A stretch of DNA of 64,000 bases, taken from the NCBI GenBank assembly GCA_000091205.1, contig AP006499.2; one strand, given 5' to 3'. Positions 1-64,000 of the stretch are shown here, piece by piece (within the stretch, counting starts at the first letter, position 1; each line of letters begins with the position of its first letter). This DNA comes from Cyanidioschyzon merolae. Lineage: Eukaryota. A model generated the notes under the pieces. It had not been told where the DNA came from. It did no database searches and was given only the letters and a program-made list of their open reading frames with translations. The translations under genes were made by a program, and so were the position numbers.

Positions 1-3000
1 GATGGACAGCGTTCCTGGTTGTACCTCCGTGACCGCAAAGAACAGCGCCGAGGAGCGCAGCTCATACAAGTGATGAACTCCCGGTACCAGCGTTTCGATG
101 AAAAGCTGCATGCTGGGCATCGGTTGCCACGCCAGATTCGGCACAGTGAATGAAACGTCGTTCGTTGAGACGCGAAGCTCCGGCGCATGGCACGCACATC
201 GAATCTCGATGCACTCCTCGAAGTCTCGCACCAGGCGACAACTCACATAGAGATGGAACGTCCGCGTCACTACACTGCCGCAGAGCTGATCAGTCTCCGT
301 CGATTCCGGTTCGGGTCGCAAGTACAGAAATACTCGGCGAGAGGAGGCTTTTTCAACCCAGACGCTGGTGACCTTGCGCAGCGCCAGATTGCTGGTGCTG
401 AAGTGCAATTCGCTCCGAGATTGCGGATCCAGATCGTGGCGCAAGAGGAACTCCAGCGGCTGATCGCTCAAGTTTCGAATGCGTATCGACTTGTTTCGAT
501 AGACGTGGTGCAACATGACGGCACCATAGTCGATCTCTCGTGGACTGGTCTCGAAGATCGTCGACGCATCAGCTCGCTCGGCGACGACTTCCATGCGAAC
601 GCGCAAGAGCGCCAAGTTCGCTGGCGATTGGCGATCCGTGAATAACAAATACTCCTGGAAGAACCCCAAAGACTCCGGTTTCATGGTCAAGCAAATCGTC
701 TGGCTGGGTCGTGTCCGTTCGAGAATACCACCCATGCGATCGAGCGCGAACCATTCGGTCGATTCCGGACGCGCACGCCGCCAGTGCGTCGGGACGCGAT
801 GAATCTTGTACTCGAGAACGTGCTCAGCAGTTGATGCGCTCGCCTCGCTCTCAGACTCGGGATCTACCGATGTGGATACAGGCATGCATCGTTGCAGCGG
901 ACGCTGCACGATGATGATTGTCCGTTGAATCGCTTGGCTCCCGAGTGGTACAACACCAGCGTCGAGTTCGTAGAGGTGCTCACCAATGTCAGCACAGCCG
1001 TGGAGACCGAATGTGCGCGGGCCCCGCTGTGGTGCTGTTTCGTCTGCGTCCACGCAGGTGGTGGTGGTGGCGGCGGCGGCTGCGGCGAAGACGTCGCCAT
1101 GGGTCTCCGAATCATCGATCGCGGCCATTGGCTGCTCTGGTGCTGATAACGTATCCTTCGGATGCAAGCCGGGAGCAGTTGCAGCGTCGGAGGCCTCAGC
1201 GCTAAACGAAGCGCTGACCGGCTCTTGCTCGACACCGGCTTGCGCTGCTGCGCCAGTCGTGCACGAACTCGTCGCCAAAGTCGCAGCAGTCATGTCAGAC
1301 TGCGGACTCGTCGCCAATGGCAGGCGCTCGGGGTGCCCCACGCGAGGCGCCGCAGCTTGTCGCTCACCGACGACAACCGGTTCCAGTGCCGCGGCGTCCG
1401 TGCGGGATTCGTGCGGCTCCTCTGCCGCCGCCAGTGGCACCGGTGACTGCTGCACACGATCATCGCGCGTTTGCAAGTCGTCCCGATTGGACGCTTCTCG
1501 TGCCTCGGATTGTGACGAGGCTCGCGTGTCGCTCATCATCATCATCATCATCATCGACGTTGTCGGTGGCGGTGGCGGTGCATCGGAAGTATCCGCGGGC
1601 ACCATGACCTGTTGCATCGGCAGTGACCGCTTTCCTTGGTACACCGGGATGCGCTCCAGAGGGCCCGCCTCGGCGTCCTGTTTTCGTCGCAGAGCTAACT
1701 CAATCCAGGCGATCGGCTCCGAGTCGATGCCCAGATCCAGGCTTGGTGCTGCCGCAGCGGCCTCCGCGCCTCCGACCGAACAGCCCGCAACACGTTCATG
1801 CTCGGTTTCTTTGGGCGTCGCCACTACCGCCAGTTCGAACTTTTCACCACTGGCGAGCGTTAGCGAACGTAACGTCGCTGAACTGGCACGATCTTGGAGC
1901 ACAAGGTCTCGATAGGGCCCGGTAGGTACCACGCTTGTCTGCCAAGTGACCTGAACATCACCACGAGCAGCCTCGGGAATGCTGATCGCCAACGTGCCGT
2001 GGCCTTGCTCATTGAGCAGTACCGGACTCGATTCCTGTATCAAGCGAACGGAGAACTGACCAACAATGCGGAGTTCCAGGTGCTCTTGCGGTTGCCAGAC
2101 GTTCTCAATTGTCACCAGGAGCTCAAATGGACCAGCTCCCAGCGATAGCGCCGCTGGCCGCACCACGAGTGGTACCCAGACTTGCTCACCGGGCTCAAGT
2201 TGGCCTTCAAGGGCGCTCGCATCCGCTTCATGTAGCAACGACATGCGCGTCTGAGTCGGTACCAGTTGCGAGGTTGCAGCGGTCGCCGACGTCGATGCGG
2301 AGGCGCCCCTGCGATCCACGTCTGCCGAAGCGGCTTCGTGCGGGGGCACGCCCATACGCGTTCCGCTTGCGTATGCATCTCGAAGATCTTGCGCTACTGG
2401 TGGCGTCATGACGTCGGCACTGGCGCTGGGCGGCACGAGTGTCTCAGATTCGGCATCGGGATGAGGCGAGCTCCAAGTCGCCTGCGGCCGCCACGACGCC
2501 TCTAGCGAGGCTGCATGCCACGCATCAGGTGCGTCTTTGGAGACGTTGCCCCTAGTGCCATCAAAACGATGCTCAATGGCACTGGGCTCGAGGTGCGGCG
2601 TCTCCAGGGCCGGCCTCTGTTGCTCGTTTGGAACAGGGCTGGCTCCCGGGGGTCCCGCTTCGACCCCTGGCGGCAGTACCGAGAACGGCAAACGCCAACG
2701 TGCAGCGACTGCGCCCACGTTCCGAAGTAGAGCGTGCACCACCACGGGAGCGTTGCGCTGCGCGTACCCGATGGTGCCAATGTCGATCGTCGGGGTCACC
2801 AGGGCCATGCGCGCACAGCCGTATCGCAACGATACCGGAACGCTATCGAGATAGCGTCCGGCGAGCTGGGCCACAAGCAAGGCGCGTCGTTCGACGAGCG
2901 AGCCCTCGCGAAGCAGATCCCGTTCGCGTTCGTGGAGCAGCGACGGCACCAGCTGGTAGCGAAGCACCTCGGCCGGAACCGCTTCCCAGAACACGCCGTT

Positions 3001-6000
3001 GAGTCTCGGCTCTGTCAGATTCGGTAGCATCCGCGCTTCTTCTTCTTCTTCTTCTGCTGCTGCTGTTGCTGATGATGATGACAGCGGCGGCGAGTCCGAG
3101 CCACACGCAACATGCGGCCAGGGCCAGTGTTCAGGAAAGCCATCTACATACAGGCGAAATGAGACGCCTTGGGGTGTTGCTATGGTTGTTATTGCTGCTG
3201 CTGCTGCTGCTGCTGACGACGACGACGACGACGGCGAATCGTCGTTGATCCAGCGAATGTGCCAGTTGCCGGGACGCACTTGCCCCATCGTATCCGCTCG
3301 AAGCAGACAGGGCTCGTTAAGCTCCAGGTGCAGACGCGAGAGCCGACTATCCTGCTGCACTGCCGGCACCCGATGCACAAATACCAACTGCAAGTCGTAA
3401 GATCGACGCGAGTACGCCAGGTTCTCGAGGCGCACCCGTTGCTCGAGGAGCGCTGCTCGCCTGCAGTTACGCCACTCGAAGGTCAGCACATCTTGAGACT
3501 GGGGAGCGATGGTGATTTGCTGCTGAGCAAATACCAGAGATGGTTGTTGCTCGCAATCTTCGTCCTCGGGGGCGTCATCAGGCACGGCAGGATCAGGGCG
3601 TCGCTCATCAACAGTGACCTCCGAGCCAAGTTCCGAGCGCCCGAGATCGTCACCGGCAAAGGCGTGGAGCACGGAACGCTCTTCATATCGAAGTTGCAAT
3701 CTGAGCGATAATCCATTGCTGAGATTACGAATTTGTAGTCGGCCTCGAGCACCAAAGCGGAACCAGGCAGTCTGGAACAGATGCGATAGGCCCGGACGCC
3801 GTTCCCCCGATCCAGTGACTCCATCTGCGATACCGGAACTAATACTTTGCTTCCCGTTGAGGTCCACAAGTGCTTGCAGCGTTGCAGTCGGCCACAGTGC
3901 AAGCAACTCGGGCGCCGGTCTAATCGGGTGTCGTTGTCGCAGTCCACGCCGCTGCTCTGCTGTGAACGCATGAGTATCCTGCACGTAATGAATCGTCGCG
4001 ATCGCGTTCTCCTCTGTTGAGAACGCTTGCGTATCCTGCACATCATCAGTGGATTCCATCACACTGTCTGCAACTCGACCGCGTACACCTCTGTCGGCCT
4101 CTGTGACTGCAATCGGGCCCGTTACCCCGAGCACCAGCACCAGTGATCGCAAACACACTGGGTAGACGAATCCCGCCCGGGCCTTCAGTTTCACCGTAGC
4201 GATATCCACGAGCGCAGCTTGCGCACATCCAGCATCCAGGGACGCTTCGCTCTGGACTGGATCAGGGCGCCAGGCTCTCAGCAGGAGCCCCGCAACGAGC
4301 TCCCGAACAACCCCTGCATATAACTCAAGAATCGGAATGCGTGGTGCGAGACCCACGTGCACGGTAACCGTCGCGCCCGGTGCAACGCGGACTGCTCGCG
4401 GGAACGGTGTCTGCCGCATCGCGTCTGTGAAAAGCAGGATCTGTTTCGCCAGGTTGCTCCGAACCTGTAACATTAACGGTTCATCGCTTCTCGAGACAAT
4501 CGTGAGGCTCCGCACCGCACACACACCACCCTGCTCGGGGTCGAGAGCGAGATCACCCCAATCCCACACGAGTACGGTCGAAGAGGCTCGTAGCGGCTCC
4601 GATGAAGGCGCCGCTTCCCTCTGAACACCAATCGATGATAGCTCGACGGCACTGGATTCCAACTGAGGCAGGTACAGCGCCCGACGAGGCAGCACATGAC
4701 CCTGTACCCGAACACGCACCGTCTCAACTGGTGCAGTCGAGGCTGGCGAGGTGCCAACCCAGCCACCACCACCACCACCACCACTACCACCACTGTTCCC
4801 GCCGGAGCGTCCAGTGGCGTGCACGAGGCGACTCGCCGGAGCGCCCACCAAAGCCTCGGTCGCTGGTTGAAGCCAGGCGGTTACCACCAGCGTTCTCGAT
4901 AGTGTACCCATGCGGTCGGGGCGAAAACTGAGGCGCACCTGGGCAACACCGTGCACGTCGACGGTACCGCGCATGGGACTCCAGAGCAGCGTGGCAGGAA
5001 GCGCCACCTGCGTATCCTCCAGCACCGAGAACGCAACCTTTCGATCAGAAACGTTCTGGATCGTCAGGCGGCTGGTCACCGTCTGACCGAGCGACACTTT
5101 GCCAAACGCGATCACCAGCGGTGATATCTGAATGAGTCGCGAGCTCCCTGTGCGCTCCACGCGTCTTGCGGTACTGGGCAGAACCGGTACCGTTTCCGCA
5201 AATGCAGGCCAACGTCCGGCGCTATCTGGTGACCCATTCCAGTCACTGGACACGGTGTCGTTGCATGCGCTCTCGTGCGCGGAGCTTCTCGTCGCCATCA
5301 CGTCTTGTTCAGGGACGACGTTTGACGGAGCGTCGTCGCTCGTTGCCGTCGGTGGTACCGCAGGGTCCGAATCCCAGACCTCCATTGAACAGCAGATACA
5401 TTGCTGCTCATCCCGATTACGTTGTTCAAACACACGCAGAGATACTTGTCGACGACCTCGTACGCCTGCAACCGACGTCAGCGACACAGCCAGACGAGCG
5501 ACTTGACCAGGAGCAAGCGTAACGACCAAGCGCCCGGCATGAAGCGCGGTTGCTGCCCTGCGTGAAGCAGTAGGTGCCGCTCGAGGTCGCATCCCCGAGA
5601 CACACGTCGATGCCTCGCGGACATTCTCCGGTGGCATCGAATGCGCTTCTGGAGCGTCCAGCTCGGTGACCGACTCACCTTGCGTCAGCGTTCTTGTCGA
5701 TGAGTCCGCATCCTGCAACTGATGCGTTCGCTGCTGTGCGATTGCTGCACGGAGGCGCTCCACTTTTTCCGTCCGGCCCTTTCTTTCGGCGATACGGAGT
5801 TTCTGTTCCAGTGCCTCGATCGCTGCGTTGGTATCAAGGGACGTCTGCATCGATCCGGGTATAGCACCAGCACCAGCGAATAGCGCTTGTTCCTGCTCAT
5901 GCGCCTGCGGCAGCATGGAAGCAGCAACAGATTCGGCTAGTGCCGCTTCGGCGACGCGTCCTCCACAGGCGCTGCGTTCGTTATCCGGGGTCTCGTGCGC

Positions 6001-9000
6001 TCGCGATTCCCCGTCGTACACTGACGAGTGAACCACAGACTCGGAAGGCGTTGCTGTTTCGGTTGCTTCCGTTCCTGGTCCGGGCAAGAACGCCGGCCGA
6101 GACTCACCAGGCTGCACGCGAATCGACATCGAGGACTCGAGAGCGTCCACCGCAAGCCACACCGTGGCTGTCGTCCGTTGATCAGCAGCGTCCTGCTCGA
6201 TCACGAAGACACGCCGACGATCCGAGCAGTTCTGGAGCTGAAAGGAACGCCGTATGCCAGCACCGGGCGCTACTGCACACGATACGCTCCCAAAGTCGAG
6301 CTGCAGCGGTCGCACGACAAAATGGGTACGGCGGTGTACGAGTGCCTTCATGGTTACCGGATGGGCATCGCTGGGATCCAGCAGATTGACAATCCAGACA
6401 CACTCCTCGAAGGCACCATGAAACGAAGGCCGAAATACGAAAGGAACTTCCTTGGCACTGAACGGCCGCAGAACTCCGCGCCGATCAGACCCAAAGTGCA
6501 AATAACTGCTATCCACAGAACCAGACTTGCGTACAGCGTAGAAAGCCGGCATCTCCGATACGTTCTGCAGAAGCAGCGTCTTAGATCGTTGCTCACCTGC
6601 GACGATACCCCCAAAGTTGATATGCGGCTGGGCAACTTCCATTCGAGAGATGCAAACCCGACCTCGCAGCACCAGCTCCCGTGGCGGCAAAGACGACGCA
6701 TGCAGCCGTGTCGGTGTCAGCGGGAGACGACTTTGATCATAGTCCACGAGGTGCAGATAGAGGCGCTCCTCAAAAGGACGCAGTTTGGTGCGCAGTCGGC
6801 GGTCGGCGGCGTCGAACTGGATAACCACATAGAGGGTTGCCTCGGCGTTGGGCTCGATCTCCAGCTGCTGCTGTTGTATCCGTCGGAGCAGGCCTGCATC
6901 ACACGCCTGGACCAGCGCTTGTGCGGGACGCAGCGACTCGCGAATAAAGTCTGCTTCTGCTTCGGCAGTCGAAAAGAAGGATGGAATGGCGGGCGGCATC
7001 CGCATCAGCTGCGCGAAAATGTCAGCGGCACGTAGACTCACTGGTGAGGTTTCGTTTCTACCCAGTTCGTTTGAGTCTGAGGTCTCCGACAGCGTCTCCT
7101 CATCTGAATCACTGGAAGCCTGTGATCGACGACGCCGAACTGTCTGCCGCAAACGGACGCTATGTCGATACCGACGACGATGATGACGAGACGGCTGCAG
7201 AAGCTGACTCGCGCCCGTTCGCGAGGCATCACTGGAGTGCTCACCCGCCGACGCATTTCGTACTGGTGTGCAGAGGCGCGTTCCGGTTGTCGTCGAATCA
7301 GCGGCTGCCGCTGTACCTGGAAGAGCCATCGCTTCCTCAGTGTGCTCAGTAGACTGTGTTTCGACGCCCGTGTTACGCCACTGGGTCCGTGCTCGAGAAG
7401 CAGGTGCCGCTGCTTCCGTCGCTTCCGTAGCCGTGCATGCCTCGTTGCCAGACGTGCGAGCCGAGCACTGCAGCTGCACACCGTCCGCTACGACATGCGC
7501 TGCAGGGGCAGGTGCCGCTGCCTCTGCATCCGCCAAGGCAGCGTGCGGTAGACAAGCTTCCGTTGGTAACGTCGCTGGTTGGCGTTGCTGTTCCGAAGCG
7601 TCCTTTTCGGAGATTGACGGGTGCGGTTGAGCGCGCTCGAACCGGGGATCCGCGAGCAGCTCCACATGCGGCCGTGCCGGGCAGGTAAAACCCAGGACAA
7701 GGCGCTTGTCGGTCAGGTTCCGCACCTGAAAAGCGCGAATGTACGCGTGACCAGCCACCACGTTCCCGTAATCAAGCTCATTCACCTGGGTGGAACGCTC
7801 GGTAGCAAGTCGGTAGAAGAGCGCGTGGTAGAGCACGCGAAAGCGGTCGACACAGTTCGCGCGTATCACCACGACATGTTCATCGCGAGGATTCCGCAAA
7901 TTCAGTATCGTCAACTGTTTGCTATAGTCTGGATTCACACGATGCGGTGTAAAGTCGATCCGGAGATCATAGATCTGGCGAGGGCCAATGATAGGCTCAA
8001 GCGATGCCACCCGGAGCGACGTCGAGGAGAAGCGCACCGAGAGAAAGGCTGGGAGGTCGGCAAGGTTCACCACCTGCACAGACGTGGTCACTGTGGATTC
8101 CACGTAACAGTCGCCCAGGTGAATTTCCGTCGGATGCACCCGCACGAGTGACTCACTGACTCGCGCTCGTCCGTAGAGTATTTTGCGCTGGGCGAGTACC
8201 TCTCCGTCGTCGAGAGCGTCGCGTCCCGAAAGCGAACGAAAAGGCACAACCTCTTCACCAGAAGTTGCCGACGACGTGTTTGCGGCTGGCATCCAGGCAG
8301 CTGCACCAGCGGGTACGGTGCTGGGCGCGCAGGCGCTCCCGTCCAAGAGGTCGGACCTGAGCTCAGCGCCATTACCCTGCTGGTGCTGTTGTTGTTCGTA
8401 CATGGTGCGTTCGCTGGCGCTTAGCGCGTGCAGCGACGCCCGTTCTGGAGCGCTCTGGAGGCCGGCATCTGGCGCGGATACCGCACTGTCGATTAGCGGC
8501 TCTTGCTGCTCGTCCCCGAGCGGAAAGCGACTCGCTGCAACTCGCGAGGCAGCGCTCCCAGTGCTCGTTCCGCAGACGCGATCGGATCCCAGCAAGCCGG
8601 TGTCATCGGTGTACCCCGCTGGTCCAGGGAAGACATGCTCGAGCACCTCGCTCGGTGAACCAGGAGTTGTCGCTTCTGATTCCATCGCAACTCGCTGCGC
8701 TCTGGTACGCTCTGGTACCTCGGACGTCCTGAGCATTACCCAGAACACCAGAGGGAAGCGCCTCTCCACAAAGCGTCCATCTACTGCGGCGATCACTGCC
8801 TGCGAGCGCAAAGGTGGTTGATAAACAATCCGAATGGGACGTGCCTCCTTTGCTGGGACCTCGACCGGTGCAACAGGTACAATGGACCAGCGGGCGGCTA
8901 GCTCTTGGTCCATGGATATCAGAATTGTAGCGTCAGTTGCACAGTTCTGCACAACAAGGTCGCGCGCAACTGTCGAGCCAGCGTACACGTCACCAAAGTC

Positions 9001-10083
9001 GAGTTCATCGATCGCCACACTCGCCGGTTGTTCAGCTAGGCGAAAAACGGCCAGCGTGGCCGGTTTCTGGATACCGCACAGGCAATGGATGGAGAGTAGC
9101 GCTTGATTCTCCGGATTTCTCCAGTTGAGGCACCGTACTGTATACTGGAAACGCCCGCATTCCGTAGCTTCCAAGGCAAAGCGCAATCGTCGGTACTGCA
9201 GACCGCCAATTCGGTGAGGTCCCGGCCCCAGAGGCACGCCACTCTCCAGGTCGGTGCACGTTAGACTGCCGCTCTTGGGTTGAATTTGTAAACTGAACTG
9301 GGTAGCCAGCTCACTTTGGTTCCAGAGAAGCACATCCTTGGCGGTCGTTGTTTGCGATACGGGCACCTCGAGCAGTAGCGTCTTCTCGACGCTGGGGCCT
9401 GACTCTATGCCTTGGGTCGCTTTCGCGTTGACGGGTGTAGCGGCATGCCGCAGGTCGCCACTAGACTGGTCCATGCGTCCACTGTTGTTGTCGGTAGGCG
9501 TTCGCGGACTCGCAGCGCCTGTTGCTCGCTCCTCCCCGCCGGTATCCCGTTGCAGCGGTGCGGTCGCGTCGGGCCGGCTGTCCAGCGTGAAGGTGAGCAA
9601 AGAACGAATAACACGGCCGTTCACAGGTAACGAGCAGAGCAACGTTCCGTCTGGTACAGATGTGAGGTTGATCAGGCCGTGTACGCGTTGGAAGCTGAAG
9701 CCAGCTTGCCGAACTAGTTCAGGTTTGACCTGTACGATTACGGGCAAAGGTTCCGTCTCTGCGGTTTTCGGAACTTGGAACGTTTCAGTCAAGTTCAGCT
9801 CGTGAAAGAGAGCGTTTTGCTGGGCATAGGGGACGTCCCAGTTGGCGTTCTCGCGCTGGAAACAGATGAACGGAGCTAGCGGGCCTTCTACGCTGATGCG
9901 CACCACCAGTGGCTCTGTCGGACTTGCTGCTCGTGTTCGCTGTAAGTGCACGAGAAAGAGCGTCGGTATTTCCGCGGTGAGCTCTCCGAGTTCCAGTACA
10001 CGCTCCCTGAAGACCACTGGAACGTCGGGAGGTCGCTCTTGAGCCGATTCGCCAGCGGTTTTTGTAGCGCTTGCCATGAGCAT
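1..10083 (-). CDS. Giant flagellar/ciliary ASH(MSP-fold)-repeat protein, Hydin-like; 5' (N-terminal) end at 10083, C-terminal end truncated by window edge (>3360 codons in window)
   Basis: Manual minus-strand translation in one frame (codons ending at coordinates divisible by 3) is open from 10083 to 6772 and again from 6720 to position 1 with no stop. Repeated ASH/MSP-type motifs are present: LDFGDVYAGSTVARDLVVQNCA (~8940-9005), INFGGIVAGEQRSKTLLLQNVSEMPAF (~6540-6625), LDFGSVSCAVAPGAGIRRSF (~6200-6290), IAFGKVSLGQTVTSRLTIQNVSD (~5030-5110). Low-complexity linkers (poly-S/G/M/E). The ATG is at 10081-10083 with an upstream in-frame TGA at ~10150-10152. The gene is absent from the supplied ORF track. 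Confidence 0.6.
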   Translation of the reverse strand, partial: MLMASATKTAGESAQERPPDVPVVFRERVLELGELTAEIPTLFLVHLQRTRAASPTEPLVVRISVEGPLAPFICFQRENANWDVPYAQQNALFHELNLTETFQVPKTAETEPLPVIVQVKPELVRQAGFSFQRVHGLINLTSVPDGTLLCSLPVNGRVIRSLLTFTLDSRPDATAPLQRDTGGEERATGAASPRTPTDNNSGRMDQSSGDLRHAATPVNAKATQGIESGPSVEKTLLLEVPVSQTTTAKDVLLWNQSELATQFSLQIQPKSGSLTCTDLESGVPLGPGPHRIGGLQYRRLRFALEATECGRFQYTVRCLNWRNPENQALLSIHCLCGIQKPATLAVFRLAEQPASVAIDELDFGDVYAGSTVARDLVVQNCATDATILISMDQELAARWSIVPVAPVEVPAKEARPIRIVYQPPLRSQAVIAAVDGRFVERRFPLVFWVMLRTSEVPERTRAQRVAMESEATTPGSPSEVLEHVFPGPAGYTDDTGLLGSDRVCGTSTGSAASRVAASRFPLGDEQQEPLIDSAVSAPDAGLQSAPERASLHALSASERTMYEQQQHQQGNGAELRSDLLDGSACAPSTVPAGAAAWMPAANTSSATSGEEVVPFRSLSGRDALDDGEVLAQRKILYGRARVSESLVRVHPTEIHLGDCYVESTVTTSVQVVNLADLPAFLSVRFSSTSLRVASLEPIIGPRQIYDLRIDFTPHRVNPDYSKQLTILNLRNPRDEHVVVIRANCVDRFRVLYHALFYRLATERSTQVNELDYGNVVAGHAYIRAFQVRNLTDKRLVLGFTCPARPHVELLADPRFERAQPHPSISEKDASEQQRQPATLPTEACLPHAALADAEAAAPAPAAHVVADGVQLQCSARTSGNEACTATEATEAAAPASRARTQWRNTGVETQSTEHTEEAMALPGTAAAADSTTTGTRLCTPVRNASAGEHSSDASRTGASQLLQPSRHHRRRYRHSVRLRQTVRRRRSQASSDSDEETLSETSDSNELGRNETSPVSLRAADIFAQLMRMPPAIPSFFSTAEAEADFIRESLRPAQALVQACDAGLLRRIQQQQLEIEPNAEATLYVVIQFDAADRRLRTKLRPFEERLYLHLVDYDQSRLPLTPTRLHASSLPPRELVLRGRVCISRMEVAQPHINFGGIVAGEQRSKTLLLQNVSEMPAFYAVRKSGSVDSSYLHFGSDRRGVLRPFSAKEVPFVFRPSFHGAFEECVWIVNLLDPSDAHPVTMKALVHRRTHFVVRPLQLDFGSVSCAVAPGAGIRRSFQLQNCSDRRRVFVIEQDAADQRTTATVWLAVDALESSMSIRVQPGESRPAFLPGPGTEATETATPSESVVHSSVYDGESRAHETPDNERSACGGRVAEAALAESVAASMLPQAHEQEQALFAGAGAIPGSMQTSLDTNAAIEALEQKLRIAERKGRTEKVERLRAAIAQQRTHQLQDADSSTRTLTQGESVTELDAPEAHSMPPENVREASTCVSGMRPRAAPTASRRAATALHAGRLVVTLAPGQVARLAVSLTSVAGVRGRRQVSLRVFEQRNRDEQQCICCSMEVWDSDPAVPPTATSDDAPSNVVPEQDVMATRSSAHESACNDTVSSDWNGSPDSAGRWPAFAETVPVLPSTARRVERTGSSRLIQISPLVIAFGKVSLGQTVTSRLTIQNVSDRKVAFSVLEDTQVALPATLLWSPMRGTVDVHGVAQVRLSFRPDRMGTLSRTLVVTAWLQPATEALVGAPASRLVHATGRSGGNSGGSGGGGGGGWVGTSPASTAPVETVRVRVQGHVLPRRALYLPQLESSAVELSSIGVQREAAPSSEPLRASSTVLVWDWGDLALDPEQGGVCAVRSLTIVSRSDEPLMLQVRSNLAKQILLFTDAMRQTPFPRAVRVAPGATVTVHVGLAPRIPILELYAGVVRELVAGLLLRAWRPDPVQSEASLDAGCAQAALVDIATVKLKARAGFVYPVCLRSLVLVLGVTGPIAVTEADRGVRGRVADSVMESTDDVQDTQAFSTEENAIATIHYVQDTHAFTAEQRRGLRQRHPIRPAPELLALWPTATLQALVDLNGKQSISSGIADGVTGSGERRPGLSHLFQTAWFRFGARGRLQIRNLSNGLSLRLQLRYEERSVLHAFAGDDLGRSELGSEVTVDERRPDPAVPDDAPEDEDCEQQPSLVFAQQQITIAPQSQDVLTFEWRNCRRAALLEQRVRLENLAYSRRSYDLQLVFVHRVPAVQQDSRLSRLHLELNEPCLLRADTMGQVRPGNWHIRWINDDSPSSSSSSAAAAAAAITTIATPQGVSFRLYVDGFPEHWPWPHVACGSDSPPLSSSSATAAAEEEEEEARMLPNLTEPRLNGVFWEAVPAEVLRYQLVPSLLHERERDLLREGSLVERRALLVAQLAGRYLDSVPVSLRYGCARMALVTPTIDIGTIGYAQRNAPVVVHALLRNVGAVAARWRLPFSVLPPGVEAGPPGASPVPNEQQRPALETPHLEPSAIEHRFDGTRGNVSKDAPDAWHAASLEASWRPQATWSSPHPDAESETLVPPSASADVMTPPVAQDLRDAYASGTRMGVPPHEAASADVDRRGASASTSATAATSQLVPTQTRMSLLHEADASALEGQLEPGEQVWVPLVVRPAALSLGAGPFELLVTIENVWQPQEHLELRIVGQFSVRLIQESSPVLLNEQGHGTLAISIPEAARGDVQVTWQTSVVPTGPYRDLVLQDRASSATLRSLTLASGEKFELAVVATPKETEHERVAGCSVGGAEAAAAAPSLDLGIDSEPIAWIELALRRKQDAEAGPLERIPVYQGKRSLPMQQVMVPADTSDAPPPPPTTSMMMMMMMSDTRASSQSEAREASNRDDLQTRDDRVQQSPVPLAAAEEPHESRTDAAALEPVVVGERQAAAPRVGHPERLPLATSPQSDMTAATLATSSCTTGAAAQAGVEQEPVSASFSAEASDAATAPGLHPKDTLSAPEQPMAAIDDSETHGDVFAAAAAATTTTCVDADETAPQRGPRTFGLHGCADIGEHLYELDAGVVPLGSQAIQRTIIIVQRPLQRCMPVSTSVDPESESEASASTAEHVLEYKIHRVPTHWRRARPESTEWFALDRMGGILERTRPSQTICLTMKPESLGFFQEYLLFTDRQSPANLALLRVRMEVVAERADASTIFETSPREIDYGAVMLHHVYRNKSIRIRNLSDQPLEFLLRHDLDPQSRSELHFSTSNLALRKVTSVWVEKASSRRVFLYLRPEPESTETDQLCGSVVTRTFHLYVSCRLVRDFEECIEIRCACHAPELRVSTNDVSFTVPNLAWQPMPSMQLFIETLVPGVHHLYELRSSALFFAVTEVQPGTLSI
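3195..3240. repeat. (GCT)8(GAC)7 compound microsatellite inside the Hydin-like CDS (encodes poly-S/poly-A linker)
   Basis: gctgctgctgctgctgctgctgacgacgacgacgacgacg. Confidence 0.9.
6722..6781 (-). other. Pair of compensating +1/-1 frame changes inside the Hydin-like ORF (at T4 and C4 homopolymers), likely assembly indels or a real lesion
   Basis: The main frame hits TGA at 6769-6771 and 6736-6738. The +1 frame reads protein-like RPFEERLYLHLVDYDQSRLP across exactly this 60-bp stretch, then the original frame resumes at 6720. No GT..AG intron of compatible length is present. Confidence 0.5.
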
Positions 10084-11078
10084 CAGGATTTTTGTCGATA
10101 CGCTGTCGTTGTACCAAGTCGTAGCGTCCACGACGCCTCGGGTAACTGCTCAACGGTCTGAGTGCGAAACGCAGCGACTTTTGCGCGCAAGGCGCTGCCA
10201 AAGAACCCAGTGCGAAGGTCGGGTTCGCCTTACGTAACCAATTAGCACGCTCACAACAGCGGTTCACAGTAAAACGCGTTCCGAAATAGAGTCCTCCGCG
10301 TTTCACGACTCGTCTGCGTTGGATGATGCGCTCAGTAGACGCTTGTTTACGAACTGCGTCTCATCATTGAGGTTACACGTTGGACAAGGAAAAGGTCGTC
10401 AGCGCGACGAAGTCAATGACCTCCTCAAAGTCTACCGGGTGTCTTGTTCTCTGGTGGACGCAAGTACGTCACACAACTTGACCAGTAAAGTACTGACCCT
10501 GGTACCGGTACCCGCGTCCAACGAACAGCGTAGTTGTTGTCGTCGTTGCCGCATTCGTACACAGCGGGCAGCGATCATCGACTGCAGATCGCGTCGCTTC
10601 GTGGCGAAGCCAGATGCCAAACGCTTGAAAAGCGGGCATTGTGTTTGCGTTTCAAGTGCCGATCTTGACAGTCTGGTGTCACTTGGGGAGCGTGGACTCG
10701 CTCGACTGTGCTCGATACAACAGCTGAACGCAGGAACCCTGCTGCCTGTGGAGACTGTGTGTGCGTCCACCACGAAACAGTCGGAGGCGTCCACTGCACC
10801 CGGGGGCACACCTGGAGCTCCCGGTGAATCGCTTCGTTCTTCTCGTTGCCAACGGTTTTACCGGTGATCTGGTTTCTACTGGGGCGTTCAGCGTAGTTTT
10901 CTGTAGAGCGTCGTGCTTCTCGGTGGTGCCTGGTGACGATTGCAGCGAGCTCGCGCCGGGGACGTTCCATAGTCTCTGGAGCGCACTGAGCGCCGCAGCC
11001 GACACGCTCCAGACCTGCTCCGGCAGTCCCGCAAAGATAACGTGCGACTTGTCGCCTTAAAATTTTCTCTGTGGCAAT

Positions 11079-12494
11079 ATGGTGCTACGATTCAAAGGAT
11101 TGCACCGCGGAGCAGCCCGGGTACCCGTGTTTCGATTTGCGCAGCTGGCGACTGGCTGCCGCTCTCCGCGGCCACCGCAGTGCCTGTCCAGCGCTGCTGG
11201 ACTTGCTGGGCTGCACCAGCGCTGCTTTCATACGACCGTCCTGTCGAGACAGCGCGGCACTCCGTTGCACCACGTGAGGCAGACTTTTCGCAACACCCCT
11301 GGGATGATGCATCCGCGGTGCCGCGCTCCGAGCGACAATACATACAGGCAGCGAGCCGCTTTCGCCACGCTATTCGAAACTCCGAAAAGACTTGTGCACG
11401 GGGATGTCAGCGCTACCCCAACACCCACGATAGCACCAGGGTCGATTCGTCTAGCGAGCGATCTCGAAAGGGATTCGAAGGTTCTTGTCTATAGATCACT
11501 GCATCGTTTCGAGCCGTCCTGTTTTGCTTCGGTATCCAGGGCGCTCTTGGATGCACCCTTTAGACCGGACGTTATCCACCGGGTGGTGCTCTACCAACGG
11601 GCCGCACAACGTCGAGGGACAGCGCATACCAAGACAAGAGCAGAAGTGTCCGGGTCTGGTCGAAAACCTTGGGCACAGAAAGGCACCGGAAGGGCCCGCG
11701 CGGGAAGTCTCCGTGCACCTCAGTTTCGGGGCGGAGGTGTTGCGCACGGCCCACGCGCTGATCGCATATGGGCTCAGAGACTACCCAAGAAGGTTCGCTG
11801 GCTCGGTTTGGCCTCTGCGCTTACACGACGTTTTCAAGAGGGACGTCTCTGGGTCCTGGAACGTTGGTGCAACGGGTCACCGCAAGAACATGCACCCACA
11901 AACATATGTCTGGATGTTTCGGATTCATCCGATACGCGTTCGAACGCGTCCACGGCTGCCGCTGACTCGACGGAGGATGCGCTAGCGGGGACTTCAACAA
12001 CGAGACATCTGCAGCCTTCGGTAGCTTTGGTACATGCCGACCAGCTGGAACTCTTTCTGCGTGAGAGAGGATGGCGCTCACTGCTCATCATTGGTGCTAG
12101 TCTCCGAGATCGCTCTTCCGTCGATGACGCAGACAACGCTCAAAGCGTCAATATCACAAATAGATCAATCAGCTTTGCGGATCTAGACCCTGGTACTGCT
12201 GAGGGTCTCTGGGACCTCTGCGGGCGACTGGGTCGCGATAGCCTCTCAGAATGGCACCAACTTGAACGAGCAGCGAGAAACCTGGATGCGAATGTTCTGT
12301 TGCGCACGTCACTATCCGTGGGCGTGTACGACCTTGTGCGTTACCCGCACATCCTCATCACCGTGAATGCCTTGCGCGAACTGGAGTTGCGAATACGGGG
12401 TCAGTCTCGAGTGCTTGTCCAGGCAATGCGACTGGGCTCCCTGCGGTACGCGCTTCAACCGAGTTTGCGACAGGGATCGGTTGGAAAACCTTAG
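11079..12494 (+). CDS. Mitochondrial ribosomal protein uL4 (bacterial-type L4) with long N-terminal presequence/extension
   Basis: uL4 signature GSGRKPWAQKGTGRARAGSLRAPQFRGGGVAHGPR. The ATG at 11079 is confirmed in sequence. The N-terminus is basic and Arg/Ser-rich, consistent with mitochondrial targeting. Confidence 0.75.
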   Translation: MVLRFKGLHRGAARVPVFRFAQLATGCRSPRPPQCLSSAAGLAGLHQRCFHTTVLSRQRGTPLHHVRQTFRNTPGMMHPRCRAPSDNTYRQRAAFATLFETPKRLVHGDVSATPTPTIAPGSIRLASDLERDSKVLVYRSLHRFEPSCFASVSRALLDAPFRPDVIHRVVLYQRAAQRRGTAHTKTRAEVSGSGRKPWAQKGTGRARAGSLRAPQFRGGGVAHGPRADRIWAQRLPKKVRWLGLASALTRRFQEGRLWVLERWCNGSPQEHAPTNICLDVSDSSDTRSNASTAAADSTEDALAGTSTTRHLQPSVALVHADQLELFLRERGWRSLLIIGASLRDRSSVDDADNAQSVNITNRSISFADLDPGTAEGLWDLCGRLGRDSLSEWHQLERAARNLDANVLLRTSLSVGVYDLVRYPHILITVNALRELELRIRGQSRVLVQAMRLGSLRYALQPSLRQGSVGKP

Positions 12495-13029
12495 ACGAAG
12501 GAAAAGCTATGGAAGAATTTGAGGTGTTCTCGGTGAAGCTGGTGCTTTCGGATGACCAATGCATGAGTGTGTGTGTGTTTGTTTTCGTAGAATGGTGCTC
12601 GTATGAGGGCAAGAGCAGCACCATGAACACGTTCCAGATGCAAGGCACGAACTCGGATCGCATGGACAATGCATCTGTATACTGCAGCATGATCATCTCG
12701 AAGTGGTAATCGAACGATGTTGACACGGTTGCAAACGCTAGAACGGCAACATCTCCTTTGCTTTTCTCGACGCACGTGCAGCGCCATGATGCCCATTGCG
12801 TATCTGACACCGCTTCCTCTGCTGCTTACTGTGCATCGTTTTCCGCACCATATGGACGACGCCGCTCGTAAGGCATTCGCGAGCGCCCGCGTAACTTGGA
12901 CGAGGGAATGCGTCCACCAAGCGCAAGCGCTCCCTACGACTCTGTTTAAATGCCGTTGCTTGGAATAACCGCACATGCCGACGAGGAATCGCGGCACTAG
13001 AGGCCCGTGTCGAAGCACGGTCTCGGTTT

Positions 13030-13985
13030 GCGTGCTCAATAGAAACGCAACAAACGTGCCTTTCTTTTTTTGTGCTGGCTTTCCAGAACGCGATCAGGTC
13101 TGTGCCGCTGTTCCCGGGAAAGCGCACATCCCATCTTTTCCTGGTATGAGAAACAGGAGTTTCGTGGTGATGCGAAACGCAACAAACGTGCCTTTCTTTT
13201 TTTGTGCTGGCTTTCCAGAACGCGATCAGGTCTGTGCCGCTGTTCCCGGGAAAGCACACATCCCATCTTTTCCTGGTATGAGAAACAAGAGTTTCGTGGT
13301 GATGCGAAACGCAACAAACGTGCCTTTCTTTTTTTGTGCTGGCTTTCCAGAACGCGATCAGGTCTGTGCCGCTGTTCCCGGGAAAGCACACATCCCATCT
13401 TTTCCTGGTATGAGAAACAGGAGTTTCGTGGTGATGCGAAACGCAACGAACATGCCTTTCTTTTTTTGTGCTGGCTTTCCAGAACGCGATCAGGTCTGTG
13501 CCGCTGTGCCCGGGAAAGCGCACATCCCATCGTTTCCTGGTATGAGAAACAGGAGTTTCGTGGTGATGCGAAACGCAACAAACATGCCTTTCTTTTTTCG
13601 CACTGGCTTTCCAGAACGCGATCAGGTCTGTGCCGCTGTTCCCGGGAAAGCACACATCCCATCGTTTCCTGGTATGAGAAACAGGAGTTTCGTGGTGATG
13701 CGAAACGCAACAAACATGCCTTTCTTTTTTTTGTGCTGGCTTTCCAGAACGCGATCAGGTCTGTGCAGCTGTTCCCGGGAAAGCGCACATCCCATCGTTT
13801 CCTGGTATGAGAAACAGGAGTTTCGTGGTGATGCGAAACGCAACAAACGTGCCTTTCTTTTTTCGCACTGGCTTTCCAGAACGCGATCAGGTCTGTGCCG
13901 CTGTTCCCGGGAAAGCACACATCCCATCTTTTCCTGGTATGAGAAACAGGAGTTTCGTGGTGATGCGAAACGCAACGGCCGCAAT
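13030..13985. repeat. 132-bp tandem satellite, ~7 copies
   Basis: Marker 'gaaacgcaacaaacgtgcctttc' recurs at 13042, 13174, 13306, 13438, 13570, 13702, 13835 and 13967, giving a period of 132 (=44 codons). Four overlapping long ORFs on both strands (12738-13655, 12975-14015, 13036-13920, 13070-13810) are periodicity artefacts. Confidence 0.9.
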
Positions 13986-15660
13986 ACGGCCTCTACCTCC
14001 ACCCGAACCAGATGAGAACGGGGTATTGCATTGCTCGCGCTGCTCCTGCCTTGAGATTTCTTACCGCCCGCTTCGTGGATATACAGCCTCTACATTTGCA
14101 ATCCATGACAAAGCACTTTCGTATACATATGGAGTTGTAGGAGTCTCGGTCATGTTTTCGGAGTGCTTGTGTCGATCCGTTGCCGCTCGGGATTCGTCGT
14201 GCCATCGGATTGGAGCGGATTCACGACGACCTCGAACACGACTTTGTAAAATCGTCGATGACGTCATCAGAGTCGGACGTGAAAAAATCCACGCTTTTCG
14301 ATTCCCTCAGTGCTCTATACGCAAACGACACACGCTTCAACTCGATCGTTCTGATTCAGGGCAATTCGTGGGCACGGCAATTCGTTCTGATGAATCGATG
14401 AGGAAAGAAAACTCGATGTCGTGCTTTGACGACTGGGTCACGAGCATATACCGAATGTTCATTGGGCTTCTCACGTCAATTCATCGATATCGTTCGAAAG
14501 AGAAATCCTCTTCTCTTTGTGGTCAACGATGAAGCGGCATTCTACAGCAGCAGCGTGAGACGTCTCAGAAGCTGCTCCCCGAGGCTTCCGTATCCTCTGT
14601 TTGCCTGGGTACGGGTCTTGGACGCAAACCAGAGTCACTACAGCGATCGATAGCTTTGGAGCGTGCGTCACCGCCTGGAACGACGAGCGTGCAGATGGGA
14701 CGAAATGTCTCGACTAGTTCCGCAACCTGGGTTTTCCATCGGCTGCCTGTTTCATCGATGAGCTAAATCGCTTTCTCCAATTCCGCAATCGAAACGAATC
14801 GCGCGCACTTGCATATGCAGCAGACAGCAAAGTCGCGGCGAGCATCGCTCAGAAGAAGCCCGTGATCTTCGGGTACAGCAGCGAGCGCGGAAACAGAACA
14901 GGGCATCCATCGGTGCCGTCAGCAACTTCCAAGGACGCGTGTGTCGAGCCGTGAAGCACGGGGTCACGCGCCTCAAGTCGGTGCTCGGAGAACAAAGTGT
15001 TGCGGGTGTGTATAGGAGCATCTGAGCGGCATCAAGCGTTACCGCTGCGAAGCGCGCTCAGAGACTCTAGACATAGATGATGAAATGAACAAGCGACATG
15101 CAGACTGCGACTTTTGCCTGTATATGTATCTTATCGTGAGCAACAACCGATAACTGCGAGCATGGGGCTTTCACGTTGCCATCAACGTCCTTCCACTGCT
15201 GGCAATGTAGCTGGAGGAACGGGAAAGACTTTCCTGTATTACGCCGGAGATAAAAGAACGGAAAGAAGCAAATCGACGAAAAACCGCGGAAAACCCTGTT
15301 CTAATTCCAGTCGCAGGAGACCCGAAACATAGTCCGTACGCCCAAGTTAGTCGACTTGACCCGTTCCATTTTATGCGAATATGGGTGTACACCAGCCTGA
15401 GCGCCCCAGAACAACAACAACAACAACGGCTTTTCTGCTGCGCCGATTTTCCAAAAGCATCCGGACTCTGTGGAACGATTTTTCGTGGAAACATGCGGAT
15501 ACCAGCATGAGCGAACATGCATGGACGTGCTGCTCACGGACTTGTACACACTGTGCTCGTCCTCGCTTCCCAGGATTCGCGTCACGATGCTTCCGCCTGT
15601 CACTGGCTGCGTAGTGCCCCACGTTACGCCCTGACGCTTACACGTCGCAGCTGCAGCAGG

Positions 15661-15692
<32 letters not shown>

Positions 15693-15693
15693 C
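15661..15693. repeat. (GAC)11 microsatellite at 3' end of LRR gene
   Basis: gacgacgacgacgacgacgacgacgacgac read directly. Confidence 0.9.
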
Positions 15694-18656
15694 TACGATA
15701 CGTAATGACCTCGCCTGAGCACGTTCAGAAGCGACGACCAATCGATGAAAACAGATGATCCAAATCGCTCACTACCGTCGACAGAGCGATTCCGCTCTGG
15801 TCTGGGTCCACACAGCTCCTGTTGCCGTCCAGCGGCGATACGGCGAAGGTAGGTGACTGCCCTGCCGTCCTGGAACGCTAAGAGCTGTTGGTAGTTCGCG
15901 TCAGCCTCGAGTCGTTTTGCGAATCCAGGATCTTGCTGCGCCAGCGTTTCAGCACATTCCAAACAACGGGCCAGATACGGCAGACTTGCCAAGTGAGTTC
16001 CCTGTTTCCGCCGCTCCCAGAGCTGCCCCGGCTCCGAAACTGCCTCTGATGGTTTTCGCTGCTGAAGCAGCTGACGCTGATACCACTCAAAATCAGCACA
16101 GACCCCGCGATAGATCGCTTCGAGGACAGAACACCGGGCCAACTCCGTGGACTCGGACGCCGCATGCGACCCAGAACTCGACACTTGCTGCGATGCTTCT
16201 GATTGCCCTGCTATCGCCTCGCCAAACCAAAGTTGACTGCAGAGTTGGCGCCCAGGCGTCGTATCTGCAGCGTTCGTGTGCTCGTTTGGCGACCACCGAG
16301 CCGCATCTGAAACTTGTTCGACGATCGATAGCAGCACCGCGTGGACACAGTTGGACCAAGGATGATCCAGAAACATCATCATGACGAGCGAAAGCGCGCT
16401 AGTGGACGCGAGGGCGCTATCGATAGCAGCTCGACGTGCTTGAACAAGCCGCTGCAAGACACAGAGGTACCTGTAGCGCGCCAGGGATACGGGTCGCTCA
16501 ATCCAGAGCCCTGCTTGATTCTCTCGTGGTGCCGGCTCCGGAAGCGCCCAGATGCCCCGCTCTAGCACGGTCAGGTTCGCAACCAGAACGCGCAGAAGGA
16601 GCGGAAGACCCTGACTGGAAACCTCCGGATCATAGGACTGCTCTGGAAGAGCGCACAGGGACGACGGTTCAAGAGATGTGGGCAGGTTCTCCATTGACGA
16701 CCCGGATACCAGGTTTGGGCCTCTCGCATCAGTGGTACGCATCGACTTGCCGACATCGTCGTCGTTGCCATCGTCAGGTGGACGCGACGGCGACCACGAC
16801 ATTGACCTATCGGCAACCGCTGCACCAGACGCCACGGGCGAGAACGGAGTCTCCAGCGCTAGTCCCGAGAAATGATTGGCATCCAGTCCCAGCAGGCGAT
16901 CCAATCCATGCAGGAGACTCTCCAGGTAGTCGTTCACTTCGGAACGCGCAGCGCCGTCGCGATCTGTGTCCTGGATTTGCTCCAGCGCCTCAAAGAGCTG
17001 GTAAAAGTCGTATCCATCAGCGTCATCAGGGGTATCTTCGTTGCCTCTTGGGGTGCAGGCAAGCATCGCTGCCTCGGTGGTGGTCTCGTTCCCGTCGCCC
17101 GATGCAGCAGCGTCGAGCACCAGTGCATCAAGCGTAGATGTCGGTTGCTTTTCGGTATCGGCTGCTGGGGTGCTTTGCGTTCGGTTGCTCAAAGCTGGGC
17201 GTTGCGGACTCGAGGCTGCGCTGCTGTCGCCAGTTGCAGCACGAGGCGACGACTGGTGTCGCCGACCGGGGTCCGCGGTCAGTCGGCACCTCTGTTCAGC
17301 GTCTCCGAGTATCGCGTTGTCACCTGCCTCCTCAACGGCCGCGTCCAGATGCGGAACATCCGTATAAATCGCCCAGGTGCCGTCACCGAGTGTCAGCACG
17401 AGTCGACTCTCCTCCAGGGACATTTTCAGACACGTTCGACCGGCTGCCGCAGAGGAGCGCTCTTCATGCCTCGCAGCATCATCGGTGCCTGCTCCATTTT
17501 CCAAACGTCGTGCTGTTTCCCAGAGCGCACGAATCGTGCTCTCCGGATAGATGTTGTGAATCTGGAGAATATGACGCGGAGTTGATGGCGCAGCAGCCGT
17601 GCTGCCGTGTCTGCGTGGCGCTGCCCCAGCAGCGGTGCTGGTGCCCAGGGCACTCGTGTCGCCGGGTGCACGGGTCAGCGTGTCTGCTCCAGCGCGTGCG
17701 TCAGTCGCCAGCGGCTTTTCAGCCAACGCAGTGAGGAGAAACACTGCGCTCTCCTCACTGAGCCCGCGAGAGCCATCGAGAACGCAGTGTGCCAGGACGC
17801 TGCAGGCCGGTGAGCGCAGCAGACGCAGGAGAGGCCTCGCTACCAAATGGCGAGACTCGTCGCCATCGCCCTTCTCCAGATTGTCGTACAAGTCGCATTC
17901 TGAAAAATCGAGAACCGTGAAGAGCCCATCCAGTTCCTGGGTAGGCAGCGGGGAACCGTCCGCTCCGAGAAGCGCCTCCACGAACGCTTCCAATGCGCTG
18001 GCGTTTAGCGGGTTTCGTCCCATGTCCAGAGCGATACCACCGAGTCGTCGCTTGCGAGCGGCCTCCCTGATAGCCATGCCCAACGTCTTCGCTTTGCGGT
18101 TCGATACACCGCAATGGGATACATCCAGAAACAGGAATGCGCCGTTCTCTGCGTTACGGATCTCGTTCAAGGCACTGAAAAAGACGTTTTCCGAGCGTTC
18201 TCGTTTCGAAAGCGGCGGCGGTCGCCATACCGTCTCCGCCGAGTCTGACGTTTTCGGAGGTGCAGCCAGGCCGGTGAGCGACTCGGTAGCCGTCGTTCCC
18301 GAGGCGTCTGCTGCAACAGCCGCGCTATCTTGTTTTCTCCAGAGCGGTTTCTTCCGGGCGCGCCCTCCGCGTCGCCTGCTGCGCCTCACGAAGCTCAACG
18401 CTTCTGCGGTAACATTCGCCTGCGAGTCGCTGGGTGCACCCAAAGTGTCGTGTCCAGCTTCAGCACCCGTACTCGAAGGTGACACAGCGACTACCGCACC
18501 GCTGCTGCTCGTGCCGCCCGGCGAGTGCACCGACAGCGTTGCCGCAAACAGCTCAGTGCTGCTTGCACCAAGCACTTGAGGTCCGTTCGAGTCCAAAACA
18601 CCTGAACACGGTGCGTTCGACTCGCGCGTCGCAGGATCCTCCCTCACCAGCACCAT
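15693..18656 (-). CDS. Hypothetical large protein with ribonuclease-inhibitor-type leucine-rich repeats and extensive low-complexity (Ser/Ala/Asp-rich) regions
   Basis: 987-aa ORF with the ATG at 18654-18656 confirmed. LRR_RI-like stretch ...LFLDVSHCGVSNRKAKTLGMAIREAARKRRLGGIALDMGRNPLNASALEAFVEAL...LDFSECDL. No confident family assignment. Confidence 0.45.
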   Translation of the reverse strand: MVLVREDPATRESNAPCSGVLDSNGPQVLGASSTELFAATLSVHSPGGTSSSGAVVAVSPSSTGAEAGHDTLGAPSDSQANVTAEALSFVRRSRRRGGRARKKPLWRKQDSAAVAADASGTTATESLTGLAAPPKTSDSAETVWRPPPLSKRERSENVFFSALNEIRNAENGAFLFLDVSHCGVSNRKAKTLGMAIREAARKRRLGGIALDMGRNPLNASALEAFVEALLGADGSPLPTQELDGLFTVLDFSECDLYDNLEKGDGDESRHLVARPLLRLLRSPACSVLAHCVLDGSRGLSEESAVFLLTALAEKPLATDARAGADTLTRAPGDTSALGTSTAAGAAPRRHGSTAAAPSTPRHILQIHNIYPESTIRALWETARRLENGAGTDDAARHEERSSAAAGRTCLKMSLEESRLVLTLGDGTWAIYTDVPHLDAAVEEAGDNAILGDAEQRCRLTADPGRRHQSSPRAATGDSSAASSPQRPALSNRTQSTPAADTEKQPTSTLDALVLDAAASGDGNETTTEAAMLACTPRGNEDTPDDADGYDFYQLFEALEQIQDTDRDGAARSEVNDYLESLLHGLDRLLGLDANHFSGLALETPFSPVASGAAVADRSMSWSPSRPPDDGNDDDVGKSMRTTDARGPNLVSGSSMENLPTSLEPSSLCALPEQSYDPEVSSQGLPLLLRVLVANLTVLERGIWALPEPAPRENQAGLWIERPVSLARYRYLCVLQRLVQARRAAIDSALASTSALSLVMMMFLDHPWSNCVHAVLLSIVEQVSDAARWSPNEHTNAADTTPGRQLCSQLWFGEAIAGQSEASQQVSSSGSHAASESTELARCSVLEAIYRGVCADFEWYQRQLLQQRKPSEAVSEPGQLWERRKQGTHLASLPYLARCLECAETLAQQDPGFAKRLEADANYQQLLAFQDGRAVTYLRRIAAGRQQELCGPRPERNRSVDGSERFGSSVFIDWSSLLNVLRRGHYVS

Positions 18657-18993
18657 GAGCCGGGGTCCATCCAGCGAAGCGTAGACGACTCGTTGATAGC
18701 GATAGCGAGCTGCTGGCTCACCACCTGCCCTAACCAGGTTCTACCCTGTAGCTGCGTCTGTTACTGCTGCTCCTGCGGCTGCTGTGCGAAGTAGTCGATC
18801 CATCGACGGCGATGCCGTGGCGCTGCCGCTGCCTCCCAGGGAGTGGCTTTGGTGTGTGTGGCAACAGCCGGGGCTGCGGTGTCGCTGCGCAAGGTGCTTG
18901 TGTCAACCGAATAGACTTGGTGTTTGTGTGCTTCAATCTGTACAAACACTCAAATCCTAGTACCTTCTCAAGTGGTACCGGCTCGGGGGTGCT

Positions 18994-20679
18994 ATGCTCG
19001 GCACCTCGGTGGCTCGCTTCAAAGGCGTCACGGAGCCGGTGTCGACGGCGACGCCTACCGCCGCTGAACTACGACTTACCCGGACGCTTGAAGAGTGCTT
19101 GCACGCGAACAACCTGTACCCTTCGCGGGAGGAGCAGCGTCAGCGCTTAAATGTTCTGGGGGCACTCAACGCGGTTGTCGTCGAGTGGGTTCGGCGGGTT
19201 GCGCTGGCGCAGCGCCTCAGTGAGGACGTCGTCGAGGAGCACGGGGCGCGCATCTTCACATTCGGCTCGTATCGTTTGGGTGTGAACGGCCCTGGGGCCG
19301 ATGTCGACACGCTTTGTGTCGTTCCGCGTTTTGTTGAGCGCAACCGCTACTTTTTCGGTTTACCGGACGAGCAGGGTAGTCGTGCGCCGACGCAAGTCGT
19401 GCTTGCCGACATGCTGCGCCAGGACGACCGCACCGAGGAGCTCGTTACCGTGGAATCCGCATACGTACCAGTGATAAAGATTCGGTTTATGGGTGTGGAT
19501 ATGGATCTGCTGTGTGCGCCTATCGCTTTGATGAAGATACCCAAGAACTTTAACATCTTGGATGATGCCGTGCTGCGGAATGTCGATGATGCGACGCAGC
19601 GTTCACTGAACGGCGTCCGGGTGACGGACTCTATTTTGGAACTGGTGCCCGATGTAGACACGTTTCGCACGACGCTTCGCTGTATCAAGTTTTGGGCAAA
19701 ACGTCGAGGGATCTACAGCAACGTGCTCGGGTACCTTGGTGGTGTCGCCTGGGCGATGCTGGTGGCACGTGTGTGCCAGCTGTACCCAAACGCGACCGCT
19801 GCTGTGGTATTGAGTGCTTTTTTTCGCCTCTATAGTCAGTGGCAATGGCCCAAGCCTGTGAAACTATGTCCAATCATTCGTCATCAACATGCTGGACTGC
19901 GCCAGCTTAAAGTCTGGGATCCGACTGACCCGCGCGACCGGCGGCACCTGATGCCGATCATCACGCCTGCTTATCCGTCCATGAACAGCACGTACAACGT
20001 GACGCATAGTACACTGCGTATTATGATGGAAGAGTTCGCCCGGGGTCAGCAGATATGCGCGGATGTACTTGCGGCTGCCGGGTCTGACGGTACGGGCGTC
20101 TCCCCGCGTGACTGGGAACGTCTGCTGGAGCCGTCCGATTTTTTCGCCCGTTATAAGCATTACTTACAGATAGAGATAACCGCTGGTAATATGGATGACT
20201 TGAAAAAGTGGCGCGGGCACGTGGAGTCGCGTCTGCGACTCTTGGTGCAGAGACTCGAAGTGCTGCCTCCGGTCTCGGTTCATCCCTGGCCTGAGGCCGA
20301 CGAGAGAGGCACTTCCGTTTTCTTCTATTTCGGTCTTCGCTTGGAAACCGATAAAATCGCTCGGGAAGAGGGCACGAAACGTGCTCGTATTGACCTGAAC
20401 TCTCCGGTGGAGTCCTGGCTATCGACTCCGGACCCGCGGGATACACGCAGTGTTCCGGTGCTGCACTGGCCGGAGCGCACACCGGACATGCTCGTGCACG
20501 TGACTCCGCTGAAGCGTGCACAGTTACCAGAATCTTTGCGCGTGCAGCGAAAACGTCCAGCTGAGACTGATCCCTCCGCTGCCGCTGCTCCTGCAGCGCT
20601 CCAAGTCGTGACGAAAAAGTCGCGCTCGACCCCGGACGGCGCTTCTGCGTCCCTGCTTCGTGCTCCAACGGAGACGTGA
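18994..20679 (+). CDS. Canonical nuclear poly(A) polymerase (PAP)
   Basis: [22 protein letters not shown] nucleotidyltransferase motif, close to the metazoan PAP [20 protein letters not shown]. PAP central domain and RNA-binding region follow. The ATG at 18994 is confirmed. Confidence 0.8.
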   Translation: [561 protein letters not shown]

Positions 20680-22189
20680 CAAGGTTGTTGCGAAACGCTC
20701 ACTGGCCGGGCGCTTCCTGTTCAGGCGGTTCAATGGTGAGCGGGGCAGTCGTCGCCAGGGCAGTGGCGATAGATTTCGAACCCCAATGCAAACGCATAGG
20801 GCGTGTATCTCAGTGAAATGCTATAGAAACCTGTATATTCCAAAGAAAAATCTGCGAAGCGTCGGAGTGATAAAGTGCATGCCGGGGACAAGCGCTGATC
20901 CGACGTACCCGTGGCATGCTCGGAATCGAGTCACGACTTGGTGATACCTTCCTGCGCACATCAGCGCACTTTTGCTTCACGGACGTACGCGAAGTACTGA
21001 TGAACGATGGAACAACATATGTTTCTACCGATTGCGCAGGAAAAATCGTAAACGATATATATATGGCGCTGCTATATTCATGGATTGCTGGACGGATCGT
21101 ACCAGTGCCTCGTTCGCGCGAGAATCGCATGACTTTACACCTCGCGACTGATTTTTACATCGCCAGACTTTCTGTTTTCAGCACCATGTCCATAAAGAGT
21201 ACTACACGAGTACCTCGCGAGCCCGCTCGACACAAGGCTGTTGGACGCTCCCGATGCACGAGACATTTCCGGATGTTGGTTGAGGCATACAGGTCTCCGT
21301 GCAGAATGCCTCTGCCTATGTTTGCCTGCGGAATCGCATCATTGCAAGACGCTCATTTTCGATTGCCTCGCCAGTTGGCGTTCGATCAGCTTACCGTTCA
21401 CCATCTCGTGCATGCGACTATTCACTACGCTCTTCTTCTGTGCACGGTTCAGCGTACAGCCATGCTTGTGCAGCTTGCGTATCGTCCTGAATATATCGAT
21501 GGAAATTGTCCGGCATGGATTGGTGCACTCTTTGGACGCTCTCGTTGAATGAGCAGGTGCGCATCCAGTTTGACAAGTGCTGTATTGGATGCACGGAACG
21601 TTCAGGATAAGCATGCGAAGAAGCGTGCTTCACTCATCGAAGGACTTTCGAATACCTGATTTGAACAAGTAAGGCCGTTTCATCCAATTACCATGAAACA
21701 TATCAGTTCCTTTCACCTCTTTTTCCAACCCACAAGATGCATTCCTTTTGTTGAACACATCCCAGATAAACACCCAAAAAAGTCCTAATGGTCTAGGCGT
21801 TCTAGAATTCACCACCCTAGTTATACCGACAATCACCATTTGCGTGTCCGTGCATCTTCGACGAGTCGCTCGCGGTATCGACCGCCCCATCCGCACCGCA
21901 GTTGCGCTGCAGCGTGCAACAGCGCATGCGATCCTGCATCAGCAGCTAGCCGCGAACCTGCATGGCACGCGGCATCCACGCCGCCGAGTCTCCAAAGCGT
22001 ACCAGGAACACGAAATCCCAATCCCGAAACCCGAACGGTCTGGTACGAAGAAAGCATCAATGCAGCTCCGCATGTCCATACCCATCGCACACATGAAGAA
22101 GCACACCAGGTACTGGAATGTAGCCTCTAGCAGAGCATCCCGGTATTGGGTGATCGTTCCCGCCCACGTTATCCCGGGATCTCGCTTCA

Positions 22190-22520
22190 ACGATGATTGT
22201 ACAAGCGAATCGCCCTCTTTAGAGCCCCTAAAGGTGGACGCTGTACAGATCGTCCTCTCCAGCGCACATGAAGGCTGCCGCTGTACAGATCGCCCTCTTC
22301 AGAGCCCCTAAAGGTGGACGCTGTACAGATCGTCCTCTCCAGCGCACATGAAGGCTGCCGCTGTACAGATCGCCCTCTTCAGAGCCCCTAAAGGTGGACG
22401 CTGTACAGATCGTCCTCTCCAGCGCACATGAAGGCTGCCGCTGTATAGATCGTCCTCTTCAGAGCCCCTAAAGGTGGACGCTGTACAGATCGTCCTCTCC
22501 AGCGCACATGAAGGCGGACA
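22190..22520. repeat. 80-bp tandem minisatellite x4 (each unit made of two ~40-bp sub-repeats)
   Basis: 'agcgcacatgaaggc' recurs at 22261, 22341, 22421 and 22501; 'ctgtacagatcg(t/c)cctct' sub-repeat. It lies ~130 bp upstream of the Pol X ATG. Confidence 0.85.
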
Positions 22521-22647
22521 TCGACGCGCATGCACCGAGGCGATCTCTCGCCAAATATCTCTGAGGGAAAACGAGAGGGCTCTCTACTGTACCTCAGGTG
22601 CGCGTGCCGCTACCAAGTCCGATTGAGTGGAGAAAGGCTCACTTGGA

Positions 22648-24795
22648 ATGCCCCGCGCAACGAATCGGAGTTCTAGTGCGGCTGAAAGTGCTGCTGACAA
22701 CGGGGATACGCAGAACTCGGGCAACCTGGGGAGTGGAAGCGCGCGAGCAGCGCCGCGACTGCGAGGCCCCGGGAGAGCTCGTGGTGCCTGGCGTGGAGTA
22801 GCAAACGCGAGCGCTGCTACCTCGGGTCGGGTGCCTGCATCGCGATCACGAGTCACGCGAAGTCGATCAGGGACCAGTGCGAGTCCAGAGGCGACAGAAT
22901 CGACGGATCCAGTGGCTACGGCAACCGGAGCAGCTCCGCCGACACCTGTGGAGCTCTCCGCGGTACTCGCCTCGGTAAGTGCAAACGAATACAATCAGGC
23001 GCTCGCAGCGGAGTTGCTGGAGTTAGCGGAAGTCTACGAGTCGGGGTTTGCATCGGCGTATGAGCCGTCGCTATTCCAGCAGTTTGATGAGCGAGACTTG
23101 CGGCGAGCGCAGTCGCTCCGGTATGCGGCCTGGCGCGTTCGCCAACTTCCCGAAAACTGCGGTATTTTGGTACTGGATGAAGCCAGCCTAGCACAAGTGT
23201 TGTTTGAGGGACAATGGATAGCGTTTGCAAAGGAGCCTCATTTACCTGTAAGTCAGAACGGCGTACCTGTCCACATAGACGTGCACCATGCTGAGGCGGC
23301 AGCAGCTGCAGCCACGGGACTCGACACCGAGGACGCGCCGTATCTAAAACTCTTCCAGAGGGTTCCCATGACGCGCGTGATTTTCTTCGATGTGCTCCCA
23401 GCCGTGCGCGAATTTGCTCTACTTTGGGGATCGGGTATCGCCAGAGGCAGATCACCAGAAAATCTGCTCGAGCTTCGCACCTTTCGAGACGAGAGTGCAG
23501 CCCAGGCGCTGACGCTCTTTCATTGTGTCTGGCATGCGAAACGAATTCGCGCAATGCAGTGGTATCATGCGGGGTGCAAAACGCTGGAAGAAGTTGCATC
23601 GCGGTGTCGTCTCACGGACAAGAGGTTTCAATTGGGGATTCTCTACTACGATGATTTTCGGCTCTTGGTGCCGTACGGCGAGGTTGCAGCGATTACGAGC
23701 ATCTTTGCGTCGGCGTCTACGGAGATCGATGCAGATCTCTCGGTGATTCCGGTCGGTGCACTTCGACGCAATTACCAGGAATGCGGCGATGTGGACTTGA
23801 TCGTGACAGGCGAACCGGAAACCCTGCACCCCGACGGTGAACGATACGGCTCGTTGAAAGCGCTTATCAAACTGCTCCGTGAGCGACATTTCATAACGGA
23901 TGAGGCGGTTTCCATAGAGGTTGCAATGCAGCGACTGCAGCGGATACGCGAGAGCGAGGCCTACATGGCCGCGCACATGGGTCTGCTTCCCGACGAGCGC
24001 ACGAAGCCCTATGTCCGACCCGACTGGGCGGGCATCATCCAGGCGCCCGGATACCCGTCCGGGCCGGATGGTAACAGGCACAGCGACAGCTGCACCGATG
24101 CTGCGTACAACCTTCCAGCACTGGGCGGTGCCATGGTGCAAACTGCATCTAGCTGGGCGGGCGTGGACTTGCTTTCCTCGTCGCTGCCAGCAGCGGAGTC
24201 CATGGCTGGCGTTACGGCATCGGTGTCGGAGGAGTCGACTGCCCTGATGGCAACGGCCGCGAAGTCACAGTCCCCGCTACCGTACTGGTGGGCAACGCAT
24301 CTGCACGACGACGAACTCGATACGGAGGATGAGGTCACCTGGTCTGGAGTCGTTCGTCTCGCCGGGAAACCGCATCGCAGAGTGGATATCTATGTTGTCG
24401 AGAAAGATGAGCTACCCTGGGCACTGATCTGCTACACGGGCTCGCGAGCGTTTGTGAACGCCTTGTTGCGCCACGCCCGGCAGAAAGGATTGTACCTGAG
24501 TGCCCGTGGTGTCCGAAAGCTAGGTCATGCGTTGGGTCCAGGCTCGGGAGGTTTCGTAGCGCTCGAAGGGCCCGCGATGCACAAGGAGCGATCGTCGGAC
24601 GCAGGCTCCCGCGCAGCGTCAACTGCGATGGACTGCTCGGATACGCGGGTCGAGGTCGATCCCATGGAACGGTTTCGCAACGTGCATTCCGAGCGTGCAG
24701 CGTTCGAAGCACTCGGTCTGCGGTATCGAGAGCCCACCGAACGGGAATCAGCAGATGATCTCATCGTTGCTCATGAAATACCGGAAGTATCTTGA
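22648..24795 (+). CDS. DNA polymerase X family (Pol beta/lambda-like) with long low-complexity N-terminal region
   Basis: GDVDLIVTGEPE (catalytic Asp pair, cf. Pol beta GDMDVLLTHP) and ICYTGSRAFVNALLRHARQKGLYLSARGV (cf. Pol beta [24 protein letters not shown]). The track start at 22627 is GTG; the first ATG is at 22648. Confidence 0.75.
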   Translation: MPRATNRSSSAAESAADNGDTQNSGNLGSGSARAAPRLRGPGRARGAWRGVANASAATSGRVPASRSRVTRSRSGTSASPEATESTDPVATATGAAPPTPVELSAVLASVSANEYNQALAAELLELAEVYESGFASAYEPSLFQQFDERDLRRAQSLRYAAWRVRQLPENCGILVLDEASLAQVLFEGQWIAFAKEPHLPVSQNGVPVHIDVHHAEAAAAAATGLDTEDAPYLKLFQRVPMTRVIFFDVLPAVREFALLWGSGIARGRSPENLLELRTFRDESAAQALTLFHCVWHAKRIRAMQWYHAGCKTLEEVASRCRLTDKRFQLGILYYDDFRLLVPYGEVAAITSIFASASTEIDADLSVIPVGALRRNYQECGDVDLIVTGEPETLHPDGERYGSLKALIKLLRERHFITDEAVSIEVAMQRLQRIRESEAYMAAHMGLLPDERTKPYVRPDWAGIIQAPGYPSGPDGNRHSDSCTDAAYNLPALGGAMVQTASSWAGVDLLSSSLPAAESMAGVTASVSEESTALMATAAKSQSPLPYWWATHLHDDELDTEDEVTWSGVVRLAGKPHRRVDIYVVEKDELPWALICYTGSRAFVNALLRHARQKGLYLSARGVRKLGHALGPGSGGFVALEGPAMHKERSSDAGSRAASTAMDCSDTRVEVDPMERFRNVHSERAAFEALGLRYREPTERESADDLIVAHEIPEVS

Positions 24796-25994
24796 TTTCT
24801 AGCCTTCCTTCGCGGGCGCAGCGTAGAGGCGCTTAACTGACGATCGGTACCTATGTGGCTGCGAATATCAGCTGCAAAAACGAAGCAGCATCGCTTGAGC
24901 AGCGGCCTGCACAGGAGCGGAATCCAACGGAGCAGCTGAGGCTCTCATTTGGCCACCAGACCGGCATCGAGCAGCATTCGGGAAGCAGGTAACGAGAACG
25001 TGGGATTCGGCAGTGCTGCTGCCTGCACTGGGCGATGCTTGCCATCACCACAACTATCCGGTTTGCAAGAGGCGCTCAACAGCTGGCTGCGTTTCTCCCT
25101 GCACACTGAGCGGCTGTGTTGTGCAGGGACCTGAGATGCTGCCGAACGCAACTTTCGTGTGCAACTCGCTCGGTCTGTCGGGCGCGCAGTGGTGCAACAC
25201 GCCAGCACGCCTCGTTTTTCGCGGAGGCAGCTTGGGATCTGTTGGTCGCTCGGGCACGAGCCAGCACCAGACGCGTACGCTGTGATGCCCAGGCTGTTTG
25301 GTGCCGCGCGCATTCGCAACATGCGTGGGTGTCGTGGTCGACGATGTGGCAAATTCACAGACTTTAGATCCTCAGAACAAACAATCCTGAGCCTGAGTAG
25401 AGCCCTGGGCGATTTCGACTCCACGTATGTCGTTGTAATCGCATTCGCGGACGTGAGTCTGGATTTCGCCAACTCGCAGATCAGCGTTGCGTTGTGTGGC
25501 TGCACCAGGGCATTTACTCATCGATTGGCACCTGCTGGAAAGTTTTTGTATTTGTGTCGTCACGTGTATTACGAATAGTTCTATACTGTTGGCGTGTACC
25601 AGAGATGCACGGGAATCTATTTCTGCTTGCGACGGTGCGTACTTAGGCGGACCACCAATGCCCCGTCGACATGCAACGCTCTGAATCGCAGGCATCCTTG
25701 TCATTAGATGTGTCGGTTGGCGAGCGACTGGGCGTGTTCGCGTTGCGGTCATTTGGCGCGATAATCACCCGGTTGGAGGTGAAGCACCTCGCATCTCTCC
25801 AACGACGAATTGGCCAAGCTGTTTCGACAACACGTTCCACCGTGGACTCGGCAGCAGTGTCCACGGAAACGATGCCGCAGACGATGGCGCGGAAGCCGCA
25901 CTCGACCCAGTATTGTCCGATGCGCTACGCACCCACAGGTATCAGAGCTTTAGAGTCGCGCCTGGAACCCGTGATCGAGCACGTTCGCAGGTGT

Positions 25995-26861
25995 TCAGGG
26001 AATGAATACCGTTTTCGTAAGCCCGCCATACACTTTAATCAGCATATCGCCCGCCAGGTTCAGGATAAACACTGCGCCAACGGTGCGGATGCCTCGCGGC
26101 ACGAGTCCCGAAAAAAAGAAGCGGATACTTTGTTTCTCCTGGTACACTTTTCGAGCGGTTTGGAAGAAATTTCTATAACGCTTCCCGACATCCGGTGTTT
26201 CATTTGGATCGCCCGGGTGGGGAATATCTGCCTGCTGGATGGTCTTGATGGTATCCGCCCACTGCGAAGCGGACGCCGCAACAACCCCAGCGATGATGCC
26301 GCTGGATGCGAATGCGACCACGCCTGGTCCACCTGTTCGCGCCTCAATTTCGGCCCGAAGAACTGGAGCAAGCCCTAAATAACCCCCCGTGTAGATACCC
26401 TCTCGAATAGCGGTGGCGAGAAACCCCTTGTAGAGTCTGAACGGCCCCTGCCGAGCAACGTTCACGAACTCTGAAACGAGGGTTGTCCCGCGTTTTTGTT
26501 GCTGAATCATGACGAGTTCCGCGGGCGAACTTACCGTTGCGGAGAGCGCACCGCCAAAGCACGCCGCTGCAATCTTTTCCCCATTGGAGAGACCAGTGTC
26601 GGAGCCAGCGTCCGCGTGCCGCGCAGCAAAGAAGTTGCGACCAATGCCGGTCCCCGCAAACTGGATACCCGTGATCGGGGCAATGCTCGCTGCATTCACG
26701 AAGAGCCCTCTGTACCAGTGGCTTGGGCGAAAGACTATTTCAGCGCTCCGTTGAATTTGGTTCTTGAAATAAATTGTCGGTTGTTGAATGCAGAGTTCGA
26801 TGACACCGGCCAAGGCGCCGATGCCAACGAGCTCACCCGGTCGTAGTTTTCGTTCCTGCAT
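25995..26861 (-). CDS. Mitochondrial carrier (SLC25)-like protein, divergent signature motifs
   Basis: 288 aa, the right size for a carrier. It shows a tripartite ~95-aa repeat organisation with degenerate Px[DE]xx[KR] motifs (PTIYFK, PAELVM, WADTIK) and a GLVPRGIRTVGAVFILNLAGDML C-terminus. The ATG at 26859-26861 is confirmed. Confidence 0.5.
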   Translation of the reverse strand: MQERKLRPGELVGIGALAGVIELCIQQPTIYFKNQIQRSAEIVFRPSHWYRGLFVNAASIAPITGIQFAGTGIGRNFFAARHADAGSDTGLSNGEKIAAACFGGALSATVSSPAELVMIQQQKRGTTLVSEFVNVARQGPFRLYKGFLATAIREGIYTGGYLGLAPVLRAEIEARTGGPGVVAFASSGIIAGVVAASASQWADTIKTIQQADIPHPGDPNETPDVGKRYRNFFQTARKVYQEKQSIRFFFSGLVPRGIRTVGAVFILNLAGDMLIKVYGGLTKTVFIP

Positions 26862-29120
26862 GCTCTACCAAAGCCGCAGCCTCCACCAATAACGTACAGA
26901 ATGAAAACGTAGTCCCAGAAACGTTCGAGCGCCTCTGGAACCCCGACTTGTCCACAAGGCGCTGCTCGTGCTCGTGGCGTGCACCCCAGTGGTGCAGCGT
27001 CCGGGCACCACGCAGGCAACGCTACGTGTCCATGCACGCATCGATCGCACGTATCGATCGATTGATCGATCGATGCGCAGCGGCGGCTAGAGGCGCTCAG
27101 CGGCCGCCGCTGCCGCCTGTGCATCCGGTCCGGTGCCGGGGTGAGCACGACGCGCCTGCTCGAGCGCGAAGCGGCAGCGGCTCTTCGCATGCAGTGCCTG
27201 TTCGTTGTAGCGAGGTTTGTTCTGGGTCGGCGTTGGGTCATTCGACGAAATGCTCTCCGACGCACGGGCGCTGGTCGTTGGCGATACATGAATACGAGCT
27301 GGATGGAGAAAGGAATAGCGGCATCGGGCTGAGCGCTGGGAAGCGGCGCGTCGATGCGTGCGTGCGCTGCTGCGCTCTTTTCCCTGATCTGCGCGGGCGA
27401 TGTGTGTCTCTGGCGTTTCCGCATCGATGCAGCAGGGATCCGAATAGTGATCTGAGCGTCGCTTTCTCGGTTATCCTATGACTGCGAAAAAGTGTCGAGC
27501 GCGGAATTTGCGGTCGACTGCAGCATCGACGGAGCGGATACGACGCCCGCTCCCTGGCGACGTCGATTTGGGGCGCTGGCAACCGCGGTGGCCAGCGGGG
27601 CTGTTCACACCCAGCGGTATGCGAGCGCTGAGGTGTCGCGCAGAACGGTTGACCGTCTCCATGGCGACGCTACTGAGACACCATGCGCAATAGCCGGTGT
27701 GACATGAAGTGCCGGATGCGATCACGCGGCTTTGCTGGACGATTTCGGATGCTTCTCGTAATCGAGCGGCATGCTTTCCGAATCACTGAGAAAGCGCGCT
27801 TCCGGGGCTTCGAACACGCATCGCGCTCCGCTGATGCATCTGGAGAACCCGGCACTGTGGTCAGCTCGAGGTCGGAAAATGTGCTGCTCGGCTTCGCCGG
27901 CTGGGAAACGGAATCGCATCGACACGAAGTGTGAAGAAGACGCTGTCTGCGTTCTCTCGTTGCAAGACAGCTGAGCGTTGTGTTCAGCGGTGCCCTGGTG
28001 CCCAGCAGCGCAACCGCGTCCATCTATGCGACGTTTCACCAATGACAGCCACGTGCATGAGCACTCGCACCTGACACATCGTTAACGTTCTGAAAACAGC
28101 ACCGATGCGACCGCCCCCGTCTGCTTCTGGCCAAGGAGCGCTCCCGACGTACAGTTAAGGAGGTCGCGAACGGTGTGTGCGGCACGCGCCGGTTGCGTCA
28201 CACCGGTACGTTCCGAGCGAGCGGTTCCCCCACACGCAGCCGCAGAACGCTAAACCATCCTCTGGACCCCAAAACGCTGGTGCAAAGAGCCGCCCCCAGC
28301 CAAGTACCCTGTCTATGTGGAAGGCATTTCGCACTGGTGCATGCGCCTCGCCCACCTGTGCATCGCGTGGGCGCGCGGCGAGCATTGCGGCGAGCGCAAA
28401 TGCAGGATACCGGGAGATAATTGCAACATGGGCGACGCCCAGACGCAGCTTAACTGCCCCTAGTCCCAGAATACAATGCGTTGCGGACGATTTGCGCAGC
28501 TCACGTAGCAGTACCTGCCACTGCAGAGTCGAACGGGTGACGAGCCTGGCAGACTGCTCCGGCTCGCGGGACCTTTCGCGTGGAAGGAAAACTTTCTAGA
28601 ATACGAAAAGCTTTTCCCCTTTCAAAGTATATCACAGAAGGGGAAAGCAATACATATACATGCCGGTGAATCCAGAGTCTATGTGCGTTAATCTAAATAG
28701 CGCGCGCTAGATACGCGCATCACGAGATCTGGCTGGCACGAGATACGATGCGCATGTCGCCGTTGAAGAGAAAAGCGATTCCGATCAGAAGCGTGTTCTA
28801 CCGGAACAAGTTGGATTTCCGTTGGAGTTTTACAAAAGAGCAGTTTTTTCATTTCATTTGGTCTTCAACCCTCAAACAAGTCTAGTAAAGTGTTTTTTCG
28901 CAGTATATGACAGAAGCGTTCGAAGAGCGTTGTTTTTCAAAAAAACTAAAAAATGAAAGCTATGAAAAAGCAAGTCGACGATCCTGGAGGCTCAGTGTGG
29001 CTGGCTGCCAGAAAAAAAAAACAATAAACATTACCGAGTCCAGAAGAAAAGGAAGAGAAAAAGAACCGAAAGGGGGAGGCTCTACGTCGAAGGCCGCAAG
29101 AAAGACGACAGTACGACGAG

Positions 29121-29879
29121 ATGGTGGTGAAAACCTTTCTTCTTGGACATACCAAGGATCCCTGCAGGGAAAAGTTGCGAGACGCTGTCGAAAAACGTGT
29201 CGACTCTTACTTCAGGAATATTGTGAAGGCGTCGTCAGGACTGATGCATTTGGCGAGGGAGATGTATCGCGACGTGACGCACATGGAAACGGTCAAGATT
29301 CCGGACAAGTTCTTCGACAAGACCTTTATTCGACACCTCATGCTTGGTACAGAGGAAGCGCGGAGGGAAAATGAGCGGGTGCACGTCCTCCACGGAAAAC
29401 ACTCCTTTTACAGCTTTAATGGTACTCGATACAAGGGTGACCGGGATATGTACGACTATGGGGCGATGAAGTACCTCACGAACCTGAAGAACCATCTGAT
29501 CGTGAACCTCGAACGTTTCATGATACGCGCCGTAGTTGCACTCTACCCGGACCTGTCTCGCCAAGGAATATGGGCGATTATCAATGGCATCACGAAAGAT
29601 CGCAGGCGTGAAGACGAGGTCGAATTTGTCGAGAAGAAGGAGTCAAACGAGAGCACGAATGAGGATTCTGTAATCCGTGCGGCTATGAAAGAGCATCGTG
29701 CGGTACTGGGGTTGGCGAATTCAGCAGAAAAGATATCAGCGTTGAAAAAAGATGAGGGAAGATCCTATCGCCTCATTCTGGGATATTTTGTGTTCCTGGA
29801 CCGAGAACTGGGACGCGAGGCAGAGATGAAACTGGGTGAGGAAAAAATGAAGCGTGGGAGAGACGGAAGGCTTTCCTAA
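29121..29879 (+). CDS. Fanzor/TnpB-like protein, N-terminal segment (copy A)
   Basis: 252-aa ORF (ATG confirmed), 96 % identical to copy-B ORF 53486-54244. It lies upstream of and co-oriented with the RuvC segments. Confidence 0.45.
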   Translation: MVVKTFLLGHTKDPCREKLRDAVEKRVDSYFRNIVKASSGLMHLAREMYRDVTHMETVKIPDKFFDKTFIRHLMLGTEEARRENERVHVLHGKHSFYSFNGTRYKGDRDMYDYGAMKYLTNLKNHLIVNLERFMIRAVVALYPDLSRQGIWAIINGITKDRRREDEVEFVEKKESNESTNEDSVIRAAMKEHRAVLGLANSAEKISALKKDEGRSYRLILGYFVFLDRELGREAEMKLGEEKMKRGRDGRLS

Positions 29880-30091
29880 TGGGGAAGCGCTTCAACGGCG
29901 TTCCAATGTGCAACATCAGTTCACATTTTGTGACTATCGACTCCAGAATCCTTTACGGCATCATGTAGGAGATCAGTCCGGAGTTCAGTGTCAGCAGGGA
30001 GGAGTTCTCCGCTGAGAAGCGGGAGACGCACTGGAAGAACATCTTCAATTTCAAACTTCTCAAAGTCAGCAAACAAAAGGTATTCACTGGA

Positions 30092-30658
30092 ATGATCGAA
30101 ACCGATGGAGTAGCCACGTGTGTACACTATCGGCGCTTGAAGGCAGATCGTCCAGTTCTGTGTTCAATATTGTCCGTAACGAAGCATGAAGATGAGAAGG
30201 AGGCGTATCCTGCGACGCAGAAAGTGCAGAATAACGACTTTGTCGTTGGCGCGGACCCCGGAACCACAAATATCGCAACCATCGCAGCACCCAAGCGTGC
30301 GGAAGATGGTACTGACGGCAACCTACGTCGGAAAGACGTGCGTCTTTTGAGGCTCTCGAGAGCAAGATACTATCGAGAATCGGGAATCATGAATGCAAGG
30401 AAGAAAATTGAGGCATGGAATGCAGGAATGAAAGAGCACCTGGAAGCCTTGAGTGAGATGACGAGCCGCGGAGCGGACTTTGAAGCTTTTCGGAAATTCA
30501 TGGAAGTTCGTGTTGCTCATTGGGATGCGCTGTGGGAAGAGTATACAAATCCCCGGTGCGCTCGTCTGCGAATGAATCTGTATTGTGGGAAGCGGCGCGC
30601 GTTCGCGAATTTTTTAATGAGTGCCTTGAAGGAGAATGAAAGTCAGGGCTCGTGGTAG
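30092..30658 (+). CDS. Fanzor/TnpB-like protein, RuvC-I segment (copy A)
   Basis: ...[19 protein letters not shown]... matches the TnpB RuvC-I catalytic Asp motif (cf. IGIDLGxxxxA). 188 aa, 96 % identical to copy-B ORF 52707-53273. Confidence 0.6.
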
Positions 30659-31033
30659 CGTACGGAGCAGGGCGCCGGAGGATACAAAAAGGGTGTACAC
30701 CAGCTCCAACGGCAAGAACGTACATGGAGTGTGCACGGCGTTTTGTTACAATACCTGTAGATGAGTTTCGAACATCGTATACACACCATGAGCTGGGTTG
30801 TACACTTCAGAGAGTGGAGATGGAAAAGTGCCACCGGAGCCCTGAAGATATAAAAAAGTATGGACGGCTGACGGAAGAGCAAATGGAAAGGACGTCGAAA
30901 GTTCGTGGACTCCTTGCATTAGTAAGTACAACCAATGATGGAAAGAAGCGTATGGAGTTTGTGAATCGTGACTTTGATGCCGCTATCAATATCAGGAAAT
31001 GTGCGGTGATGGAGCATAGACCTCCAGAGTGGA
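30640..31033 (+). CDS. Fanzor/TnpB-like protein, zinc-finger-like plus RuvC-III segment (copy A), in -1 frame relative to the preceding segment
   Basis: ...VTIPVDEFRTSYTHHELGC...CHRS...MEFVNRDFDAAINIRKCAVME matches the TnpB C-terminal pattern (V..V.E.YTS.xC ... DRDxNAAxNI). The frame opens at 30640 and overlaps the end of the RuvC-I ORF by ~16 nt. The homologous copy-B ORF stops ~13 codons after NAAINI; copy A lacks that stop and reads through to 31395, which is artefactual. Confidence 0.55.
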
Positions 31034-31241
31034 CAAGAGTGAATTTTGTTGGACAACCTCTCAAAGTCGAACTATATGAGAAAAAGTTGGAAGCAGTATT
31101 CGGTAGACTGTTCAAAAAAACTGGGAGGCATCTGCACGTCAGTTGGCGACGTCTCGTCCAAGGCGCGGTTGCCGCCACTACTGTACACGCCCGACGTCGT
31201 TCGACTTTCGAGCGGCGTTTGGCCGGTGTCACCTCTAATCC

Positions 31242-34200
31242 ATGTCAGGAGTGGAACTCCCAGAAGCAGAGACGAGGTCAGTTCTTTCCGATGCGATTCA
31301 AGTGGCGGTTCGTGTTCGTCCTATTCTTCCGAAAGAAGCAGAGACTAGGGGTGCGGCTGAGACCTGGCGCGCTGTACCTCACGCAGGTCAAGTGATCCGC
31401 GTTGGCCGGCTTCCCACGGGTGCCGGAGGCACGACGACCTGCCCGACTGTCTTCTCGTATGATTTCGTGTTCGGTAAGGAGTCCACCAACGTAGAAGTCT
31501 ACGAAAAGGTGGCGAGGCCTCTGGTTGAAAGCGCTCTAGTTGGTTACAATGGCACCGTCTTTGCCTATGGGCAGACGTCTTCCGGGAAAACGCACACCAT
31601 GTGGGGCAGCGAGGCGGATCCCGGTGTCATGCGTCGGGCTGTACGTGACCTCTTCGAGCTTGCGCGCCGAACGCCTCAGCGAGAGTTCCTCATTCGGGTG
31701 TCTTACCTGGAGATCTACAACGAGACTATCAGAGATCTGCTGCATTCGAACCCAGCCGTGACCAATGTCCGGGTTCTTGAGGATAGCGATGGTCGCATCT
31801 GCACCGATGCGCGAGAGGAAATCGTTGTCACTGCTGAGCAAGTCTGTGAGTTGCTCAAGAATGGCGAGGCGAAGCGTATGACCGGAGCAACGGACATGAA
31901 TGAGCGAAGTTCTCGCTCGCACACGATCCTGACACTAGTGATTGAGAGCAGGGAGCGCGCTGCGGAAGACTCAACCTCTGGGGATGCCGAAGACTCGTCA
32001 TCCGCGAGCGATTCCGCTGTGCGAACCGCAACGCTCACACTCGTCGACCTGGCCGGATCAGAGCGCCAGAAGGACGCCAAGTCCGAAGGTTTACGTTTGA
32101 AGGAGGGTGGCTACATCAACAAATCCTTGTTGACATTGGGCACTGTCATTCACAAGCTCTCGGAGGGAGGCAGTGCCCATGTACCTTATCGCGATTCGAA
32201 ACTCACGCGAATGCTGCAGAGCTCCCTCGGTGGCAACTCTCGAACCGCGGTTATCTGCGCAATTACGCCGGCTGCAGCGCACGCTGAGGAGACGCTGTCG
32301 ACCCTCAAATTCGCAACACGAGCCAAGAGTGTGCAAAACCGTGCCCAGCAGAACGAGGTGCTCGATGATCGAGCCCTGTTGAAACGTTACCAACAGGAGA
32401 TCGCCAGTCTGCGTGCACAGCTAGCGAAACTGCAACAGGGAGATCTAAGCAAACAAGGATGCCCAAACGACTTTGTTCGTGCTCTTGAGCAGAACGCTGC
32501 AGAAGCGGAACGCGAGCGTGAGCGTATCCGTTCTCAGCTAGAGGAAGCGGAGAACAGGCGTCGCCTCTACGAGGAGAAACTGGAGCGCTTGACGCGTTTG
32601 ATATTGAACTCGCCAGCTCCTGCGCCGAAGGTGCGGTCGCGGGTCTCCGTGTCGACGGCGTCCTTGTCGAGTCCTCACTCGGACACGAACGAAAACAAGG
32701 ACGTGGCTTCGCCCGGCGCGTTTGCTTACGAGCCTCGAACACCGCCAGCTGCTGAACCACAGCTTGATCAGCGCTTGACGAGAACGTTTCGAACGCTGCG
32801 ACGGCGGACGCTTGGTGGTAGCGTCGATGGCATTGGGAGCGATGCCCAAGGCTTACTTAACTCGCCCGAGAATCATATCGTGGAGCAGGTTCGAACACTT
32901 CAGCGACGAGTTGAGGCACTAGATGTGGCCCGATGGCGCGAACAGTCAGCCTCATTGAAGGCAGTCTCCTACGAACGTGAGCGTGCTGCGCAGCTGCAAC
33001 AACGTCTGCGTTCGCTCGAGTCGCAGATGCTTCGCCACACCTGCGCCGAAGTTGCCAACGAAGCGCTGCACAAAGCTGCGCTCGCAGCTGTCGATGTGCG
33101 GCTTGCTCAGATCCAGCAGTTGATGCAAAGCGAGCGGAATCGAATGCAACAGCTGCATTGTGAACTTGAACACGTTCGACAAGTCTGCGCAACCAAGCAA
33201 TCCCGACTCGAGATACTCGAACGAGAACTCGGTGAAGCGCGCAGAGAAATCGACGAACTACGCCAGCGTGAAAGAGCTGGATTTACTCAAACGCAAGCGA
33301 AGACTTTTGATCATCTACGCAATCGCGTTGCCGATCTCGAAGCGAAACTTCGTTCGCAACTCGCACTACGGCAACAAGTGGAGGCCTCGCGAGGCGGAGT
33401 CGAACGTGAACTGCGCAAATTGGAGCGCCAGAATCGAGCACTGGAAAAGGAGCTCGCCAAGCTCCGCGAACAGCGCGAACGAATCGAGCAGGCGAAGCTC
33501 ACGGTAGCGCAAGCGGAACAACTTCGCAATGCGTCAGAACAAGCGCAACGCCAAGTGCAAGCTGAGCGGGATGCGCTGCAGCGCCAGTTGAACGAACTCG
33601 AAAACGCCCACACACGCCTTCTCGCTGAGCGTGATACCTTGCTGGAGTACCGGGAGCGGCACCAGCAGGCCCTCGAGCAGCTGGAATGCGCCCAGCAGCG
33701 GATCGCGGATCTCGAAGCGCGATCTGTGCGCTCCGCTGACTGGGAAGCGCGCTGCGAATCGCTCTCCGGGCAACTCGAGGATGCCAGGCAGCGTATTGCT
33801 GCTTTGGAATCGCAGATCGAAACCAATGCCCAGGAATTGGCTTCATTACTGGACCAGGCAACAGATGCTCATCTGCAGCTAGAGGCGGTGCGATCCCAGG
33901 CTCGCGCTAGTGAGCGTTTGCAGGAACAGGTGACGGCGCAGGTGCGTGCAGAGCTGAACGCCCTGGCGGCCAGTCATGAAAAAGAGAGCGCCGAGTGGAA
34001 ACGCATGCGACTGGACACCGAGACGGAACGAGATGCGCTTCGTTCCCAGCTCGCTGACCATAAGCGTTCGCTCGAGGAGCTGCGTCTTGAATGCGCTAAG
34101 CTCGAGTCACGGGCAGCGAAGCTTCTCCAGGAAACCGCGAAGCATATCGAAGAGAAGCATCGTCTCCTCGAGACTGTGCATGCGCGCGATCGACGCATTA

Positions 34201-34769
34201 CCGACCTTGAAAGTCGCCTCCGCGAGTGTGTCGAAGGAGGTGGTCGCTATGCGCGTCTCTGTCGACTTGTTGAAAAGCGCGAAGCAGAGCTGACTCGCGC
34301 CCGCGAAACTCTGCGGCTGCTGGAGGAGCGTCTTGTCGCCGAAGGGCGCTCTGCAGAGTTCTGTGACCTCCATGCGAGTGCGCAGCATGAGGCCGAGCGC
34401 TTGAGCTTTGAGAAGGAGCTTGCTCGCTCCAAAGAAAAAAGCGACAAGATGCAGCAAGAACGACAACAGCTGTTACTCGAGAACAGCAAATTGCGTGACG
34501 TAGTCAAGCACAAGGACCGACAGCTTCTGAGTCTGCAGGCTAAGCTGAAGCACGCCGAGGCAACCATCTTGTCGCAGCGCGGCAATGCGAGTCTTCCTGA
34601 ACAGGGCACCGTCTCAGACATTTCCATGGGGGCAGGTGCCGCTCCTGCATGTGTAACTCAAAGTGCTCCTGGCGCTCAAGATTCCAATAACAAGGAGAAT
34701 TTGGGATGCGAACAGGATTCGGAACGTGCTGCTGCTCAGCTGTTCGGATCGCTCGACGACAACAAGTAG
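31242..34769 (+). CDS. Kinesin motor protein with N-terminal motor and ~800-aa coiled-coil tail (kinesin-7/CENP-E-like)
   Basis: GQTSSGKTHTM P-loop, SSRSH switch I and LVDLAGSE switch II. The motor region is similar to CENP-E (FAYGQTxSGKT...), followed by a long heptad-rich tail. The ATG at 31242 is confirmed. Confidence 0.85.
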   Translation: MSGVELPEAETRSVLSDAIQVAVRVRPILPKEAETRGAAETWRAVPHAGQVIRVGRLPTGAGGTTTCPTVFSYDFVFGKESTNVEVYEKVARPLVESALVGYNGTVFAYGQTSSGKTHTMWGSEADPGVMRRAVRDLFELARRTPQREFLIRVSYLEIYNETIRDLLHSNPAVTNVRVLEDSDGRICTDAREEIVVTAEQVCELLKNGEAKRMTGATDMNERSSRSHTILTLVIESRERAAEDSTSGDAEDSSSASDSAVRTATLTLVDLAGSERQKDAKSEGLRLKEGGYINKSLLTLGTVIHKLSEGGSAHVPYRDSKLTRMLQSSLGGNSRTAVICAITPAAAHAEETLSTLKFATRAKSVQNRAQQNEVLDDRALLKRYQQEIASLRAQLAKLQQGDLSKQGCPNDFVRALEQNAAEAERERERIRSQLEEAENRRRLYEEKLERLTRLILNSPAPAPKVRSRVSVSTASLSSPHSDTNENKDVASPGAFAYEPRTPPAAEPQLDQRLTRTFRTLRRRTLGGSVDGIGSDAQGLLNSPENHIVEQVRTLQRRVEALDVARWREQSASLKAVSYERERAAQLQQRLRSLESQMLRHTCAEVANEALHKAALAAVDVRLAQIQQLMQSERNRMQQLHCELEHVRQVCATKQSRLEILERELGEARREIDELRQRERAGFTQTQAKTFDHLRNRVADLEAKLRSQLALRQQVEASRGGVERELRKLERQNRALEKELAKLREQRERIEQAKLTVAQAEQLRNASEQAQRQVQAERDALQRQLNELENAHTRLLAERDTLLEYRERHQQALEQLECAQQRIADLEARSVRSADWEARCESLSGQLEDARQRIAALESQIETNAQELASLLDQATDAHLQLEAVRSQARASERLQEQVTAQVRAELNALAASHEKESAEWKRMRLDTETERDALRSQLADHKRSLEELRLECAKLESRAAKLLQETAKHIEEKHRLLETVHARDRRITDLESRLRECVEGGGRYARLCRLVEKREAELTRARETLRLLEERLVAEGRSAEFCDLHASAQHEAERLSFEKELARSKEKSDKMQQERQQLLLENSKLRDVVKHKDRQLLSLQAKLKHAEATILSQRGNASLPEQGTVSDISMGAGAAPACVTQSAPGAQDSNNKENLGCEQDSERAAAQLFGSLDDNK

Positions 34770-37700
34770 TCGCACAGGGCGATGCGAATGACGTTATCAG
34801 TTTTGACCTATATTCTCTATTCCATCGCTGAAAGCTATAAGAGATGTGTTCAGCAGAGGCGAGTCTACCTTCGACCTGGTCTCATTGAAAAGGCTGCGCT
34901 AGACGCTGTCACGTCGAATTGCTGGACACCTGCATCGTGTAGACATCGCCCAGCAAACTCATTCCCAGCGCATATAAACATATTTATGTATACGGCGTTC
35001 CGGCTTTGCTGACCTGTTCATCGTTCCACACCAGTGTCGTGCTCCAGCCAAGAATCCCATGCCGCCTGTGATGCCCGCTGATTGCTTCATCGCATTTCTT
35101 CACCCTGTTCGCACAACGCTGACGCCGAGTCGCCAAAGGACACTTCACTTGGACGCTTGCCTGGGCACGTAGCCGCTGGTCGTTCCGGAAGTCTGAGCCA
35201 TCTCCGGACGCTGATCCAAGTTTTGCAGTCTCAATGCGGAAAGTGTCTGCACGCGTGTTTGCTGGTGGCATCAAACCACAGAAAGCCTCGCGCCTGCGAT
35301 GGCCTCAGGATCTACGGTTGGTCAGCTCTTCGGAAAGCTTTTTGTGTGTCCGTCTTTAGTTCACGCTTGTCTTCGCTGCCTGGTTCACCGAGGAACGTTC
35401 TCTTGTTGCGTATGCGTTGAACTGGAGTCTTGGATGGGCTTGGTACAGCATGGATTCCTGCACGCGTTCAATGCTCTAGTCGGATGAGCAGGTGCGCAGC
35501 TTTTTCGCGCTACAGCTCGTATGGCGCCTTGGGCCTCCACCATCAAACGGAGCAAATCGTTGGTCATTGCCTTGTCAAACTCATTGAACTATTCCGCGAA
35601 TGCATGCTTCGTGCCGCCTCACAAGGGGAAGCGCTGCCGACCCCAGCGGGGTCTCTGGTATCCCTGCCAAGGAGCGTCCGCGTGAGCCGTTTGGACGCTC
35701 AGGTACGCAGTGCATGAAGCGTCCAAAGCGTCCTCCTCCACGTCAGCTGAGTACGGTACTCGGAGTGGCGAGGCGCCCGTCGCGACACCGTCGTTGCGCT
35801 CGTGCGTTTACCTCCTGGCGTCTATGATGTCTGACGCTCGTCAACATCGAGCAGCAGAAGACTTGAACAGCTTCATCTGCATGCATATTAGGTATAGGGC
35901 TCCGTCCTGTTGATATACATGCACGATGACGGCAGTGATGTGCTTCAAGCTGGATTCACGCTCACAACAAAGTCTGTTTCTTCTCCTACCTTGAATGGTT
36001 GGGAATTCGTCTCGTTACGCAGCTTGGATCCGGGTTCCACAAAGTACATGCAGATTGGTATGGCGTCGGTCTGCATCGCTCCGGTGAACTTTTTTTCAGC
36101 TGCTCCCTGTCATGGAGACAACGTAGGATGAGCTCGCCCGATGCTCTTCGCGAATCGGTTCGAGGGTTTCACAGCTGGTCGCCCCAGACCAGGTTCTTCT
36201 GCAATGCGTAACGTACGAGGCCGAGTTGCATCCATGTGACCGCCATATTCTACATCCGTTTTTTGACGTCGGGATTCAGACGCACTGGGTGGACGGTCAG
36301 ACTACAGCTCGCCATTTCGATGTATCCGTCAATAGTTCCTGGGGTGCCTGTTTGTCGCCATGTCCGTCGCGAGGACGCCGACGGCGTGAAGCGTGCCTCA
36401 CCGCTCCCTCCTGCGCATGAGCCGAGAAGCAACGCAGCAGTTCAGATCTGGAAAAGGTAGCAGAGAGCGTCTTGTCGAAGAACATCGCTAGTACGGATGC
36501 AAACGACGTGTCTGTTGATCCGAGAGTGTAGAAACCGCGATTTTCCGCAGAGAACACGCTTCGGCCTGGATTAAATCGGAGACAATGGACAGCCGTGGAG
36601 AGCTGCTTACGCCTCGACGGATGTCCACTGATGGAAAGCGCCGTTACCTAGCACCAGGACATGAACCTGTGCAGGACAAGCCATAGAGTGCTTCGACGAT
36701 GCATGGGGTGCTGAACAATCCTGTCCGTCTGGTGCATTGTGGGTGGACATTTTATTCAATTGCCACCAGGGTTGACGTGGTCGTCATTCGCGAATGACGC
36801 TTTTTTACATACATCGGTTTGCCCGTCTTTGAGCCCAATGTAAAAACGCCCACCATTTCTCCTGAATCAAATCTCATCGAGGGAGGCGATCACCCGTCGG
36901 GCCGGTTATACGTATTCGCGTTTCACTAGGAAATCGGTAGCGTGTTGTGAAACGCGCGATGGTCACTTTTAGAAGCGTGCTCGCTCTTCTTTGTCCATCC
37001 GTATCTCTCGAACGCCGTTCGTAGCACGGGTACGGAATCTTCACACCCTGCGGCTCCCTTGATCATGTTTCGTTGAGAACATATCGGTGAAATGGAATGC
37101 TTGGGAGACAGTTGTGTGAACAGAGTTTGATATGCTTTGTTCTGGGTGCATCTGGTTCAGGATAAGGACGAGGTGGCGTCCTGACCTGTGCATTTGCTGA
37201 CCGTACAGTAACTGACGCGCACGTGCAATGCCGTATTCAGCGCGTCACCTGTGACGGTATCGAGTCTCCTCATGACCTTTTTCTAACCTTCGGAGCACAT
37301 TCCATTTGCTGAATACCTACGAGAACAGAAACATATCAAAAACAGGTGCGCCTACTCAGGTACTCCGTAATGCATTGCCCTGAACTAACCCAAGCATGTC
37401 CAATGCAGAACATGCGACAGCGACAAGTACCATGGCCTCTGCTGCGAGCAAGCAGGTGCGCGAGATTCGATCCAGTGTTTACCGCCCGTCTAGGCGAGGT
37501 CCCGGTTGCAGTGGTACGCTTGTCGACTCTGTGGATCGCTCTGCGAAGCGAGGAGTGTGGCGAGCCACCAAGCGTCTCGCGCTTGCTGGTCGTCCAGGTT
37601 GCGCACGGTGCTGCTCACGACCGGTCGACCCGCGCTGAGGTCGGTTGGTACGCGCGACGACGACGACGACGACGACGTGCGGTGGCGAAGCATTGCCTTG

Positions 37701-38004
37701 CGTCCGGGACACCTGTGGCGTCCCCGATACGCTCGAGTGCCTGATCAAACCGGTGACGTCGGTATGCTGTTGGTGGCGGCGTGGAAAGCGCGTCTGTTGG
37801 ACTGACGAGTGTCTCGCGTTCGTTAGAATAGAGGTGTCGCTGCAGAGCGGTTGCGGACGGGGTTTCTTAAACGCCGCGTTCCGTCTCGTTCCGAGGCTGT
37901 CGCCACCGCTACCTGATGCACGAAAGACGCGCGTTTGGCAAAAACAGACGTTCAGAGTCTCTCGTGCTAGCCGCTACACCATGGGTCCTTTATAATTGTG
38001 TGAA

Positions 38005-38050
38005 TCCATGCACGATTTAAGGACCCATCGGGAATCGAACCCGAGTCTAG
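38005..38050 (-). other. tRNA-like fragment: Pol III B-box/T-arm (GGTTCGATTCC) followed by an 8-bp hairpin, but no complete cloverleaf
   Basis: The minus strand reads ...ctcGGGTTCGATTCCCgatgggtcc..., then 32 nt, then ggacccat. No complementary 5' acceptor arm or anticodon arm was found upstream. Confidence 0.2.
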
Positions 38051-39099
38051 AGATCTCTCGCTGCACAGGAAAAACACGTCTGGAATTGATATATAAAGCG
38101 TTGTACATCAGGGCAACGGCGAGGCAAATACGCGCTGTGGTGCTGGGCGCTGCTGCTCGAACGCATACCAGGTGTCGTGTCCGTTTAGTACAGTTTCGCG
38201 CCTGCCCCCGCGAGCGATTGCCCTGCCGCTCGCAATGTAACGTTTCGAGTCCGTAGCTGGGCACAGCGCGCACAGGGAGCTCTGCTGGTGCTGTCGGCTC
38301 ATGCAGCACCAGCGAAAGCAACGACAGTAGCACCGAGGACATGACTGAACGAGGGCGTGGTCGAGGGCGCATCCGCGTTCCCAATGCGGGATCCGTACGA
38401 CGTTCACTTGTACCTGTGTGCGCTGACGGCTGCTGTGGTACCGCTGGCGGGTACACCACTGAATAAGCTCTGGTGTGCAGCCTCGGTATTACGGGGGTTT
38501 AAGAAATGTGCTATTTTTGGTGCAAGCTTTAGACACAGAAGGCACTCGAAAATAAACGGGCTGGGCGAACAATCCGTGCTTTCGGTGTCCTGCGTCGTTC
38601 AGGCTGTGTCTGATCCACCGTGAGGTGCCCTAGACCAGAACGCACGCTTCGCTGCTCTCTCTACACCTGCTTGGTCTTTCGTCGAGCGTCGACCAGACCC
38701 AGCGCTGCGAGTGCGACTTGCATTCGACACGGTATCGCGAGCGAGTGCAGGACACAGATGCGGCACGCCGTACCAGGCGATGGCGGCTGGCAGGGCTCCA
38801 GCACCTCAAGGTGCACTCTCTCTAACTACGCGCCACCTGTTGAAGCGAACCCCGGACGATAATACGCGTAGGCAGCGTGGTCGTCACTGTGGATTCGTCG
38901 CAACCAGGTAGCGTTGGCGATGTATGCCCAGGACGCACGTCAGGTCCCAATGTTGCTCGTCATTCCGTTTAGAGAGCCTATACGCCTGCGCCCTAGTCGG
39001 CGGACTTGACGAGCGCCCCAAAACCCTAGCTGTGTGACGGCGATATCCAGTTAGGTGCCTCTGCGACGCGGGACAGAGGCAATCTCCGAATAAAGCTGC

Positions 39100-40884
39100 C
39101 TAGAATTTGGAGATATCTCTTCCGAGCACTCGAGTTTTCACAAAGTCTATCATCACTAGGAACCGCGATCGCCAGCTAAACAAATGCAATAGCGAGTAGC
39201 CATACCAAAGCCAGAACGCAACATTGCCATACAGCGGGTCCATAAAGGGAAATTGCAAGACCGAGACACTATTCCCAAGATAGGCGGCAGCTCCTAGGTT
39301 TCTCCACTCAAAAGGTGGATACAGGCCCGCTTCTAATTCATCAAAACCTGCCGGCCAACACCGAAATCGCTCATTCAAGAGTCGACCGAGGTAGCGACCC
39401 TGTTGGAAGGCAACTTGCGCGGTCGGTGGCAGTGCGGTGCTGTGTTCGTCGACCTTGACAAGCCACTTCTGGAACTGTTCCCGATTAATTGAGGACTGCC
39501 CTTCGTGGAAATCCGGCTCAATCATCGAAACAAATTCTGCAAGCTGTGGATACTCATCACGAACGATGCGAATAAAACGTAAAAACTCGTAGACATGAAT
39601 CCTCCCGTCGCCATCAATGTCAGCCAATTGAAAGAGCTTGTCCAGGTGGCTCTGCGTCGCAGCGCTCTGCAGGGTACTACAATCTCCGGCAGCGTAGAGT
39701 GCTCGATGCGGATCGCCAACCACTCCGAGGTGGTGGTTCACGACCAGCGCATAGCGATTCGACTGAGCCTGCGCTCCGAGACGTTCCGCTACACGTCGAA
39801 TGAGCGGATGCATCGCGAGACCCGCCGTCCAGATACAGACCCCGAACGCGAGCGTCTGTGCTTCCTGGGAAAACTTGTCCATCACCGTGAGCGCATCCGA
39901 GGTAACCTCAACTACTCGATGATTCAGCAGGAGCTGAATCCCATCGCGTCGAAACTTTTCAGTGGCGTATTCTGCGATTCGCTTCTCGAAGCCGTTCAGA
40001 ACCGTAGCACCGGACTGCACGATCGTTACGCAAACATCATCGAGGAGCGAGCGAGGGAAGAGCCTACGAGCGTCCTCGTGGAGAAAATCGTGCAACTCGG
40101 CTGCGATTTCACAACCCGATGGACCAGCTCCTACAACAACGAACTGAAGGAGGCGGTGCCGCTCTTCGGCGCTCGTGGACGGTTCGGCGGCTCCTTCGAG
40201 TGCGTCATTCAATGCGCTTCGTATGGCACGAGCATCCTCCGCGCTGCGAAGTGCGTGACAACAGCTGCGTACGGCGGGAAACCCACCGTCATTGGTGCCG
40301 GACCCCACAGCTAGCACTGCAACGTCGTACGGGACGGAAAAGCGCGCCCCGCCGTGCACCGCACTGCAGTGGACCTGTTTGGTGAGAGGGTCCACATCCT
40401 CGACGCGTGCATTGATGAAGGACCACTCGGTTGCGGGCACAGCTTGGCCGCTTTCCGTGAGCAGTTGCGGCCAGTGCCACCACCGCCGCTGGAGACGTGC
40501 CAGCAACTCCCGGGCCGGGACAACGATAGAGCGCAGCTCGACCGATCCAACACTCGCCGAGGGTAGCAGCGGCGTGTACACAAAGTGGTTCCGGTCCGAA
40601 ATCAATACGACATCGCAGAGGCGCGGATCTAGCGAGCGCAGCAACGCGTGGCTCGCCCAGCCGGTCCCGCACACGACCAGCCGAGGTCGGGCGCTGGGAC
40701 GCAACGACGGCGGCCCCGCAGGTTGCGGCGGGTTCAACACCTGAACCGACCGATACCCGAGCCACAGCGCCGTGCCAGCCCCAATGGTGTAGAGGCCTAG
40801 CCGCACGGCGTGCAGCATCCTCGTGAAACGCACCAAACGGGGTGTATTGGCGAGCGTTGCAGCAGCGCGATGAGACGGATGCAT
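39100..40884 (-). CDS. Type II NAD(P)H dehydrogenase (alternative NADH:quinone oxidoreductase, NDB-type) with EF-hand, mitochondrial
   Basis: Two dinucleotide-binding motifs (VVCGTGWASHALL and VVVGAGPSGCEIAAEL) and an EF-hand DIDGDGRIHVYEF. The track start at 40932 is TTG; in-frame ATGs lie at 40882-40884 and 40816-40818. The N-terminus looks like a presequence. Confidence 0.8.
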   Translation of the reverse strand: MHPSHRAAATLANTPRLVRFTRMLHAVRLGLYTIGAGTALWLGYRSVQVLNPPQPAGPPSLRPSARPRLVVCGTGWASHALLRSLDPRLCDVVLISDRNHFVYTPLLPSASVGSVELRSIVVPARELLARLQRRWWHWPQLLTESGQAVPATEWSFINARVEDVDPLTKQVHCSAVHGGARFSVPYDVAVLAVGSGTNDGGFPAVRSCCHALRSAEDARAIRSALNDALEGAAEPSTSAEERHRLLQFVVVGAGPSGCEIAAELHDFLHEDARRLFPRSLLDDVCVTIVQSGATVLNGFEKRIAEYATEKFRRDGIQLLLNHRVVEVTSDALTVMDKFSQEAQTLAFGVCIWTAGLAMHPLIRRVAERLGAQAQSNRYALVVNHHLGVVGDPHRALYAAGDCSTLQSAATQSHLDKLFQLADIDGDGRIHVYEFLRFIRIVRDEYPQLAEFVSMIEPDFHEGQSSINREQFQKWLVKVDEHSTALPPTAQVAFQQGRYLGRLLNERFRCWPAGFDELEAGLYPPFEWRNLGAAAYLGNSVSVLQFPFMDPLYGNVAFWLWYGYSLLHLFSWRSRFLVMIDFVKTRVLGRDISKF

Positions 40885-43124
40885 ATTCGAAGGCCTTTTC
40901 GTGGCGTTCGCGTACCGGCAACGTCGCTGCAACGATGTCTATAAACATACTATCATATACAGGTTTCCAGTGGTGTGAGCTTTCTGGCGCGCGACACGCA
41001 GGCGCGTGCCCCATGCCACCCCGGGGCACCGCGGGTAGCAATGCCCCTCAGGGTGCGGTGCGCCCGGAAGTTCTGTTCCGGTTTCTTTCATGATTCCGGA
41101 TTGACACAGCCGAAAAGACTGTACTGGATGCGTGATTGTTCCTTGAAAACAGGGAAACGCCTCCGGTCCCCGCGCAGAGGCTTTCACGGTCCATTAGCAC
41201 CAGGTCAGCGCATCATTCAGGAACTCGGGATGGAGGCGGCCCTGCTTGATTGCCCAGGGAACTGATTTCGTGAAGCTGGTCTCGATATATCACGCGGCTC
41301 TGGCTCAAGACTGAGGTTGTTCTCAGAACCGGGCTTTATATCTCGCCTCAATACGAACACGTGAATCGTTGGACGGAAGGGTTTCGAATACGCGCTGCGA
41401 AAAGGCATCCTGCGCGGCTGTTACCATACTCATGCACCAAGGCAGCCGCATACGCAACCTGTAGGTAGGTGCGTATTCCGCGCACGCTACTGGACGACGG
41501 TACGAGGCCAAGGACTGTAAGCTGCTGGGGCGCGCGCGCGCGCCTACGCGAATGAGAAGACGACGTCGAGGGGAGACGGCTCTGCGCGATGAGCGACCCA
41601 TGACCGAGGCCCTTGGCATATTTCGCACCAAAACTGAGACAACAGCGCCTGCCGGATACGCCTGCCTTGGTTCCGTATCAGATAAAAATTGAAAACGGAA
41701 TTGATCGTTTCATTCCTGTAAATCGATTCTATGTACCGAAAATGTTTAGTTCGACAACGTCCACATTCGAACTGCAGCGATTCAGGCTTACGGCATCATG
41801 CGTAGTATAGGGATTCGCGGTCGTCGAATTTGGGGTGGCTCCTCCGACTTTTTGCCGCTGGGATTCGTTTCGGTACCGGAATCAAGATGAATCGCAACGC
41901 ACGTCAACTATGCTTCGTAGAATGGCGGGTATCATGATCCAATTCATATGAATAAGCACCCAGGCTTCAGCTCTCCTTACGCGCAGCGGGCTCAACGCTC
42001 GTGTGCTTCGAGGCAGCCATCTTTCTCTTCCAGGGCAGCGTGTGTAGGCTCAGCGATTCGCGCTGCTAGATTGACGATAAAACGCAGTCTACGTCGTCAA
42101 TCTAGGACTTGTTTTCTGGTATGGATTTTTCTTCCTATACTAGTGTCATCATGAACAACATCACGCGCCACAGATCCTCTGTCGAATGGAACGGTGAGCG
42201 CCTGCTCGTGCAGCCAACAGCGTACCCCCCGATGGAATCGACCGGAACGAGCTCGTGATTGCAGGGCACGGCACTGGGCGCAGAAACCGAGCATGGCATC
42301 TATCAAAGCCTCATCTACCCGCCAAAAAAACATGTACCAAGCGATGAAGCAAGCTTTCTGGCGCCACATGGCGGAACGCATAAGATGGTTGTGGTTGACC
42401 TGCGGGAATCCTTGACCAAAACCGAGTGTCACAAAATGCGCATGGCGCACCCCGGGCAATACGCACAGGACATGCAAATGGCAAGCGAATCGCAACCACC
42501 GCCTGTGCATCAAATTCGTCCACAAGCTGCTAGAAGCGACGAAATCCGCACCCTCTACGCTGCTAGCAACATTCTTCGACTGTTGACAATGGAGCTTCAA
42601 GGAACAGGCAGTCTGGTTCATCGCAAGCCGAAAACAGAAGAGAGGAAAAGTATTCAGTCTCAGAAAAATTCCGCAAAAGACTGATGTTGATGGTAGCGGA
42701 AAACACCCAAACTGTAGTGTGGGTGTGTGGACGCCCCAGTTCGCATCGAAGATGCGTTCCATCGCTTCCCCACCACGGGGGGGCACGGAGCGCGCGCCCT
42801 TGCACCCGATCGCGACACGCTGAGGGCACGTTCAGGTCGAGACTGGATGACCTCTCGTGTCTCATTTTACGTGTGCAACGTCGAGGCTCGCGATCGCAAC
42901 AGTCACCATCAACGCCGCAGCGCTGCGCACGGATGAGAGGCGGCGCTCCCTCGCATTGTGCATCATTTTGCCAGCGCTGGCGTCTGTATGGTGGACGCTT
43001 ACGCTCTGGAATAGAACTCACGAGTACCTCTAACGGACCCAGGAGCTGGTGCGCCCGTCCAGAACTGTTCGACAGGTGAGTGGAACGAGTCCCTGGACGA
43101 GGGAGCAGCAGCCTTCTTGTGCTT

Positions 43125-43976
43125 ATGACTGATGTATCCGTACGATTTGAGCTGAGCGGCCTGGAGCCTCTGTTCGGTGTGGAGCCCTGCATCTGTGGCT
43201 CCACCCCGGAACTCGGCGAGTACGACCCACTTTTCGCAACATCCATGACTTACGACGAGTCCAGAAACGTGTTCGTCGCTTGGGTCTGCTTTCTTGAAGA
43301 GGACTATCCGGTCCGGTATCGGTACTTTTTACGAAAGCAAGTCTGGCAGCGAGCGAACGTTTGGCAGGTTCAATGGGAAGGCGATCTCGAGCCGCCATAC
43401 CAACAACATGACGATGAGGGCAACCTTGTCGAGGATGCAAACGGAGGGGCTGCGTCCGCGGGGGCGCAGTCGCCAGAGCGCAGCGGTTGGGCGCGTCGAA
43501 TCCTTCCTGTGCCTGTTAGTCCTGTGACAACAAAGGCCGCTGTGTCTCCTCTACCGGAGCGCTGGAAACAACAACTCGAAGAAGGCGCACGCGTCTTAAC
43601 GCTGCCTCAGGCTAAGAAACCCTTTGTCCAGCGCGACGAGTGGAAACCCGCTATGAATGATACGTGGATAGAACTGCCACGCGGGGTTGCGCTTCCAAAG
43701 CGACTGCGAGCACGAATAAGTGAACGCGAGCGCATTCGTCGTAAAAGAGCGAACGGCTTGAGTTCCGAGGCGCTACTTGCTGCGGGCCAACGAGAGGCTG
43801 AACAGCATCGCATTCGACAGTTGCGTCTCGCCGGGAACGAAGACGAGGCGCAGCTCGCTGATGTTCTAGAGGCTCGTCAGCGGGAACTAGAACTTGAGAA
43901 AAAAGGAACCTCTCAGGCGAACGTCGCCTCTAAGCGGAAACGAAAGACGGCGGCGCATTCGTGTCGTACGCAGTAG
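43125..43976 (+). CDS. CBM20 (starch-binding domain)-like protein with basic/acidic coiled C-terminal tail
   Basis: VSVRFELSGLEPLFGVEPCICGSTPELGEYDPLFATSMTYDE...VRYRYFLRK resembles the CBM20 consensus (V.F.V...G....GS.PELGNWDP.....EYKF). The track start at 43080 is GTG; the first ATG is at 43125. Confidence 0.5.
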   Translation: MTDVSVRFELSGLEPLFGVEPCICGSTPELGEYDPLFATSMTYDESRNVFVAWVCFLEEDYPVRYRYFLRKQVWQRANVWQVQWEGDLEPPYQQHDDEGNLVEDANGGAASAGAQSPERSGWARRILPVPVSPVTTKAAVSPLPERWKQQLEEGARVLTLPQAKKPFVQRDEWKPAMNDTWIELPRGVALPKRLRARISERERIRRKRANGLSSEALLAAGQREAEQHRIRQLRLAGNEDEAQLADVLEARQRELELEKKGTSQANVASKRKRKTAAHSCRTQ

Positions 43977-44448
43977 ACAGAGCCGAGCGGCGTGCCATCA
44001 TCCAGCTACGATCCTGCTACCGCCACTCCGTCTGACTACGAGACATTTTGGGTTTCTGGTCATACTTCTGAACAGTAGACAATGTTGAGCCACTGGCCGT
44101 TAGAGCCGCAAGGCAGGAACAGTCTTTCAAAGGCCGCGATTTTTTCATGTTGCAGCGTCGGCCTGTCTTCTGGAAATCAAACGGCCAAGTGTTACGTCTG
44201 CCTGCGGCTCGCTCGGCGAACGTCTCCGCCGCGCATGATGCCCATGCGGTAGCGCCGTGGGCACGGCACGACCGGGGACTGGACGGGGTTAAGGTGCTGG
44301 CACACAAGTCGCAGCTGCAGTGTCGCTGAACACGTTCCCAGCGGCTGACCGGGTGTGCCTAGATCATGGTCACACGCCATCACACACACCGACCGGACAT
44401 GGTATTGCTGTGTTTTCATTATCGGCAGCGGCCATGTTGCTGCGTACT

Positions 44449-45726
44449 TTAGGATCGATGAGGTGAGCGTTCGGCGCCAGTATCGTGGCGCGAATATGGC
44501 GGACGGGCATCCCGTACTGGTGTTGACCAATGCGGGGACGCTCCTTCTTCATCGGTTTCACTCGCGAAGAGATCCTGGAGCATTGCGTTCAGACGTAGCC
44601 ATCGGCGTTGCAACTCGTCAATGACTCGTTCCTGGCGAGCGCATGCCGTATGCAATTTGCAGAGCTCTCGCTCGTAGAGTTGTTCCCTCTGAGCGTTTTC
44701 AGCCTCGGCTGTGTGCCGGACTTGCTTCAGTTGTGCCTCGAGTGACTCCCGCTCTTGTTGTGCACGTTGTTTTTCCTGGAGAGCGTTCTGCAGCAATATT
44801 TGTGTGTGTTCGTGCTCCTGTCGTAGCGCTCCGTACTGCCTGCGTGTCTCTTCAAGCTCATCACGCACTGTTCGCCAGTGCTCGCTCTTGGTCTCGAGGG
44901 CGCCTTCGAGGCGGGCGATTTGCAGACGTAACTGTCGATTTTCATTCTGGGATCTTTGGCACTGGAGCTGCAGCCTGCTGAGCTCCTCCTCAGCACTGCA
45001 TTTGGACTCGAGCAGGTTCGCAATCTGGTTCTCGAGTTCTAGCAATGAGGTGTCCGTCAGGACGGTAGCCGGGGGCGGGTGCCCAAACGGCTCCCTCGAG
45101 GCATATGGAGCCTCCTGACGCTCGCTCTGTAAAGCGTTGTGCTCCTTGTTCGACGTACACTGAGGAAAGTTGGCGGTCACTCGCTGATGATAGCTGGTCG
45201 AACCGGCCGACCGCGGCGTCGGCTCCGGGGACGATGCTTGGCCGCTTGGCGTCGACATTGCGCACTCTTGTCGCTGCTGCTGCTGCGTCGCCGGCGGTGG
45301 CGCTTGCACTGGACCGAACAGCATCTTCCGAACGGGGGGCGTCTTCGCAGTGCCATTCGCCTGATCCTTGGCGATGCGTTGTCGCCACGAAGCCGCGATC
45401 TGGTCGCACTGCGTCTCTCCTAGGGGGTTACGAAACGCCCGCTGGGCGCGCCGGTTGGTCGCTATGGAGCTCCCCGGACCAGACGCTGCCCCTGCGTTGC
45501 CGTCAGAGCGATATCGCCGTCTCAAAATGGGAGGTTGCTTCGACGAATCGACAGCTGTGCCTGTCGGTAGCAGTTTCCTTTCCAAAAGAATTTGCTCCAA
45601 CTGCTGGAGCGCGTCCCCTGGAGGGCACGCCTCTACTCTTCCCCACGCGCTGCCCAGAGACGCACTTCCAGTTATAGTCTGCGTTGGCGCCTCATTTTCC
45701 TTGTTAGGCGGGGCACTGGCCCGCAT
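44449..45726 (-). CDS. Coiled-coil protein (Gln/Glu/Arg/Leu heptad-rich), function unknown
   Basis: 425-aa ORF with the ATG at 45724-45726 confirmed. It contains a long predicted coiled-coil (ELSRLQLQCQRSQNENRQLRLQIARLEGALE...). Confidence 0.4.
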   Translation of the reverse strand: MRASAPPNKENEAPTQTITGSASLGSAWGRVEACPPGDALQQLEQILLERKLLPTGTAVDSSKQPPILRRRYRSDGNAGAASGPGSSIATNRRAQRAFRNPLGETQCDQIAASWRQRIAKDQANGTAKTPPVRKMLFGPVQAPPPATQQQQRQECAMSTPSGQASSPEPTPRSAGSTSYHQRVTANFPQCTSNKEHNALQSERQEAPYASREPFGHPPPATVLTDTSLLELENQIANLLESKCSAEEELSRLQLQCQRSQNENRQLRLQIARLEGALETKSEHWRTVRDELEETRRQYGALRQEHEHTQILLQNALQEKQRAQQERESLEAQLKQVRHTAEAENAQREQLYERELCKLHTACARQERVIDELQRRWLRLNAMLQDLFASETDEEGASPHWSTPVRDARPPYSRHDTGAERSPHRS

Positions 45727-46217
45727 GGCTGCTCGAGTGCTACCGAGCTCTGCGTCGGTCTCGAGGCGTCGGCGAGCACCCCAGCTATCAGAGCGCTCGG
45801 CCGCGCACCGTGGTAGGTCTCTCGTCTAGGAGAGGCGCGCTTCTCCCGGACAAGAGCACTGACGTACGCAGCAACGACTTGCAGCCGATCGATCGAATTA
45901 GCCAGCGCGTCAGGTAGCTGACCAGTCAGCCTTCAGCGACAAGACGCTCCCGACAGACGATCCTGACTGCGCTTTTTACGCAAACGCTTGAACGGATACG
46001 GAAGCGCTCGATTGGTGCCCGGCATCCGCTTCTCCGCGAGTGCGGCGTGCGCGCCGGCGATTCGAAACGCTCCCGAATGAGCACACGTACACGCATCCGC
46101 GCATCCGTGCACGCATGCGAACGGAATGCGTAACGCACCGCGCACACGTCGCCGCTGAACGTCACGCGTGATGGATCGCATTGCACGCCGCCGTTTGTAC
46201 ACGCGTCGATTTGCGCG

Positions 46218-46223
46218 CCAGCA

Positions 46224-46260
<37 letters not shown>
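46218..46260. repeat. (GCA)n microsatellite
   Basis: gcagcagcagcagcagcagcagcagcagcaa. Confidence 0.9.
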
Positions 46261-47784
46261 ATCGACGCTGCATCTGACTTACCTCATCGATGTTGCAGTG
46301 CGTACGCGGAGAGGTACGTATGCAGGAACCGAGCCTGGCGGACGCATCCGAGGCATATCACTTGAATGCATGTCGGTGTTGTTTCGATAATCTGGTCTGT
46401 GGTCGGCGAGTCGACCTGCATTGCCCACGTGTGTGGGGAGGTATGTGACACGGGGGGCACGCCCTCGAGCCGTTCCCGGAAATACTCCCTGATCCAGCTT
46501 TAAACCCTCGATTTGTATAGCATCCTGGGCATGGTGGTTCCAGGGTTACTGAGGATCCACGGCAACGTCCTTCGGTTCTGTTTGTTCTTCCTGAGGCGGC
46601 CTCTCGAGCATTTGCGGTATCGCTGCTGATGTTTCTCTTCCAGCACGTGACGAGAGCGTCGTCCTGGCCGATGAAGCAAGCTGCTCGTGAGCGCTGCGGG
46701 CATCTGCGAGCGATTGTCTCGACCTTCAGGCCCAAGTGACAAGCAAGCGCCTGCTGGCCGTCGGTTGTATGCATATGCTGCTCGCGGTAAAAGTTGGTTG
46801 TCGTTCCTAGACAGCGAATGGAGCATCCACCGACGAAGAGATGTACGCTTTGACGCCGACTGTTTGCCCCCTCGCCGAGAGCGACTGGTGCGGGCTCGTT
46901 GCGCGCAGTCACCGCACAGTTTCCAACGCTCGACTCTGGCCAGTGTGTGCGTGCTCGGGCGCCGCGTGGGAACACTCGGAAAGCTCCGAGTCTTTAAACA
47001 AAAGTCATGGACACAACTGGACGCCCGTGAATCCATGGCGAGCAGATCGGTGAAGCACTTGCTGTTAGCAGAAGTGGGGTTTCAACGCCATGCGCCGGTC
47101 TGCTGTAGCCGTGGTCCAGATGCCACTGACCAGACTGCATGCCAGCAAAACGTGCAGTGGTTGGTGTACGGTTTCTTGGGTGCTCATTTTTCGAGTTCCT
47201 GCGCCCCTGTGACCTGAAGACGCAAGCACGCGCAACCAAACGAACCGTGCATGCGATGCATTCGAGTTTTTGCACAGCACACAGTTCGGAGCGCTCCCAG
47301 CACCCATGTGCTCAGGCTTCGTTTAGGATATGCCGATTTCATCGAACGACACTGACGATATGGATCATATGGTGTCGTGTTTGGGTTTCCGCAGGGACCC
47401 GCAGCCACAGCACCTGGACATCCAGCTCAGCTGTCGTGCGAGGACATTCAGGACCCTCCGCTACGGGTCCGAGTTGCGCGCGCTTGCCTCGCCCGGCACC
47501 GTCGCGGCACATCTGCGAAAAGATTTCCTCGTTTTCGGTGCTTTAGGAATCTGATTATTTCAGGTTGAACAGGCTTTGCGACTTTCTGCAACGCGAGTTC
47601 GCACGTTGCCTCGCTCTCTTGGACAGCATGGAATGAAATAGAGACACTGCACACTCTGTTATAGTCGTCGTCGTCGCTTTTTCTCTGGGAGCTATCCTGA
47701 ACCCGTCGCTTCACCTAATATCCTACCACTAGCGCCATCCGATGATCCATCCTTGCATCCGAGTCCGGTTGCTCCAGCCTGCGC

Positions 47785-48954
47785 TCAGAGTTTGCTCTGC
47801 ATCTTCACAGAGAGCATCTGGCGGACATCGTACGGGGCAAACGCATCCCGAACGACGAGATCTCTCCGAATATCGGAAACTTTCTGGCACCCGCACAGCT
47901 GCATGGCGAGCTTAAATTCATCTTTCAGTAAACTGAGTAGCCGGTAGACACCCTCTTCGCCATCAACTGCTAGGCCCCAGACAATGGGCCGTCCGATGAG
48001 GACAGCATCCGCGCCCAGTGCGAGCGCCTTCACCACATCGGTTCCGCGGCGCACACCAGAATCGATGAAAACTGGGATGCGACCTCGAACACTCTGCGCG
48101 ACTTCCTCGAGGCAGTCGATGGTGGCGGTTACACCGTCCAGCTGTCGGGCCCCGTGGTTCGATATCCAGATTCCGTCTGCGCCGTACTGCAGCGCACGCT
48201 GGGCGTCTTCTGCAGTGACGACCCCCTTGAGCAGAATTGGCAGCCTCGTGATGCTCTTAAGCCAAGCGATATCGTTCCAGTTCAGCGATGCATCAATCAG
48301 CGATGCGACGTAGGATGCCAGGCCAGAAGCGCCTGCTCCGCCCTTCACTTGCGCAAAATCTTTCATATCGGCAAAATTCGCGAGAGACAAGTGCGGCGGC
48401 AACTGGAACTGGTTCCTGATATCCGCCTCACGCCGACCAAGTTGCGGCGTATCCACGGTGAGGGCTATTGCTCGGAAACCTGCGCGCTCAGCACGCCGCA
48501 CAAGGCGCTCCGTGATCGCCCGATCCTTGTACACGTACAGCTGGAAGAACTTGGGCAGACCAGGCACGTGCGCCGCAACGTCCTCAAGCGAGGTCGTTGC
48601 CCAGGATGACAGACCCATCACCGTTCCGATACGTGCAACGGCTCGGGCGGTTGCCAGCTCGCCTTCAGGGTGCGCCATGCGTTGCATGGCGGTCGGCGCC
48701 ACCATCAGCGGGAACGACAAGTCGATGCCCATAACCTGCTTCGTGATATCGACCCGAGAAACGTCTATAAGCACACGCGGACGGAAGCGTAGACGTCGAA
48801 ACGCTTCTTCGTTGTCGCGCAGCGTTTGCTCGTCGTCTGCACCGCTCGCGTAGTAGCCATAGACCATAGCGGGGAGCCGGGCCTTGGCGAACAGGTGATA
48901 TTCAGCCAAATTCAGCGGTTGTGTCGCCGGATTCACTGCTGGCTTCTCAACCAT
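47785..48954 (-). CDS. Glycolate oxidase / (S)-2-hydroxy-acid oxidase (FMN-dependent)
   Basis: [11 protein letters not shown] active-site motif and FQLYVYKDR...TVDTP. The N-terminus MVEKPAVNP...[28 protein letters not shown] aligns with plant GOX starts. The track ORF extends 66 codons further upstream, to 49152, and is probably spurious. Confidence 0.85.
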
Positions 48955-49154
48955 CTCTACTTTGTTTCGAATACTGGTAAAACAATGTCTTTTTTGAGTT
49001 TGCGCTGAATTACCGTGGTAGATACGGCTCTGCGAACGCACCTCTACTGCGCAGTACGGGTACACAGCATCCGTAAGCAGCGCTTGCGGCAACGCATGGA
49101 CGCCAGCGTCGATCCCGAGACTAGGCGCGCGCGCCCGGGCACGCATCCACACAC

Positions 49155-49215
49155 ATGACAGACGGCTGCTGCTGCTGCTGCTGCTGTTGCTGCTGCAGGA
49201 GCGGCGGCGGCTGCG
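49155..49215. repeat. (CTG)n/(GCG)n microsatellite
   Basis: ctgctgctgctgctgctgttgctgctgcaggagcggcggcggctgcggcggcggcgg. Confidence 0.9.
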
Positions 49216-50368
49216 GCGGCGGCGGATCGATGCTCAGTGCGCGCCCGCACCAGATCGCGGATCGCATGCGATTTGCCGCGGCGTGGCGTACGCTCCCAGT
49301 CATGTGTGCGATCAGCGAGTACTGGCAAGGGCTCCAAGCTGAATGCCCGTGTGCTGCCTGAGGCCACGAACGAGACTCTAGAAGCTCCAGGGACGCTTCT
49401 ATGTACGGTAACGTGTCGAACATTAATATCGACGAGGAGTGGAAGCTGGGTCTAACGATTGTCAAGGTGCCGTGTGTGTATTGACCACCGCACAGAGAGA
49501 CGAGGCGACGTCTTCGCTGTAGCATGGCTGGCGTCGCGTCAGTCGTACCAGCAGCGGGGCAAGCGTGCTGTTCTAGTCGAACGCACAGCGCCGGCTCCGA
49601 ATGCCATTCAGTTCGCGAGCTGATAGAGCGTTTCATGGTCGTTGTAGGGCGTCCATAGAGGAGACTGAATAACGGGTGCAGCACGCTGCTGCCGCGAGTC
49701 GTGCGAGGAGCGCCTCTGGGGTATGCGCACCGACCGGTGCGGAAACGGCGCGGCGACGCTGATTTGCAAAGTGCAAACGCAGGGCGCGCGAGTGCTCACT
49801 TGCGCTGCAGATGCCGGAACACGTGCGCTGGCCCCGAGACCGATACTCGTGGCTCCTGGAACTGTATGCGGCGCTTTGGACTCGGTTTGAGCTTTCTCGA
49901 ACCTGCTGTGGATCCGGTTATACCAACTTGCTCGGTACTAGAAGGTTCGGACGACTTTGCGCGAGGATACGACGAACAACATGGCGCAAGACAACGATGG
50001 CAACAGCGCGCTTATCGCATGCCAAGCGGGTGCCCGCGGTTGCGAAGCTGTTCGCGACTGACACGCATCTGCGTCGACCTCGTGGGAGCCATGGTGCACG
50101 AACATGTGCTCTGCATTGAGAAGCGTCTGTGCGAAAATGGAAGCAAGGTTCAGAGAGCTGGGGTTGACGCCAGGGCGGCCCTCCAATGCATGAGCAGGAG
50201 CACGAACAAAACCGGGGAAATACAAACACTGGGCACTTTAACACGAGAGCGACTTTCGTTCGCCATGTCATAGATAGGAGGAATTTTCCACGACGCGACA
50301 AGTTTTCAAGATCAAATAAGTGATGCAGTTCGCCAAAGCATTCAGAAACGATGTTGACGCCAGATCTT

Positions 50369-51862
50369 CTATTCAACAGACAGGTTCACATCGAAAGAGC
50401 CCTCGAATGCGCAGATATGGGGCAGCGCTTTTCGGACAAGTTCCAGTTCTCGACGTAGTTGCTCAAGCGTCGGGCGTTCGACGAGCTTCACCGTCTTCAC
50501 GAGTGCGTCCTGTAGCCAGTATCTGCGCACGGCGTGTGCGGCGTCGCGCTCGCTCACTGAATCGCCAAGAACGAGGAGGTTCAGATTGGCCGGGTAATTT
50601 GGATGTCTCTCAAGCTCTGCCCTGAATGCCTGCGTTTTCCAGTCCGATGGCGAGTGCGGAAAATCTGACTCGTAAATGCTTCGGGCAGAAATGATACGAA
50701 TATCGCTCGAGTCGAGATGTTGCAAAACTCGTGGCATGAAGCGGGCCGCTGAAAGTTGCACCCAACCAGTTTCCGCATTGGTAATGACACATACGCGGCC
50801 ATATTGTTGGGCGTCATCCAAAATACCAATGACGAGATCTTCTAGTGCATCCAGATTTGCGACAAGTTCCTGCGGTAACGATTCCGTGTCATCTACGCGG
50901 AAACCTAAAGTTGAGAGCCACGTCGACGAGAGCAGCGTATCGTCCCAGTCGAAAAGCATGATCGTGCAATCAGGAGCACAGATTCGCCTCGCCTGCTCCC
51001 GCTGGGTCGCGAACCCAGGGCTGTTTCGGTCGTGGTGCTCAATTTTCAAACCATTTTCCGGGACGTCCAGAAGCGACCATTCCGCGCACCTCCGTGAAAA
51101 GGAATCGGAAGGTTCGGGCGCGGTCACACGCTGGCGCTGCCATGATTCGCCGCACGTCAAATCTACACCATGGACGACAGGTGCACTGCTACTAGCACCG
51201 TCTACGTCGCCAGAGGTAAACTCCGCCGCGACTCCAGAGGACAGCATCCAGCTTCGATCATTTTTCCTAGTTTCTGTACAAACATGTACTGCAAATCGGT
51301 TGTTGTCGAAGCTCTCATACGAATCTGGTTCACATAACATTCTCAGCGAGTCCCTGGGCAGCATCTCGTCCCCGTCTGAGACAGTGCGGGAGAACGACTC
51401 TGCCGCAACGGTTGATGCGGTATCAGGTTCTGATTCGGACTCCGAATCACTCAGGTACCCAGGTAGGGCGTCGTCCTCCGGGACGAAGCGCCCTGCGAGC
51501 GAAAAGCGCACGAAAGGGGTATTTTCCTTTTCAGAGTCGCCCAAACCCTCAGATTCCGAAGCAAAGAGACTCTGCTCGTCACGCCAGGACTTGGCCGTGG
51601 AGGATGACGAGTTCGCGTGATCCTCGGCGGCGCTGATCGATAGCGAGTCTTCCGGTACCTCGGTTTCCACGGACATACTCGAGGTGTCGTCGGGTGTCAA
51701 CGAAGGACAGAAGTTCACTCGAACTGTTAGCGTCTCTTGATCCGAGGAGCTGCTCCGATCCAAGACAGAAAGGCGTCGACCTCGTTGGCGTGCGCCGCAA
51801 CCGTCTCGAAGAGTTCGAAGTCTGTTACGCTGTGAAGCTATTGAACCAGCAACTGCTCCCAT
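50369..51862 (-). CDS. HAD-superfamily phosphatase-like domain protein (DxDxT motif) with acidic Ser-rich N-terminal half
   Basis: C-terminal domain ...IMLFDWDDTLLSS...VCVITNAETGWV...LVLGDSVSE. The FDWDDTL motif is the HAD catalytic motif I and resembles Eya-type WDLDETI. The track start at 51865 is TTG; the ATG is at 51860-51862. Confidence 0.45.
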   Translation of the reverse strand: MGAVAGSIASQRNRLRTLRDGCGARQRGRRLSVLDRSSSSDQETLTVRVNFCPSLTPDDTSSMSVETEVPEDSLSISAAEDHANSSSSTAKSWRDEQSLFASESEGLGDSEKENTPFVRFSLAGRFVPEDDALPGYLSDSESESEPDTASTVAAESFSRTVSDGDEMLPRDSLRMLCEPDSYESFDNNRFAVHVCTETRKNDRSWMLSSGVAAEFTSGDVDGASSSAPVVHGVDLTCGESWQRQRVTAPEPSDSFSRRCAEWSLLDVPENGLKIEHHDRNSPGFATQREQARRICAPDCTIMLFDWDDTLLSSTWLSTLGFRVDDTESLPQELVANLDALEDLVIGILDDAQQYGRVCVITNAETGWVQLSAARFMPRVLQHLDSSDIRIISARSIYESDFPHSPSDWKTQAFRAELERHPNYPANLNLLVLGDSVSERDAAHAVRRYWLQDALVKTVKLVERPTLEQLRRELELVRKALPHICAFEGSFDVNLSVE

Positions 51863-52338
51863 CAAACCTGACAGAGCCCACCCTCTATACGTACAACAGA
51901 TAAATCTAGTCCGTTCACGGACGAGAAGACCGTTCCGGCTACGCTTTCCGTTTCGCTGCAGACGTCTCCGTGCGCGCTTTTCAGAGTTGTCACAATCGCC
52001 AGCTCACTGCGTCGATAAATACCACGAACACAAACCACAGTGTGACCAGGAGCCAGTCAGAAACCAGACAAGCGCTGTGGAGTCCAAGAAAAACGAAGTT
52101 CCCACAACGCTCGTCGAGGCCTCACCTAGAACACCCCTGAAGACAAACGTCTTTGAAAAGGAGAACGCTGTCGCCGGCGGTGTACAGCAGTGGCGGCAAA
52201 CGGGTCCTAGACAAATCGTCCCCAACTGATGGGCAGACACCTCGCCGTCTTTCTCGACCGGTCACCCACTACTGGTTTCAACTTTTTCTCATATAGTTCC
52301 ACTTTGGAAGATTGTCCAATTAAGTTTTCTCTTGTCAG

Positions 52339-52722
52339 TTATGGAAGTCTTCTTTCCATCACCGCACATCTGCTTATATTGATAGCGGCATTAAAGTCAC
52401 GGTTCACGAATTCCATACGTTTCTTCCCGTTGACTGTACTTACTAATGCAAGGGGTCCACGAACTTTCGACATCCTTTCCATTTGCTCTTCCGTCAGCGG
52501 TCCATACTTTTTTATACCTTCAGGGCTCCGGTGGCACTTTTCCATCTCCACTCTCTGCAGTGTACAACCCAGCTCATGGTGTGTATACGATGTTCGAAAC
52601 TCATCTACAGGTATTGTAACAAAACGCCGTGCACACTCCATGTACGTTCTTGCCGTTGGAGCTGGTGTACACCCTTTTTGTATCCTCCGGCGCCCTGCTC
52701 CGTACGCTACCACGAGCCCTGA
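52339..52722 (-). CDS. Fanzor/TnpB-like zinc-finger-like/RuvC-III segment (copy B), with native-looking stop 13 codons after NAAINI
   Basis: ...EFVNRDFNAAINISRCAVMERRLP*. It shows the same -1 frame offset relative to the RuvC-I segment as in copy A. Confidence 0.55.
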   Translation of the reverse strand, partial: SGLVVAYGAGRRRIQKGCTPAPTARTYMECARRFVTIPVDEFRTSYTHHELGCTLQRVEMEKCHRSPEGIKKYGPLTEEQMERMSKVRGPLALVSTVNGKKRMEFVNRDFNAAINISRCAVMERRLP

Positions 52723-53273
52723 CTTTCATTCTCCTTCAAGGCACTCATTAAAAAATTCGCGAACGCGCGCCGCTTCCCACAATACAGATTCATTCGCAGA
52801 CGAGCGCACCGGGGATTTGTATACTCTTCCCACAGCGCATCCCAATGAGCAACACGAACTTCCATGAATTTCCGAAAAGCTTCCAAGTCCGCTCCGCGGC
52901 TCGTCACCTCACTCAAAGCTTCCAGGTGATCCTTCATTCCTGCATTCCATGCCTCAATTTTCTTCCTTGCATTCATGATTCCCGATTCTCGATAGTATCT
53001 TGCTCTCGAGAGCCTCAAAAGACGCATGTCTTTCCGACGTAAGTTGCCGTCAGTACCATCTTCCGCACGCTTGGGTGCTGCGATGGTTGCGATATTTGTG
53101 TTTCCGGGGTCCGCGCCAACGACAAAGTCGTTATTCTGCACTTTCTGCGTCGCAGGATACGCCTCCTTCTCATCTTCATGCTTCGTTACGGACAATATTG
53201 AAGACGGCACTGGACGATCTGCCTTCAAGCGCCGATAGTGTACACACGTGGCTACTCCATCGGTTTCGATCAT
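52707..53273 (-). CDS. Fanzor/TnpB-like RuvC-I segment (copy B)
   Basis: 188 aa with 7 substitutions relative to copy A. The Ruv[20 protein letters not shown] motif is retained. Confidence 0.6.
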
Positions 53274-53485
53274 TCCAGTGAATACCTTTTGTTTGCTGAC
53301 TTTGAGAAGTTTGAAATTGAAGATGTTCTTCCAGTGCGTCTCCCGCTTATCAGCGGAGAACTCCTCCCTGCTGACACTGAACTCCGGACTGATCTCCTAC
53401 ATGATGCCGTAAAGGATTCTGGAGTCGATAGTCACAAAATGTGACCTGATGTTGCACATTGGAACGCCGTTGAAGCGCTTCCCCA

Positions 53486-54244
53486 TTAGGAAAGCCTTCC
53501 GTCTCTCCCACGCTTCATTTTTTCCTCACCCAGTTTCATCTCTGCCTCGCGTCCCAGTTCTCGGTCCAGGAACACAAAATATCGCAGAATGAGGCGATAG
53601 GATCTTCCCTCATCTTTTTTCAACGCTGATATCTTTTCTGCTGAATTCGCCAACCCCAGTGCCGCACGATGCTCTTTCATAGCCGCACGGATTACAGAAT
53701 CCTCATTCGTGCTCTCATTTGACTCCTTCTTCTCGACAAATTCGACCTCATCTTCACGCTTGCGATCTTTCGTGATGCCATTGATAATCGCCCATATTCC
53801 TTTACGAGACAGGTCCGGGTAGAGTGCAACTACGGCGCGTATCATGAAACGTTCGAGGTTCACGATCAGATGGTTCTTCAGGTTCGTGAGGTACTTCATC
53901 GCCCCATAGTCGTACATATCCCGGTCACCCTTGTATCGAGTACCATTAAAGCTGTAAAAGGAGTGTTTTTCGTGGAGGACGTGCACCCGCTCATTTTCCC
54001 TCCGCGCTTCCTCTGTACCAAGCATCAGGTATCGAATAAAGGTCTTGTCGAAGAACTTGTCCGGAATCTTGACCGTTTCCATTTGCGTCACGTCGCGATA
54101 CGTCTCCCTCGCCAAATGCATCAGTCCTGACGACGCCTTCACAATATTCCTGAAGTAAGAGTCGACACGTTTTTCGACAGCGTCTCGCAACTTTTCCCTG
54201 CAGGGATCCTTGATATGTCCAAGAAGAAAGGCTTTCACCACCAT
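53486..54244 (-). CDS. Fanzor/TnpB-like N-terminal segment (copy B)
   Basis: 252 aa with 10 substitutions relative to copy A. Confidence 0.45.
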   Translation of the reverse strand: MVVKAFLLGHIKDPCREKLRDAVEKRVDSYFRNIVKASSGLMHLARETYRDVTQMETVKIPDKFFDKTFIRYLMLGTEEARRENERVHVLHEKHSFYSFNGTRYKGDRDMYDYGAMKYLTNLKNHLIVNLERFMIRAVVALYPDLSRKGIWAIINGITKDRKREDEVEFVEKKESNESTNEDSVIRAAMKEHRAALGLANSAEKISALKKDEGRSYRLILRYFVFLDRELGREAEMKLGEEKMKRGRDGRLS

Positions 54245-55269
54245 CTCGTCGTACTGTCGTCTTTCTTGCGGCCTTCGACGTAGAGCCTCCCCCTTTCGGT
54301 TCTTTTTCTCTTCCTTTTCTTCTGGACTCGGTAATGTTTATTGTTTTTTTTTCTGGCAGCCAGCCACACTGAGCCTCCAGGATCGTCGACTTGCTTTTTC
54401 ATAGCCTTCATTTTTTAGTTTTTTTGAAAAAGAACGCTCTTTGAACGCTTCTGTCATATACTGCGAAAAAACACTTTACTAGACTTGTTTGAGGTTTGAG
54501 GCACAAATGAAATGAAAAACTGCTTTTTTGTGAAACTCCAACGGAAATCCAACTTGTTCCGGTAGTACACGCTTCTGATCAGAATCGCTTTTCTCTTCAA
54601 CGGCGACATGCGCGTCTTGTCAGTTGACTGCCCGATCTCCCTGATGCGCTCACCGAGCGGGATTCTTTTTTCATTGACAAGACGTTTACTTAGGCCAGCG
54701 TTCTCCGACTGTGCGCTTTTTCTTTTCTTTCTTTTTTTATTTGGTTTTCTGCGCGCGTTGAAGTATCCATCAAACACCCTACTCCCAAGTCACATTACCT
54801 AAACTTCTTCTCGGATTTTCTGGTCGTTTCATGCGTTCTATCACACACCTAATGCCTGCCCTAGTCATCCGCAATAGCGTCTTTACCTTCGGTACAGTTG
54901 CATCACGGAGACAGAACGGCGTTGCCGTACCACAGAGGGCGTCCGTTCGAACTGGGGTACGGATCATACGTGGATCGCGGCGAACGGGGTTGTGACCGGG
55001 TTCTTTGTGCGTCGCTCGAATGTGCGTTTCCTCCAATGCCCTGTAGCTGCTGGTTCAGAAGCATTCGGTTCTGGTCTTTGAATTCAGCTCCGACTTTGGA
55101 TTACATGAGAGAGCGTCAATTTTCGTGTAGGTCATACCTATTTTCAGCTTTGGTGCGGACGCGTGCACGAACGTCACGCTTTCCAACGACTACATGGAGC
55201 CCCGAGCCGTTGGGAACGATCCCAACACGACGAGCTCCGCCGCTCGAGAATACATCGGAAACGATGGTG

Positions 55270-55500
55270 CACTGCATCCACATGGAACACGAGCCGCAGT
55301 CGAAGCGTGTCCCTGCTCTGTGCCCAAGAGTGCACTGATCTAGGGCAACTCCAATATTCAATGTACCGTTTTCAAATGCACTGCATCCACATGGAACACG
55401 AGCCGCAGTCGAAGCGTGTCCCTGCTCTGTGCCCAAGAGTGCACTGATCTAGGGCAACTCCAATATTCAATGTACCGTTTTCAAATGCACTGCAAGCGCC
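55270..55500. repeat. 109-bp tandem duplication (2.1 copies)
   Basis: 'cactgcatccacatggaacacgagccgcagtcgaagcgtgtccctgctctgtgcccaagagtgcactgatctagggcaactccaatattcaatgtaccgttttcaaatg' appears at 55270 and 55379, with a partial third start at 55488. It lies ~330 bp upstream of the lipoyl synthase ATG. Confidence 0.85.
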
Positions 55501-55833
55501 AGAGTACTGCAGCGCAGGTGCGACGATGGCGAACCGGACACCAAATGAAACCTTGGACGCACTTGCGCTCCAGCGGCACACACCCGTTCTATGCGAGCTG
55601 TCTACTGCGCTATTGGGAGATACAGTGCTGTTCGGGGCTCAGCAAAGTCAAGCAATCTTTTACGACCAGGAGCCGAACTGTTAGTGGCGTCTGGGCTCTA
55701 GGGGGCGAACAGTTGAACCGGCTCGAGCCGCTCGTACCAGCGAGGTCAAAGACTTGGGGGTGTCGTGGTGGACACCTCGCCCGACGAGCCGCTACCGCTT
55801 AGGTCTGGTTGCGTCGAAGCGGCACGTCCGCTG

Positions 55834-57129
55834 ATGGAAGCACCATCGAACGTGGTTCGAGTCGGCCCCGACCGTCAGTCTGCCCAGGTAGCGCTGAGCG
55901 AAACGCTGAACGCAGAGCCTCGAGAGGCGTGCCTCGGCTTTCTCGCCCAAACCTGGCGATATCGCACAGCGACAGCTTCGAGATCCACCTGGTTCGTGTC
56001 TTCTCGATTTCGTAATGCCCTGCCACAGCCAAGCCGGACTGCACCGAATCGGGGCTTGAAGCGGCGTACTGTGCCAGTAGCGCGTGCCTCGCCAAGCGAG
56101 CGCTCTCCTGCACACGCGGACAGTGGTGGTACCGCGTACCCTCGGGTGGGAGCGCCACAACCAGCGAATCGCCCAAACTGGTTTCGAGTGCCTGCTGTTG
56201 GAGCACTCCGTCCGGACTCACGCTTTCTTCGTCTGCGGGAGAGTCTCCGAGCGAGAAAACTGTCCACAGTTTGCGAGGAGGCCCAATGCCCCAATATCGG
56301 GGAATGTTGGAACGGGGAGCACGCCACCGCTACCATCATGCTGCTCGGAGATACTTGTACTCGAGGGTGCCGATTCTGTGCTGTGAAAACTGCAGCTCGA
56401 CCAGGACCACCAGATCCTGAGGAGCCCATGAATGTGGCTGCAGAGGTTGCGAGTTGGGATATTGACTACGTTGTTCTCACAAGCGTCGATCGTGATGATT
56501 TACCGGATGGGGGCGCAGCGCACTTTGCGCGCACGGTCCAGTATTTGAAGCAGTTGCGTCCACAGTCTACTAGGGTTTCTTCTGATCAGGATGCACAGCA
56601 GATGCCTCCGACGAAGCGGCCACTCTTCGTGGAGTGTCTCGTTTCCGACTTTGCCGGCAACACTGATGCCGTTCGCTGTCTGGCAACCTCTGGACTCGAT
56701 GTGTATGCACATAATCTTGAGACTGTGGAGCGCTTGCAGCAATACGTTCGGGATCCGCGAGCAAACTATGCACAATCCCTCTTCGTGCTGCGGCTAGCGA
56801 AGGAGTTCAATCCGCAACTGGTGACCAAGTCATCTTTGATGCTAGGTCTCGGTGAAACGCCACAGGAAGTCCTGCAAGCTATGCGGGACTTGCGTGATCA
56901 CCAAGTTGATGTTGTGACGTTTGGGCAGTACCTTCGTCCGACTCCGCATCACCTGTCCGTTGTCGAATGGATTCATCCGGACCAGTTTGCCACGTACAGA
57001 AAACTCGGGGAGGAGATGGGTTTTCTCTACGTGGCCTCAGGGCCCCTGGTGCGCAGCAGCTACCGAGCTGGTGAATACATGATGACGCGGCTCGTCGAGC
57101 AACGTCAGCAGTTCGCGACTCCGACCTGA
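55834..57129 (+). CDS. Lipoyl synthase (radical-SAM LipA/LIAS), mitochondrial
   Basis: [13 protein letters not shown] (auxiliary cluster) and [13 protein letters not shown] (radical-SAM CxxxCxxC). The track start at 55765 is GTG; the first in-frame ATG is at 55834. The N-terminus is presequence-like. Confidence 0.85.
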
Positions 57130-58135
57130 TTTGCATTCATGTCAGTAGTTTATCTGGATGACGAGCAAGCTTTGCGACTGAGGTCTATGAACGGCGTTCG
57201 CACGCTTGCAGACAATGGCAACGAGTCTGTGCTTGGCACGTTCGCGGCACAGCACATGAGCGCGAGTATGACGCACGGTTTGCGAACGAGAGTGCTTCGA
57301 TTTGCGCGATTCGCTTGGAACGCCACGTTCACAACTGCTACAAGAAAACGGGGATTGCTTCTCTGGTCTCGTGCCGATACTCCAAGTGGATGTATCTGGC
57401 AAACCTAGCGACTTGCAGGCGGTGAATACTTGCTTTCGCGGGGCGCGCTACGCAAACCGCCACCAGCTCTTGAACCGAATTGCCGTGGCTCTGTATCTTT
57501 TCATGATGACGCTCTGGATGGTGTCCTTGGCGACGTGTCGTTCATATATGCAGCGTTGCCGTGTTCTCGTGAAAAGCTTCATACATTCGACACATGCGTG
57601 CATGTCGCGGGACTCGCGATGTCCAGCAATGACGCACAGGTATGCGTCGAATGAAGCACCACGCAAGGGTAATGCTGCGTTGAACGATCAATTGCTGTGC
57701 TCCATTCCCCGGGATTTATTGTCTGTGATGGGTCCTTGTACCGTTCCTGGAAATCTTGTGCCCGTGCATCGCGCTGCCGCCTGCAGAACAACAAGCGCAT
57801 GCGAGTCGGCAGTGCTCCTGGGCAGACAGCAACCGTTCGTGAACGGATCTAAAACTTGGCTTTGTGCTGATATCTTTGGGGATTGCTGCTCCAAGAGGCC
57901 CGCGTGCATCGCATTCGTATCCGTCATGCACACCTGGTATGCCTGTCGATCATTCGTATCCTTCATACATGGATACTACGCGTGTACGGTACACGGGGTA
58001 GCCCGCGACTCTCGAGAAACGATCTCTCCAAAAGATCGCGAACGGTTTCATTGGAAGGACGCCAGACCTATGACGACCACGATACATCCAGTCATCTGAA
58101 ACACAGGGCGTGCCTTTATGCTGTCGAAAAAAGGG

Positions 58136-59317
58136 TTAACCTGCGGCGCGGTCACATGTCAGATGCATGGCTACACTGGTTTGGACCTCTCTTCTCCAAT
58201 CAGAGAAATGCCTTCCACGGTACTTGGCTGCAGTACGAAAGACAGCCTCACAGGTTATGCGATTGAGCACAATTGTGAACAGAAAGAGAGCCAGATCGGG
58301 CTGGCGGAGCGCCAGAAGCATTGCCAGCACTGGACGGATTGTTCGGGTGTTCCAGAAGCCGCCCCATGTGAGGATAAACCACAGCACCCGATGGAACCAG
58401 GTGTACTGCACCATCATTCGAACAGACACTGTCGGCATTTTCTGGTAAAACATATAACCCATGATACCGCGCTCCTCTTCTATTTGGACCAAGCGCGGCA
58501 TATGGTTCAGCTCGAACGGCGGCTTGTAATGGAAAGCCAATGCACCATCAGCAGCCCAGGGAAGTCGAACGTGGCGAAGCCTGCCCTGTGTCGCATGGCG
58601 CAACCGCTCGCCGCACTCCAGATCTTCCCAACCGTACAGGCAAAAGTCCTCGTCGAAGCCCCCGCATTCGCGGAAGAGCGCTCTCGAGACACTCGCATTG
58701 GAGGTACAAAAAAATGCCCGAGAAGCGTCAAAAAGCGGATGGAATCGCAGTCTCCTCTCATGAGCATCGAGCGTATGGACGTGGAGAACGGGTCCAACGG
58801 CGATGCTGGGTACCTGGGGTGCAGCGGCGTGGGCGCCCCAGTGGGCCCGCAGGAAACCCGTTGCCACCATGACGTCGCTGTCGACAAAGACGAGCACCTC
58901 ACCATTTGCGACGCTCACACCGTGGTTTCTAGCACGTGCAGGTCCCGAGTTACGTTCCAGTTGCAGCAGCCGTACGTGCGGATAGCGCTGCTCGACCTGC
59001 TGGGCAGTTCGTAGCCAGTCCGCCGTGCCGTCCGCACTAGCGTCGTCAATCACCAGTATTTCGTACGGAGAACCTGGGTCTTCCTGTTTTTCGAGACAGT
59101 CCAGGCAGACTTCAAGCACGGGACGCCTGTTGTACGTCGGCACGATGACCGAAAGCGAAGCGCTTACGCTGCAGCGTCGCTTCCTCTTTGCGACAGCTTG
59201 CGGCAGGCGCACGACTTGCCCCGCGGTGAACAGGCGACACGTTCCACGCTCATGGATAACAGCGCGGGATAAGGTTTGGAGTCTTCGAGACTCAGAAACG
59301 GCACAGTTTGCGTACAT
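58136..59317 (-). CDS. Family-2 glycosyltransferase (GT2) with C-terminal transmembrane segments
   Basis: VIVPTYNRRPVLEVCLDCL...YEILVIDDASADGT...VFVDSDV (DxD). The track start at 59326 is GTG; the ATG is at 59315-59317. Confidence 0.65.
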   Translation of the reverse strand: MYANCAVSESRRLQTLSRAVIHERGTCRLFTAGQVVRLPQAVAKRKRRCSVSASLSVIVPTYNRRPVLEVCLDCLEKQEDPGSPYEILVIDDASADGTADWLRTAQQVEQRYPHVRLLQLERNSGPARARNHGVSVANGEVLVFVDSDVMVATGFLRAHWGAHAAAPQVPSIAVGPVLHVHTLDAHERRLRFHPLFDASRAFFCTSNASVSRALFRECGGFDEDFCLYGWEDLECGERLRHATQGRLRHVRLPWAADGALAFHYKPPFELNHMPRLVQIEEERGIMGYMFYQKMPTVSVRMMVQYTWFHRVLWFILTWGGFWNTRTIRPVLAMLLALRQPDLALFLFTIVLNRITCEAVFRTAAKYRGRHFSDWRREVQTSVAMHLTCDRAAG

Positions 59318-61322
59318 AAGCAGCACGACAGCGGCGTCGCTCGAAGCACGCCGCCCGAGTTGTGTACCACTTCACGTCGCAAGTTTCTGAAGCCACGGGA
59401 TCGTGCCCTTTGATTCTCTCAGAGTTGACGTCTCACTTCGGACTCGTGCCTTTGGCGGAGCCCGCTTCCACCGGCACAGACGATAAGCCTCTCTCTGAAA
59501 AGCGTTTGTTGTGACGGTTCCTTACGGAAGCGATGATACCAGTGTTCGCTGCTGGCGTTGCGCTTGTCGATCCGGCATCGGCCGGGCAAGAGGCGTTCAA
59601 GTCACGTGTGCAGCGGCGTTCACAGACGCTCGACATACGAGCCTTCCACGTGTATGTGCTTTCGCCTCCTTGAGGAATGGTACCCGACTATATGAGCAAA
59701 TGGGAAATCGGCAGATGTCCTGTTCAGGCTTTTGTCCAGAAACGTCAAGGCTTGGAAATGTAGGGGTGTCCGTTTTCTTGGCTTCATGCCCTGAAATATG
59801 GGCGCTACACTCTTGTTGGACGCAAATCGAACGGGCGCAGTTCGTGAACTCGGGCGTACAGACATACAATGCAGGTCTCTTCCAACTGAGGTGACCATAG
59901 GCATTTGCGGGCTTTATCTGCGACTGCTACCTGTTACTGGGCCTTATCACTGGTGTTCATGAACCCGTTCTCGTCGATAACTTCACCTCCGTTCTGAGCA
60001 GACCATGAATGTTGATGACAACTTCAGCGTTCCGAGTTCGCTTTTTCCGGCTGTTGTGGACGTCTTCTACGCAAAAGACGCAAGCCGCAATCTACGCATT
60101 GCTTCCCATTTTCATCTTCTATGGATGCAGCATCGTTGTGCCTTGCAAAGTTGTAACCTTTGACTGGGGTCGGGTGTTCCTGTATGTCTTCCACACCTCA
60201 GCCTGTTCCGATAGTCACCCTTGGCGCGTGCACGCTTGCTTCATTGCTTGGTACCAGCTCCTGACAGATACAGAGGGCTCTCCTCGATGCCTTGCTCTGT
60301 TTCCGCGCCTGGTGCCGTACCCTTCGATCACGGGCTTCTTCTGGACGATCCGTTCGGCATGTACGGTGCCAGCTGCATGTGCAAGCCGAGGATGCTTCAT
60401 TCGATGAAGGTTTCACGGAACCCGATAATGTCCTCGATGAAACAACCACCAGTAGGGAATTTCAGATTAGAGAAGACATAGGGAAATTTCGATCAGTTTT
60501 CGTCTTTTTCAGACAAAGCTGACGTGTGCATGCCGCCCGAGGCAATCGTTATGATGTTTGCATTCCGAGTCCAGGACCCTTTCCATGGACACAAAAGACG
60601 AAAGAGGCCCTGGGAGCGTATCCCGTGAGAGGCAGCATACTGTTGTGGAGTGCCATTCGGTCGATGGCTGCCAATAGACAAGGATTTGTGTCTGAATAGA
60701 ATCGATGACTTAAGGTGGCAAGTTCATTGCACTGTTATGCATGAACTCGTGTGGCATTCTTCATGGGGCGGCATCGAATATTCTTCTCCTCGTCTATTAA
60801 GAAGCGCTACTCGCTGCGCTCAAGAGTTGCTTTACAACGGAAAGACCCGAAACTTGAAGAATGCGTGATTATAAAAGTTGTGCATCAAAGAAAACGCTCG
60901 AAATACACTTGCAGACCGTTGAGGGCAATATCTCGTAATAATCTGTGACGAGTTCATGCGACGGAAAGGTGCAGGTTTTAAGCTCAGCTCCTCAATCTCG
61001 TGATCAGAGCGCGCACATCATGGAACATTTACAAACTTCTCTGTCCAAGAGAGTTCTCGGAAAAATCATTGTCATGGGCATCGGGATTGCTGTCGTGACC
61101 TGGGACCCGCTCAAAGCCCTCCATAGTCGGTGTCTGCAAACCCGAAGCCGCGCATCGACAAATCCCAACTTGTGCCACAGCCGTATTTGCCAAGTCACAT
61201 CTATGCGTTTGTGGCGATGACCAGCTCCACATTCGCCCGTGTCTCCCGCTCGAATAAAGCAGATGCCGAGGCGCTGCACTTGCCACGCCAGTAGCGCGAG
61301 CATTCATCCGTTAGCATCGACG

Positions 61323-62390
61323 TCATGATCGTGGTATCGAAGCTGTTGCTGTTCTGATACGCTTGGCGCGAGGATCCATGACAGCCATCCAGAGCGGGGG
61401 CACCAGCGCCAGAAGCATCATCGCCGGAAGTCCCGCCGGGTGCTGCGGCCATTCCTCTGGTCGGTTTTCCAGCCGGGAGTACCAGCGTGCAGCATGTAAA
61501 TGGTGATCACTGTGATACTCAAGCTTGAAAAGGAGGCAGCCACTGAGCCAGTGGTGATTATTCCACGAGTGTTGGGCAGTGACCGGCTCCTCAGGCGACA
61601 TGCGTTGTAATCCATAATGCTCGACATAGTTCACGAGCTCTAGCTGGAAAACCCCGAATGCGGAACCAATCAGATAAACCATTAAACCATGGACGTACCT
61701 CGATCGTCGGCTAGTTTCGATCATGGTTTCAGTTGCTGGCCACGGTAGTGTACACGCAAAAGCGAATAGCTGAAGAATGAAACCATACGCCAGCGTGTCC
61801 AGCAAAATGCGCTCACGCGCATCGGGCCAGGTCCGTGGAGACATCACAACTCCCCGAACTGCTCGAGGCAGGAAGCGGTAGAACGACTCCCCAGGTCGTG
61901 CGGTGGCTGGATCATGCGCAAGTCCTACATTCTTATGATGCCCACGGTTATGCTCTACGGCGTACGGCCCATACCCGGCCATAATCAGCAGACATCGCGC
62001 TAACAAACGGTACATGACGTGCATCTTGTGGTTCAGTTCGTGTGCGACATTGATACCGAGAGCCATGACAATGCCCAGTGAGAGCGCCCAAAGGAACGTC
62101 TGCAACGGTGCCCAGGCTGGGCTGATCCTCGCTACCCGCCAGCTTAGCAGTAGAATTACGAGCGTTTGCACAGGGAGCCACAGAGTAAGTGGTAGGCGGA
62201 ATAGTGCAGTTTCCGCTGAGGGTTTCCATGAGTTGCGCTCTGGCAAGTCAAGCAACGGTACCAGCACGTAAACGGTGAATGGCAAGAACCACGGCCAGTT
62301 GCGCCAAATAGCCCAAGCTTCCAGTCCAGCAAGCAGGTAAATCGCCCAAAACCTCCACCAAGGTGCGCGCAATACGCTCATAAGTTCCAT
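61323..62390 (-). CDS. AlkB-type integral-membrane alkane 1-monooxygenase / fatty-acid hydroxylase-superfamily di-iron enzyme
   Basis: All four AlkB-diagnostic motifs are present: HELNHK (His box 1), EHNRGHH (box 2), NYVEHYGL and LEYHSDHHLHA (box 3). Hydrophobic N-terminal helices. The ATG at 62388-62390 is confirmed. Confidence 0.7.
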   Translation of the reverse strand: MELMSVLRAPWWRFWAIYLLAGLEAWAIWRNWPWFLPFTVYVLVPLLDLPERNSWKPSAETALFRLPLTLWLPVQTLVILLLSWRVARISPAWAPLQTFLWALSLGIVMALGINVAHELNHKMHVMYRLLARCLLIMAGYGPYAVEHNRGHHKNVGLAHDPATARPGESFYRFLPRAVRGVVMSPRTWPDARERILLDTLAYGFILQLFAFACTLPWPATETMIETSRRSRYVHGLMVYLIGSAFGVFQLELVNYVEHYGLQRMSPEEPVTAQHSWNNHHWLSGCLLFKLEYHSDHHLHAARWYSRLENRPEEWPQHPAGLPAMMLLALVPPLWMAVMDPRAKRIRTATASIPRS

Positions 62391-62606
62391 GCAGTTGGGA
62401 ATCTTCGCAAACGTGGATGATGATGATGATGATGACGACGACGAGGATGCTTTGTCACACTATATACACTGTGGCGTCGTGCTCTGTTGCCACGCGATGA
62501 GCAGAACCGATTTTCCCACACCGAGCTCGTCGTCGTCGCCCTTCGCAGTGTTGCTAAGCGTTCTATCCAAGACGACGGCGTATCCCAGCTTTGCTAGCGA
62601 GAACAC

Positions 62607-62640
62607 ACACACACCAGACAGACAGACAGACAGACAGACA
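62607..62640. repeat. (CAGA)n microsatellite
   Basis: cagacagacagacagacagacagaca. Confidence 0.9.
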
Positions 62641-64000
62641 AGTCGCCTTGAACAAAACGTCTAGAATTTGCGGGAGATTGCGAGACGCCCGGCGTGAGGC
62701 GCACCCGCTGCCTCCAGTGCGCCGAGTACCCCGACGTGAACTGGAGCACCGCGTGTATCTCACGCAAGAAGCGATGCAGCCAGCGTCTATGCTCATGACG
62801 AAGCGCTTTCGGAGCACTTGGCAAAGCATCGACAGCAGGATCATGAAACATATCAGGGCAAGCGCTCGTAGAAACGGACTTGTCGTACAGGATACGAGTC
62901 TTCCGAGGCACAGGCCAGGGCACCGCGCATCCCGCTATCGCCAGAGTGTGCTCGAGACAGCGCCCTGGATACCATGGCAATATCGCTGGAGCCTCAAGTC
63001 GACTTTGCTATCCAGAATCGTTATCTGGAGCGTGTAGTCATCCGATGAATGCGTACAAAATGGATGAAATGTCTCCGGGTCTGTCCATTCAGCGTCTGTG
63101 ATCCTCCATGCCGTCGCCCACATGAGGTGACGAAGACGCTGAGTCAGCAGGGGCGGCACGCTCGCCATTGCTGCGAGATGTCTCGCACAAAAGCCGCGAT
63201 GATGGAAGCGTTGCGAGCATATCCAGCGCTAGTCGGTATGCATACGAGCGAAGCGAACGCCAGCTGCAGCTGGGCGTCAGGGATTTGCCTCATCTACCGA
63301 GCGTCTCTTGCAGGGCGGAGCACTTGTTGTGGCCCAGGAATGGGCACTGATCGCAAGGGTGACGCGGTTCATGTTCCGCATGCCCGGCAAGTTCTACGCA
63401 CCGTGACACAGATATATGGGGAAGCGCTTGCGGGATCCACCATTCGCCTGGCTAGTCTGCCGACGAGCGACACCAGCGTTTCGGTTATCGATTACGGTTG
63501 CTGACACTCCGGACGCGCGGGGATCAGGTACGAGTCGTTGATGCTGCACCATAAAAGTGCGTACGACACCAGTATGTGATTCGTGGAGCGTCCAGTCTGC
63601 ATGGTTCTCTCCAGCGACATGCTTCCTTGCGTCTGCGTACTTGTCACAGTGCATACGATTGCCCGTGACGGAATGCTATCGGCCCCGAGGATGCTCCAAG
63701 CCCGTGTCCGATGAACACGGAGCACTGAATTGCAGATTCTGTTCTTGGGATTCGATTTCTTTCCGAATTTTATGATGTACATCTTTGACATTCAAAGTGC
63801 AGCAATACCGGCTGACGGACCCTCGTGTGGATTCAGGATTCTTGGACATCTGTTGGGCGTGACGCTTTCAACGTTTTGTCTGCCACTGGAACTCGTCACG
63901 TCATTGGAATCAAGATGATTCGGTGCGCTTCCGAACCAGAATTTCAAAAAAACACGTACTCGAATCCGATTCGCAAGTCGAAAGCGTCCACTATTCGCCT

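What the first reader, a model, noticed from the sequence alone, without database searches (positions are those of the whole stretch)
1..10083. >10-kb uninterrupted minus-strand ORF (Hydin-like) missing from the supplied ORF track
Manual translation shows one reading frame open across the first 10 kb of the window and continuing past position 1, with recurrent ASH/MSP-domain motifs (L/I-[DN]-F-G-x-V...L-x-[LI]-x-N-x-S) typical of Hydin and CFAP central-apparatus proteins. The track lists only short antisense or off-frame ORFs here, such as 986-1915+ and 6028-7035+. These are GC-driven artefacts. Its presence implies a flagellated organism and sets the codon-usage frame of reference (strong GC3) for the locus.
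Basis: seen in the sequence. Interest (0 to 1): 0.5.

Follow-up and report, generated by a model that had tools for sequence, protein, structure and literature searches.

The report
Giant non-ciliary ASH-domain protein gene
The 10-kb open reading frame is real and is the already annotated gene CMQ420C of the red alga Cyanidioschyzon merolae; it is built from the same bead-like domains as the flagellar protein Hydin, but it is not Hydin, because it belongs to an unstudied family of giant proteins also found in organisms with no flagella.

Summary
The minus strand is open for 3383 codons (1-10149), against 65-103 stops in each of the other five frames. The first ATG is at 10083, and the frame runs off the window at position 1.

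The window is Cyanidioschyzon merolae 10D. The ORF is residues 1-3361 of the annotated 3626-aa 'hypothetical protein CYME_CMQ420C' (BAM82259.1). Hot-spring metagenome contigs supply the missing 265 residues.

The ASH/MSP motifs are real. At least 13 ASH-type Ig-like domains are supported by Pfam, by conserved motifs and by an AlphaFold model whose best structural matches are Hydin, CFAP74, CFAP65, DLEC1 and CFAP47.

- The protein is not a Hydin orthologue. It has no ADK domain, has 13-16 rather than 33 ASH domains, and has its own C-terminal domain.
- Its best matches are co-linear 3-4.8 kaa proteins from Dictyostelium, Mortierella, Galdieria and Gracilaria (all without flagella), and from chytrids, Naegleria, oomycetes and others.
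- C. merolae lacks flagella and centrosomes, so the gene does not imply a flagellated organism.
- GC3 is 0.61, which is not strong.

Function is unknown. The best inference is a long, chain-like cytosolic scaffold, possibly on spindle microtubules. That target is inferred, not shown.

The parts
1..10083 (-). Coding sequence of CYME_CMQ420C, residues 1-3361 of 3626. The last 265 codons and the stop lie beyond window position 1.
   Evidence: No stop in 3383 codons. Identical to residues 1-3361 of BAM82259.1/XP_005538295.1 (P0175). The end of the gene was read in L007 and L008. pN/pS is 0.32-0.45, and the only indels are in-frame ones in homopolymer runs, compared with metagenome strains.
10081..10083 (-). 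ATG start codon
   Evidence: First ATG of the open frame. It matches the N-terminus of the annotated 3626-aa protein.
9088..9354 (-). ASH-type Ig-like domain (aa 244-332), weak
   Evidence: Self-derived repeat HMM gives i-E 1.4e-4. Invariant N255 and N320 in 12 homologues. A conserved block at aa 240-390 aligns in many homologues.
8713..9003 (-). ASH-type Ig-like domain (aa 361-457)
   Evidence: Motif LDFGDV...VVQN. Invariant N380. Weak Pfam ASH hit.
7801..8124 (-). ASH-type Ig-like domain (aa 654-761), in the most conserved block of the family
   Evidence: Pfam HYDIN_VesB_CFA65-like_Ig and Ig-CFAP74_4th. AlphaFold pLDDT is above 90 with a beta-sandwich. Homologues align co-linearly.
7519..7776 (-). 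ASH-type Ig-like domain (aa 770-855), in tandem with the previous one
   Evidence: Motif LDYGNV...QVRNLTD. N789 conserved in 11 of 12 homologues. Confidently modelled beta-sandwich.
7045..7602 (-). Lineage-specific disordered, low-complexity insert (aa 828-1013)
   Evidence: pLDDT below 50. Little or no coverage by homologues outside Cyanidiophyceae. Low-entropy segments.
6898..7044 (-). Two conserved alpha-helices (aa 1014-1062) that precede the next pair of ASH domains
   Evidence: AlphaFold helices H395-407 and H421-443 of the model, pLDDT about 90.
6322..6621 (-). ASH-type Ig-like domain (aa 1155-1254), in the second highly conserved block
   Evidence: Pfam PapD-like, Ig_CFAP65_4th and Cep192_D4. 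Invariant N1174 and N1233. pLDDT above 90.
5989..6300 (-). ASH-type Ig-like domain (aa 1262-1365)
   Evidence: Motif LDFGSV...QLQNCSD. Invariant N1285. Modelled beta-sandwich.
5728..5820 (-). Short conserved Lys/Arg-rich helix (aa 1422-1452; family consensus LEQKLKIAxRKGK)
   Evidence: Conserved in alignments A2 and A3 and in Mortierella, Creolimax and Albugo homologues.
4807..5112 (-). Best-scoring ASH domain (aa 1658-1759)
   Evidence: Pfam HYDIN_VesB_CFA65-like_Ig scores 33.7 bits on its own, above the 25.5-bit cutoff. ASH, Cep192_D4, TMEM131_like_N and Motile_Sperm match the same stretch.
4249..4596 (-). Conserved block with the ASH-type N motif (aa 1830-1945)
   Evidence: Invariant N1877. 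Weak matches in homologues.
3394..3801 (-). Conserved block or blocks with ASH-type N motifs (aa 2095-2230)
   Evidence: Invariant N2120 (RLQIRNLSN) and N2221.
2473..2787 (-). ASH-type Ig-like domain (aa 2433-2537)
   Evidence: Motif IDIGTI...LLRNVG. Invariant N2455.
1924..2226 (-). Conserved beta-rich block (aa 2620-2720)
   Evidence: N2661 conserved in 11 of 12 homologues. Order-prone composition.
145..786 (-). C-proximal conserved block (aa 3100-3313), which includes the ASH domain at aa 3184-3281 (nt 241-534)
   Evidence: Co-linear matches in Dictyostelium, chytrid, Mortierella and other homologues. Motif IDYGAV...RIRNLSD.
4741..4818 (-). Gly/Ser homopolymer run (aa 1756-1781), length-polymorphic between strains
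   Evidence: In-frame indels against L007 and L008.
1489..1602 (-). Pro-rich stretch and a run of seven Met (aa 2828-2865), length-polymorphic
986..1915 (+). Antisense ORF of 309 aa: a chance ORF, not a gene
   Evidence: No Pfam hit. Its length is within the range of shuffled sequence, where the maximum was 415 codons. It overlaps a CDS that is supported by homology.
6028..7035 (+). Antisense ORF of 335 aa: a chance ORF, not a gene
   Evidence: Same evidence as the other antisense ORF.
10084..11078 (.). Intergenic spacer of 995 bp between CMQ420C and the divergently transcribed mitochondrial ribosomal protein L4 gene (CMQ421C, 11079-12494 +). It presumably holds both promoters.
   Evidence: Ribosomal_L4 Pfam hit. 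The gene order CMQ420C then CMQ421C is the same in Cyanidiococcus. The promoter role is inferred.

Best explanation
Positions 1-10083 (minus strand) encode the first 3361 of the 3626 residues of CYME_CMQ420C, an expressed single-exon gene of the red alga Cyanidioschyzon merolae 10D. The product is about 395 kDa. It is cytosolic: it has no signal peptide and no transmembrane segment.

Its architecture is as follows:
- at least 13 ASH/MSP-type (PapD-like) Ig-like beta-sandwich domains, several of them in tandem pairs;
- fast-evolving, disordered low-complexity linkers between the domains;
- one short conserved Lys-rich helix;
- a conserved C-terminal domain of about 270 aa that matches no known family.

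The protein is an orthologue of an uncharacterised pan-eukaryotic family of giant proteins (about 3-4.8 kaa). The family occurs in red algae, Amoebozoa, Fungi, Ichthyosporea, Heterolobosea, stramenopiles and Rhizaria, whether or not the organism builds cilia. It is therefore a relative of Hydin at the level of the domain, not Hydin itself.

Inferred mechanism (not shown): like the chain-like ASH proteins Hydin and CFAP47 on central-pair microtubules, it acts as a long, flexible, multivalent scaffold that lies along or around a large cellular structure through serial ASH domains. In C. merolae the most plausible partner is non-axonemal microtubules, that is the spindle or its poles.
For: Shown:
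- The frame is open far beyond chance.
- The sequence is identical to BAM82259.1, and the neighbouring genes are identical to C. merolae 10D proteins.
- There is purifying selection against natural strains: pN/pS is 0.32-0.45 and all indels are in-frame.
- The Cyanidiococcus orthologue is transcribed (TPM 11-20) and detected in the proteome of both haploid and diploid cells. It has no signal peptide and 0 TM segments (PMC13353863 supplement).
- All Pfam hits are ASH-type Ig families.
- A HMMER search of 1.84 billion proteins gave 534 hits, 169 of them at E<=1e-30. They align co-linearly over the whole length, including the C-terminus.
- Named members come from Dictyostelium, Mortierella, Galdieria, Gracilaria and Creolimax, which have no flagella, and from chytrids, Naegleria, Albugo, Spumella and Paulinella.
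- The C-terminal domain has no hit in PDB or Pfam.

Inferred: the scaffold role, by analogy with full-length HYDIN and CFAP47 in the central apparatus (PMC12297659).
Against: There is no direct functional, localisation or interaction data for any family member. 'CMQ420C' appears in no full text of the library and in no cell-cycle supplement that I could search. ASH/MSP domains also work in membrane traffic (TRAPP, OCRL, VAP), so the fold does not specify a microtubule partner. There is no enrichment of CDK sites (33 S/T-P sites against 38 expected), and no uniformly basic charge that would argue for lattice binding. Expression is the same in haploid and diploid cells, and I have no evidence that it is mitosis-specific. 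Only about 20 of the 534 family hits could be given an organism name, so the taxonomic range is only partly known. In particular, absence from animals, land plants and Dikarya is not established.
Confidence: 0.6

Rival explanations
1. It is a true Hydin (or other central-apparatus) orthologue, kept as a relic of a flagellated ancestor or marking a hidden flagellated stage.
Against: Those scores add up many single-domain matches to a protein with 33 ASH domains. Whole-protein phmmer against Hydin gives E=0.25. There is no Hydin_ADK domain in this protein or in 11 homologues. The length and the number of domains are wrong for Hydin. The C-terminal domain is absent from Hydin chains. Red algae lack flagella and centrosomes (PMC8504449). 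The family is present in Dictyostelium and Mortierella. Expression and purifying selection argue against a decaying relic.
Confidence: 0.03
2. It is the red-algal counterpart of SPD-2/CEP192: a scaffold of the microtubule-organising centre that recruits gamma-tubulin and mitotic kinases to acentriolar spindle poles.
Against: No single stretch reaches the Cep192 cutoffs (best 22 bits). There is no Cep192_D5 hit. The conserved GDExxR motif 2 of the SPD-2 domain is absent. CEP192 ranks below six central-apparatus proteins by fold and scores only E=5.6e-4 against the family profile. Dictyostelium already has a separate CEP192 (PMC11922060), so this family would be a paralogue at best.
Confidence: 0.07
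3. It is a membrane-traffic or organelle-contact scaffold that uses ASH/MSP domains as protein-protein interaction modules, as in TRAPPC8-11, OCRL, VAP and TMEM131.
Against: There is no TPR/alpha-solenoid region (TRAPP), no phosphatase or RhoGAP domain (OCRL), and no signal peptide or TM segment (TMEM131, VAP). By sequence, the domains are clearly closer to the Hydin/CFAP65/CFAP74 type than to the MSP or OCRL type.
Confidence: 0.15
4. It is a subunit of the recently described CAGE complex, a hollow assembly of about 1 MDa made of beta-sandwich and helical domains that is found in Dictyostelium, Mortierella, oomycetes and others.
For: The taxonomic range overlaps, and CAGE also combines Ig/PapD-like beta-sandwiches with helical domains (bioRxiv 10.1101/2025.09.22.677704).
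Against: CAGE proteins are about 1900-2400 aa, have no Pfam-detectable domain, and most of their homologues are bacterial. CMQ420C is 3626 aa, about 40% disordered linker, and has ASH domains that Pfam detects. The Dictyostelium purpureum family member finds no PDB chain other than weak Hydin matches, although I do not know whether the CAGE structure is in the PDB copy.
Confidence: 0.02
5. It is a spurious open frame or a pseudogene in GC-rich DNA.
For: The DNA is 60% G+C, which favours long chance ORFs. About 40% of the product is low-complexity.
Against: 3383 codons stand against a maximum of 415 in shuffles. There are Pfam domains and 534 homologues, pN/pS is below 0.5, all indels are in-frame, and the orthologue is seen in a proteome.
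Confidence: 0.005

Closest known systems
Hydin (central-pair C2b/bridge protein of motile cilia)
   Same: It is a giant cytosolic chain of ASH/PapD-like Ig domains. It is the best sequence-profile and fold match among solved structures. The domain hallmark (L/I-D-F-G ... N-x-S) is the same.
   Different: Hydin has 33 ASH domains, more than 5000 aa and an adenylate-kinase-like domain, and it occurs with 9+2 cilia (PMC12297659). CMQ420C has about 13-16 ASH domains in 3626 aa, no ADK domain, long disordered linkers and a unique C-terminal domain, and it occurs in organisms without cilia.
CFAP47, CFAP65, CFAP74 and DLEC1 (FAP47, FAP65, FAP74, FAP81)
   Same: They are multi-ASH scaffold proteins. 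The Pfam models Ig_CFAP65_4th and Ig-CFAP74_4th match single domains here. They are among the top fold matches.
   Different: There is no CH domain (CFAP47). Only isolated domains match, with no co-linear architecture. All of these proteins are restricted to the ciliary central apparatus.
SPD-2/CEP192
   Same: It has ASH domains in tandem, it is non-ciliary, and it acts at microtubule-organising centres, including the acentriolar centrosome of Dictyostelium. Cep192_D4 gives a summed Pfam hit.
   Different: There is no SPD-2-domain signature: no GDExxR motif and no Cep192_D5 hit. The profile match is much weaker (E=5.6e-4). The size and the C-terminus differ.
CYME_CMQ420C orthogroup (OG0000574 of PMC13353863) and its unnamed relatives, for example Dictyostelium purpureum XP_003288445, Mortierella alpina KAF9968753, Polychytrium XP_052968446 and Naegleria lovaniensis XP_044551383
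   Same: This is the family the gene belongs to. The conserved blocks are co-linear from aa 240 to the C-terminus, and the C-terminal signature is shared.
   Different: The C. merolae protein is among the most divergent members, at about 20-27% identity over the whole length. It carries lineage-specific low-complexity inserts.

Membership tests
ASH/MSP (PapD-like) Ig-domain superfamily | Significant match to ASH-type Pfam models | tested here: met
   HYDIN_VesB_CFA65-like_Ig scores 64.5 bits for the whole protein and 33.7 bits for one domain (cutoff 25.5). ASH scores 43.9 bits (cutoff 27). PapD-like scores 32.4 bits (cutoff 27).
ASH/MSP (PapD-like) Ig-domain superfamily | Seven-stranded beta-sandwich fold that superposes on solved ASH/MSP domains | tested here: met
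Hydin | About 33 ASH domains in more than 5000 residues (PMC12297659) | tested here: not met
   3626 aa with 13-16 ASH-type domains.
Hydin | Adenylate-kinase-like (Hydin_ADK) domain | tested here: not met
   No such Pfam hit at E<=1 in this protein, or at E<=1e-3 in 11 homologues.
Hydin | Full-length, co-linear similarity to known Hydins | tested here: not met
   phmmer against PDB Hydin gives E=0.25. Profile hits cover only 2-3 single-domain stretches. The C-terminal domain profile finds no Hydin chain at E<=10.
Hydin | Occurrence tied to motile 9+2 cilia with a central pair | tested here: not met
   The host is C. merolae, which lacks flagella and centrosomes (PMC8504449). Orthologues occur in Dictyostelium, Mortierella, Galdieria and Gracilaria.
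SPD-2/CEP192 | SPD-2 domain: two close ASH domains (Cep192_D4 plus D5) with the conserved motif GDExxR (PMC11922060) | tested here: not met
   There is no GDExxR motif and no Cep192_D5 hit. The best single Cep192_D4 stretch scores 22 bits against a cutoff of 35.5.
ASPM/Asp | CH domains and IQ repeats after the N-terminal ASH domain | tested here: not met
   No CH or IQ Pfam hit at E<=1.
CFAP47 | CH domain within an array of about 20 ASH domains; ciliary | tested here: not met
   No CH hit. FAP47 matches the family profile only at E about 1e-6.
TMEM131 / TMEM131L | Signal peptide, luminal PapD-like domains and a transmembrane helix | tested here: not met
   There is no convincing hydrophobic segment in a Kyte-Doolittle scan. 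The Cyanidiococcus orthologue has no signal peptide and 0 TM segments. TMEM131_like_N scores 17.7 bits, below its cutoff of 28.8.
TRAPPC8/9/10/11 | N-terminal TPR/alpha-solenoid followed by C-terminal ASH domains (PMC4094338) | tested here: not met
   No TRAPP or TPR Pfam hit. The N-terminus is beta-rich and bears ASH domains.
CAGE complex (bioRxiv 10.1101/2025.09.22.677704) | A protein of about 1900-2400 aa with no Pfam domain that forms a hollow homotetramer; homologues are mostly bacterial | tested here: inconclusive
   The size and the Pfam content differ. The D. purpureum family member finds no PDB chain other than weak Hydin matches, but I do not know whether the CAGE structure is in that PDB copy. 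No direct alignment was possible.
CMQ420C-like giant ASH proteins (unnamed family) | Co-linear conserved blocks at aa 240-390, 625-810, 1030-1300, 1410-1500 and 3100-3313, plus the C-terminal signature KYVEEHxxIYNR / LYFDFHYxTDELV / WxGQLxHFLSFFP | tested here: met
   phmmer block maps. Full-length alignment of 12 members from 7 or more eukaryotic lineages. C-terminal alignment A4.

The most novel reading that the evidence does not exclude
CMQ420C represents an ancient paralogue of the Hydin-type ASH-chain proteins, dating to the last eukaryotic common ancestor, that works outside cilia. On this reading it is a still-unrecognised, widely conserved structural component of the spindle, the spindle pole or another non-axonemal microtubule array. 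It has been kept even in a 4,775-gene alga that lost flagella, centrioles, dynein and myosin. The 'ciliary' ASH chains would then be one specialised branch of a more general toolkit for wrapping microtubules.
Probability: 0.2. Interest if true: 0.75.

Novelty: new variant of a known kind. Interest (0 to 1): 0.45.

Why it matters
The gene itself is ordinary in one sense: it is already annotated as hypothetical protein CMQ420C, and UniProt already flags an ASH domain.

What is not in the literature I could search is the following:
- It belongs to a large, co-linear, pan-eukaryotic family of 3-4.8 kaa proteins.
- The domains of that family are closest to those of the ciliary central-apparatus proteins.
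- The family nevertheless persists in at least three independent lineages without cilia: red algae, dictyostelids and Mucoromycota.

ASH domains are usually read as markers of cilia, centrosomes or the Golgi. This family shows that a 'Hydin-like' hit cannot be used to infer flagella. It also points to a conserved giant protein of unknown function in a genetically tractable minimal eukaryote, where tagging and knockout are feasible. If it proves to be a spindle or pole scaffold, it would bear on how acentriolar mitosis is organised and on the origin of the central-apparatus proteins.

Tried and rejected
- My first guess at the organism was a trypanosomatid, from the GC-rich, intron-free giant ORF. 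I rejected this because the genes alternate between strands. Exact protein look-ups then gave C. merolae 10D.
- The search for homologous proteins was of little use. The whole protein timed out. Two clean segments gave no hit at all, not even to the protein itself. The alignment query returned only one true family member. The word index evidently serves these giant proteins poorly. The exhaustive representative search was what revealed the family.
- Single-sequence AlphaFold2 of aa 3012-3361 failed (pLDDT 30).
- The afdb50 fold library was not available, so I could not get named AlphaFold-database orthologues.
- phmmer of three family members (Creolimax, Polychytrium, D. purpureum) against the PDB found no solved orthologue.
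- I considered the CAGE complex because of its overlapping taxonomic range. I set it aside on size, domain content and the lack of any PDB match.
- I looked for cell-cycle or diel expression of CMQ420C. It is absent from the supplements held for PMC6606799 and PMC11376382, and none are held for PMC2646357.
- Charge, pI and S/T-P counts gave no functional signal.
- The C-terminal domain profile found nothing in PDB or Pfam.
Full report

Yes. Translating the reverse complement of window 1-10149 gives 3383 codons without a stop. The other five frames of the same stretch hold 65-103 stops each. In 200 shuffles the longest open run averaged 220 codons, with a maximum of 415.

The ORF is missing from the ORF listing for a mechanical reason. 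The ORF listing does not report ORFs that run off an end of the source (tool description).

The claim of strong GC3 is not right. G+C by codon position is 0.68, 0.51 and 0.61.

**2. Which organism and which gene?**

The neighbouring ORFs are intron-free and lie on both strands. They encode a mitochondrial-type ribosomal protein L4, poly(A) polymerase, a pol-beta-like polymerase, a kinesin, an EF-hand NDH2, an FMN-dependent dehydrogenase and others.

Exact look-ups show that the poly(A) polymerase and the kinesin are identical to BAM82262.1 and BAM82265.1 of Cyanidioschyzon merolae strain 10D, on a record of 1,232,258 bp. Identical or near-identical copies occur in JGI, ENA and Logan metagenome or read-set assemblies.

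The giant ORF is CYME_CMQ420C. Its accessions are BAM82259.1 and XP_005538295.1, and its UniProt entry is M1VAS7, named 'ASH domain-containing protein'. It is 3626 aa long. The window encodes its residues 1-3361 exactly, and the annotated start is the ATG at 10083.

The missing 265 C-terminal residues and the stop codon were read in two metagenome contigs (L007, L008) that are about 99.4% identical in DNA. Compared with those natural strains, pN/pS is 0.32-0.45. All length differences are in-frame changes in homopolymer runs of G/S, S/A, M and A/T.

In the sister genus Cyanidiococcus, the orthologue is BHE85571.1. It sits next to the same L4 gene. It is transcribed at TPM 11-20 and was detected in the proteome of both haploid and diploid cells. 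It has no signal peptide and no transmembrane segment. The orthogroup is not differentially expressed between ploidy phases in three genera (PMC13353863 supplements).

So this is a real, expressed, annotated gene, and nobody appears to have studied it. 'CMQ420C' occurs in no full text of the library.

**3. What is the protein made of?**

Pfam finds only ASH-type Ig-like families: HYDIN_VesB_CFA65-like_Ig, Cep192_D4, Ig_CFAP65_4th, ASH, Ig-CFAP74_4th and PapD-like. Scanned in fragments, one domain (aa 1658-1759) passes its cutoff on its own, and four others are recognisable below threshold.

A repeat HMM adds aa 244-332. The hallmark Asn of strand B is conserved in 10-12 of 12 distant homologues at 13 positions, and a second conserved Asn marks six of those domains. 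I therefore count at least 13, and probably 13-16, ASH-type domains.

About 40% of the chain is low-complexity linker. There is no convincing hydrophobic segment. The protein has a mass of 395 kDa and a pI of 5.8.

An AlphaFold2 model of aa 620-1333, built with a 38-row alignment, has 362 residues at pLDDT of 90 or more and pTM 0.63. It shows two pairs of beta-sandwiches, a disordered insert (aa 828-1013) and two helices.

- Foldseek against the PDB ranks a chain of the Chlamydomonas C2 central-pair structure (7som_D), mouse CFAP74, Hydin, CFAP65 and DLEC1 first, at E about 1e-18 to 1e-21. The CEP192 SPD-2 domain follows, then alpha-2-macroglobulins.
- Next come OCRL ASH, CEP192 and VAP MSP domains.

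Sequence profiles agree. The profile of eight internal repeats hits Hydin at 8e-34, FAP65 at 3e-27 and FAP74 at 2e-17.

At the level of the domain, 'Hydin-like ASH/MSP' is therefore correct.

**4. Is it Hydin?**

No.
- Whole-protein phmmer against the PDB gives Hydin only E=0.25.
- The high profile scores add up many single-domain matches to a target that has 33 ASH domains (PMC12297659).
- There is no Hydin_ADK domain, CH domain or IQ repeat in this protein or in 11 homologues.
- C. merolae, like other red algae, lacks flagella and centrosomes (PMC8504449).

An exhaustive HMMER search of 1.84 billion representative proteins with aa 604-1803 found 534 proteins at E<=1e-3 and 169 at E<=1e-30. 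Most of the best 150 are 2-4.8 kaa long.

Their matches to CMQ420C are co-linear over the whole protein. The blocks at aa 240-390, 625-810, 1030-1300, 1410-1500, 3100-3313, 3354-3450 and 3505-3600 map to proportional positions. A 12-member full-length alignment shows conservation right to the C-terminus.

Named members are:
- Galdieria phlegrea, Gracilaria domingensis, Dictyostelium purpureum, Mortierella alpina and Creolimax fragrantissima, which have no flagella;
- four chytrids, Naegleria lovaniensis, Albugo candida, Spumella vulgaris and Paulinella micropora.

All of them are annotated as hypothetical or uncharacterised.

The last 270 aa or so form a family-specific domain with the signatures KYVEEHxxIYNR, LYFDFHYxTDELV and WxGQLxHFLSFFP. 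It finds nothing in the PDB at E<=10 and nothing in Pfam. Three family members used as PDB queries find no solved orthologue.

The gene therefore belongs to a separate, ancient and uncharacterised family whose occurrence does not track cilia. It cannot be used to infer a flagellated organism.

**5. Other families considered**

- **CEP192/SPD-2.** The summed Cep192_D4 score passes its cutoff, but no single stretch does. There is no Cep192_D5 hit and no GDExxR motif. The family profile reaches CEP192 only at 5.6e-4. Dictyostelium has its own CEP192 (PMC11922060).
- **ASPM, CFAP47, TRAPPC8-11, OCRL and TMEM131.** Each lacks its defining partner domain here.
- **The CAGE complex.** It shares part of the taxonomic range, but its proteins are about 2.2 kaa, have no Pfam-detectable domain and are mostly bacterial in distribution. 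No similarity could be shown.

**6. How does it probably work?**

Shown:
- It is a very long, soluble polypeptide of serial ASH beta-sandwiches.
- Several of the domains form rigid tandem pairs.
- The domains are joined by rapidly evolving disordered linkers.
- It has one conserved basic helix and one conserved C-terminal domain.
- It is under purifying selection and is made in vegetative cells of both ploidy phases.

Inferred: the only long ASH chains whose mode of action is known are HYDIN and CFAP47. They lie as extended chains on and between microtubules and act as multivalent structural ties (PMC12297659). By analogy, the most likely role here is a chain-like scaffold on a large cellular structure. 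In C. merolae the obvious candidate is the spindle or its poles. I put about 0.3 on that specific target.

A membrane-traffic or contact-site scaffold, like TRAPP, OCRL or VAP, is the main rival. Nothing in charge, CDK-site density or the available expression data discriminates between the two.

**7. Novelty and score**

The ORF itself is already annotated.

The useful result is that a family of giant proteins with Hydin-type domains exists across eukaryotes independently of cilia and has no described member. That makes it a new variant of a known kind, the multi-ASH scaffold proteins. It is of moderate interest, and it is directly testable in a tractable minimal alga.

The main caveat is coverage. 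Only about 20 of the 534 hits could be named, and the literature search covers open-access text only.

Noticed in passing
window 29242-31208 (+) and 52157-54123 (-); also L007 12298-13350 and L008 12313-13366: An inverted duplication of about 2 kb (95% identical) lies inside the window. Each copy carries ORFs of 252 aa and 188 aa with no Pfam hit, and shows marked GC/AT skew. A third copy, about 81% identical, lies just downstream of the CMQ420C stop codon, outside the window. This is a dispersed repeat or a small gene family in a genome said to have very few repeats.
   Followed up: partly
window about 22209-22519: Offset self-matches at steps of 40 bases indicate a tandem repeat with a period of about 40 bp. 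It lies just upstream of the pol-beta-like ORF (22627-24795 +).
   Followed up: no
L001 (Ga0506615_00046) 4762-5686 against window 21751 onward: This metagenome contig is co-linear with the window up to 21751 and then carries a SecA gene in place of the window sequence. It is either a strain rearrangement or a chimeric assembly.
   Followed up: no
window 15693-18656 (-): A 987-aa ORF between the L4 and poly(A) polymerase genes has no Pfam hit at E<=1e-3. The same 987-aa product is called on metagenome contigs (L001, L002). It is another uncharacterised C. merolae protein.
   Followed up: no
window 22627-24795 (+): A pol-beta/lambda-like polymerase of 722 aa has its palm (aa 348-428) and thumb (aa 599-707) separated by about 170 residues, and the thumb match is stretched over 109 residues for a 63-position model. 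This suggests large inserts.
   Followed up: no
window 39100-40932 (-): A type II NADH dehydrogenase carries an internal EF-hand pair, which suggests a calcium-regulated external NDH2.
   Followed up: no
whole protein; The word-indexed protein search did not return the query's own cluster (representative P0021, 3636 aa) for two clean segments of the protein. The exhaustive search did find it. Giant proteins seem to be poorly reachable through that index, so 'no hits' there should not be read as orphan status.
   Followed up: partly

Follow-up and report, generated by a model that had tools for sequence, protein, structure and literature searches.

Two inverted Fanzor1-type pseudogenes on chromosome 17 of Cyanidioschyzon merolae, probably homogenised by gene conversion

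The genome of Cyanidioschyzon merolae is among the smallest and most repeat-poor in eukaryotes. On chromosome 17 of strain 10D, two closely similar repeats lie in opposite orientation with about 21 kb of host genes between them, which raises the question what these repeats are and how they came to be so alike. An earlier note on the window, the whole stretch of 64,000 nucleotides analysed here, had described the repeats as a TnpB/Fanzor-like nuclease element at 28749–31212 and 52145–54613 and had taken their likeness as a sign of recent mobility or duplication. The inverted pair is real, and a repeat search combined with MAFFT alignment places the arms of the inverted repeat at 28724–31196 and 52172–54639. 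The ends of the element, however, were moved outward by comparison with other family members and with the published consensus. Apart from the 5′ module of copy A (see below), the two copies extend from about 28703 to 31231 on the plus strand (copy A) and from about 52132 to 54650 on the minus strand (copy B).

The consensus used is that of CMe-1A, a Fanzor1 element of C. merolae which is present in about 150 copies, about 80% identical to a 3169-bp consensus, and lacks TIRs; its 5′ 635 bp equal TE-N2_CMe, and its description in 2013 did not settle where it ends, which target site it uses or to which TE class it belongs (Bao & Jurka 2013, Mobile DNA 4:12, PMC3627910). In BLASTN alignments with this consensus, copy A appears as a 5′-truncated element at 28430–31231 (+) with 84.9% identity over 2778 bp, equivalent to consensus positions 375–3137 plus the outer arm of a 3′ hairpin. 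Its left boundary at 28430 is common to many other copies, and its right end was placed by the terminal hairpin. Copy B (52132–54650, −) corresponds to consensus positions 671–3169 with 85.6% identity over 2507 bp. The 5′ modules of the two copies display no mutual similarity and are both pieces of TE-N2_CMe. The module of copy A occupies 28430–28702 (+; consensus ~375–650), while a TE-N2_CMe/CMe-1A 5′ fragment at 54778–54950 (+; consensus 84–254) adjoins copy B and is inverted relative to it. TIRs and TSDs were sought at the element ends and none were found.

Once its lesions are repaired, the window protein aligns with the published CMe-1 over 578 aa at 79% identity. More than 70 family copies with differing flanks are found in related metagenome contigs, which, together with the approximately 150 copies in the literature, speaks for a multi-copy insertion family and not for a segmental duplication at a single locus. 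Judged by these alignments, both repeats are copies of the already described CMe-1A family, and the finding is real but ordinary. Organism, family, lack of TIRs and the 5′ part in common with TE-N2_CMe are shared with the published CMe-1A/CMe-1, but the window copies differ from it in being 5′-truncated or rearranged, frameshifted, and mutually homogenised in their cores.

Fanzor1 descends from TnpB, an RNA-guided RuvC nuclease, and is found in eukaryotes. In Pfam scans, neither the repaired protein nor four homologs reached the threshold of a TnpB or Fanzor family. OrfB_IS605 (PF01385) and PF07282 gave no match at E≤1 for the window protein or its close homologs, and the most distant homolog (P0058) reached 19.4 bits against a PF07282 cutoff of 26.3. 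The precomputed Pfam label of the family is DUF8286, for which a literature search found nothing, and neither the single protein nor a 5-sequence profile matched any sequence in the PDB. The comparison with the Pfam OrfB_IS605 and Zn-ribbon profiles, which the earlier note had proposed, formally fails, and the assignment is rescued only by a larger family profile and by fold comparison. The successful profile comprises 91 family members, anchored by homologs 33–84% identical to the window protein, and matches PpFz1 (9cf0, 8.6e-23), SpuFz1 (8gkh, 1.5e-18) and GtFz1 (9cer, 3.2e-11). In the profile alignment, DPG, DEFRTS and NRD line up with DPGRRD, DEFRTS and NRD of PpFz1, so that the proposed D...E...D residues coincide with the Fanzor1 RuvC motifs; the catalytic E never varies across the 91 sequences, and each of the two D residues is at least 90% conserved. 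Structural evidence comes from a homolog 41% identical to the window protein (P0052), whose AF2 model (pLDDT 91.5, pTM 0.89) was compared with the PDB using Foldseek. The top seven matches are all Fanzor1 proteins (TM 0.54–0.72), the best being SpuFz1 (E 6e-18, TM 0.63–0.72), and Cas12 and TnpB proteins follow lower in the list. Family profile, fold of the homolog and the match to the published CMe-1A/CMe-1 bear out the reading of the repeats as TnpB-derived Fanzor elements.

With the characterised Fanzor1 proteins (SpuFz1 8gkh, 9ceu–9cez; PpFz1 9cf0–3; GtFz1 9cer–t), the family has in common the fold, as seen in the homolog model, and the RuvC-I/II/III motifs, but sequence identity is just 11–16% and the window copies are inactive. 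The zinc-finger CxxC...CxxC of PpFz1, located between RuvC-II and RuvC-III, aligns to non-cysteines in the C. merolae proteins (THHELGC ... LLALVST). This replacement is a within-family difference and does not exclude them from Fanzor1. Bacterial TnpB (OrfB of IS200/IS605 and IS607; PDB 8h1j) and Cas12f share the ancestral RuvC nuclease fold with weaker structural matches (E 1e-4 to 1e-3). In contrast to these, the C. merolae proteins show no Pfam-level match to OrfB_IS605 or Cas12f1-like_TNB, possess a far larger N-terminal helical region, and occur in a eukaryotic host with no TnpA partner. By analogy with characterised Fanzor1, intact family members presumably use an RNA from the 3′ end of the element to guide RuvC cleavage of matching DNA.

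Copies A and B are pseudogenes, relics of the Fanzor1 family and not active members. The encoded TnpB-type protein described in the earlier note is recognisable by its motifs DFVVGADPG(T/N)...(D/N)AAINI in both copies, but no single ORF exists: the coding region is broken into three frame segments by two 1-nt deletions and one TAG, which are identical in A and B. In copy A, where all of the following positions lie on the plus strand, the first segment (29121–29879, 252 aa) covers the N-terminal helical (REC-like) part of Fanzor1. It contains the first lesion, an A6 run at 29842–29847 in place of the A7 of the consensus and of intact homologs, and this 1-nt deletion and its frameshift recur in copy B (within 53511–53527) and in the orthologs of related strains. 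The second lesion, an in-frame TAG at 29966–29968 instead of the consensus AAG, is found in both 10D copies (B: within 53391–53408) but not in related strains, whose orthologs of copy A read AAG or AGG at this place. The second segment (30092–30658, 188 aa from ATG) carries the RuvC-I aspartate codon GAC at 30254–30256 (motif GADPG). Close to its end, at 30644–30649, CAGGGC replaces the consensus CAGAGGC, a 1-nt deletion causing the second frameshift, which is also present in copy B (within 52707–52723) and in one ortholog (L096). The third segment (30652–31231) extends into the 3′ tail and holds the RuvC-II glutamate codon at 30763–30765 (DEFRTS) and the RuvC-III aspartate codon at 30970–30972 (NRDFDAAINI).

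The RuvC catalytic codons are unbroken in both copies, as had been pointed out before, but this is no sign of function: the differences between A and B are spread over the codon positions as 7/12/13, with no third-position excess. That a full-length nuclease is still expressed, through read-through of the stop combined with ribosomal or transcriptional slippage at both deletions (the A6 run and the second one), is hardly credible. A −1 slip on GAAAAAAT would give back the exact consensus frame and length, and the catalytic codons are undamaged. However, recoding would have to take place at three separate points, there is no slippery sequence at the second deletion, AAG was changed to TAG in this lineage only, and the differences between the copies appear neutral.

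The identity of the pair, given earlier as about 96–97%, is not uniform. Over 2499 bp, BLASTN gives 95.2%, and this value is composed of very unequal parts. A tract at 28749–30930 (+; counterpart in copy B 54613–52430) is 97.9% identical with 46 differences in 2182 bp, while the first ~45 bp are about 64% and the 3′ 260–300 bp 77% identical. The transitions are abrupt. At 28749 identity steps from about 64% to 96–100%, and past 30930 it drops to 68–87%, leaving an unconverted 3′ tail in copy A (30931–31231, +) with about 77% identity to the tail of copy B.

Both this mosaic and a comparison with orthologs indicate gene conversion, contrary to the recent mobility or duplication suggested earlier. 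Most probably, A and B are old, independently inserted and defective CMe-1A copies, whose internal 2.18 kb was homogenised by intrachromosomal gene conversion and not by recent transposition. Gene conversion (concerted evolution) between inverted homologs 21 kb apart would explain the 98% core together with the three shared lesions, and the 21-kb host block would simply be the DNA between two neighbouring insertions; the copies would look young because conversion made their middles alike. In related strains, the flanks of the orthologous A loci are 0.7% diverged from 10D, and copy A is closer to copy B than to its own orthologs in these 99%-identical strains. At 28–80 core sites (1.6–3.7%), A and B of 10D agree and the ortholog differs, but these allele-sharing counts are not clean, since the orthologs stem from short-read metagenome contigs that are possibly chimeric across 98%-identical repeats. 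The ortholog comparison covers site A. Site B is flanked by genes for a 497-aa ORF and lipoyl synthase, and the locus L026/L059 has the outer flank of copy B, but with a different core and a different sequence on the other side, which makes the history of this site less certain.

Recent transposition, in which a defective CMe-1A, moved in trans, would have landed again close by and left two young copies, would likewise produce a 98% identical core with the same disabling lesions, and the family is multi-copy with some members intact. It should, however, produce similarity from end to end, yet the 5′ modules show no relationship and the 3′ tail, terminal hairpin included, reaches no more than 77% identity. 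Moreover, both copies are about 15% off the consensus, as is typical of old copies, and among the copies sampled the best non-orthologous relative of copy A is at most 85.4% identical to it, which makes this course of events unlikely. Elsewhere in the 10D genome there may be further defective copies with ~98% identity that form a young subfamily. Inverted segmental duplication of a segment bearing one element would fit an inverted pair within 26 kb of one chromosome, but it is highly improbable in view of identity steps that fall within the element and of a similarity that ends inside the element on both sides, where the flanks are unrelated. In this respect the earlier preference for insertion over segmental duplication was well founded. 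As to the gene conversion favoured here, ectopic conversion is a familiar means by which dispersed or inverted repeats, such as palindrome arms and duplicated genes, are homogenised. The present locus resembles such cases in its sharply bounded core, in paralogs that are closer than orthologs, and in a lineage-specific mutation found in both copies. It differs in that the substrates are two dead transposon copies, and no selective benefit is therefore implied.

Inverted copies that bracket a block of genes have the geometry of a composite transposon, in which the elements would serve as termini of a 26-kb unit that carries host genes along. Apart from the geometry, the observations oppose this reading, which deserves next to no credence: A and B, both of them pseudogenes, have ends that are degraded or truncated, the outer flanks (TTGCAACAT ahead of the first element and ACTGGGGTA behind the last) contain no target-site duplication, and the block is made up of single-copy host DNA that related strains hold in synteny. 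Fanzor/TnpB is not known to be a transposase. The bracketed block (31242–51865) is not part of the element and encodes a CENP-E-like kinesin, an NDH2 with EF-hand, an FMN-dependent dehydrogenase and others (Pfam). Six proteins encoded in the window match C. merolae 10D chromosome proteins exactly and confirm the organism, and the gene order of the block is the same in related strains (L013/L014). These are ordinary single-copy housekeeping genes; no mobility of the 21-kb block is apparent, and nothing suggests that it and the pair work together as a functional unit. Where a genome contains about 150 copies, two neighbouring ones are unsurprising.

At the 3′ terminus of copy A, a long hairpin (GACGTCGTTCGA-CTT-TCGAGCGGCGTT plus an outer stem) is situated at 31183–31231 (+) and ends 10 bp ahead of the kinesin ATG at 31242. 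The corresponding region of copy B (52132–52185, −) has a second hairpin variant in degraded form (RNAfold −15.7 kcal/mol, z −1.1). In 25 of 28 copies the sense strand of the hairpin is more stable than the antisense strand (p 1.7e-5). Since the stems of the variants lie in different registers, one structure string is unfit for all, and pairs were counted on variant 1 only, in which 91.7% of cells are paired and four pairs are changed on both sides. RNAalifold on the last ~340 nt of the 28 copies returned a weak consensus (covariation term −0.64) that missed the terminal hairpin, and an Rfam scan of copy A gave a sub-threshold chance match only. Helitron-like ends were considered for the hairpin and rejected because no consistent CTRR terminus follows it. 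The published CMe-1A consensus ends within the hairpin and the outer arm lies ~15–25 bp beyond, so that the true 3′ end is likely located there. The conserved, strand-specific hairpin, which sits right at the 3′ boundary of CMe-1A copies, is one small new point and a candidate for an omega-RNA stem or a transposition signal. Tentatively, it could form the terminal stem of an omega-RNA whose guide derives from the adjacent host DNA, or serve as a cis signal for strand-specific mobilisation.

The locus calls for caution where high identity between transposon copies is taken as recent mobility, as the identity observed here probably reflects gene conversion of dead copies and the pair would provide a compact case of concerted evolution. 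In addition, the Pfam TnpB models overlook this Fanzor1 lineage (DUF8286), which only family profiles or fold comparison detect. If the proposed role of the hairpin is true, the true 3′ terminus of CMe-1A and the place of its guide would be fixed by it, and copy A would bring an RNA of this kind to 10 bp from where the reading frame of a CENP-E-like kinesin starts. C. merolae is a genetically tractable thermo-acidophile, and the hairpin may aid the definition of the omega-RNA and the ends of its Fanzor elements.

The window carries an inverted repeat whose arms were located by a repeat search at 28724–31196 (+) and 52172–54639 (−), here termed copy A and copy B, and which are 95.2% identical over 2499 bp (BLASTN). 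The coordinates in the earlier note agree with a MAFFT alignment and a BLASTN comparison of the two arms, and the motifs quoted there (GADPG, DEFRTSYTHHELGC and NRDF(D/N)AAINI) are found in both. Since arms, coordinates and motifs were all recovered, the observation is real. The repeat as such therefore stands, but the coding sequence is not unbroken, being distributed over three frames, and identity is not even but strongly non-uniform along the element. Between A and B it amounts to about 64% over the first 45 bp, reaches 96–100% over the 2182 bp from 28749 to 30930, where 46 differences separate the copies (98% overall), and drops to 68–87% in the last ~300 bp (77% overall). By codon position the differences are distributed 7/12/13, a spread that would be expected under neutral decay.

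Both copies match CMe-1A, a Fanzor1 family of C. merolae with about 150 copies, each about 80% identical to a 3169-bp consensus and some of them still intact (Bao & Jurka 2013, PMC3627910). In that description no terminal inverted repeats were found, target-site duplications could not be determined and the TE class is given as unknown; the 5′ 635 bp are common to the repeat TE-N2_CMe (PMC3627910). A BLASTN search of the window with the consensus, taken from supplementary file 2 of the same paper, gave three matches: copy A, covering consensus positions 375–3137 at 28430–31188 on the plus strand (84.9%), copy B, covering 671–3169 at 54637–52148 on the minus strand (85.6%), and an inverted fragment, covering 84–254 at 54778–54950. 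With a density of ~150 copies in the genome, the presence of two within 26 kb is unremarkable. In a BLASTN comparison with 80 related loci from metagenomes, many other copies extend leftwards to window position 28430 when aligned to A, and to 54950 when aligned to B. The 5′ modules of A and B bear no relation to one another. Each comes from the TE-N2_CMe portion of the consensus, one in inverted orientation, and similarity between A and B begins almost exactly where this portion ends. At the opposite end, the copies have a long hairpin in common. The published consensus stops before its outer arm, which places the 3′ ends at ~31231 in copy A and ~52132 in copy B.

A protein of ~660 amino acids can be obtained by joining the three frame segments, which requires that one base be added back to the A6 run at 29842–29847, a TAG at 29966–29968 be read through, and one further base be added back near 30644–30649. 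The CMe-1A consensus reads A7, AAG and CAGAGGC where the window copies read A6, TAG and CAGGGC, confirming the three lesions. Over 578 aa, the repaired protein and the published protein CMe-1 share 79% identity. Judged from the run of accession numbers, neither repeat has an annotated protein in strain 10D.

A Pfam scan of the repaired protein gave no match at E≤1, and neither the single protein nor a 5-sequence profile matched any sequence in the PDB; the profile match to TnpB/Fanzor proposed as a test in the earlier note thus fails as written. The assignment itself is well supported by profile matches, motif alignment and fold comparison. Close relatives of the repaired protein number 58, drawn from metagenomes and a single Logan assembly; they include intact proteins of 592–752 aa, and DUF8286 is their sole precomputed Pfam label. 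An exhaustive profile search yielded 2885 cluster representatives (50% clustering) at E≤0.001. A profile built from 91 family proteins matches the Fanzor1 proteins of Parasitella parasitica (PpFz1, E 8.6e-23), Spizellomyces punctatus (SpuFz1, E 1.5e-18) and Guillardia theta (GtFz1, E 3.2e-11), and the DPG, DEFRTS and NRD motifs of the family align with the corresponding motifs of the solved Fanzor1 proteins. Moreover, the intact homolog P0052, which is 41% identical to the window protein, was modelled with AlphaFold2 (pLDDT 91.5, pTM 0.89) and the model compared with the PDB by Foldseek: the best seven matches are all Fanzor1 (E 6e-18 to 3e-15, TM 0.54–0.72), followed by Cas12 variants, Fanzor2 and TnpB at E 1e-5 to 1e-3. 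The zinc-finger cysteines of PpFz1, in contrast, have no counterparts in the C. merolae proteins. With its 2885 representatives, the Fanzor1 lineage containing CMe-1 is large; it lacks the canonical zinc-finger cysteines in the 91-protein alignment and bears only the name DUF8286 in Pfam. Several intact homologs (P0001, P0006 and P0008; region L001:11225–11375) possess a ~23-aa unit, …TKHEE.KEA.PATQKVQDNDLVVDA…, in 1–4 additional tandem copies, duplicating the stretch immediately upstream of the RuvC-I motif with the motif start included.

Recent transposition or duplication is expected to leave uniform identity along an element. The earlier note had read the similarity of the two arms as recent mobility or duplication, a reading that gives way to probable gene conversion in view of the uneven identity, the distance from the consensus and the comparison with orthologs. 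Copies A and B are each ~15% diverged from the CMe-1A consensus; only the internal 2.18 kb are nearly identical, whereas the tails are far less similar and the 5′ modules differ. Among the sampled metagenome loci, to which this comparison is confined, the best non-orthologous copy is at most 85.4% identical to A. Orthologs of copy A were identified beside the same mitochondrial-carrier and Pol-beta genes on contigs of closely related strains (L096–L103), the single-copy flank of which differs from 10D at 0.7% of sites. Within the core, 28–80 sites (1.6–3.7%) are the same in A and B of 10D but different in the ortholog, although metagenome contigs break at 30091–30889, near the tract boundary, and may be chimeric across the 98%-identical repeats. 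Where the two copies disagree, the orthologs side with A about as often as with B. Both copies in 10D have the TAG, the orthologs reading AAG or AGG, so that it arose in the 10D lineage and is now found in both paralogs. Paralogs closer to each other than to orthologs, sharp tract edges and a lineage-specific mutation in both copies are what ectopic gene conversion classically leaves behind, and their combination makes such conversion between A and B the likely origin of the near-identical cores.

Situated right at the 3′ boundary, the hairpin is found in all copies that reach the 3′ end and occurs in two forms, GACGTCGTTCGA-CTT-TCGAACGGCGTT (variant 1) and AACGTTTTTC-TTTT-GAAAGACGTT (variant 2), the stems of which differ in sequence. 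In many copies it is lengthened by an outer stem, CACCG..GGCG / CGTT..TGGTG. Across 28 distinct copies, the sense strand folds at −20.9 and the antisense strand at −14.7 kcal/mol, the sense strand being more stable in 25 (Wilcoxon p 1.7e-5), in keeping with the numerous G-U pairs of the stems; relative to shuffled sequences, the mean z is −2.4. In variant 1, 91.7% of cells are paired, compared with 34–51% in slid controls, both sides have changed in 4 of 12 pairs, and none of 500 shuffles attains the covariation score of 0.24. No convincing consensus fold was obtained for the wider 3′ region, and Rfam yielded no match. In TnpB and Fanzor systems, the guide of the omega-RNA lies in the flank beyond the last stem. 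By analogy, the hairpin could form the last stem of a Fanzor omega-RNA, with the guide in the flank; a role as a strand-specific DNA signal for mobilisation would fit it equally well.

In copy A the hairpin ends at 31231, 10 bp before the annotated ATG of a CENP-E-like kinesin (31242), so that promoter and 5′ UTR of the kinesin gene must lie inside the dead Fanzor element. The same arrangement is found in related strains (L013–L015).

The surrounding long intron-less ORFs encode, according to Pfam, the kinesin, a poly(A) polymerase, a Pol-beta-like polymerase, an NDH2 with EF-hands, an FMN-dependent dehydrogenase and lipoyl synthase; six ORF products match annotated C. merolae 10D proteins exactly (locus tags CMQ...). 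The host genes within the 21-kb block are ordinary. For a composite element consisting of the pair and the enclosed block there is no evidence: gene order is the same in related strains, with contigs L013 and L014 covering 30707–44759 at 99.4%, and no target-site duplication was detected at the outer flanks of the pair. One related-strain contig (L003:12761–17469) is 99% identical to the window as far as 21751, after which a SecA gene takes the place of the Pol-beta-like gene; the cause is either a break in synteny or chimerism of the assembly. Three further contigs (L026:591–5115, L059 and L024) are 96–100% identical to the window over 56678–54500, a region that takes in a portion of lipoyl synthase, the TE-N2 fragment and the beginning of element B. 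Beyond this stretch, their core is 80–90% identical to B, with unrelated DNA on both outer sides; they are either chimeric or derive from a related genome in which the locus is rearranged or paralogous.

Further repeats in the window include a tandem array of ~132-bp period at 13042–13976, inside the ORF 12975–14015, to which related-strain contigs align at different offsets, indicating that copy number varies between strains. A ~40-bp tandem repeat at 22209–22519 lies upstream of the Pol-beta-like gene and is the point at which several metagenome contigs stop. A perfect 109-bp tandem duplication (55268–55485) immediately precedes the lipoyl synthase ORF and is present also in L026 and L059, and long CAG/CTG trinucleotide runs occur at 45268–46260 and 49170–49218, in or near coding regions of the block.

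In conclusion, the repeats represent two pseudogenised copies of the published Fanzor1 element, the cores of which were probably homogenised by gene conversion, and are as such already explained; the modestly new elements are solely this conversion history and the terminal hairpin.

Follow-up and report, generated by a model that had tools for sequence, protein, structure and literature searches.

Two decayed copies of the Fanzor1 transposon CMe-1A in Cyanidioschyzon merolae, with common lesions probably spread by ectopic gene conversion

Main finding

A Fanzor-like gene that lies in three reading frames at two inverted loci of Cyanidioschyzon merolae was analyzed by comparison with its published transposon family and with homologs from metagenomes. 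Both loci are very probably decayed copies of the Fanzor1 transposon CMe-1A, i.e. pseudogenes whose ORF is broken by four common lesions. The three-frame gene is an ordinary pseudogene pair, and no evidence was obtained for introns or programmed frameshifting. The lesions common to the two copies are likely to have been acquired through ectopic gene conversion of the ~2.06 kb interior between older insertions.

Genomic setting and identity of the two copies

The window, meaning the whole stretch of 64,000 nucleotides that was analyzed, was identified as part of chromosome 17 of C. merolae 10D. Five host ORFs of the window match annotated C. merolae 10D proteins exactly, the named matches including poly(A) polymerase (BAM82262), CENP-E (BAM82265) and CMQ434C. 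A repeat search and blastn detected an inverted pair of copies, 28715-31191 on the plus strand and 54649-52176 on the minus strand, with 95.4% identity over 2480 nt. In the core of this alignment (29013-30935 of copy A) the two copies are 98% identical and are separated by zero indels. The complete elements have the following extents:

28386..31217, plus strand: copy A of the Fanzor1 transposon CMe-1A (blastn to the consensus; right end from the family alignment and the consensus end)
52148..54950, minus strand: copy B of CMe-1A (blastn to the consensus)

One Fanzor1 family, CMe-1A, has been described in C. merolae (Bao & Jurka 2013, Mobile DNA 4:12; PMC3627910), with ~150 copies that are each ~80% identical to the consensus, no terminal inverted repeats (TIRs) and only some intact members. 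The same authors argued for purifying selection on the family, and their supplement provides a 3169-bp CMe-1A consensus that encodes a single-exon protein of 734 aa (PMC3627910). Using blastn against this consensus, 28386-31188 of copy A was found to correspond to consensus positions 333-3137 at 84.4% identity; before consensus position 333, copy A is 5'-truncated or diverged. The CENP-E ATG (31242) follows 24 nt downstream of the right end of copy A. For copy B, 54637-52148 corresponds to consensus 671-3169 (85.5% identity) and 54778-54950 to consensus 84-254 (78% identity). As copy B matches only these two parts, the region between them (consensus ~255-670) is an internal deletion. Over the ORF, identity to the CMe-1A consensus is 86.8%. 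Judged by these alignments, the window copies are members of an already published family.

Several other repeats are present in the window. Eight tandem units of 132 nt occupy 12896-14120 inside overlapping long ORFs on both strands, and seven units of 40 nt are found at 22169-22555. An exact 109-nt duplication at 55268-55485 is located ~300 nt past the 5' end of copy B, and an inverted pair of 120 nt (14808-14927 and 60266-60385, 72% complementary) may represent fragments of another dispersed repeat.

For the family comparison, 79 related loci were taken from hot-spring metagenomes. The family members in these loci are mostly broken into several frames and few keep ORFs of at least 750 codons. 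The pattern used for retrieval misses the 'FTGMIETDG' variant that copies A and B have, so that further members of the dead lineage could have been missed; a protein search with ORF2 for such members returned only fragments with at most 85% identity. One metagenome locus (L052) contains two CMe-1A-like copies in inverted orientation, at 426-2540 on the minus strand and 3609-6107 on the plus strand. This arrangement resembles the pair in the window at a much smaller spacing.

A Fanzor1 nuclease gene distributed over three frames

The preliminary description had reported a three-frame Fanzor-like ORF in both copies, and six-frame translation together with stop maps verified this arrangement in frames 0, 2 and 1. 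The ATG-initiated ORF in frame 0 covers 29121-29879 and is terminated by the TAA at 29877, frame 2 is open from 29840 and ends with the TAG at 30656-30658, and frame 1 is open after the TGA at 30637-30639. The reported overlap at 30640-30658 and its -1 frame relation proved to be exact in the stop maps.

Homology of the encoded protein became visible only at the level of the family. Pfam searches with the separate ORFs and with the conceptually repaired protein yielded no match, phmmer of the repaired protein against the PDB yielded none, a profile of nine sequences produced only a chance match in the PDB, and precomputed Pfam assignments were limited to a weak DUF8286 match. A word-seeded search found 56 relatives, and 2,644 representative clusters (E <= 1e-3), mostly from metagenomes, were retrieved when a small profile was run in a full HMMER search. 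A homolog of 752 aa without interruption (P0001; 67% identity, 96% coverage) is encoded on a 49-kb eukaryotic metagenome contig. A profile of 40 sequences finally matched three solved Fanzor1 structures in the PDB, 9cf0 from Parasitella parasitica (E = 2.4e-24), 8gkh from Spizellomyces punctatus (E = 3e-16) and 9cer from Guillardia theta (E = 2.5e-11), which upholds the earlier label 'Fanzor-like'.

In the 40-member alignment the D-E-D residues of the motifs DPG, DEFRT and NRD are invariant or nearly so. They correspond to D484, E656 and D725 in P0001 numbering, and the codons for all three are present in the window:

30254..30256, plus strand: RuvC-I catalytic Asp codon, in the GADPG motif (30248-30262)
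30760..30762, plus strand: RuvC-II catalytic Glu codon, in the VDEFRT motif (30757-30774)
30970..30972, plus strand: RuvC-III catalytic Asp codon, in the NRDFDAA motif (30964-30984)

The third segment had also been labeled 'Zn', a label that does not apply: the conserved CxxC...CxxC pairs of a zinc ribbon (TNB insert, between RuvC-II and RuvC-III) are absent from the consensus of the 40 homologs. The window sequence 'TSYTHHELGC...EKCHRS...LLALVSTT' stands where 8gkh and 9cf0 have CPRC/CPKC...C..C. From these alignments, the Fanzor1 clade of 2,644 clusters appears to have lost the zinc-ribbon cysteines. This large clade is essentially unannotated, with no Pfam match above threshold, the weak DUF8286 match and sporadic weak matches to Cas12f1-like_TNB. 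Comparison with the relatives shows that the ancestral gene consisted of one uninterrupted ORF for a predicted TnpB-like RuvC nuclease with a D-E-D triad.

A unit of ~24 aa (72 nt) directly N-terminal of the RuvC-I Asp (window 30170-30250) is variable in copy number. The window copies and the published consensus each have one unit, P0001 has about five and a second homolog (P0008) still more; a metagenome locus (L001, ~7150-7500) and a further protein (P0006) belong to the same observation. Because of this variation, blastn alignments often break at ~30254.

Lesions that split the ORF

Lesions were called by aligning both copies to the CMe-1A consensus ORF of 734 codons. The ancestral start codon, four lesions common to both copies and one nonsense codon of copy B are listed here:

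28962..28964, plus strand: ancestral Fanzor1 ATG, frame 0, aligned to consensus codon 1
29025..29027, plus strand: common nonsense TAA at codon 21 (consensus AAA; copy B: 54340-54338)
29842..29847, plus strand: A-tract with a 1-nt deletion at codon 293, frame 0 to frame 2 (copy B: 53523-53518)
29966..29968, plus strand: common nonsense TAG at codon 335 (consensus AAG; copy B: 53399-53397)
30646..30647, plus strand: common 1-nt deletion at codon 564 (CAG[A]GGCTC), frame 2 to frame 1 (copy B: 52719-52718)
52341..52343, minus strand: nonsense TAA private to copy B at codon 691 (alignment to the consensus ORF)

It is the four common lesions, two 1-nt deletions and two nonsense codons, that place the conserved protein segments in frames 0, 2 and 1. 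An in-frame 6-nt deletion at 30618 is also common to A and B. At codon 17 each copy has a private insertion, of 3 nt in copy A and of 2 nt in copy B (54352-54351), the latter shifting the frame. The natural stop codon is lost in copy A, and copy B also contains a private in-frame 3-nt deletion at codon 660. A continuous nuclease-coding ORF is absent in both copies, with further lesions in B.

The extent of the lesions in the family differs from one lesion to the next. Among 78 aligned sequences the TAG at 29966 is confined to A and B (0/76 others), and 64 sequences have AAG or AGG at this position. The base missing at 30647 in A and B is present in 22/22 other aligned copies. At 29842, the length of the A-tract segment is 18 nt in 41/70 aligned sequences and 15-20 nt in the rest, and A and B share a length of 17 nt with 11 others; this length polymorphism across the family marks the segment as a homopolymer indel hotspot.

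The sequence 29880-30091 had been regarded as a gap of ~210 bp between the first two segments. It is instead coding in frame 2 and contains conserved residues, interrupted only by the TAG at 29966-29968. A comparison with intact homologs had been suggested as a check, and both P0001 (752 aa) and the CMe-1 consensus (734 codons) read without interruption across every junction, as expected if the window copies are decayed. Three options had been raised earlier (introns, a programmed frameshift, an ancestral pseudogene), with a preference for frameshifting or for an inactive yet still copied element. Of these, the pseudogene is supported by the intact ORFs in relatives, and the programmed -1 frameshift is contradicted by the non-conserved deletions that underlie the shifts.

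The pattern of substitutions was used to compare selection in the pair and in the family. Members of the family with long ORFs show dN/dS values of 0.33-0.46. Between A and B, dN/dS is 0.79 and indistinguishable from neutral (p = 0.54), a value based on 34 core substitutions and of little power; these substitutions are distributed over codon positions as 8/13/13. Purifying selection has acted on the family but left no sign in A and B in this low-power test.

Recoding, splicing and assembly errors

A full-length Fanzor1 could in principle be produced from these loci by programmed recoding, which would combine two -1 frameshifts (or transcriptional slippage on the A6 run) with two stop read-throughs. 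The D-E-D residues and most conserved motifs remain intact across the three frames, and an A6 run is located at the first junction. However, the preliminary description had proposed a search for a slippery heptamer at 30640-30658, and no X XXY YYZ heptamer occurs in phase either there or at 29840-29879, the AAAAAAT at 29842 being out of phase. The shifts are non-conserved 1-nt deletions when compared with the consensus and with intact homologs, four independent events would be needed, the substitutions between A and B look neutral and copy B contains extra private frameshift and nonsense lesions. Recoding is extremely unlikely on this evidence and was rejected. Spliceosomal introns at 29880-30091 and 30640-30658 that join the segments have a negligible probability; apart from the appearance of separate ATG-initiated ORFs, nothing speaks for them. 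A true intron had been envisaged in 29880-30091, but this region encodes conserved residues and is co-linear with the intact homologs and with the single-exon consensus, which leaves no room for one. As both copies are co-linear with the consensus ORF except for indels of 1, 3 and 6 nt, there is nothing to splice and introns were rejected. Introns are also rare in this red alga, whose genome was reportedly finished by Matsuzaki and colleagues in 2004 at 16.5 Mb and is said to contain only ~27 of them.

Errors of sequencing or assembly in the reference could in principle mimic frameshifts, and one of the lesions does fall in a homopolymer A-tract. Yet two of the lesions are substitutions and the lesion bases are identical in both copies. 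Two independently assembled ortholog contigs (L084 and L086) match at all lesions, on which ground this vanishingly improbable explanation was rejected. An alternative genetic code and RNA editing were likewise rejected; the neighboring genes read normally and the locus is nuclear in an organism with the standard code. We infer that no protein is made from either copy by recoding or splicing.

Mosaic identity and the origin of the common lesions

Sequence identity between A and B is not uniform along the element. It amounts to 87.7% over 28715-28870, 98.25% over 28871-30930 and 77% over 30931-31191. The central segment can be described as follows:

28871..30930, plus strand: homogenised tract between A and B, likely a gene-conversion tract (98.25% identity), which holds all four common lesions

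In the 260 nt at the 3' side, A and B are each closer (84-86%) to copies of other genomes than to their partner. At the 5' side, A retains consensus 333-670, which is missing in B, and B retains consensus 84-254, which is missing in A. An additional comparison was possible with an environmental strain (L084), in which the locus orthologous by position to copy A has flanks that are ~0.2% diverged from the window and an element core that is 1.9% diverged. Counts of private sites (18, 16 and 18) place this ortholog equally far from A and from B, and its changes occur in clusters and revert to family-consensus states. For copy B, exact look-ups by neighboring genes or ORF2 found no ortholog, and its flank was found in none of the fetched metagenome loci.

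The mosaic identity, the 5' structures that are not derivable from each other and the equidistance of the environmental ortholog make gene conversion the likeliest source of the common lesions. According to this model, two older and structurally different insertions, 21 kb apart and in inverted orientation, would have had ~2.06 kb of their interior homogenised by ectopic (non-allelic) gene conversion. All four lesions would have passed from one of the loci to its partner in a single tract of ~2.06 kb, and no transposition of a whole dead element would be involved. The earlier reading, in which the lesions predate the duplication and the element was mobilised in trans, is not the best one, since the ends differ and only the lesion-bearing 2.06 kb are 98.25% identical. 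Recurrent ectopic gene conversion among family members offers the simplest account of the mosaic.

Two further observations concern the environmental locus. Positions 1-4000 of L084 were aligned with window positions 27242-31241, where the CMe-1A insertion is 1.9-3.4% diverged and the flanking CENP-E gene ~0.2%, a difference of about tenfold. Within the stretch 28736-28863, more than 25% of the sites differ between L084 and the window, as if this part had been replaced from another family copy.

A different history is conceivable in which the lesions are older and a dead master element was duplicated or moved in trans, its ends being altered later by independent deletions and by conversion from third copies. 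In favor of it, A, B and the environmental ortholog of A agree at all four lesions, and Fanzor is not the transposase, so that a non-coding copy might move with the help of another enzyme (PMC3627910). Duplication of the whole element followed by overwriting of the ends of one copy would also give a mosaic, and such a course still involves conversion. Against it, neither copy has a 5' structure that could derive from that of its partner, the 3' 260 nt have diverged like those of random family members, A and B not being nearest neighbors there, and neither the TAG nor the 30647 deletion occurs in any other copy among ~75. Taken together, this history appears rather unlikely. How conversion might be initiated is a separate matter. 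In a speculative scenario to which we assign a low probability, the unusually high exchange among CMe-1A copies would be an active process: an intact Fanzor1 would act with omega-RNAs from many loci, dead ones included, and its cuts at or near the element ends would induce homology-directed repair from paralogs. If true, this would constitute a TnpB-like 'homing / retention' activity in a eukaryote, in which dead copies would be maintained because they serve in conversion and supply guide RNA.

The 3' end and a candidate omega-RNA

The right part of the element was inspected for a structured RNA and one region was delimited:

31092..31217, plus strand: conserved 3'-terminal region, candidate omega-RNA scaffold, overlapping the last consensus-ORF codons and reaching the right end

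In minimum free energy predictions the terminal ~130 nt of most copies form a long closing stem (CAGTAGTGG / CCACTACTG) around hairpins, followed by a terminal hairpin. When this structure was transferred to the aligned copies, 81% of cells paired, versus 37-58% with the partners slid; covariation is weak. Shuffle controls for the transferred structure (33/500 and 4/500) were weak as well. For 32 sequences of the 3' end, the consensus structure from RNAalifold was essentially empty, as the alignment is disrupted by divergent outliers and indels, and Rfam returned only a chance-level match for the 3' region. In copies A and B the 5' arm and the first hairpin of the region are partly degenerate. 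The predicted fold is compatible with an omega-RNA scaffold without being proof of one. If an omega-RNA were made from copy A, its guide would correspond to the 5' leader of CENP-E.

Implications

The outcome matters mainly for annotation, where the two loci should be labeled as Fanzor1 (CMe-1A) pseudogenes and not as split genes or recoding candidates. Detection of the Fanzor1 clade found here requires a family profile, as Pfam and single-sequence PDB searches miss it. The reading preferred above would further mean that paralogous copies in a compact, intron-poor genome exchange sequence by gene conversion, in which case common lesions are an unreliable guide to the age or the mode of a duplication.

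Comparison with known systems

The closest known system is the published CMe-1A element itself, which is the same element in the same organism, the window copies being 84-85% identical to its consensus. Unlike intact CMe-1A, the window copies contain the four common and several private lesions. They also differ from the full element in the 5' truncation of A, the internal 5' deletion of B and the homogenised interiors of both. Bacterial TnpB / IS200-IS605 omega-RNA systems likewise carry a RuvC nuclease gene on the 3' side of the transposon, and a further likeness is the conserved, foldable terminal region that overlaps the end of the ORF and abuts the right end. In contrast to these systems, the CMe-1A copies have no TnpA partner, and the RNA is a prediction with weak covariation. 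In comparison with the solved Fanzor1 proteins (9cf0, 8gkh, 9cer), the window copies are unable to encode a protein, and the Cyanidioschyzon family is too distant for single-sequence detection and lacks the CxxC...CxxC cysteines that these proteins have between RuvC-II and RuvC-III. Profile homology to the same three proteins nevertheless extends from the WED/REC region through RuvC-I (DPG) and includes RuvC-II (DEFRT / DEYKT) and RuvC-III (NRD).

Follow-up and report, generated by a model that had tools for sequence, protein, structure and literature searches.

The window, meaning the whole stretch of 64,000 nucleotides analysed here, comes from Cyanidioschyzon merolae 10D and contains two inverted copies (A and B) of the Fanzor1 family CMe-1A (Pfam DUF8286), 21 kb apart on one chromosome. 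The region beside the kinesin gene is probably the decayed right end of copy A, with the break in identity between the copies marking the edge of a gene conversion and with a right-end module that, in intact members, likely provides an omega RNA scaffold. The sharp break resembled the boundary of a functional RNA module, but is actually a gene-conversion edge. The outcome is a precise description of the right end for an uncharacterised Fanzor1 family from an extremophile red alga, including the limit of coding constraint, a nearly invariant 16-nt motif, a terminal hairpin, and the exact end of the element; this description is a basis for designing a guide-RNA test with an intact family member.

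Identity and decay of the two copies

The two copies comprise the following features.

28386..28702, + strand: 5' module of copy A, class II, common to a subset of family copies and not homologous to the 5' module of B
28703..31221, + strand: core of copy A, Fanzor1 (CMe-1A / DUF8286), a pseudogene
30964..30993, + strand: RuvC-III motif NRDFDAAINI of copy A, with the third catalytic Asp of the D-E-D triad
52145..54663, - strand: core of copy B, same family as A, with A's frameshifts and in-frame stop also present
54664..54950, - strand: 5' module of copy B, class III, which other loci carry too, in both orientations

The kinesin ORF in the window is exactly the CENP-E of C. merolae 10D (XP_005538301.1). 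The elements had originally been called Fanzor-like, and this description was confirmed by deep-profile matches to solved Fanzor1 proteins. A profile of 35 relatives, the first row of which is an intact homologue (P0001) 67% identical to the reconstructed A protein, matches the structures from Parasitella (9cf0, E = 3.9e-25), Spizellomyces (8gkh, 1.2e-17), and Guillardia (9cer, 4.8e-12). Only this deeper profile succeeded: the reconstructed A protein alone has no direct match in Pfam, NCBIfam, or PDB, and a shallow profile of nine sequences has none in PDB. In the RuvC D-E-D triad, all 35 relatives have the Asp of GADPG and the Glu of VDEFRT, and at least 90% of them retain the Asp of NRDxNAAxNI; the catalytic Glu is at the relocated Fanzor1 "DEFRT" position, and the translations of A and B both contain all three catalytic motifs. 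The TNB/zinc-ribbon domain (PF07282) is matched by nine of the 35 relatives (best E = 9.6e-11), while P0001 reaches only E = 0.23 and P0068 E = 0.0012. The precomputed label in the sequence collection is PF26935 DUF8286. On this profile and motif evidence, both window copies belong to Fanzor1.

CMe-1A was already described in C. merolae by Bao and Jurka in 2013 (PMC3627910) as having neither terminal inverted repeats nor detectable target duplications. The window copies match the published description in organism, in the Fanzor1-type protein, in a length of ~3 kb including a 5' module also found in other repeats, in the lack of terminal inverted repeats, and in belonging to a set of copies that are ~80% alike and only some of which are intact. 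That paper covers neither the 3' non-coding module nor gene conversion between copies, and does not say where the right end lies with respect to host genes. Upstream of the family core there are three classes of 5' module and, because these vary, neither the left end of the elements nor a target-adjacent motif is definable.

In copy A the reading frame shifts near 29845 and again near 30650, and an in-frame TAG stands at 29966. The two frameshifts and the TAG are shared by B, and translation of either copy needs three reading frames. Because both are pseudogenes, neither would be able to make its own nuclease. Introns were considered as an explanation for the changes of frame and rejected, the first frameshift being a one-base loss in an A-run; an intron at the in-frame TAG was likewise rejected, as no usable splice sites are nearby.

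The identity break is the edge of a gene-conversion tract

Two segments of copy A differ in their relation to copy B.

28750..30930, + strand: near-identical conversion tract in copy A, 97.8-98.3% identical to B (~54613-52435), with family background on either side
30931..31221, + strand: 3' segment of copy A outside the tract, not converted; identity is 75.6% to B and 98-100% to orthologues of the copy in other strains

The original prediction had placed a drop in identity between the copies at 31020. The drop is real (log-likelihood ratio 91), but the maximum-likelihood change point is at 30931 in A, 90 nt further 5' and inside the RuvC-III coding region, with 98.3% identity to its left and 75.6% over the last 291 nt. 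A mirror-image change point occurs on the left: identity goes up at 28750, from 66% to 97.8%. Compared with the family mean, identity between A and B is 97.8% versus 85% upstream of the break and 74% versus 76% downstream of it. The identity of the tail is that of the family background, and the near-identity upstream is the anomaly.

Strain L086 carries the same insertion with a 426-aa ORF. Its tail is 98-100% identical to that of A. Identity to both A and B is 96-100% across the equivalent of 30073-30872 and only ~83% across the equivalent of 28780-30072. Because L086 keeps the tail of A with a body at ~83%, the break marks where an ectopic gene-conversion tract ends. As read from these alignments, the 2.2-kb near-identity is shown to be the product of ectopic gene conversion between old, diverged, inverted copies; position 30931 is where the tract stopped and says nothing about a scaffold. 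Nothing here is unusual for ectopic conversion between dispersed repeats: a tract of near-identity has background divergence on both sides, the copies lie 21 kb from each other on one chromosome in inverted orientation, and tract length varies between strains. Orthologues of copy B, sought by exact-protein look-ups for the direction of conversion, were not found. The 3' edge of the tract coincides with a hypervariable, indel-containing stretch of the family (30925-30940).

Two other readings of the break have been weighed. If A and B carried different 3' modules, representing two types of guide-RNA scaffold, the break would be a functional module boundary. Two variants of the terminal hairpin with different pairing registers do exist in the family, CGTCGTTCGA...TCGAACGGCG in A and GCGTTTTTCTTTTGAAAGGCG in B-like copies, and within the B-like subgroup homology reaches ~52128 and ~16 further bases past the hairpin are common to its members. 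However, the break lies inside the RuvC-III coding region and not at the start of the non-coding module, it has a symmetrical counterpart at the left end, and the divergence of the tail is family background; moreover, L086 shows another tract length at the same locus, with the same tail beside an unconverted body. A boundary between modules is therefore improbable. The second reading, that one copy is a recent transposition product of the other with a tail that has since diverged quickly, would account for 98% identity over 2.2 kb and for the frameshifts and in-frame stop in common. It would also require ~70 substitutions in 291 nt beside ~2% divergence, which local acceleration cannot produce. 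The 5' modules have no relation to each other, neither tail is markedly closer to its partner than to the rest of the family, and the tail of A is 98-100% conserved between strains. Recent transposition has next to no credibility, being refuted by the family-background identity of the tails and by the comparison with L086.

The right-end module as a candidate omega RNA scaffold

The 3' regions of the two copies, beyond the conversion tract, contain the following.

31051..31104, + strand: family-specific C-terminal extension (VNFVGQPLKVELYEKKLE), codon periodicity still present (diversity 0.15/0.10/0.26)
31105..31158, + strand: last 18 codons of the family ORF, nucleotide-conserved with no codon periodicity (0.21/0.19/0.23), candidate overlap of ORF and RNA scaffold
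31159..31161, + strand: usual family stop position (TAG), CAA in copy A
31159..31181, + strand: stem 1 of the tail (family: UAG-GGCGsG ... CsCGCC-A-CUA); in A the GGCG/CGCC core pairs 31162-31165 with 31173-31176
31173..31188, + strand: motif CGCCACTACTGTACAC, 16 nt, nearly invariant, the most conserved non-coding motif of the family (per-site diversity mostly <= 0.1)
31193..31219, + strand: terminal hairpin with core stem CGTCGTTCGA / TCGAGCGGCG and loop CTT, 12 bp including G-U pairs
31222..31241, + strand: unique flank of 20 nt from the right end to the kinesin ATG, with weak family conservation to +1 to +8
52148..52195, - strand: copy B tail, with motif CGCCACTGCTGTACAC (52180-52195) and a degenerate terminal hairpin (52148-52170)
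52207..52209, - strand: family-typical stop TAG of copy B, after ...WGRFV
52339..52341, - strand: private premature stop TAA of copy B ("...RRLP*"), a nonsense codon not typical of the family

The right ends are at ~31221 in A and ~52145 in B, and in blastn comparisons with 80 other family loci homology stops at 31217-31222 and at 52143-52146, respectively. The end of B was thus correctly located from the outset; that of A had been put at ~31212 and is shifted, although it was rightly said to be within 30 bp of the kinesin ATG (20 nt). Solved Fanzor1 proteins end near RPxxxxR, just before the C-terminal extension of this family. Over 46 copies, diversity rises from 0.21 for the last 18 codons through 0.33 for the tail to 0.70 for the flank. 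The conserved tail extends ~60 nt beyond the coding part with its stem, single-stranded motif, and terminal hairpin, and conservation stops sharply at the right end: the element ends a few bases past the hairpin and information content is ~0 by +9. Because the post-stop tail as a whole is about as variable as third codon positions, constraint within it is limited to the motifs. The 3' flanks of two distant relatives (L094 and L095, single sequences) have no recognisable similarity to the tail.

Stops recur in the family at two positions, as TAG after "...RPPE" in nine of 46 copies and, at the exact codon, after "...WRRFV" in 10 of 46. Copy A has neither; the second position is mutated to CAA and the frame of A is therefore open to 31395. 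The original statement on the stops is partly wrong: the stop that B was said to keep, and A to have lost, is the private TAA.

In Fanzor and TnpB systems the omega RNA comes from a non-coding 3' module sharing sequence with the end of the ORF and extending up to the right end of the element, and in GtFz1 the overlap is with the last 17 codons (PMC10432273). By analogy, the last 18 codons and the tail together would form the right-end module of the family. In intact members this module most likely encodes the scaffold of an omega RNA (fRNA) whose guide is read from the flank, on the pattern of SpuFz1 and GtFz1. If an omega RNA were made at copy A, the guide segment would occupy 31222..31241, and any RNA from A or B could act only with a nuclease from an intact copy elsewhere. 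The original prediction of a 3' module overlapping the ORF end with unrelated flank beyond agrees with the conservation of tail and flank; that the break marks the scaffold does not hold, the break being a conversion edge.

Variable flank directly beyond the module is a feature in common with SpuFz1 and GtFz1 (Saito et al. 2023, PMC10432273), the candidate scaffold overlaps the last 17-18 codons as in GtFz1, and the solved proteins of both are matched by the CMe-1A family profile. Unlike them, the window family has no inverted repeat at its end, covariation is absent, and copies A and B are pseudogenes. In the IS200/IS605 element ISDra2, the guide-RNA scaffold of TnpB likewise extends over the 3' end of the nuclease gene, and a subterminal right-end hairpin forms part of it, and there are likewise no inverted repeats or target duplications; the present family differs in its eukaryotic host, in having no TnpA-like gene in view, and in its Glu at the relocated Fanzor1 position.

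On average, tails fold better than their shuffles (mean z = -1.41, 32 copies). A comparison of the covariance and structure of the two 3' regions had been suggested; the tail of A folds above chance (z = -2.3), that of B folds no better than shuffles, and there is no covariation beyond shuffles. The RNAalifold consensus of the tail is weak (-6 kcal/mol, covariation term ~0). Three candidate helices specified by hand pair in 79-91% of cells, yet no measure exceeds shuffles. Pairing of the linker with the bases that follow the hairpin, as in a closing helix, is no better within a copy than across copies (p = 0.27), a result that does not speak for these bases being part of a structure. A scan of 30800-31400 against Rfam gave chance-level matches only and no matching family.

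The tail might instead be a transposon end acting only as DNA, for example a subterminal hairpin for an HUH transposase supplied in trans, with no RNA role. A strong hairpin a few bases from a sharply defined 3' end would suit this reading, as would the variable 5' regions and the absence of terminal inverted repeats and detectable target duplications (PMC3627910); Rep/HUH transposons typically have hairpins at their ends (PMC10288648), and the same paper reports no Replitron proteins in red algae. However, no transposase gene is seen in the element, several hairpin pairs would be G-T in DNA and are better suited to RNA, nucleotide-level constraint reaches ~55 nt into the ORF, and in all Fanzor/TnpB systems studied the guide RNA, too, is encoded there (PMC10432273). 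A purely DNA-level end is thus possible but somewhat unlikely. The two roles are mutually compatible, and the omega RNA scaffold favoured here may double as the DNA end recognised during transposition.

Right ends and host genes

Three host genes or ORFs are relevant to the right ends.

25995..26861, - strand: mitochondrial-carrier host gene, conserved divergent neighbour of the kinesin
31242..34769, + strand: CENP-E-like kinesin (XP_005538301.1), host gene
50369..51862, - strand: 497-aa ORF downstream of B and in the same orientation as B, ATG 282 nt after the right end

Both right ends face a downstream ORF in the same orientation, as first proposed, with the kinesin ATG 20 nt and the ATG of the 497-aa ORF 282 nt away. 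The "HAD-like" label given earlier to the latter was not borne out, since a Pfam search found no match at E <= 1e-5. The kinesin start at 31242 is the only workable one because the next Met falls inside the motor domain.

In Cyanidiococcus, 835 bp separate the mitochondrial-carrier and kinesin genes, and this interval contains no element. Across Cyanidiococcus and a related lineage, the synteny is kept at a spacing of 835-1267 bp and without Fanzor homology; an exact empty site was sought in the Cyanidiococcus intergenic DNA, which is too diverged for alignment. In C. merolae, just 20 nt lie between the element and the kinesin ATG, and the ancestral upstream sequence is 2.8 kb off; kinesin transcripts would therefore have to begin within the 3' end of the element or run through it. 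This kinesin is called essential, and only 20 nt of its own upstream sequence are left.

Closeness of right ends to host genes appears to be a family-wide tendency: at 15 of 24 metagenomic loci, counted against rough nulls, the right end has a host ORF of at least 250 aa within 125 bp. Convergent genes, which meet the element with their 3' ends, make up a third of those adjacent, and the orientation bias of 16:8 is not significant (p = 0.15).

These neighbourhoods could be taken to mean that the tail serves the Fanzor mRNA as 3' UTR or poly(A) signal, or that it is an outward promoter retained through its use by host genes. The 20-nt distance to the kinesin ATG and the 15 of 24 loci would agree with this, and the conserved motif includes UGUA. 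However, TGTA shows no enrichment in the sequence after 57 host stop codons, the convergent third of the genes and the insignificant bias do not point to outward transcription, and conservation over ~46 mostly dead copies reflects master elements and not host use. A UTR or promoter is accordingly an unlikely account of the tail. CUGUACAC was tried as a poly(A) signal and rejected on the same TGTA comparison.

It is similarly doubtful that the right-end module is a portable outward-reading promoter or 5' leader, in a family preferentially inserted or retained beside host genes. Were this so, the essential CENP-E-like kinesin would need a dead transposon end in order to be transcribed, and the guide RNA might formerly have begun at the same RNA start.

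Element family and host-gene context

The region holds two dead copies of a known transposon family, with an ordinary gene-conversion edge between their near-identical bodies and their right (3') ends. Repeat finding and pairwise alignment recovered the copies in inverted orientation:

28386-28702: 5' module upstream of copy A
28703-31221 (+): core of copy A
31242-34769 (+): kinesin ORF, 1175 aa, identical to CENP-E-like XP_005538301.1 of C. merolae 10D
54663-52145 (-): core of copy B
54664-54950: 5' module upstream of copy B

Copies A and B fit the description of CMe-1A, the one Fanzor1 family described in C. merolae by Bao and Jurka, with about 150 copies, each ~80% identical to the consensus, a length of ~3 kb, no terminal inverted repeats, undetermined target duplications and a 5' part common to another repeat (PMC3627910). 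Neither coding region can be read without switching among three frames, and each is interrupted by an in-frame TAG; these lesions fall at the same positions in A and B. The reconstructed protein has no direct match in Pfam, NCBIfam or PDB; its 68 close homologues carry a DUF8286 label in the collection, and 2987 cluster representatives match at E <= 1e-3. A profile built from 35 diverse relatives, with P0001 (an intact, 67%-identical homologue) as its first row, matched Fanzor1 proteins of solved structure from Parasitella (3.9e-25), Spizellomyces (1.2e-17) and Guillardia (4.8e-12). Among these relatives, nine have a Cas12f1-like TNB domain; the catalytic Asp of GADPG and Glu of VDEFRT never vary, and the third catalytic Asp, in NRDxNAAxNI, is nearly invariant. 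The profile matches and conserved triad place the elements in Fanzor1. P0068, a distant relative (33% identical), lies directly 3' of a DDE_3 (Tc1/mariner-type) transposase gene (L095:126-1022, L096:3-884); no transposase was seen in the C. merolae elements. The core begins with a GC-rich hairpin, GCGCTCGGTGAGCGC (~28707-28723 in copy A), and the 5' modules upstream of it fall into three or more unrelated classes (28386-28702; 54664-54950; upstream parts of L006-L081), some of which also occur elsewhere in either orientation. The 5' modules of A and B are unrelated to each other.

Right ends were set against 80 additional loci of the family, all taken from metagenomes. Homology stops at 31217-31222 in copy A and 52143-52146 in copy B, continuing to ~52128 in a B-like subgroup; in a hairpin-anchored alignment, conservation is weak at +1 to +8 and absent from +9. 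By this measure the originally predicted ends (~31212 and ~52145) were off by no more than a few bases. Copy A had been placed at most 30 bp before the kinesin ATG (31242); the gap is 20 nt, and this ATG is the only usable start since the motor domain begins 18 codons further on. As predicted (~280 bp), a same-orientation ORF (497 aa) starts 282 nt after copy B, but it has no Pfam match to justify the label "HAD-like."

The arrangement of element and kinesin also occurs on hot-spring metagenome contigs at ~99% identity. The kinesin orthologue of Cyanidiococcus yangmingshanensis, like that of a related metagenomic lineage, keeps a divergent mitochondrial carrier neighbour, 87% identical to the window ORF at 25995-26861. 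Because the carrier-kinesin gap in these lineages (835-1267 bp) has no Fanzor homology, the insertion postdates the split of Cyanidioschyzon and Cyanidiococcus. The element now sets the kinesin 2.8 kb from its former upstream region, with those 20 nt left, and kinesin transcription would be expected to start in, or run through, the element's 3' end.

Copies A and B are not unusual in abutting genes, which is a tendency of the whole family: at 15 of 24 loci (within L005-L084; right ends only, flank ORFs of at least 250 aa), no more than 125 bp separates the flank ORF from the right end. Five flanking ORFs are Pfam-confirmed host genes: FtsZ, CCT, methionine aminopeptidase-type M24 peptidase, carboxyltransferase and phosphoglucomutase. 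The 24 loci comprise 16 same-orientation starts and 8 convergent 3' ends, a bias that is not significant (p = 0.15). The chance of a gap of 125 bp or less is ~0.1 from the window's intergenic gaps and ~0.27 from gaps within loci; under these crude null models, the binomial tail for 15/24 is 7e-6 at a null of 0.2 and 1e-3 at 0.3. The closeness to host genes is modestly interesting.

Identity break and gene conversion

The identity break between A and B is real (log-likelihood ratio 91), but maximum likelihood places it at 30931 instead of 31020, and identity falls from 98.3% to 75.6% over the last 291 nt, rather than from ~97% to ~80% over ~190 bp. A matching second break lies on the left side, at 28750. 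The original prediction read the drop as the scaffold being the most diverged part or as differing 3' modules; however, the tails of A and B differ as much as those of any two family members. Across 30931-31221, A and B are 74% identical (family mean 76%), while across 30700-30930 they are 97.8% identical against a family mean pairwise identity of 85%, so the near-identical body is the anomaly, not the tail.

Metagenomic strain L086 (Ga0506617_00124), with the same insertion before the same kinesin, is decisive for a conversion reading. Its tail is 98-100% identical to copy A and its 30073-30872 equivalent matches A and B alike at 96-100% identity, but across 28780-30072, where it keeps a 426-aa open frame, it is only ~83% identical to either. 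Strain L085 shows further small patches. Together with the family-background tails and anomalous body, these partial identities show repeated ectopic gene conversion between the two old copies. Position 30931 is then a conversion tract edge, and falls in a hypervariable, indel-containing stretch of the family. Exact-protein look-ups retrieved no copy-B orthologue from which the direction of transfer could be read. The copy A orthologue (L086:1295-2575) has an open 426-aa DUF8286 frame, which in 10D is split into 252-aa and 188-aa pieces; the lesions of 10D copy A would therefore have come in by gene conversion.

Coding end and candidate guide-RNA module

The reading frame was followed from NAAINI in 46 non-redundant family copies. 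A TAG directly follows "...RPPE" in 9/46, and a stop follows "...WRRFV," 61 codons on, in 10/46, with a few more within two codons of that position. Solved Fanzor1 proteins end a few residues beyond the RPPE-adjacent TAG (31030-31032 equivalent), and copies without it read 43 codons further. This TAG may reflect a mutational hotspot, a functional short form or a subfamily. Since solved proteins end just past the RPxxxxR equivalent to 31021-31050, coding sequence beyond it is a family-specific extension. Copy B does have a stop after NAAINI that copy A lacks, as proposed, but this TAA, one codon before the RPPE stop position, is private to B among the 46 copies; B also keeps the second family stop (TAG, 52209-52207). 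Copy A has neither family stop, the second position being CAA (31159-31161), and its frame does read into the kinesin 5' region, staying open to 31395. This last frame (30652-31395) crosses the right end and overlaps the first 51 kinesin codons in another frame; a fusion was rejected, the overlap being a by-product of decay after loss of both stops.

Nucleotide diversity across the family (codon positions 1/2/3, or overall)
30700-30930: 0.10 / 0.08 / 0.26
30931-31050: 0.15 / 0.15 / 0.27
31051-31104: 0.15 / 0.10 / 0.26
31105-31158 (last 18 codons): 0.21 / 0.19 / 0.23
Post-stop tail: 0.33 overall
Flank: 0.70 overall

Protein-level selection extends to ~31104, with nucleotide-level conservation beyond. 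The ~60-nt tail has three parts:

Stem including the stop codon, UAG-GGCGGG...CUCGCC-A-CUA
31173-31188: nearly invariant motif, CGCCACTACTGTACAC
Variable linker, then a 10-12-bp terminal hairpin (31193-31219)

The hairpin occurs as two sequence variants, each still pairing. This layout matches published Fanzor1 omega RNAs; in GtFz1 the RNA shares the last 17 codons with the ORF (PMC10432273). The right end is a well-defined, though unproven, candidate guide-RNA module. In the element body, ~1 kb upstream of the tail motif, GTGTACACTATCGGCG (30120-30135; copy B 53230-53245) is complementary to it at 13/16 positions; ~0.4 such matches per window are expected by chance.

Tails fold better on average than dinucleotide shuffles (mean z = -1.41), which is only suggestive since the 32 copies are related sequences. 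The proposed comparison of the two 3' regions found a well-formed tail in copy A (z = -2.3) but a degraded one in copy B (z = +0.1). The RNAalifold consensus is weak, at -6 kcal/mol, and gains nothing from covariation; pairing holds in 79-91% of cells for stem 1, the terminal hairpin and a long-range helix (CAGUAGU/ACUACUG), but no covariation measure exceeds shuffles. A closing helix between tail and flank was unsupported by the pairing test, and Rfam gave no match. The same features would also suit a transposase-bound DNA hairpin; guide RNA and DNA end hairpin are combined in IS200/IS605. UGUA as a poly(A) signal was unsupported, TGTA not being enriched after host stop codons.

Other repeats in the window are an eightfold tandem array of a 132-bp unit (12896-14120) inside a 346-aa ORF (12975-14015), a 40-bp unit repeated seven times in tandem (22169-22555) with identity alternating between 76% and 98-99%, and a perfect 109-bp tandem duplication (55268-55485) ~300 bp past the copy B 5' module.

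What the first reader, a model, noticed from the sequence alone, without database searches (positions are those of the whole stretch)
61323..62390. Bacterial-type AlkB alkane hydroxylase homolog in a eukaryotic nuclear context
The ORF carries all four AlkB-diagnostic histidine motifs (HELxHK, EHxxGHH, NYxEHYGL, LQxHSDHH-like). This family is overwhelmingly bacterial. Here it has host-like GC content and flanking microsatellites, so it looks integrated rather than contaminant. That suggests an old horizontal acquisition, or a lineage-specific hydrocarbon or fatty-acid terminal hydroxylase.
Basis: partly seen in the sequence, partly recalled or inferred. Interest (0 to 1): 0.55.

Follow-up and report, generated by a model that had tools for sequence, protein, structure and literature searches.

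The report
Bacterial-type alkane hydroxylase in red alga
The ORF is a real, intact AlkB-type membrane alkane hydroxylase gene on a nuclear chromosome of the hot-spring red alga Cyanidioschyzon merolae; GenBank already annotates it that way, it looks like an old bacterial-type acquisition, and nobody has tested its substrate or electron donor.

Summary
Window 61323-62390 (-) is a 355-aa ORF with HELNHK, EHNRGHH, NYVEHYGL and LEYHSDHH. It is 100% identical to C. merolae 10D BAM82273.1, annotated 'similar to alkane 1-monooxygenase'.

- **Family:** the only solved structures it matches are the AlkB entries 8f6t and 8sbb (E about 1e-46; model pLDDT 93.5, TM 0.80).
- **Catalytic residues:** all nine His and the Glu iron ligands and four vestibule leucines are kept. 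The chain-length gate is Val40, the long-chain type.
- **Not a contaminant:** GC is host-like, neighbours are eukaryotic, and AlkB-GT2-radical SAM-FMN_dh synteny recurs in Cyanidiococcus and a third Cyanidiales genome. Orthologues are 63-69% identical, with dN/dS about 0.15.
- **Isolation:** an exhaustive search drops from 491 to 186 bits. The best bacterial matches (31-40%) span many phyla, with no cyanobacteria.
- **Phylogeny:** neighbour-joining bootstraps give Cyanidiales monophyly 100 and no supported sister. The clade never joins a second, intron-bearing eukaryotic AlkB clade (brown algae, marine protists).
- **Divergence:** 18 of 77 near-invariant AlkB columns differ, including R292Y.
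- **Partner:** no redox partner lies nearby.

Verdict: a known kind of enzyme, already annotated, probably from old horizontal transfer. The donor, substrate and electron donor are unresolved. Interest is modest.

The parts
61323..62390 (-). Complete intronless CDS (355 aa plus stop) of an AlkB-family integral-membrane diiron hydroxylase. It equals C. merolae 10D BAM82273.1 / XP_005538309.1 / UniProt M1VKZ1.
62025..62042 (-). His box A, HELNHK (residues 117-122). H117 and H121 align to iron ligands His137 and His141 of F. thermophila AlkB.
   Evidence: ligand list from PMC10113152
61935..61955 (-). His box B, EHNRGHH (residues 146-152). H147, H151 and H152 align to ligands His167, His171 and His172.
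61608..61631 (-). NYVEHYGL 'HYG' motif (residues 254-261). E257 and H258 align to ligands Glu271 and His272.
61500..61523 (-). His box C, LEYHSDHH (residues 290-297). H293, H296 and H297 align to ligands His311, His314 and His315. Y292 replaces an Arg present in 333 of 357 aligned AlkBs. L290 aligns to vestibule residue L318.
62271..62273 (-). Codon for Val40, at the chain-length gate position (W62 of 8sbb FtAlkB, I54 of 8f6t, W55 of P. putida GPo1 AlkB). A small residue here is the long-chain type.
   Evidence: rule from PMC10110569
62416..62445 (.). GAC/GAT trinucleotide microsatellite about 30 bp upstream of the ATG, in the putative 5' leader.
   Evidence: read
62615..62640 (.). (CAGA)6.5 microsatellite upstream of the gene. 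Environmental contigs of the same species break here.
58136..59326 (-). Context only: a GT2 glycosyltransferase immediately downstream on the same strand. The AlkB-GT2 order is conserved in three Cyanidiales genomes. The GT2 has its own cyanobacterial affinity and is also present in Galdieria.

Best explanation
This is a functional nuclear gene of Cyanidioschyzon merolae for an AlkB-family integral-membrane, non-heme diiron monooxygenase.

Shown:
- The sequence and the predicted fold are AlkB.
- The complete metal site is kept: H117, H121, H147, H151, H152, E257, H258, H293, H296 and H297.
- The four leucines that line the substrate vestibule are kept (L111, L250, L287, L290), including the two that position the alkane end at the irons.
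- The gate residue is small (V40).
- The gene is fixed in the chromosome and has been kept under purifying selection in at least three Cyanidioschyzon-lineage genomes.

Inferred mechanism:
- A long (C12 or longer) linear alkane or alkyl chain partitions from the bilayer into the hydrophobic vestibule.
- Its terminal methyl is held next to the two irons.
- O2 is activated with two electrons from a soluble redox protein.
- The terminal C-H is hydroxylated to a primary alcohol.

Inferred origin: the gene came by an old horizontal transfer from a bacterial-type source into the Cyanidioschyzon/Cyanidiococcus lineage, independently of the AlkB clade of brown algae and marine protists. It then diverged strongly.

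The physiological substrate and the electron donor are unknown. There is no fused or neighbouring rubredoxin, and only 2 of the 6 arginines that dock rubredoxin in F. thermophila AlkB are kept.
For: Family:
- Pfam FA_desaturase 5e-23.
- The only solved-structure sequence matches are AlkB 8f6t and 8sbb, at E 3e-46 and 6e-46.
- The AlphaFold model from a 130-sequence alignment has pLDDT 93.5 and pTM 0.92. Foldseek gives TM 0.80 and 0.77 to 8f6t and 8sbb and nothing else below E 1e-3.

Catalytic residues:
- Ligand mapping is, against the ligand list of PMC10113152.
- Vestibule and gate mapping is, against PMC10110569.

Integration and constraint:
- 100% identity to C. merolae 10D on a 1.23-Mb record.
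- Host-like GC and GC3.
- The same AlkB-GT2-radical SAM-FMN_dh order in a 185-kb Cyanidiales metagenome contig and in Cyanidiococcus yangmingshanensis, where a Zip transporter and ribosomal protein P0 lie upstream.
- Orthologues are 63-69% identical. dN/dS is about 0.15 for the one pair not saturated at synonymous sites.

Origin:
- An exhaustive HMMER search of 1.84 billion representatives drops from 491 bits (a Cyanidiales orthologue) to 186 bits.
- No red-algal protein outside this lineage is named among the listed AlkB hits. Galdieria proteomes are in the same database, since they appear for the GT2 neighbour.
- The best 80 loci from GTDB species genomes are 31-40% identical, spread over many phyla, and include no cyanobacteria.
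- Cyanidiales monophyly is 100/100. The clade never groups with the brown-algal clade: 0/100, and 0/60 at each of two gamma settings.
Against: - No biochemical or expression evidence was obtainable. The environmental contigs are genomic, with no poly-A.
- 18 of 77 columns that are at least 85% conserved in other AlkBs differ here, including H142P/S, F143Y, T157L, R292Y, L317H and Y321L. Substrate, partner or even chemistry may therefore have changed.
- Only R128 and R149 of the six rubredoxin-docking arginines are kept, although those positions also vary among bacteria.
- No redox partner lies in the window.
- The trees are neighbour-joining only. The placement of this long branch is unresolved, with the best sister at 18-44%. 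The direction and source of transfer are inferred from distribution, not from a supported topology.
- Ancient presence followed by many losses cannot be formally excluded.
- NCBIfam gave no hit.
Confidence: 0.6

Rival explanations
1. Neofunctionalised AlkB-fold enzyme. The protein keeps the diiron site but no longer works on free alkanes with rubredoxin. It oxidises another membrane lipid, such as a fatty acyl or alkyl chain of a glycerolipid, a fatty alcohol or an isoprenoid tail, using a eukaryotic or plastid donor such as ferredoxin or cytochrome b5.
For: - Lineage-specific replacements at positions nearly invariant in other AlkBs: R292Y next to His box C, T157L, H142P/S, Y321L and L317H.
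- Loss of 4 of the 6 AlkG-docking arginines.
- No rubredoxin fused or nearby.
- An isolated long branch.
Against: - The residues that contact the alkane terminus are all kept (L111, L250, L287, L290), and the gate residue is a common bacterial state, Val.
- The AlkB-specific NYxEHYGL motif is intact.
- Docking arginines also vary among bona fide bacterial AlkBs.
Confidence: 0.2
2. Ancient eukaryotic or endosymbiotic gene rather than a lineage-specific transfer. AlkB was in the red-algal or plastid ancestor, passed to ochrophytes with the red plastid, and was lost from Galdieria and all other red algae.
For: - AlkB homologues are genuine nuclear genes in brown algae: the Ectocarpus gene has about 10 exons over 6.9 kb between TLC and ATG7 genes.
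- They also occur in MMETSP and Tara eukaryotic transcripts.
- The neighbouring GT2 is of cyanobacterial type.
Against: - Cyanidiales never group with the brown-algal clade (0/100; 0/60 at each of two gamma settings) and share none of its N-terminal extension.
- No cyanobacterial AlkB is among the best 80 genome hits.
- The exhaustive search found no Galdieria or other red-algal orthologue in the score gap.
- Brown-algal proteins are closer to bacterial AlkBs (45-49%) than to C. merolae (37%).
Confidence: 0.1
3. Transfer through, or shared with, giant viruses of algae. The Cyanidiales gene belongs to a divergent AlkB-like subgroup that is also carried by nucleocytoplasmic large DNA viruses.
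For: - AlkB-like ORFs occur on IMG/VR giant-virus MAG contigs. L091 is flanked by a DUF2738 gene, which I recall is a phycodnavirus-type family, and by other virus-like content.
- The pair L091+L101 is the single most frequent sister of Cyanidiales: 36/100 as an exact clade and 44/100 as sister, and 27-30% with gamma-corrected distances.
- Rare states are shared: T157L in L091, a non-Arg aromatic or His residue at 292, and the loop deletion at 266.
Against: - Support is below 50% and both are long branches, so long-branch attraction is likely.
- The viral proteins have a degenerate His box B: QHLFHHH and IHLKIHH.
- By raw identity, metagenomic and bacterial sequences are closer to C. merolae, at about 52% over the core.
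- The shared states also occur scattered in other sequences.
Confidence: 0.1
4. Bacterial contamination, or a decaying pseudogene relic.
For: The family is predominantly bacterial. The gene's codon-usage correlation with its neighbours is the lowest in the window (0.49).
Against: - Embedded between eukaryotic genes on a 1.23-Mb chromosome record.
- Synteny in three genomes.
- 99% identical copies in independent hot-spring metagenomes.
- Intact ORFs with all catalytic residues, and dN/dS about 0.15.
Confidence: 0.01

Closest known systems
Bacterial alkane 1-monooxygenase AlkB (Fontimonas thermophila AlkB, PDB 8f6t and 8sbb; P. putida GPo1 AlkB)
   Same: - The four His boxes, nine His plus Glu ligands and the NYxEHYGL motif.
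- The predicted transmembrane fold (TM 0.77-0.80).
- The vestibule leucines.
- A small gate residue, as in long-chain AlkBs.

   Different: - Only 30-31% identity to the solved structures and at most about 45% to any other AlkB.
- 18 of 77 near-invariant columns are changed, including R292Y, T157L, H142P/S and Y321L.
- No fused or adjacent rubredoxin or reductase.
- 4 of 6 AlkG-docking arginines are absent.
- Encoded in a eukaryotic nucleus.
Brown-algal and marine-protist AlkB clade (for example Ectocarpus siliculosus CBJ30233.1 'alkane 1-monooxygenase')
   Same: Eukaryotic nuclear AlkB homologues with the same His motifs. They too are annotated but, as far as I could find, unstudied.
   Different: - A separate clade (bootstrap 62) that never joins Cyanidiales.
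- 430-500 aa, with a conserved N-terminal extension carrying extra hydrophobic segments.
- Intron-rich.
- Closer to bacterial AlkBs (45-49%) than the Cyanidiales proteins are.

Horizontally acquired genes exclusive to the Cyanidioschyzon lineage (Rossoni et al. 2019, eLife, PMC6629376)
   Same: The same profile as their 23 Cyanidioschyzon-only orthogroups:
- single exon;
- about 65% identity between lineage members (here 63-69%);
- 31-70% identity to prokaryotic hits (here 31-45%).

   Different: The main text of that paper does not name this gene: no 'alkane', 'desaturase' or 'hydroxylase'. Its supplements were not available. Eukaryotic homologues in brown algae may have kept it out of their strict set; this is my inference.
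Other FA_desaturase-superfamily enzymes (membrane desaturases, Scs7p-type hydroxylases, xylene monooxygenase XylM, CrtR-type carotene hydroxylase)
   Same: A His-rich diiron site in a membrane protein, and the Pfam PF00487 match.
   Different: No solved desaturase or hydroxylase reached E 0.01 by sequence or 1e-3 by fold. The NYxEHYGL motif is, from my own knowledge of the AlkB literature, specific to AlkB relative to XylM and the desaturases.

Membership tests
AlkB alkane 1-monooxygenase family | Nine histidines plus one glutamate that coordinate the diiron centre, carried by three His boxes and the HYG motif | tested here: met
   H117, H121, H147, H151, H152, E257, H258, H293, H296 and H297 align one-to-one with FtAlkB His137, 141, 167, 171, 172, Glu271 and His272, 311, 314, 315.
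AlkB alkane 1-monooxygenase family | AlkB-specific NYxEHYG(L/M) motif | tested here: met
   NYVEHYGL at 254-261, the commonest variant among 426 collected homologues. That this motif separates AlkB from XylM and the desaturases is from my own knowledge.
AlkB alkane 1-monooxygenase family | AlkB membrane architecture (six transmembrane helices with the cytosolic diiron domain) | tested here: met
   The predicted structure has pLDDT 93.5 and pTM 0.92. Foldseek gives TM 0.80 to 8f6t and 0.77 to 8sbb, with the next hit at E 1e-2. This is a prediction, not an experimental structure.
AlkB alkane 1-monooxygenase family | Hydrophobic substrate vestibule with conserved leucines, two of which position the alkane terminus, and a gate residue that sets chain length | tested here: met
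   L141, L274, L315 and L318 of 8sbb align to L111, L250, L287 and L290. W62 aligns to V40, the small, long-chain type.
AlkB alkane 1-monooxygenase family | Dedicated electron chain: rubredoxin AlkG and rubredoxin reductase AlkT (separate, fused or clustered) | tested here: inconclusive
   There is no rubredoxin domain in the protein and no partner among window ORFs. 2 of 6 docking arginines are kept. The rest of the C. merolae genome could not be searched with these tools.
AlkB alkane 1-monooxygenase family | Terminal hydroxylation of n-alkanes | not testable with these tools
   This needs heterologous expression or a knockout with GC-MS.
AlkB alkane 1-monooxygenase family | Near-invariant second-shell residues of canonical AlkBs (H142, F143, T157, R292, L317 and Y321, in C. 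merolae numbering). These are not formally defining. | tested here: not met
   Cyanidiales have P/S, Y, L, Y, H and L at these positions, where 312-348 of 357 aligned AlkBs share the canonical residue.
Horizontally acquired gene in Cyanidiales | Stable integration in the host chromosome and vertical inheritance within the lineage | tested here: met
   Conserved synteny in three genomes, eukaryotic neighbours, host-like GC and dN/dS about 0.15.
Horizontally acquired gene in Cyanidiales | Absence from sister lineages (Galdieria, other Rhodophyta) | tested here: met
   Nothing scores between 491 and 186 bits in 1.84 billion representatives. Galdieria proteins are in the searched collection. A very divergent copy below the listed hits cannot be excluded.
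Horizontally acquired gene in Cyanidiales | Supported nesting within a prokaryotic donor clade | tested here: inconclusive
   Neighbour-joining with 100 bootstraps gives a best sister at 18% without viral sequences and 36-44% with them. GTDB hits are flat across phyla. No maximum-likelihood software was available.

The most novel reading that the evidence does not exclude
The Cyanidioschyzon-lineage AlkB is an active eukaryotic alkane omega-hydroxylase that has been rewired to a non-rubredoxin donor. It turns over the alga's own C15-C17 hydrocarbons, made by its fatty acid photodecarboxylase homologue (UniProt M1VK13, cited in bioRxiv 10.1101/640474). That would close a hydrocarbon cycle inside a single cell. 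The independent AlkB clade in brown algae and marine protists, lineages I recall also have this photoenzyme, would do the same. The gene may have reached eukaryotes through giant viruses.
Probability: 0.12. Interest if true: 0.65.

Novelty: already known. Interest (0 to 1): 0.33.

Why it matters
AlkB is the main bacterial enzyme for aerobic alkane degradation. Eukaryotes are generally thought to use P450s for this step. A conserved, selected AlkB in a genetically tractable red alga would offer a direct way to ask whether algae consume hydrocarbons, including the ones they make themselves. So would the separate intron-bearing clade in brown algae and marine protists. It would also show which electron donor a eukaryotic AlkB uses. 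As it stands, the gene is an annotated but unstudied member of a well-known family. The value here is a cleaner description and a testable lead, not a discovery.

Tried and rejected
- **Single-sequence AlphaFold run:** useless (pLDDT 45). It was repeated with an alignment.
- **Foldseek against afdb50:** not available.
- **NCBIfam:** no hit for AlkB.
- **Literature:** Those aimed at this gene or at algal or eukaryotic AlkB found no paper on it. The guessed locus-tag prefix CMQ44 found nothing relevant.
- **Rossoni 2019:** the main text lacks the gene and the supplements are not held.
- **AlkB and the adjacent GT2 as a co-transferred bacterial operon fragment:** rejected. The GT2 has its own cyanobacterial affinity and occurs in Galdieria without a detected AlkB.
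- **Poly-A or transcript evidence in the short contigs carrying the gene:** they are genomic and break at the microsatellite.
- **dN/dS from 99%-identical environmental variants:** only 0-2 differences, so uninformative. dS against C. merolae is saturated.
- **Rare shared character states as a way to find a sister lineage:** no sequence shares more than 4-5 of 20-22 signature states, and the states are homoplastic.
- **Donor inference from GTDB genomes:** a flat signal across phyla.
- **Small ORFs flanking the gene:** no Pfam domains, so no hidden rubredoxin or ferredoxin.
Full report
**What is there**

The window holds an ATG-to-stop ORF of 355 codons at exactly 61323..62390 on the minus strand. 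Its translation carries four motifs:
- HELNHK at residues 117-122
- EHNRGHH at 146-152
- NYVEHYGL at 254-261
- LEYHSDHH at 290-297

Pfam assigns it to FA_desaturase (5e-23). NCBIfam has no matching model. Against all PDB sequences the only matches are two alkane 1-monooxygenase entries, 8f6t and 8sbb, both listed by Foldseek as Fontimonas thermophila AlkB. They score E 3e-46 and 6e-46 over residues 32-344, with every motif aligned.

**Where the window comes from**

The protein is 100% identical to BAM82273.1 / XP_005538309.1 / UniProt M1VKZ1, 'similar to alkane 1-monooxygenase [Cyanidioschyzon merolae strain 10D]', on a 1,232,258-bp record. The downstream GT2 glycosyltransferase is likewise 100% identical to a C. 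merolae 10D protein on the same record. Other ORFs in the window include a kinesin, an EF-hand NDH2-type dehydrogenase, an FMN-dependent dehydrogenase and a radical-SAM protein.

The context is therefore a red-algal nuclear chromosome. From my own knowledge, this genome is finished and almost intron-free, which explains the uninterrupted ORF.

**Integrated gene or contaminant**

The evidence points to an integrated gene.
- GC is 0.55 and GC3 is 0.58, inside the ranges of eleven other ORFs in the window.
- The gene order AlkB, GT2, radical SAM, then FMN_dh recurs in a 185-kb contig of a second Cyanidiales genome from a hot-spring metagenome. It also recurs in Cyanidiococcus yangmingshanensis, where a Zip transporter and ribosomal protein P0 lie upstream.
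- The three orthologues are 63-69% identical. Synonymous sites are saturated, and the least diverged pair gives dN/dS of about 0.15.
- Copies about 99% identical at the DNA level, and encoding the identical protein, occur in independent environmental assemblies.

Contamination and pseudogene decay are excluded.

**Is the catalytic machinery intact**

I mapped the protein onto F. thermophila AlkB.
- All nine histidine ligands and the glutamate are present: H117, H121, H147, H151, H152, E257, H258, H293, H296 and H297 (ligand list from PMC10113152).
- The vestibule leucines L141, L274, L315 and L318 of the 8sbb structure correspond to L111, L250, L287 and L290 (PMC10110569). L274 and L318 are the two described as positioning the alkane terminus.
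- The chain-length gate (W62 in 8sbb, I54 in 8f6t, W55 in P. putida GPo1) is Val40. In characterised AlkBs a small residue there goes with substrates of C12 or longer.
- A single-sequence AlphaFold run failed (pLDDT 45). With a 130-sequence alignment the model reached pLDDT 93.5 and pTM 0.92.
- That model matched 8f6t at TM 0.80 and 8sbb at TM 0.77, with nothing else below E 1e-3.

On this basis the protein works like an AlkB. The steps from 'intact site' to 'hydroxylates long-chain alkanes in vivo' are inference.

**How it differs from canonical AlkBs**

- 18 of 77 alignment columns that are at least 85% conserved in other AlkBs differ in the Cyanidiales. The replacements include H142 to P/S, F143 to Y, T157 to L, R292 to Y (LQRHSDHH becomes LEYHSDHH), L317 to H and Y321 to L. 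At these positions 312-348 of 357 aligned sequences share the canonical residue.
- Of the six arginines that form the rubredoxin-docking surface of FtAlkB, only R128 and R149 are kept. Those positions also vary among bacterial AlkBs.
- There is no rubredoxin domain, no N-terminal targeting extension, and no redox-partner gene among the surrounding ORFs.

The electron donor and the membrane location are therefore open.

**Origin**

- An exhaustive HMMER search of 1.84 billion representatives gives a Cyanidiales orthologue at 491 bits and then nothing until 186 bits.
- No red-algal protein outside this lineage is named among the listed AlkB hits. Galdieria proteomes are in the searched collection, because they appear for the neighbouring GT2.
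- The best 80 loci from 185,579 bacterial and archaeal species genomes are only 31-40% identical. They are scattered over Gammaproteobacteria, Alphaproteobacteria, Bacteroidota, Actinomycetota, Myxococcota, Leptospira and others. None is a cyanobacterium.
- Mean identity to other AlkBs (0.38) lies inside the range seen among bacterial AlkBs (mean 0.42, 5th percentile 0.35). The nearest neighbour (0.43-0.45) is further away than for 95% of the other sequences.
- In neighbour-joining trees of 349 sequences and 342 columns with 100 bootstraps, Cyanidiales are monophyletic (100). No sister exceeds 18%.

**Other eukaryotic and viral AlkBs**

A second eukaryotic AlkB clade exists (bootstrap 62). Its members with known sources are:
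- brown algae: Ectocarpus, Pylaiella, Nemacystus and Ascophyllum (Undaria, 60% identical to the Ectocarpus protein, did not enter the tree);
- MMETSP and Tara eukaryotic transcripts;
- a dinoflagellate transcriptome.

These proteins are 430-500 aa with a conserved hydrophobic N-terminal extension. The Ectocarpus gene has about 10 exons over 6.9 kb between TLC and ATG7 genes. Cyanidiales never joined this clade: 0/100, and 0/60 at each of two gamma settings. The two eukaryotic lineages therefore look independent.

A scan of IMG/VR found AlkB-like genes on giant-virus MAG contigs, with virus-like neighbouring genes. One viral pair, L091 and L101, is the most frequent sister of Cyanidiales. The support is 36-44%, falling to 27-30% with gamma-corrected distances. 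Both are long branches, the viral pair has a degenerate His box B, and its raw identity to C. merolae is lower than that of bacterial sequences. I record this as a lead, not a result.

The most economical reading is an old acquisition of a bacterial-type alkB by the Cyanidioschyzon/Cyanidiococcus lineage, followed by strong divergence. The numbers match the profile that Rossoni et al. report for their 23 Cyanidioschyzon-only horizontally transferred orthogroups: about 65% identity within the lineage and 31-70% to prokaryotes. Their main text does not mention this gene.

**The neighbouring GT2**

I tested whether AlkB and the adjacent GT2 came in together as an operon fragment. They did not. 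The GT2's closest non-red-algal relatives are uniformly cyanobacterial (Synechococcus, Prochlorococcaceae, Cyanobium; 42-46% identity), and it is present in Galdieria. It is probably of endosymbiotic origin, and the adjacency is ordinary conserved synteny.

**Function in the cell**

This part is speculative. C. merolae has a fatty acid photodecarboxylase homologue (M1VK13), listed among the enzymes synthesised in bioRxiv 10.1101/640474. The alga therefore plausibly makes C15-C17 hydrocarbons, and a long-chain AlkB could turn them over. Nothing here tests that.

**Novelty and score**

Ten full-text searches were run. Those aimed at this gene or at algal or eukaryotic AlkB found no paper that discusses it.

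The family, fold and chemistry are well known. What is unusual is the host, the lineage-specific substitutions and the missing partner. I rate it 'already known', with modest interest (0.33).

My probabilities:
- About 0.85 that it is a functional AlkB-fold diiron oxygenase.
- About 0.65 that its origin is horizontal transfer into this lineage.
- Low confidence for any specific substrate.

Noticed in passing
window 58136-59326 (-): GT2 glycosyltransferase directly downstream of AlkB. Apart from red algae (including Galdieria), its best relatives are all cyanobacterial proteins of about 310 aa (Synechococcus, Prochlorococcaceae, Cyanobium) at 42-46% identity. It is probably an endosymbiont-derived gene of unknown substrate.
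   Followed up: partly
L007 (Ectocarpus siliculosus FN649751.1) 6001-12920, and proteins P0154, P0157, P0090, P0159, P0185, P0189, P0202: A second eukaryotic AlkB clade in brown algae, MMETSP/Tara transcripts and a dinoflagellate transcriptome. The proteins are 430-500 aa with a conserved N-terminal extension holding extra hydrophobic segments. The Ectocarpus gene has about 10 exons. The clade never groups with the Cyanidiales proteins in the trees.
   Followed up: partly
L089, L090, L098 (IMG/VR contigs of 98-720 kb, GC 0.21-0.29); L091 and L101 (GVMAG contigs): AlkB-like genes on giant-virus contigs. L089, L090 and L098 form a clade with bootstrap 100. L091 and L101 form a pair with bootstrap 94, have a degenerate His box B, and are the most frequent but unsupported sister of Cyanidiales AlkB. 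L091 is flanked by DUF2738, 2OG-Fe(II) oxygenase, glycosyltransferase and DHQ-synthase-like genes.
   Followed up: partly
window 61152-61266 (3' of the AlkB stop codon): Environmental C. merolae-like contigs L001 and L002 align as if this 115-bp stretch were tandemly duplicated relative to strain 10D.
   Followed up: no
window 55268-55494: A perfect 109-bp tandem repeat (2.1 copies, 100% identity) in the intergenic region upstream of the radical-SAM ORF.
   Followed up: no
window 55765-57129 (+), 47785-49152 (-), 39100-40932 (-), 31242-34769 (+): A radical-SAM protein, an FMN-dependent dehydrogenase (glycolate-oxidase-like; from memory possibly CMQ436C), an NDH2-type dehydrogenase with EF-hands, and a kinesin. 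The first two are syntenic with AlkB in the other Cyanidiales.
   Followed up: partly
structure model m92b74cffb649 against PDB 8xks_K and 8xqw_M: After the AlkB structures, the next Foldseek hits (probability 1.0, TM 0.41-0.47) are a membrane subunit of the Chlamydomonas Ycf2/Orf2971-FtsHi chloroplast import motor. This suggests a desaturase-like fold in that complex.
   Followed up: no
window 62389-62664 (+) and 58118-59014 (+): Spurious ORFs. One is a poly-Asp ORF created by the GAT/GAC microsatellite. The other is a 298-aa ORF antisense to the GT2 gene.
   Followed up: no
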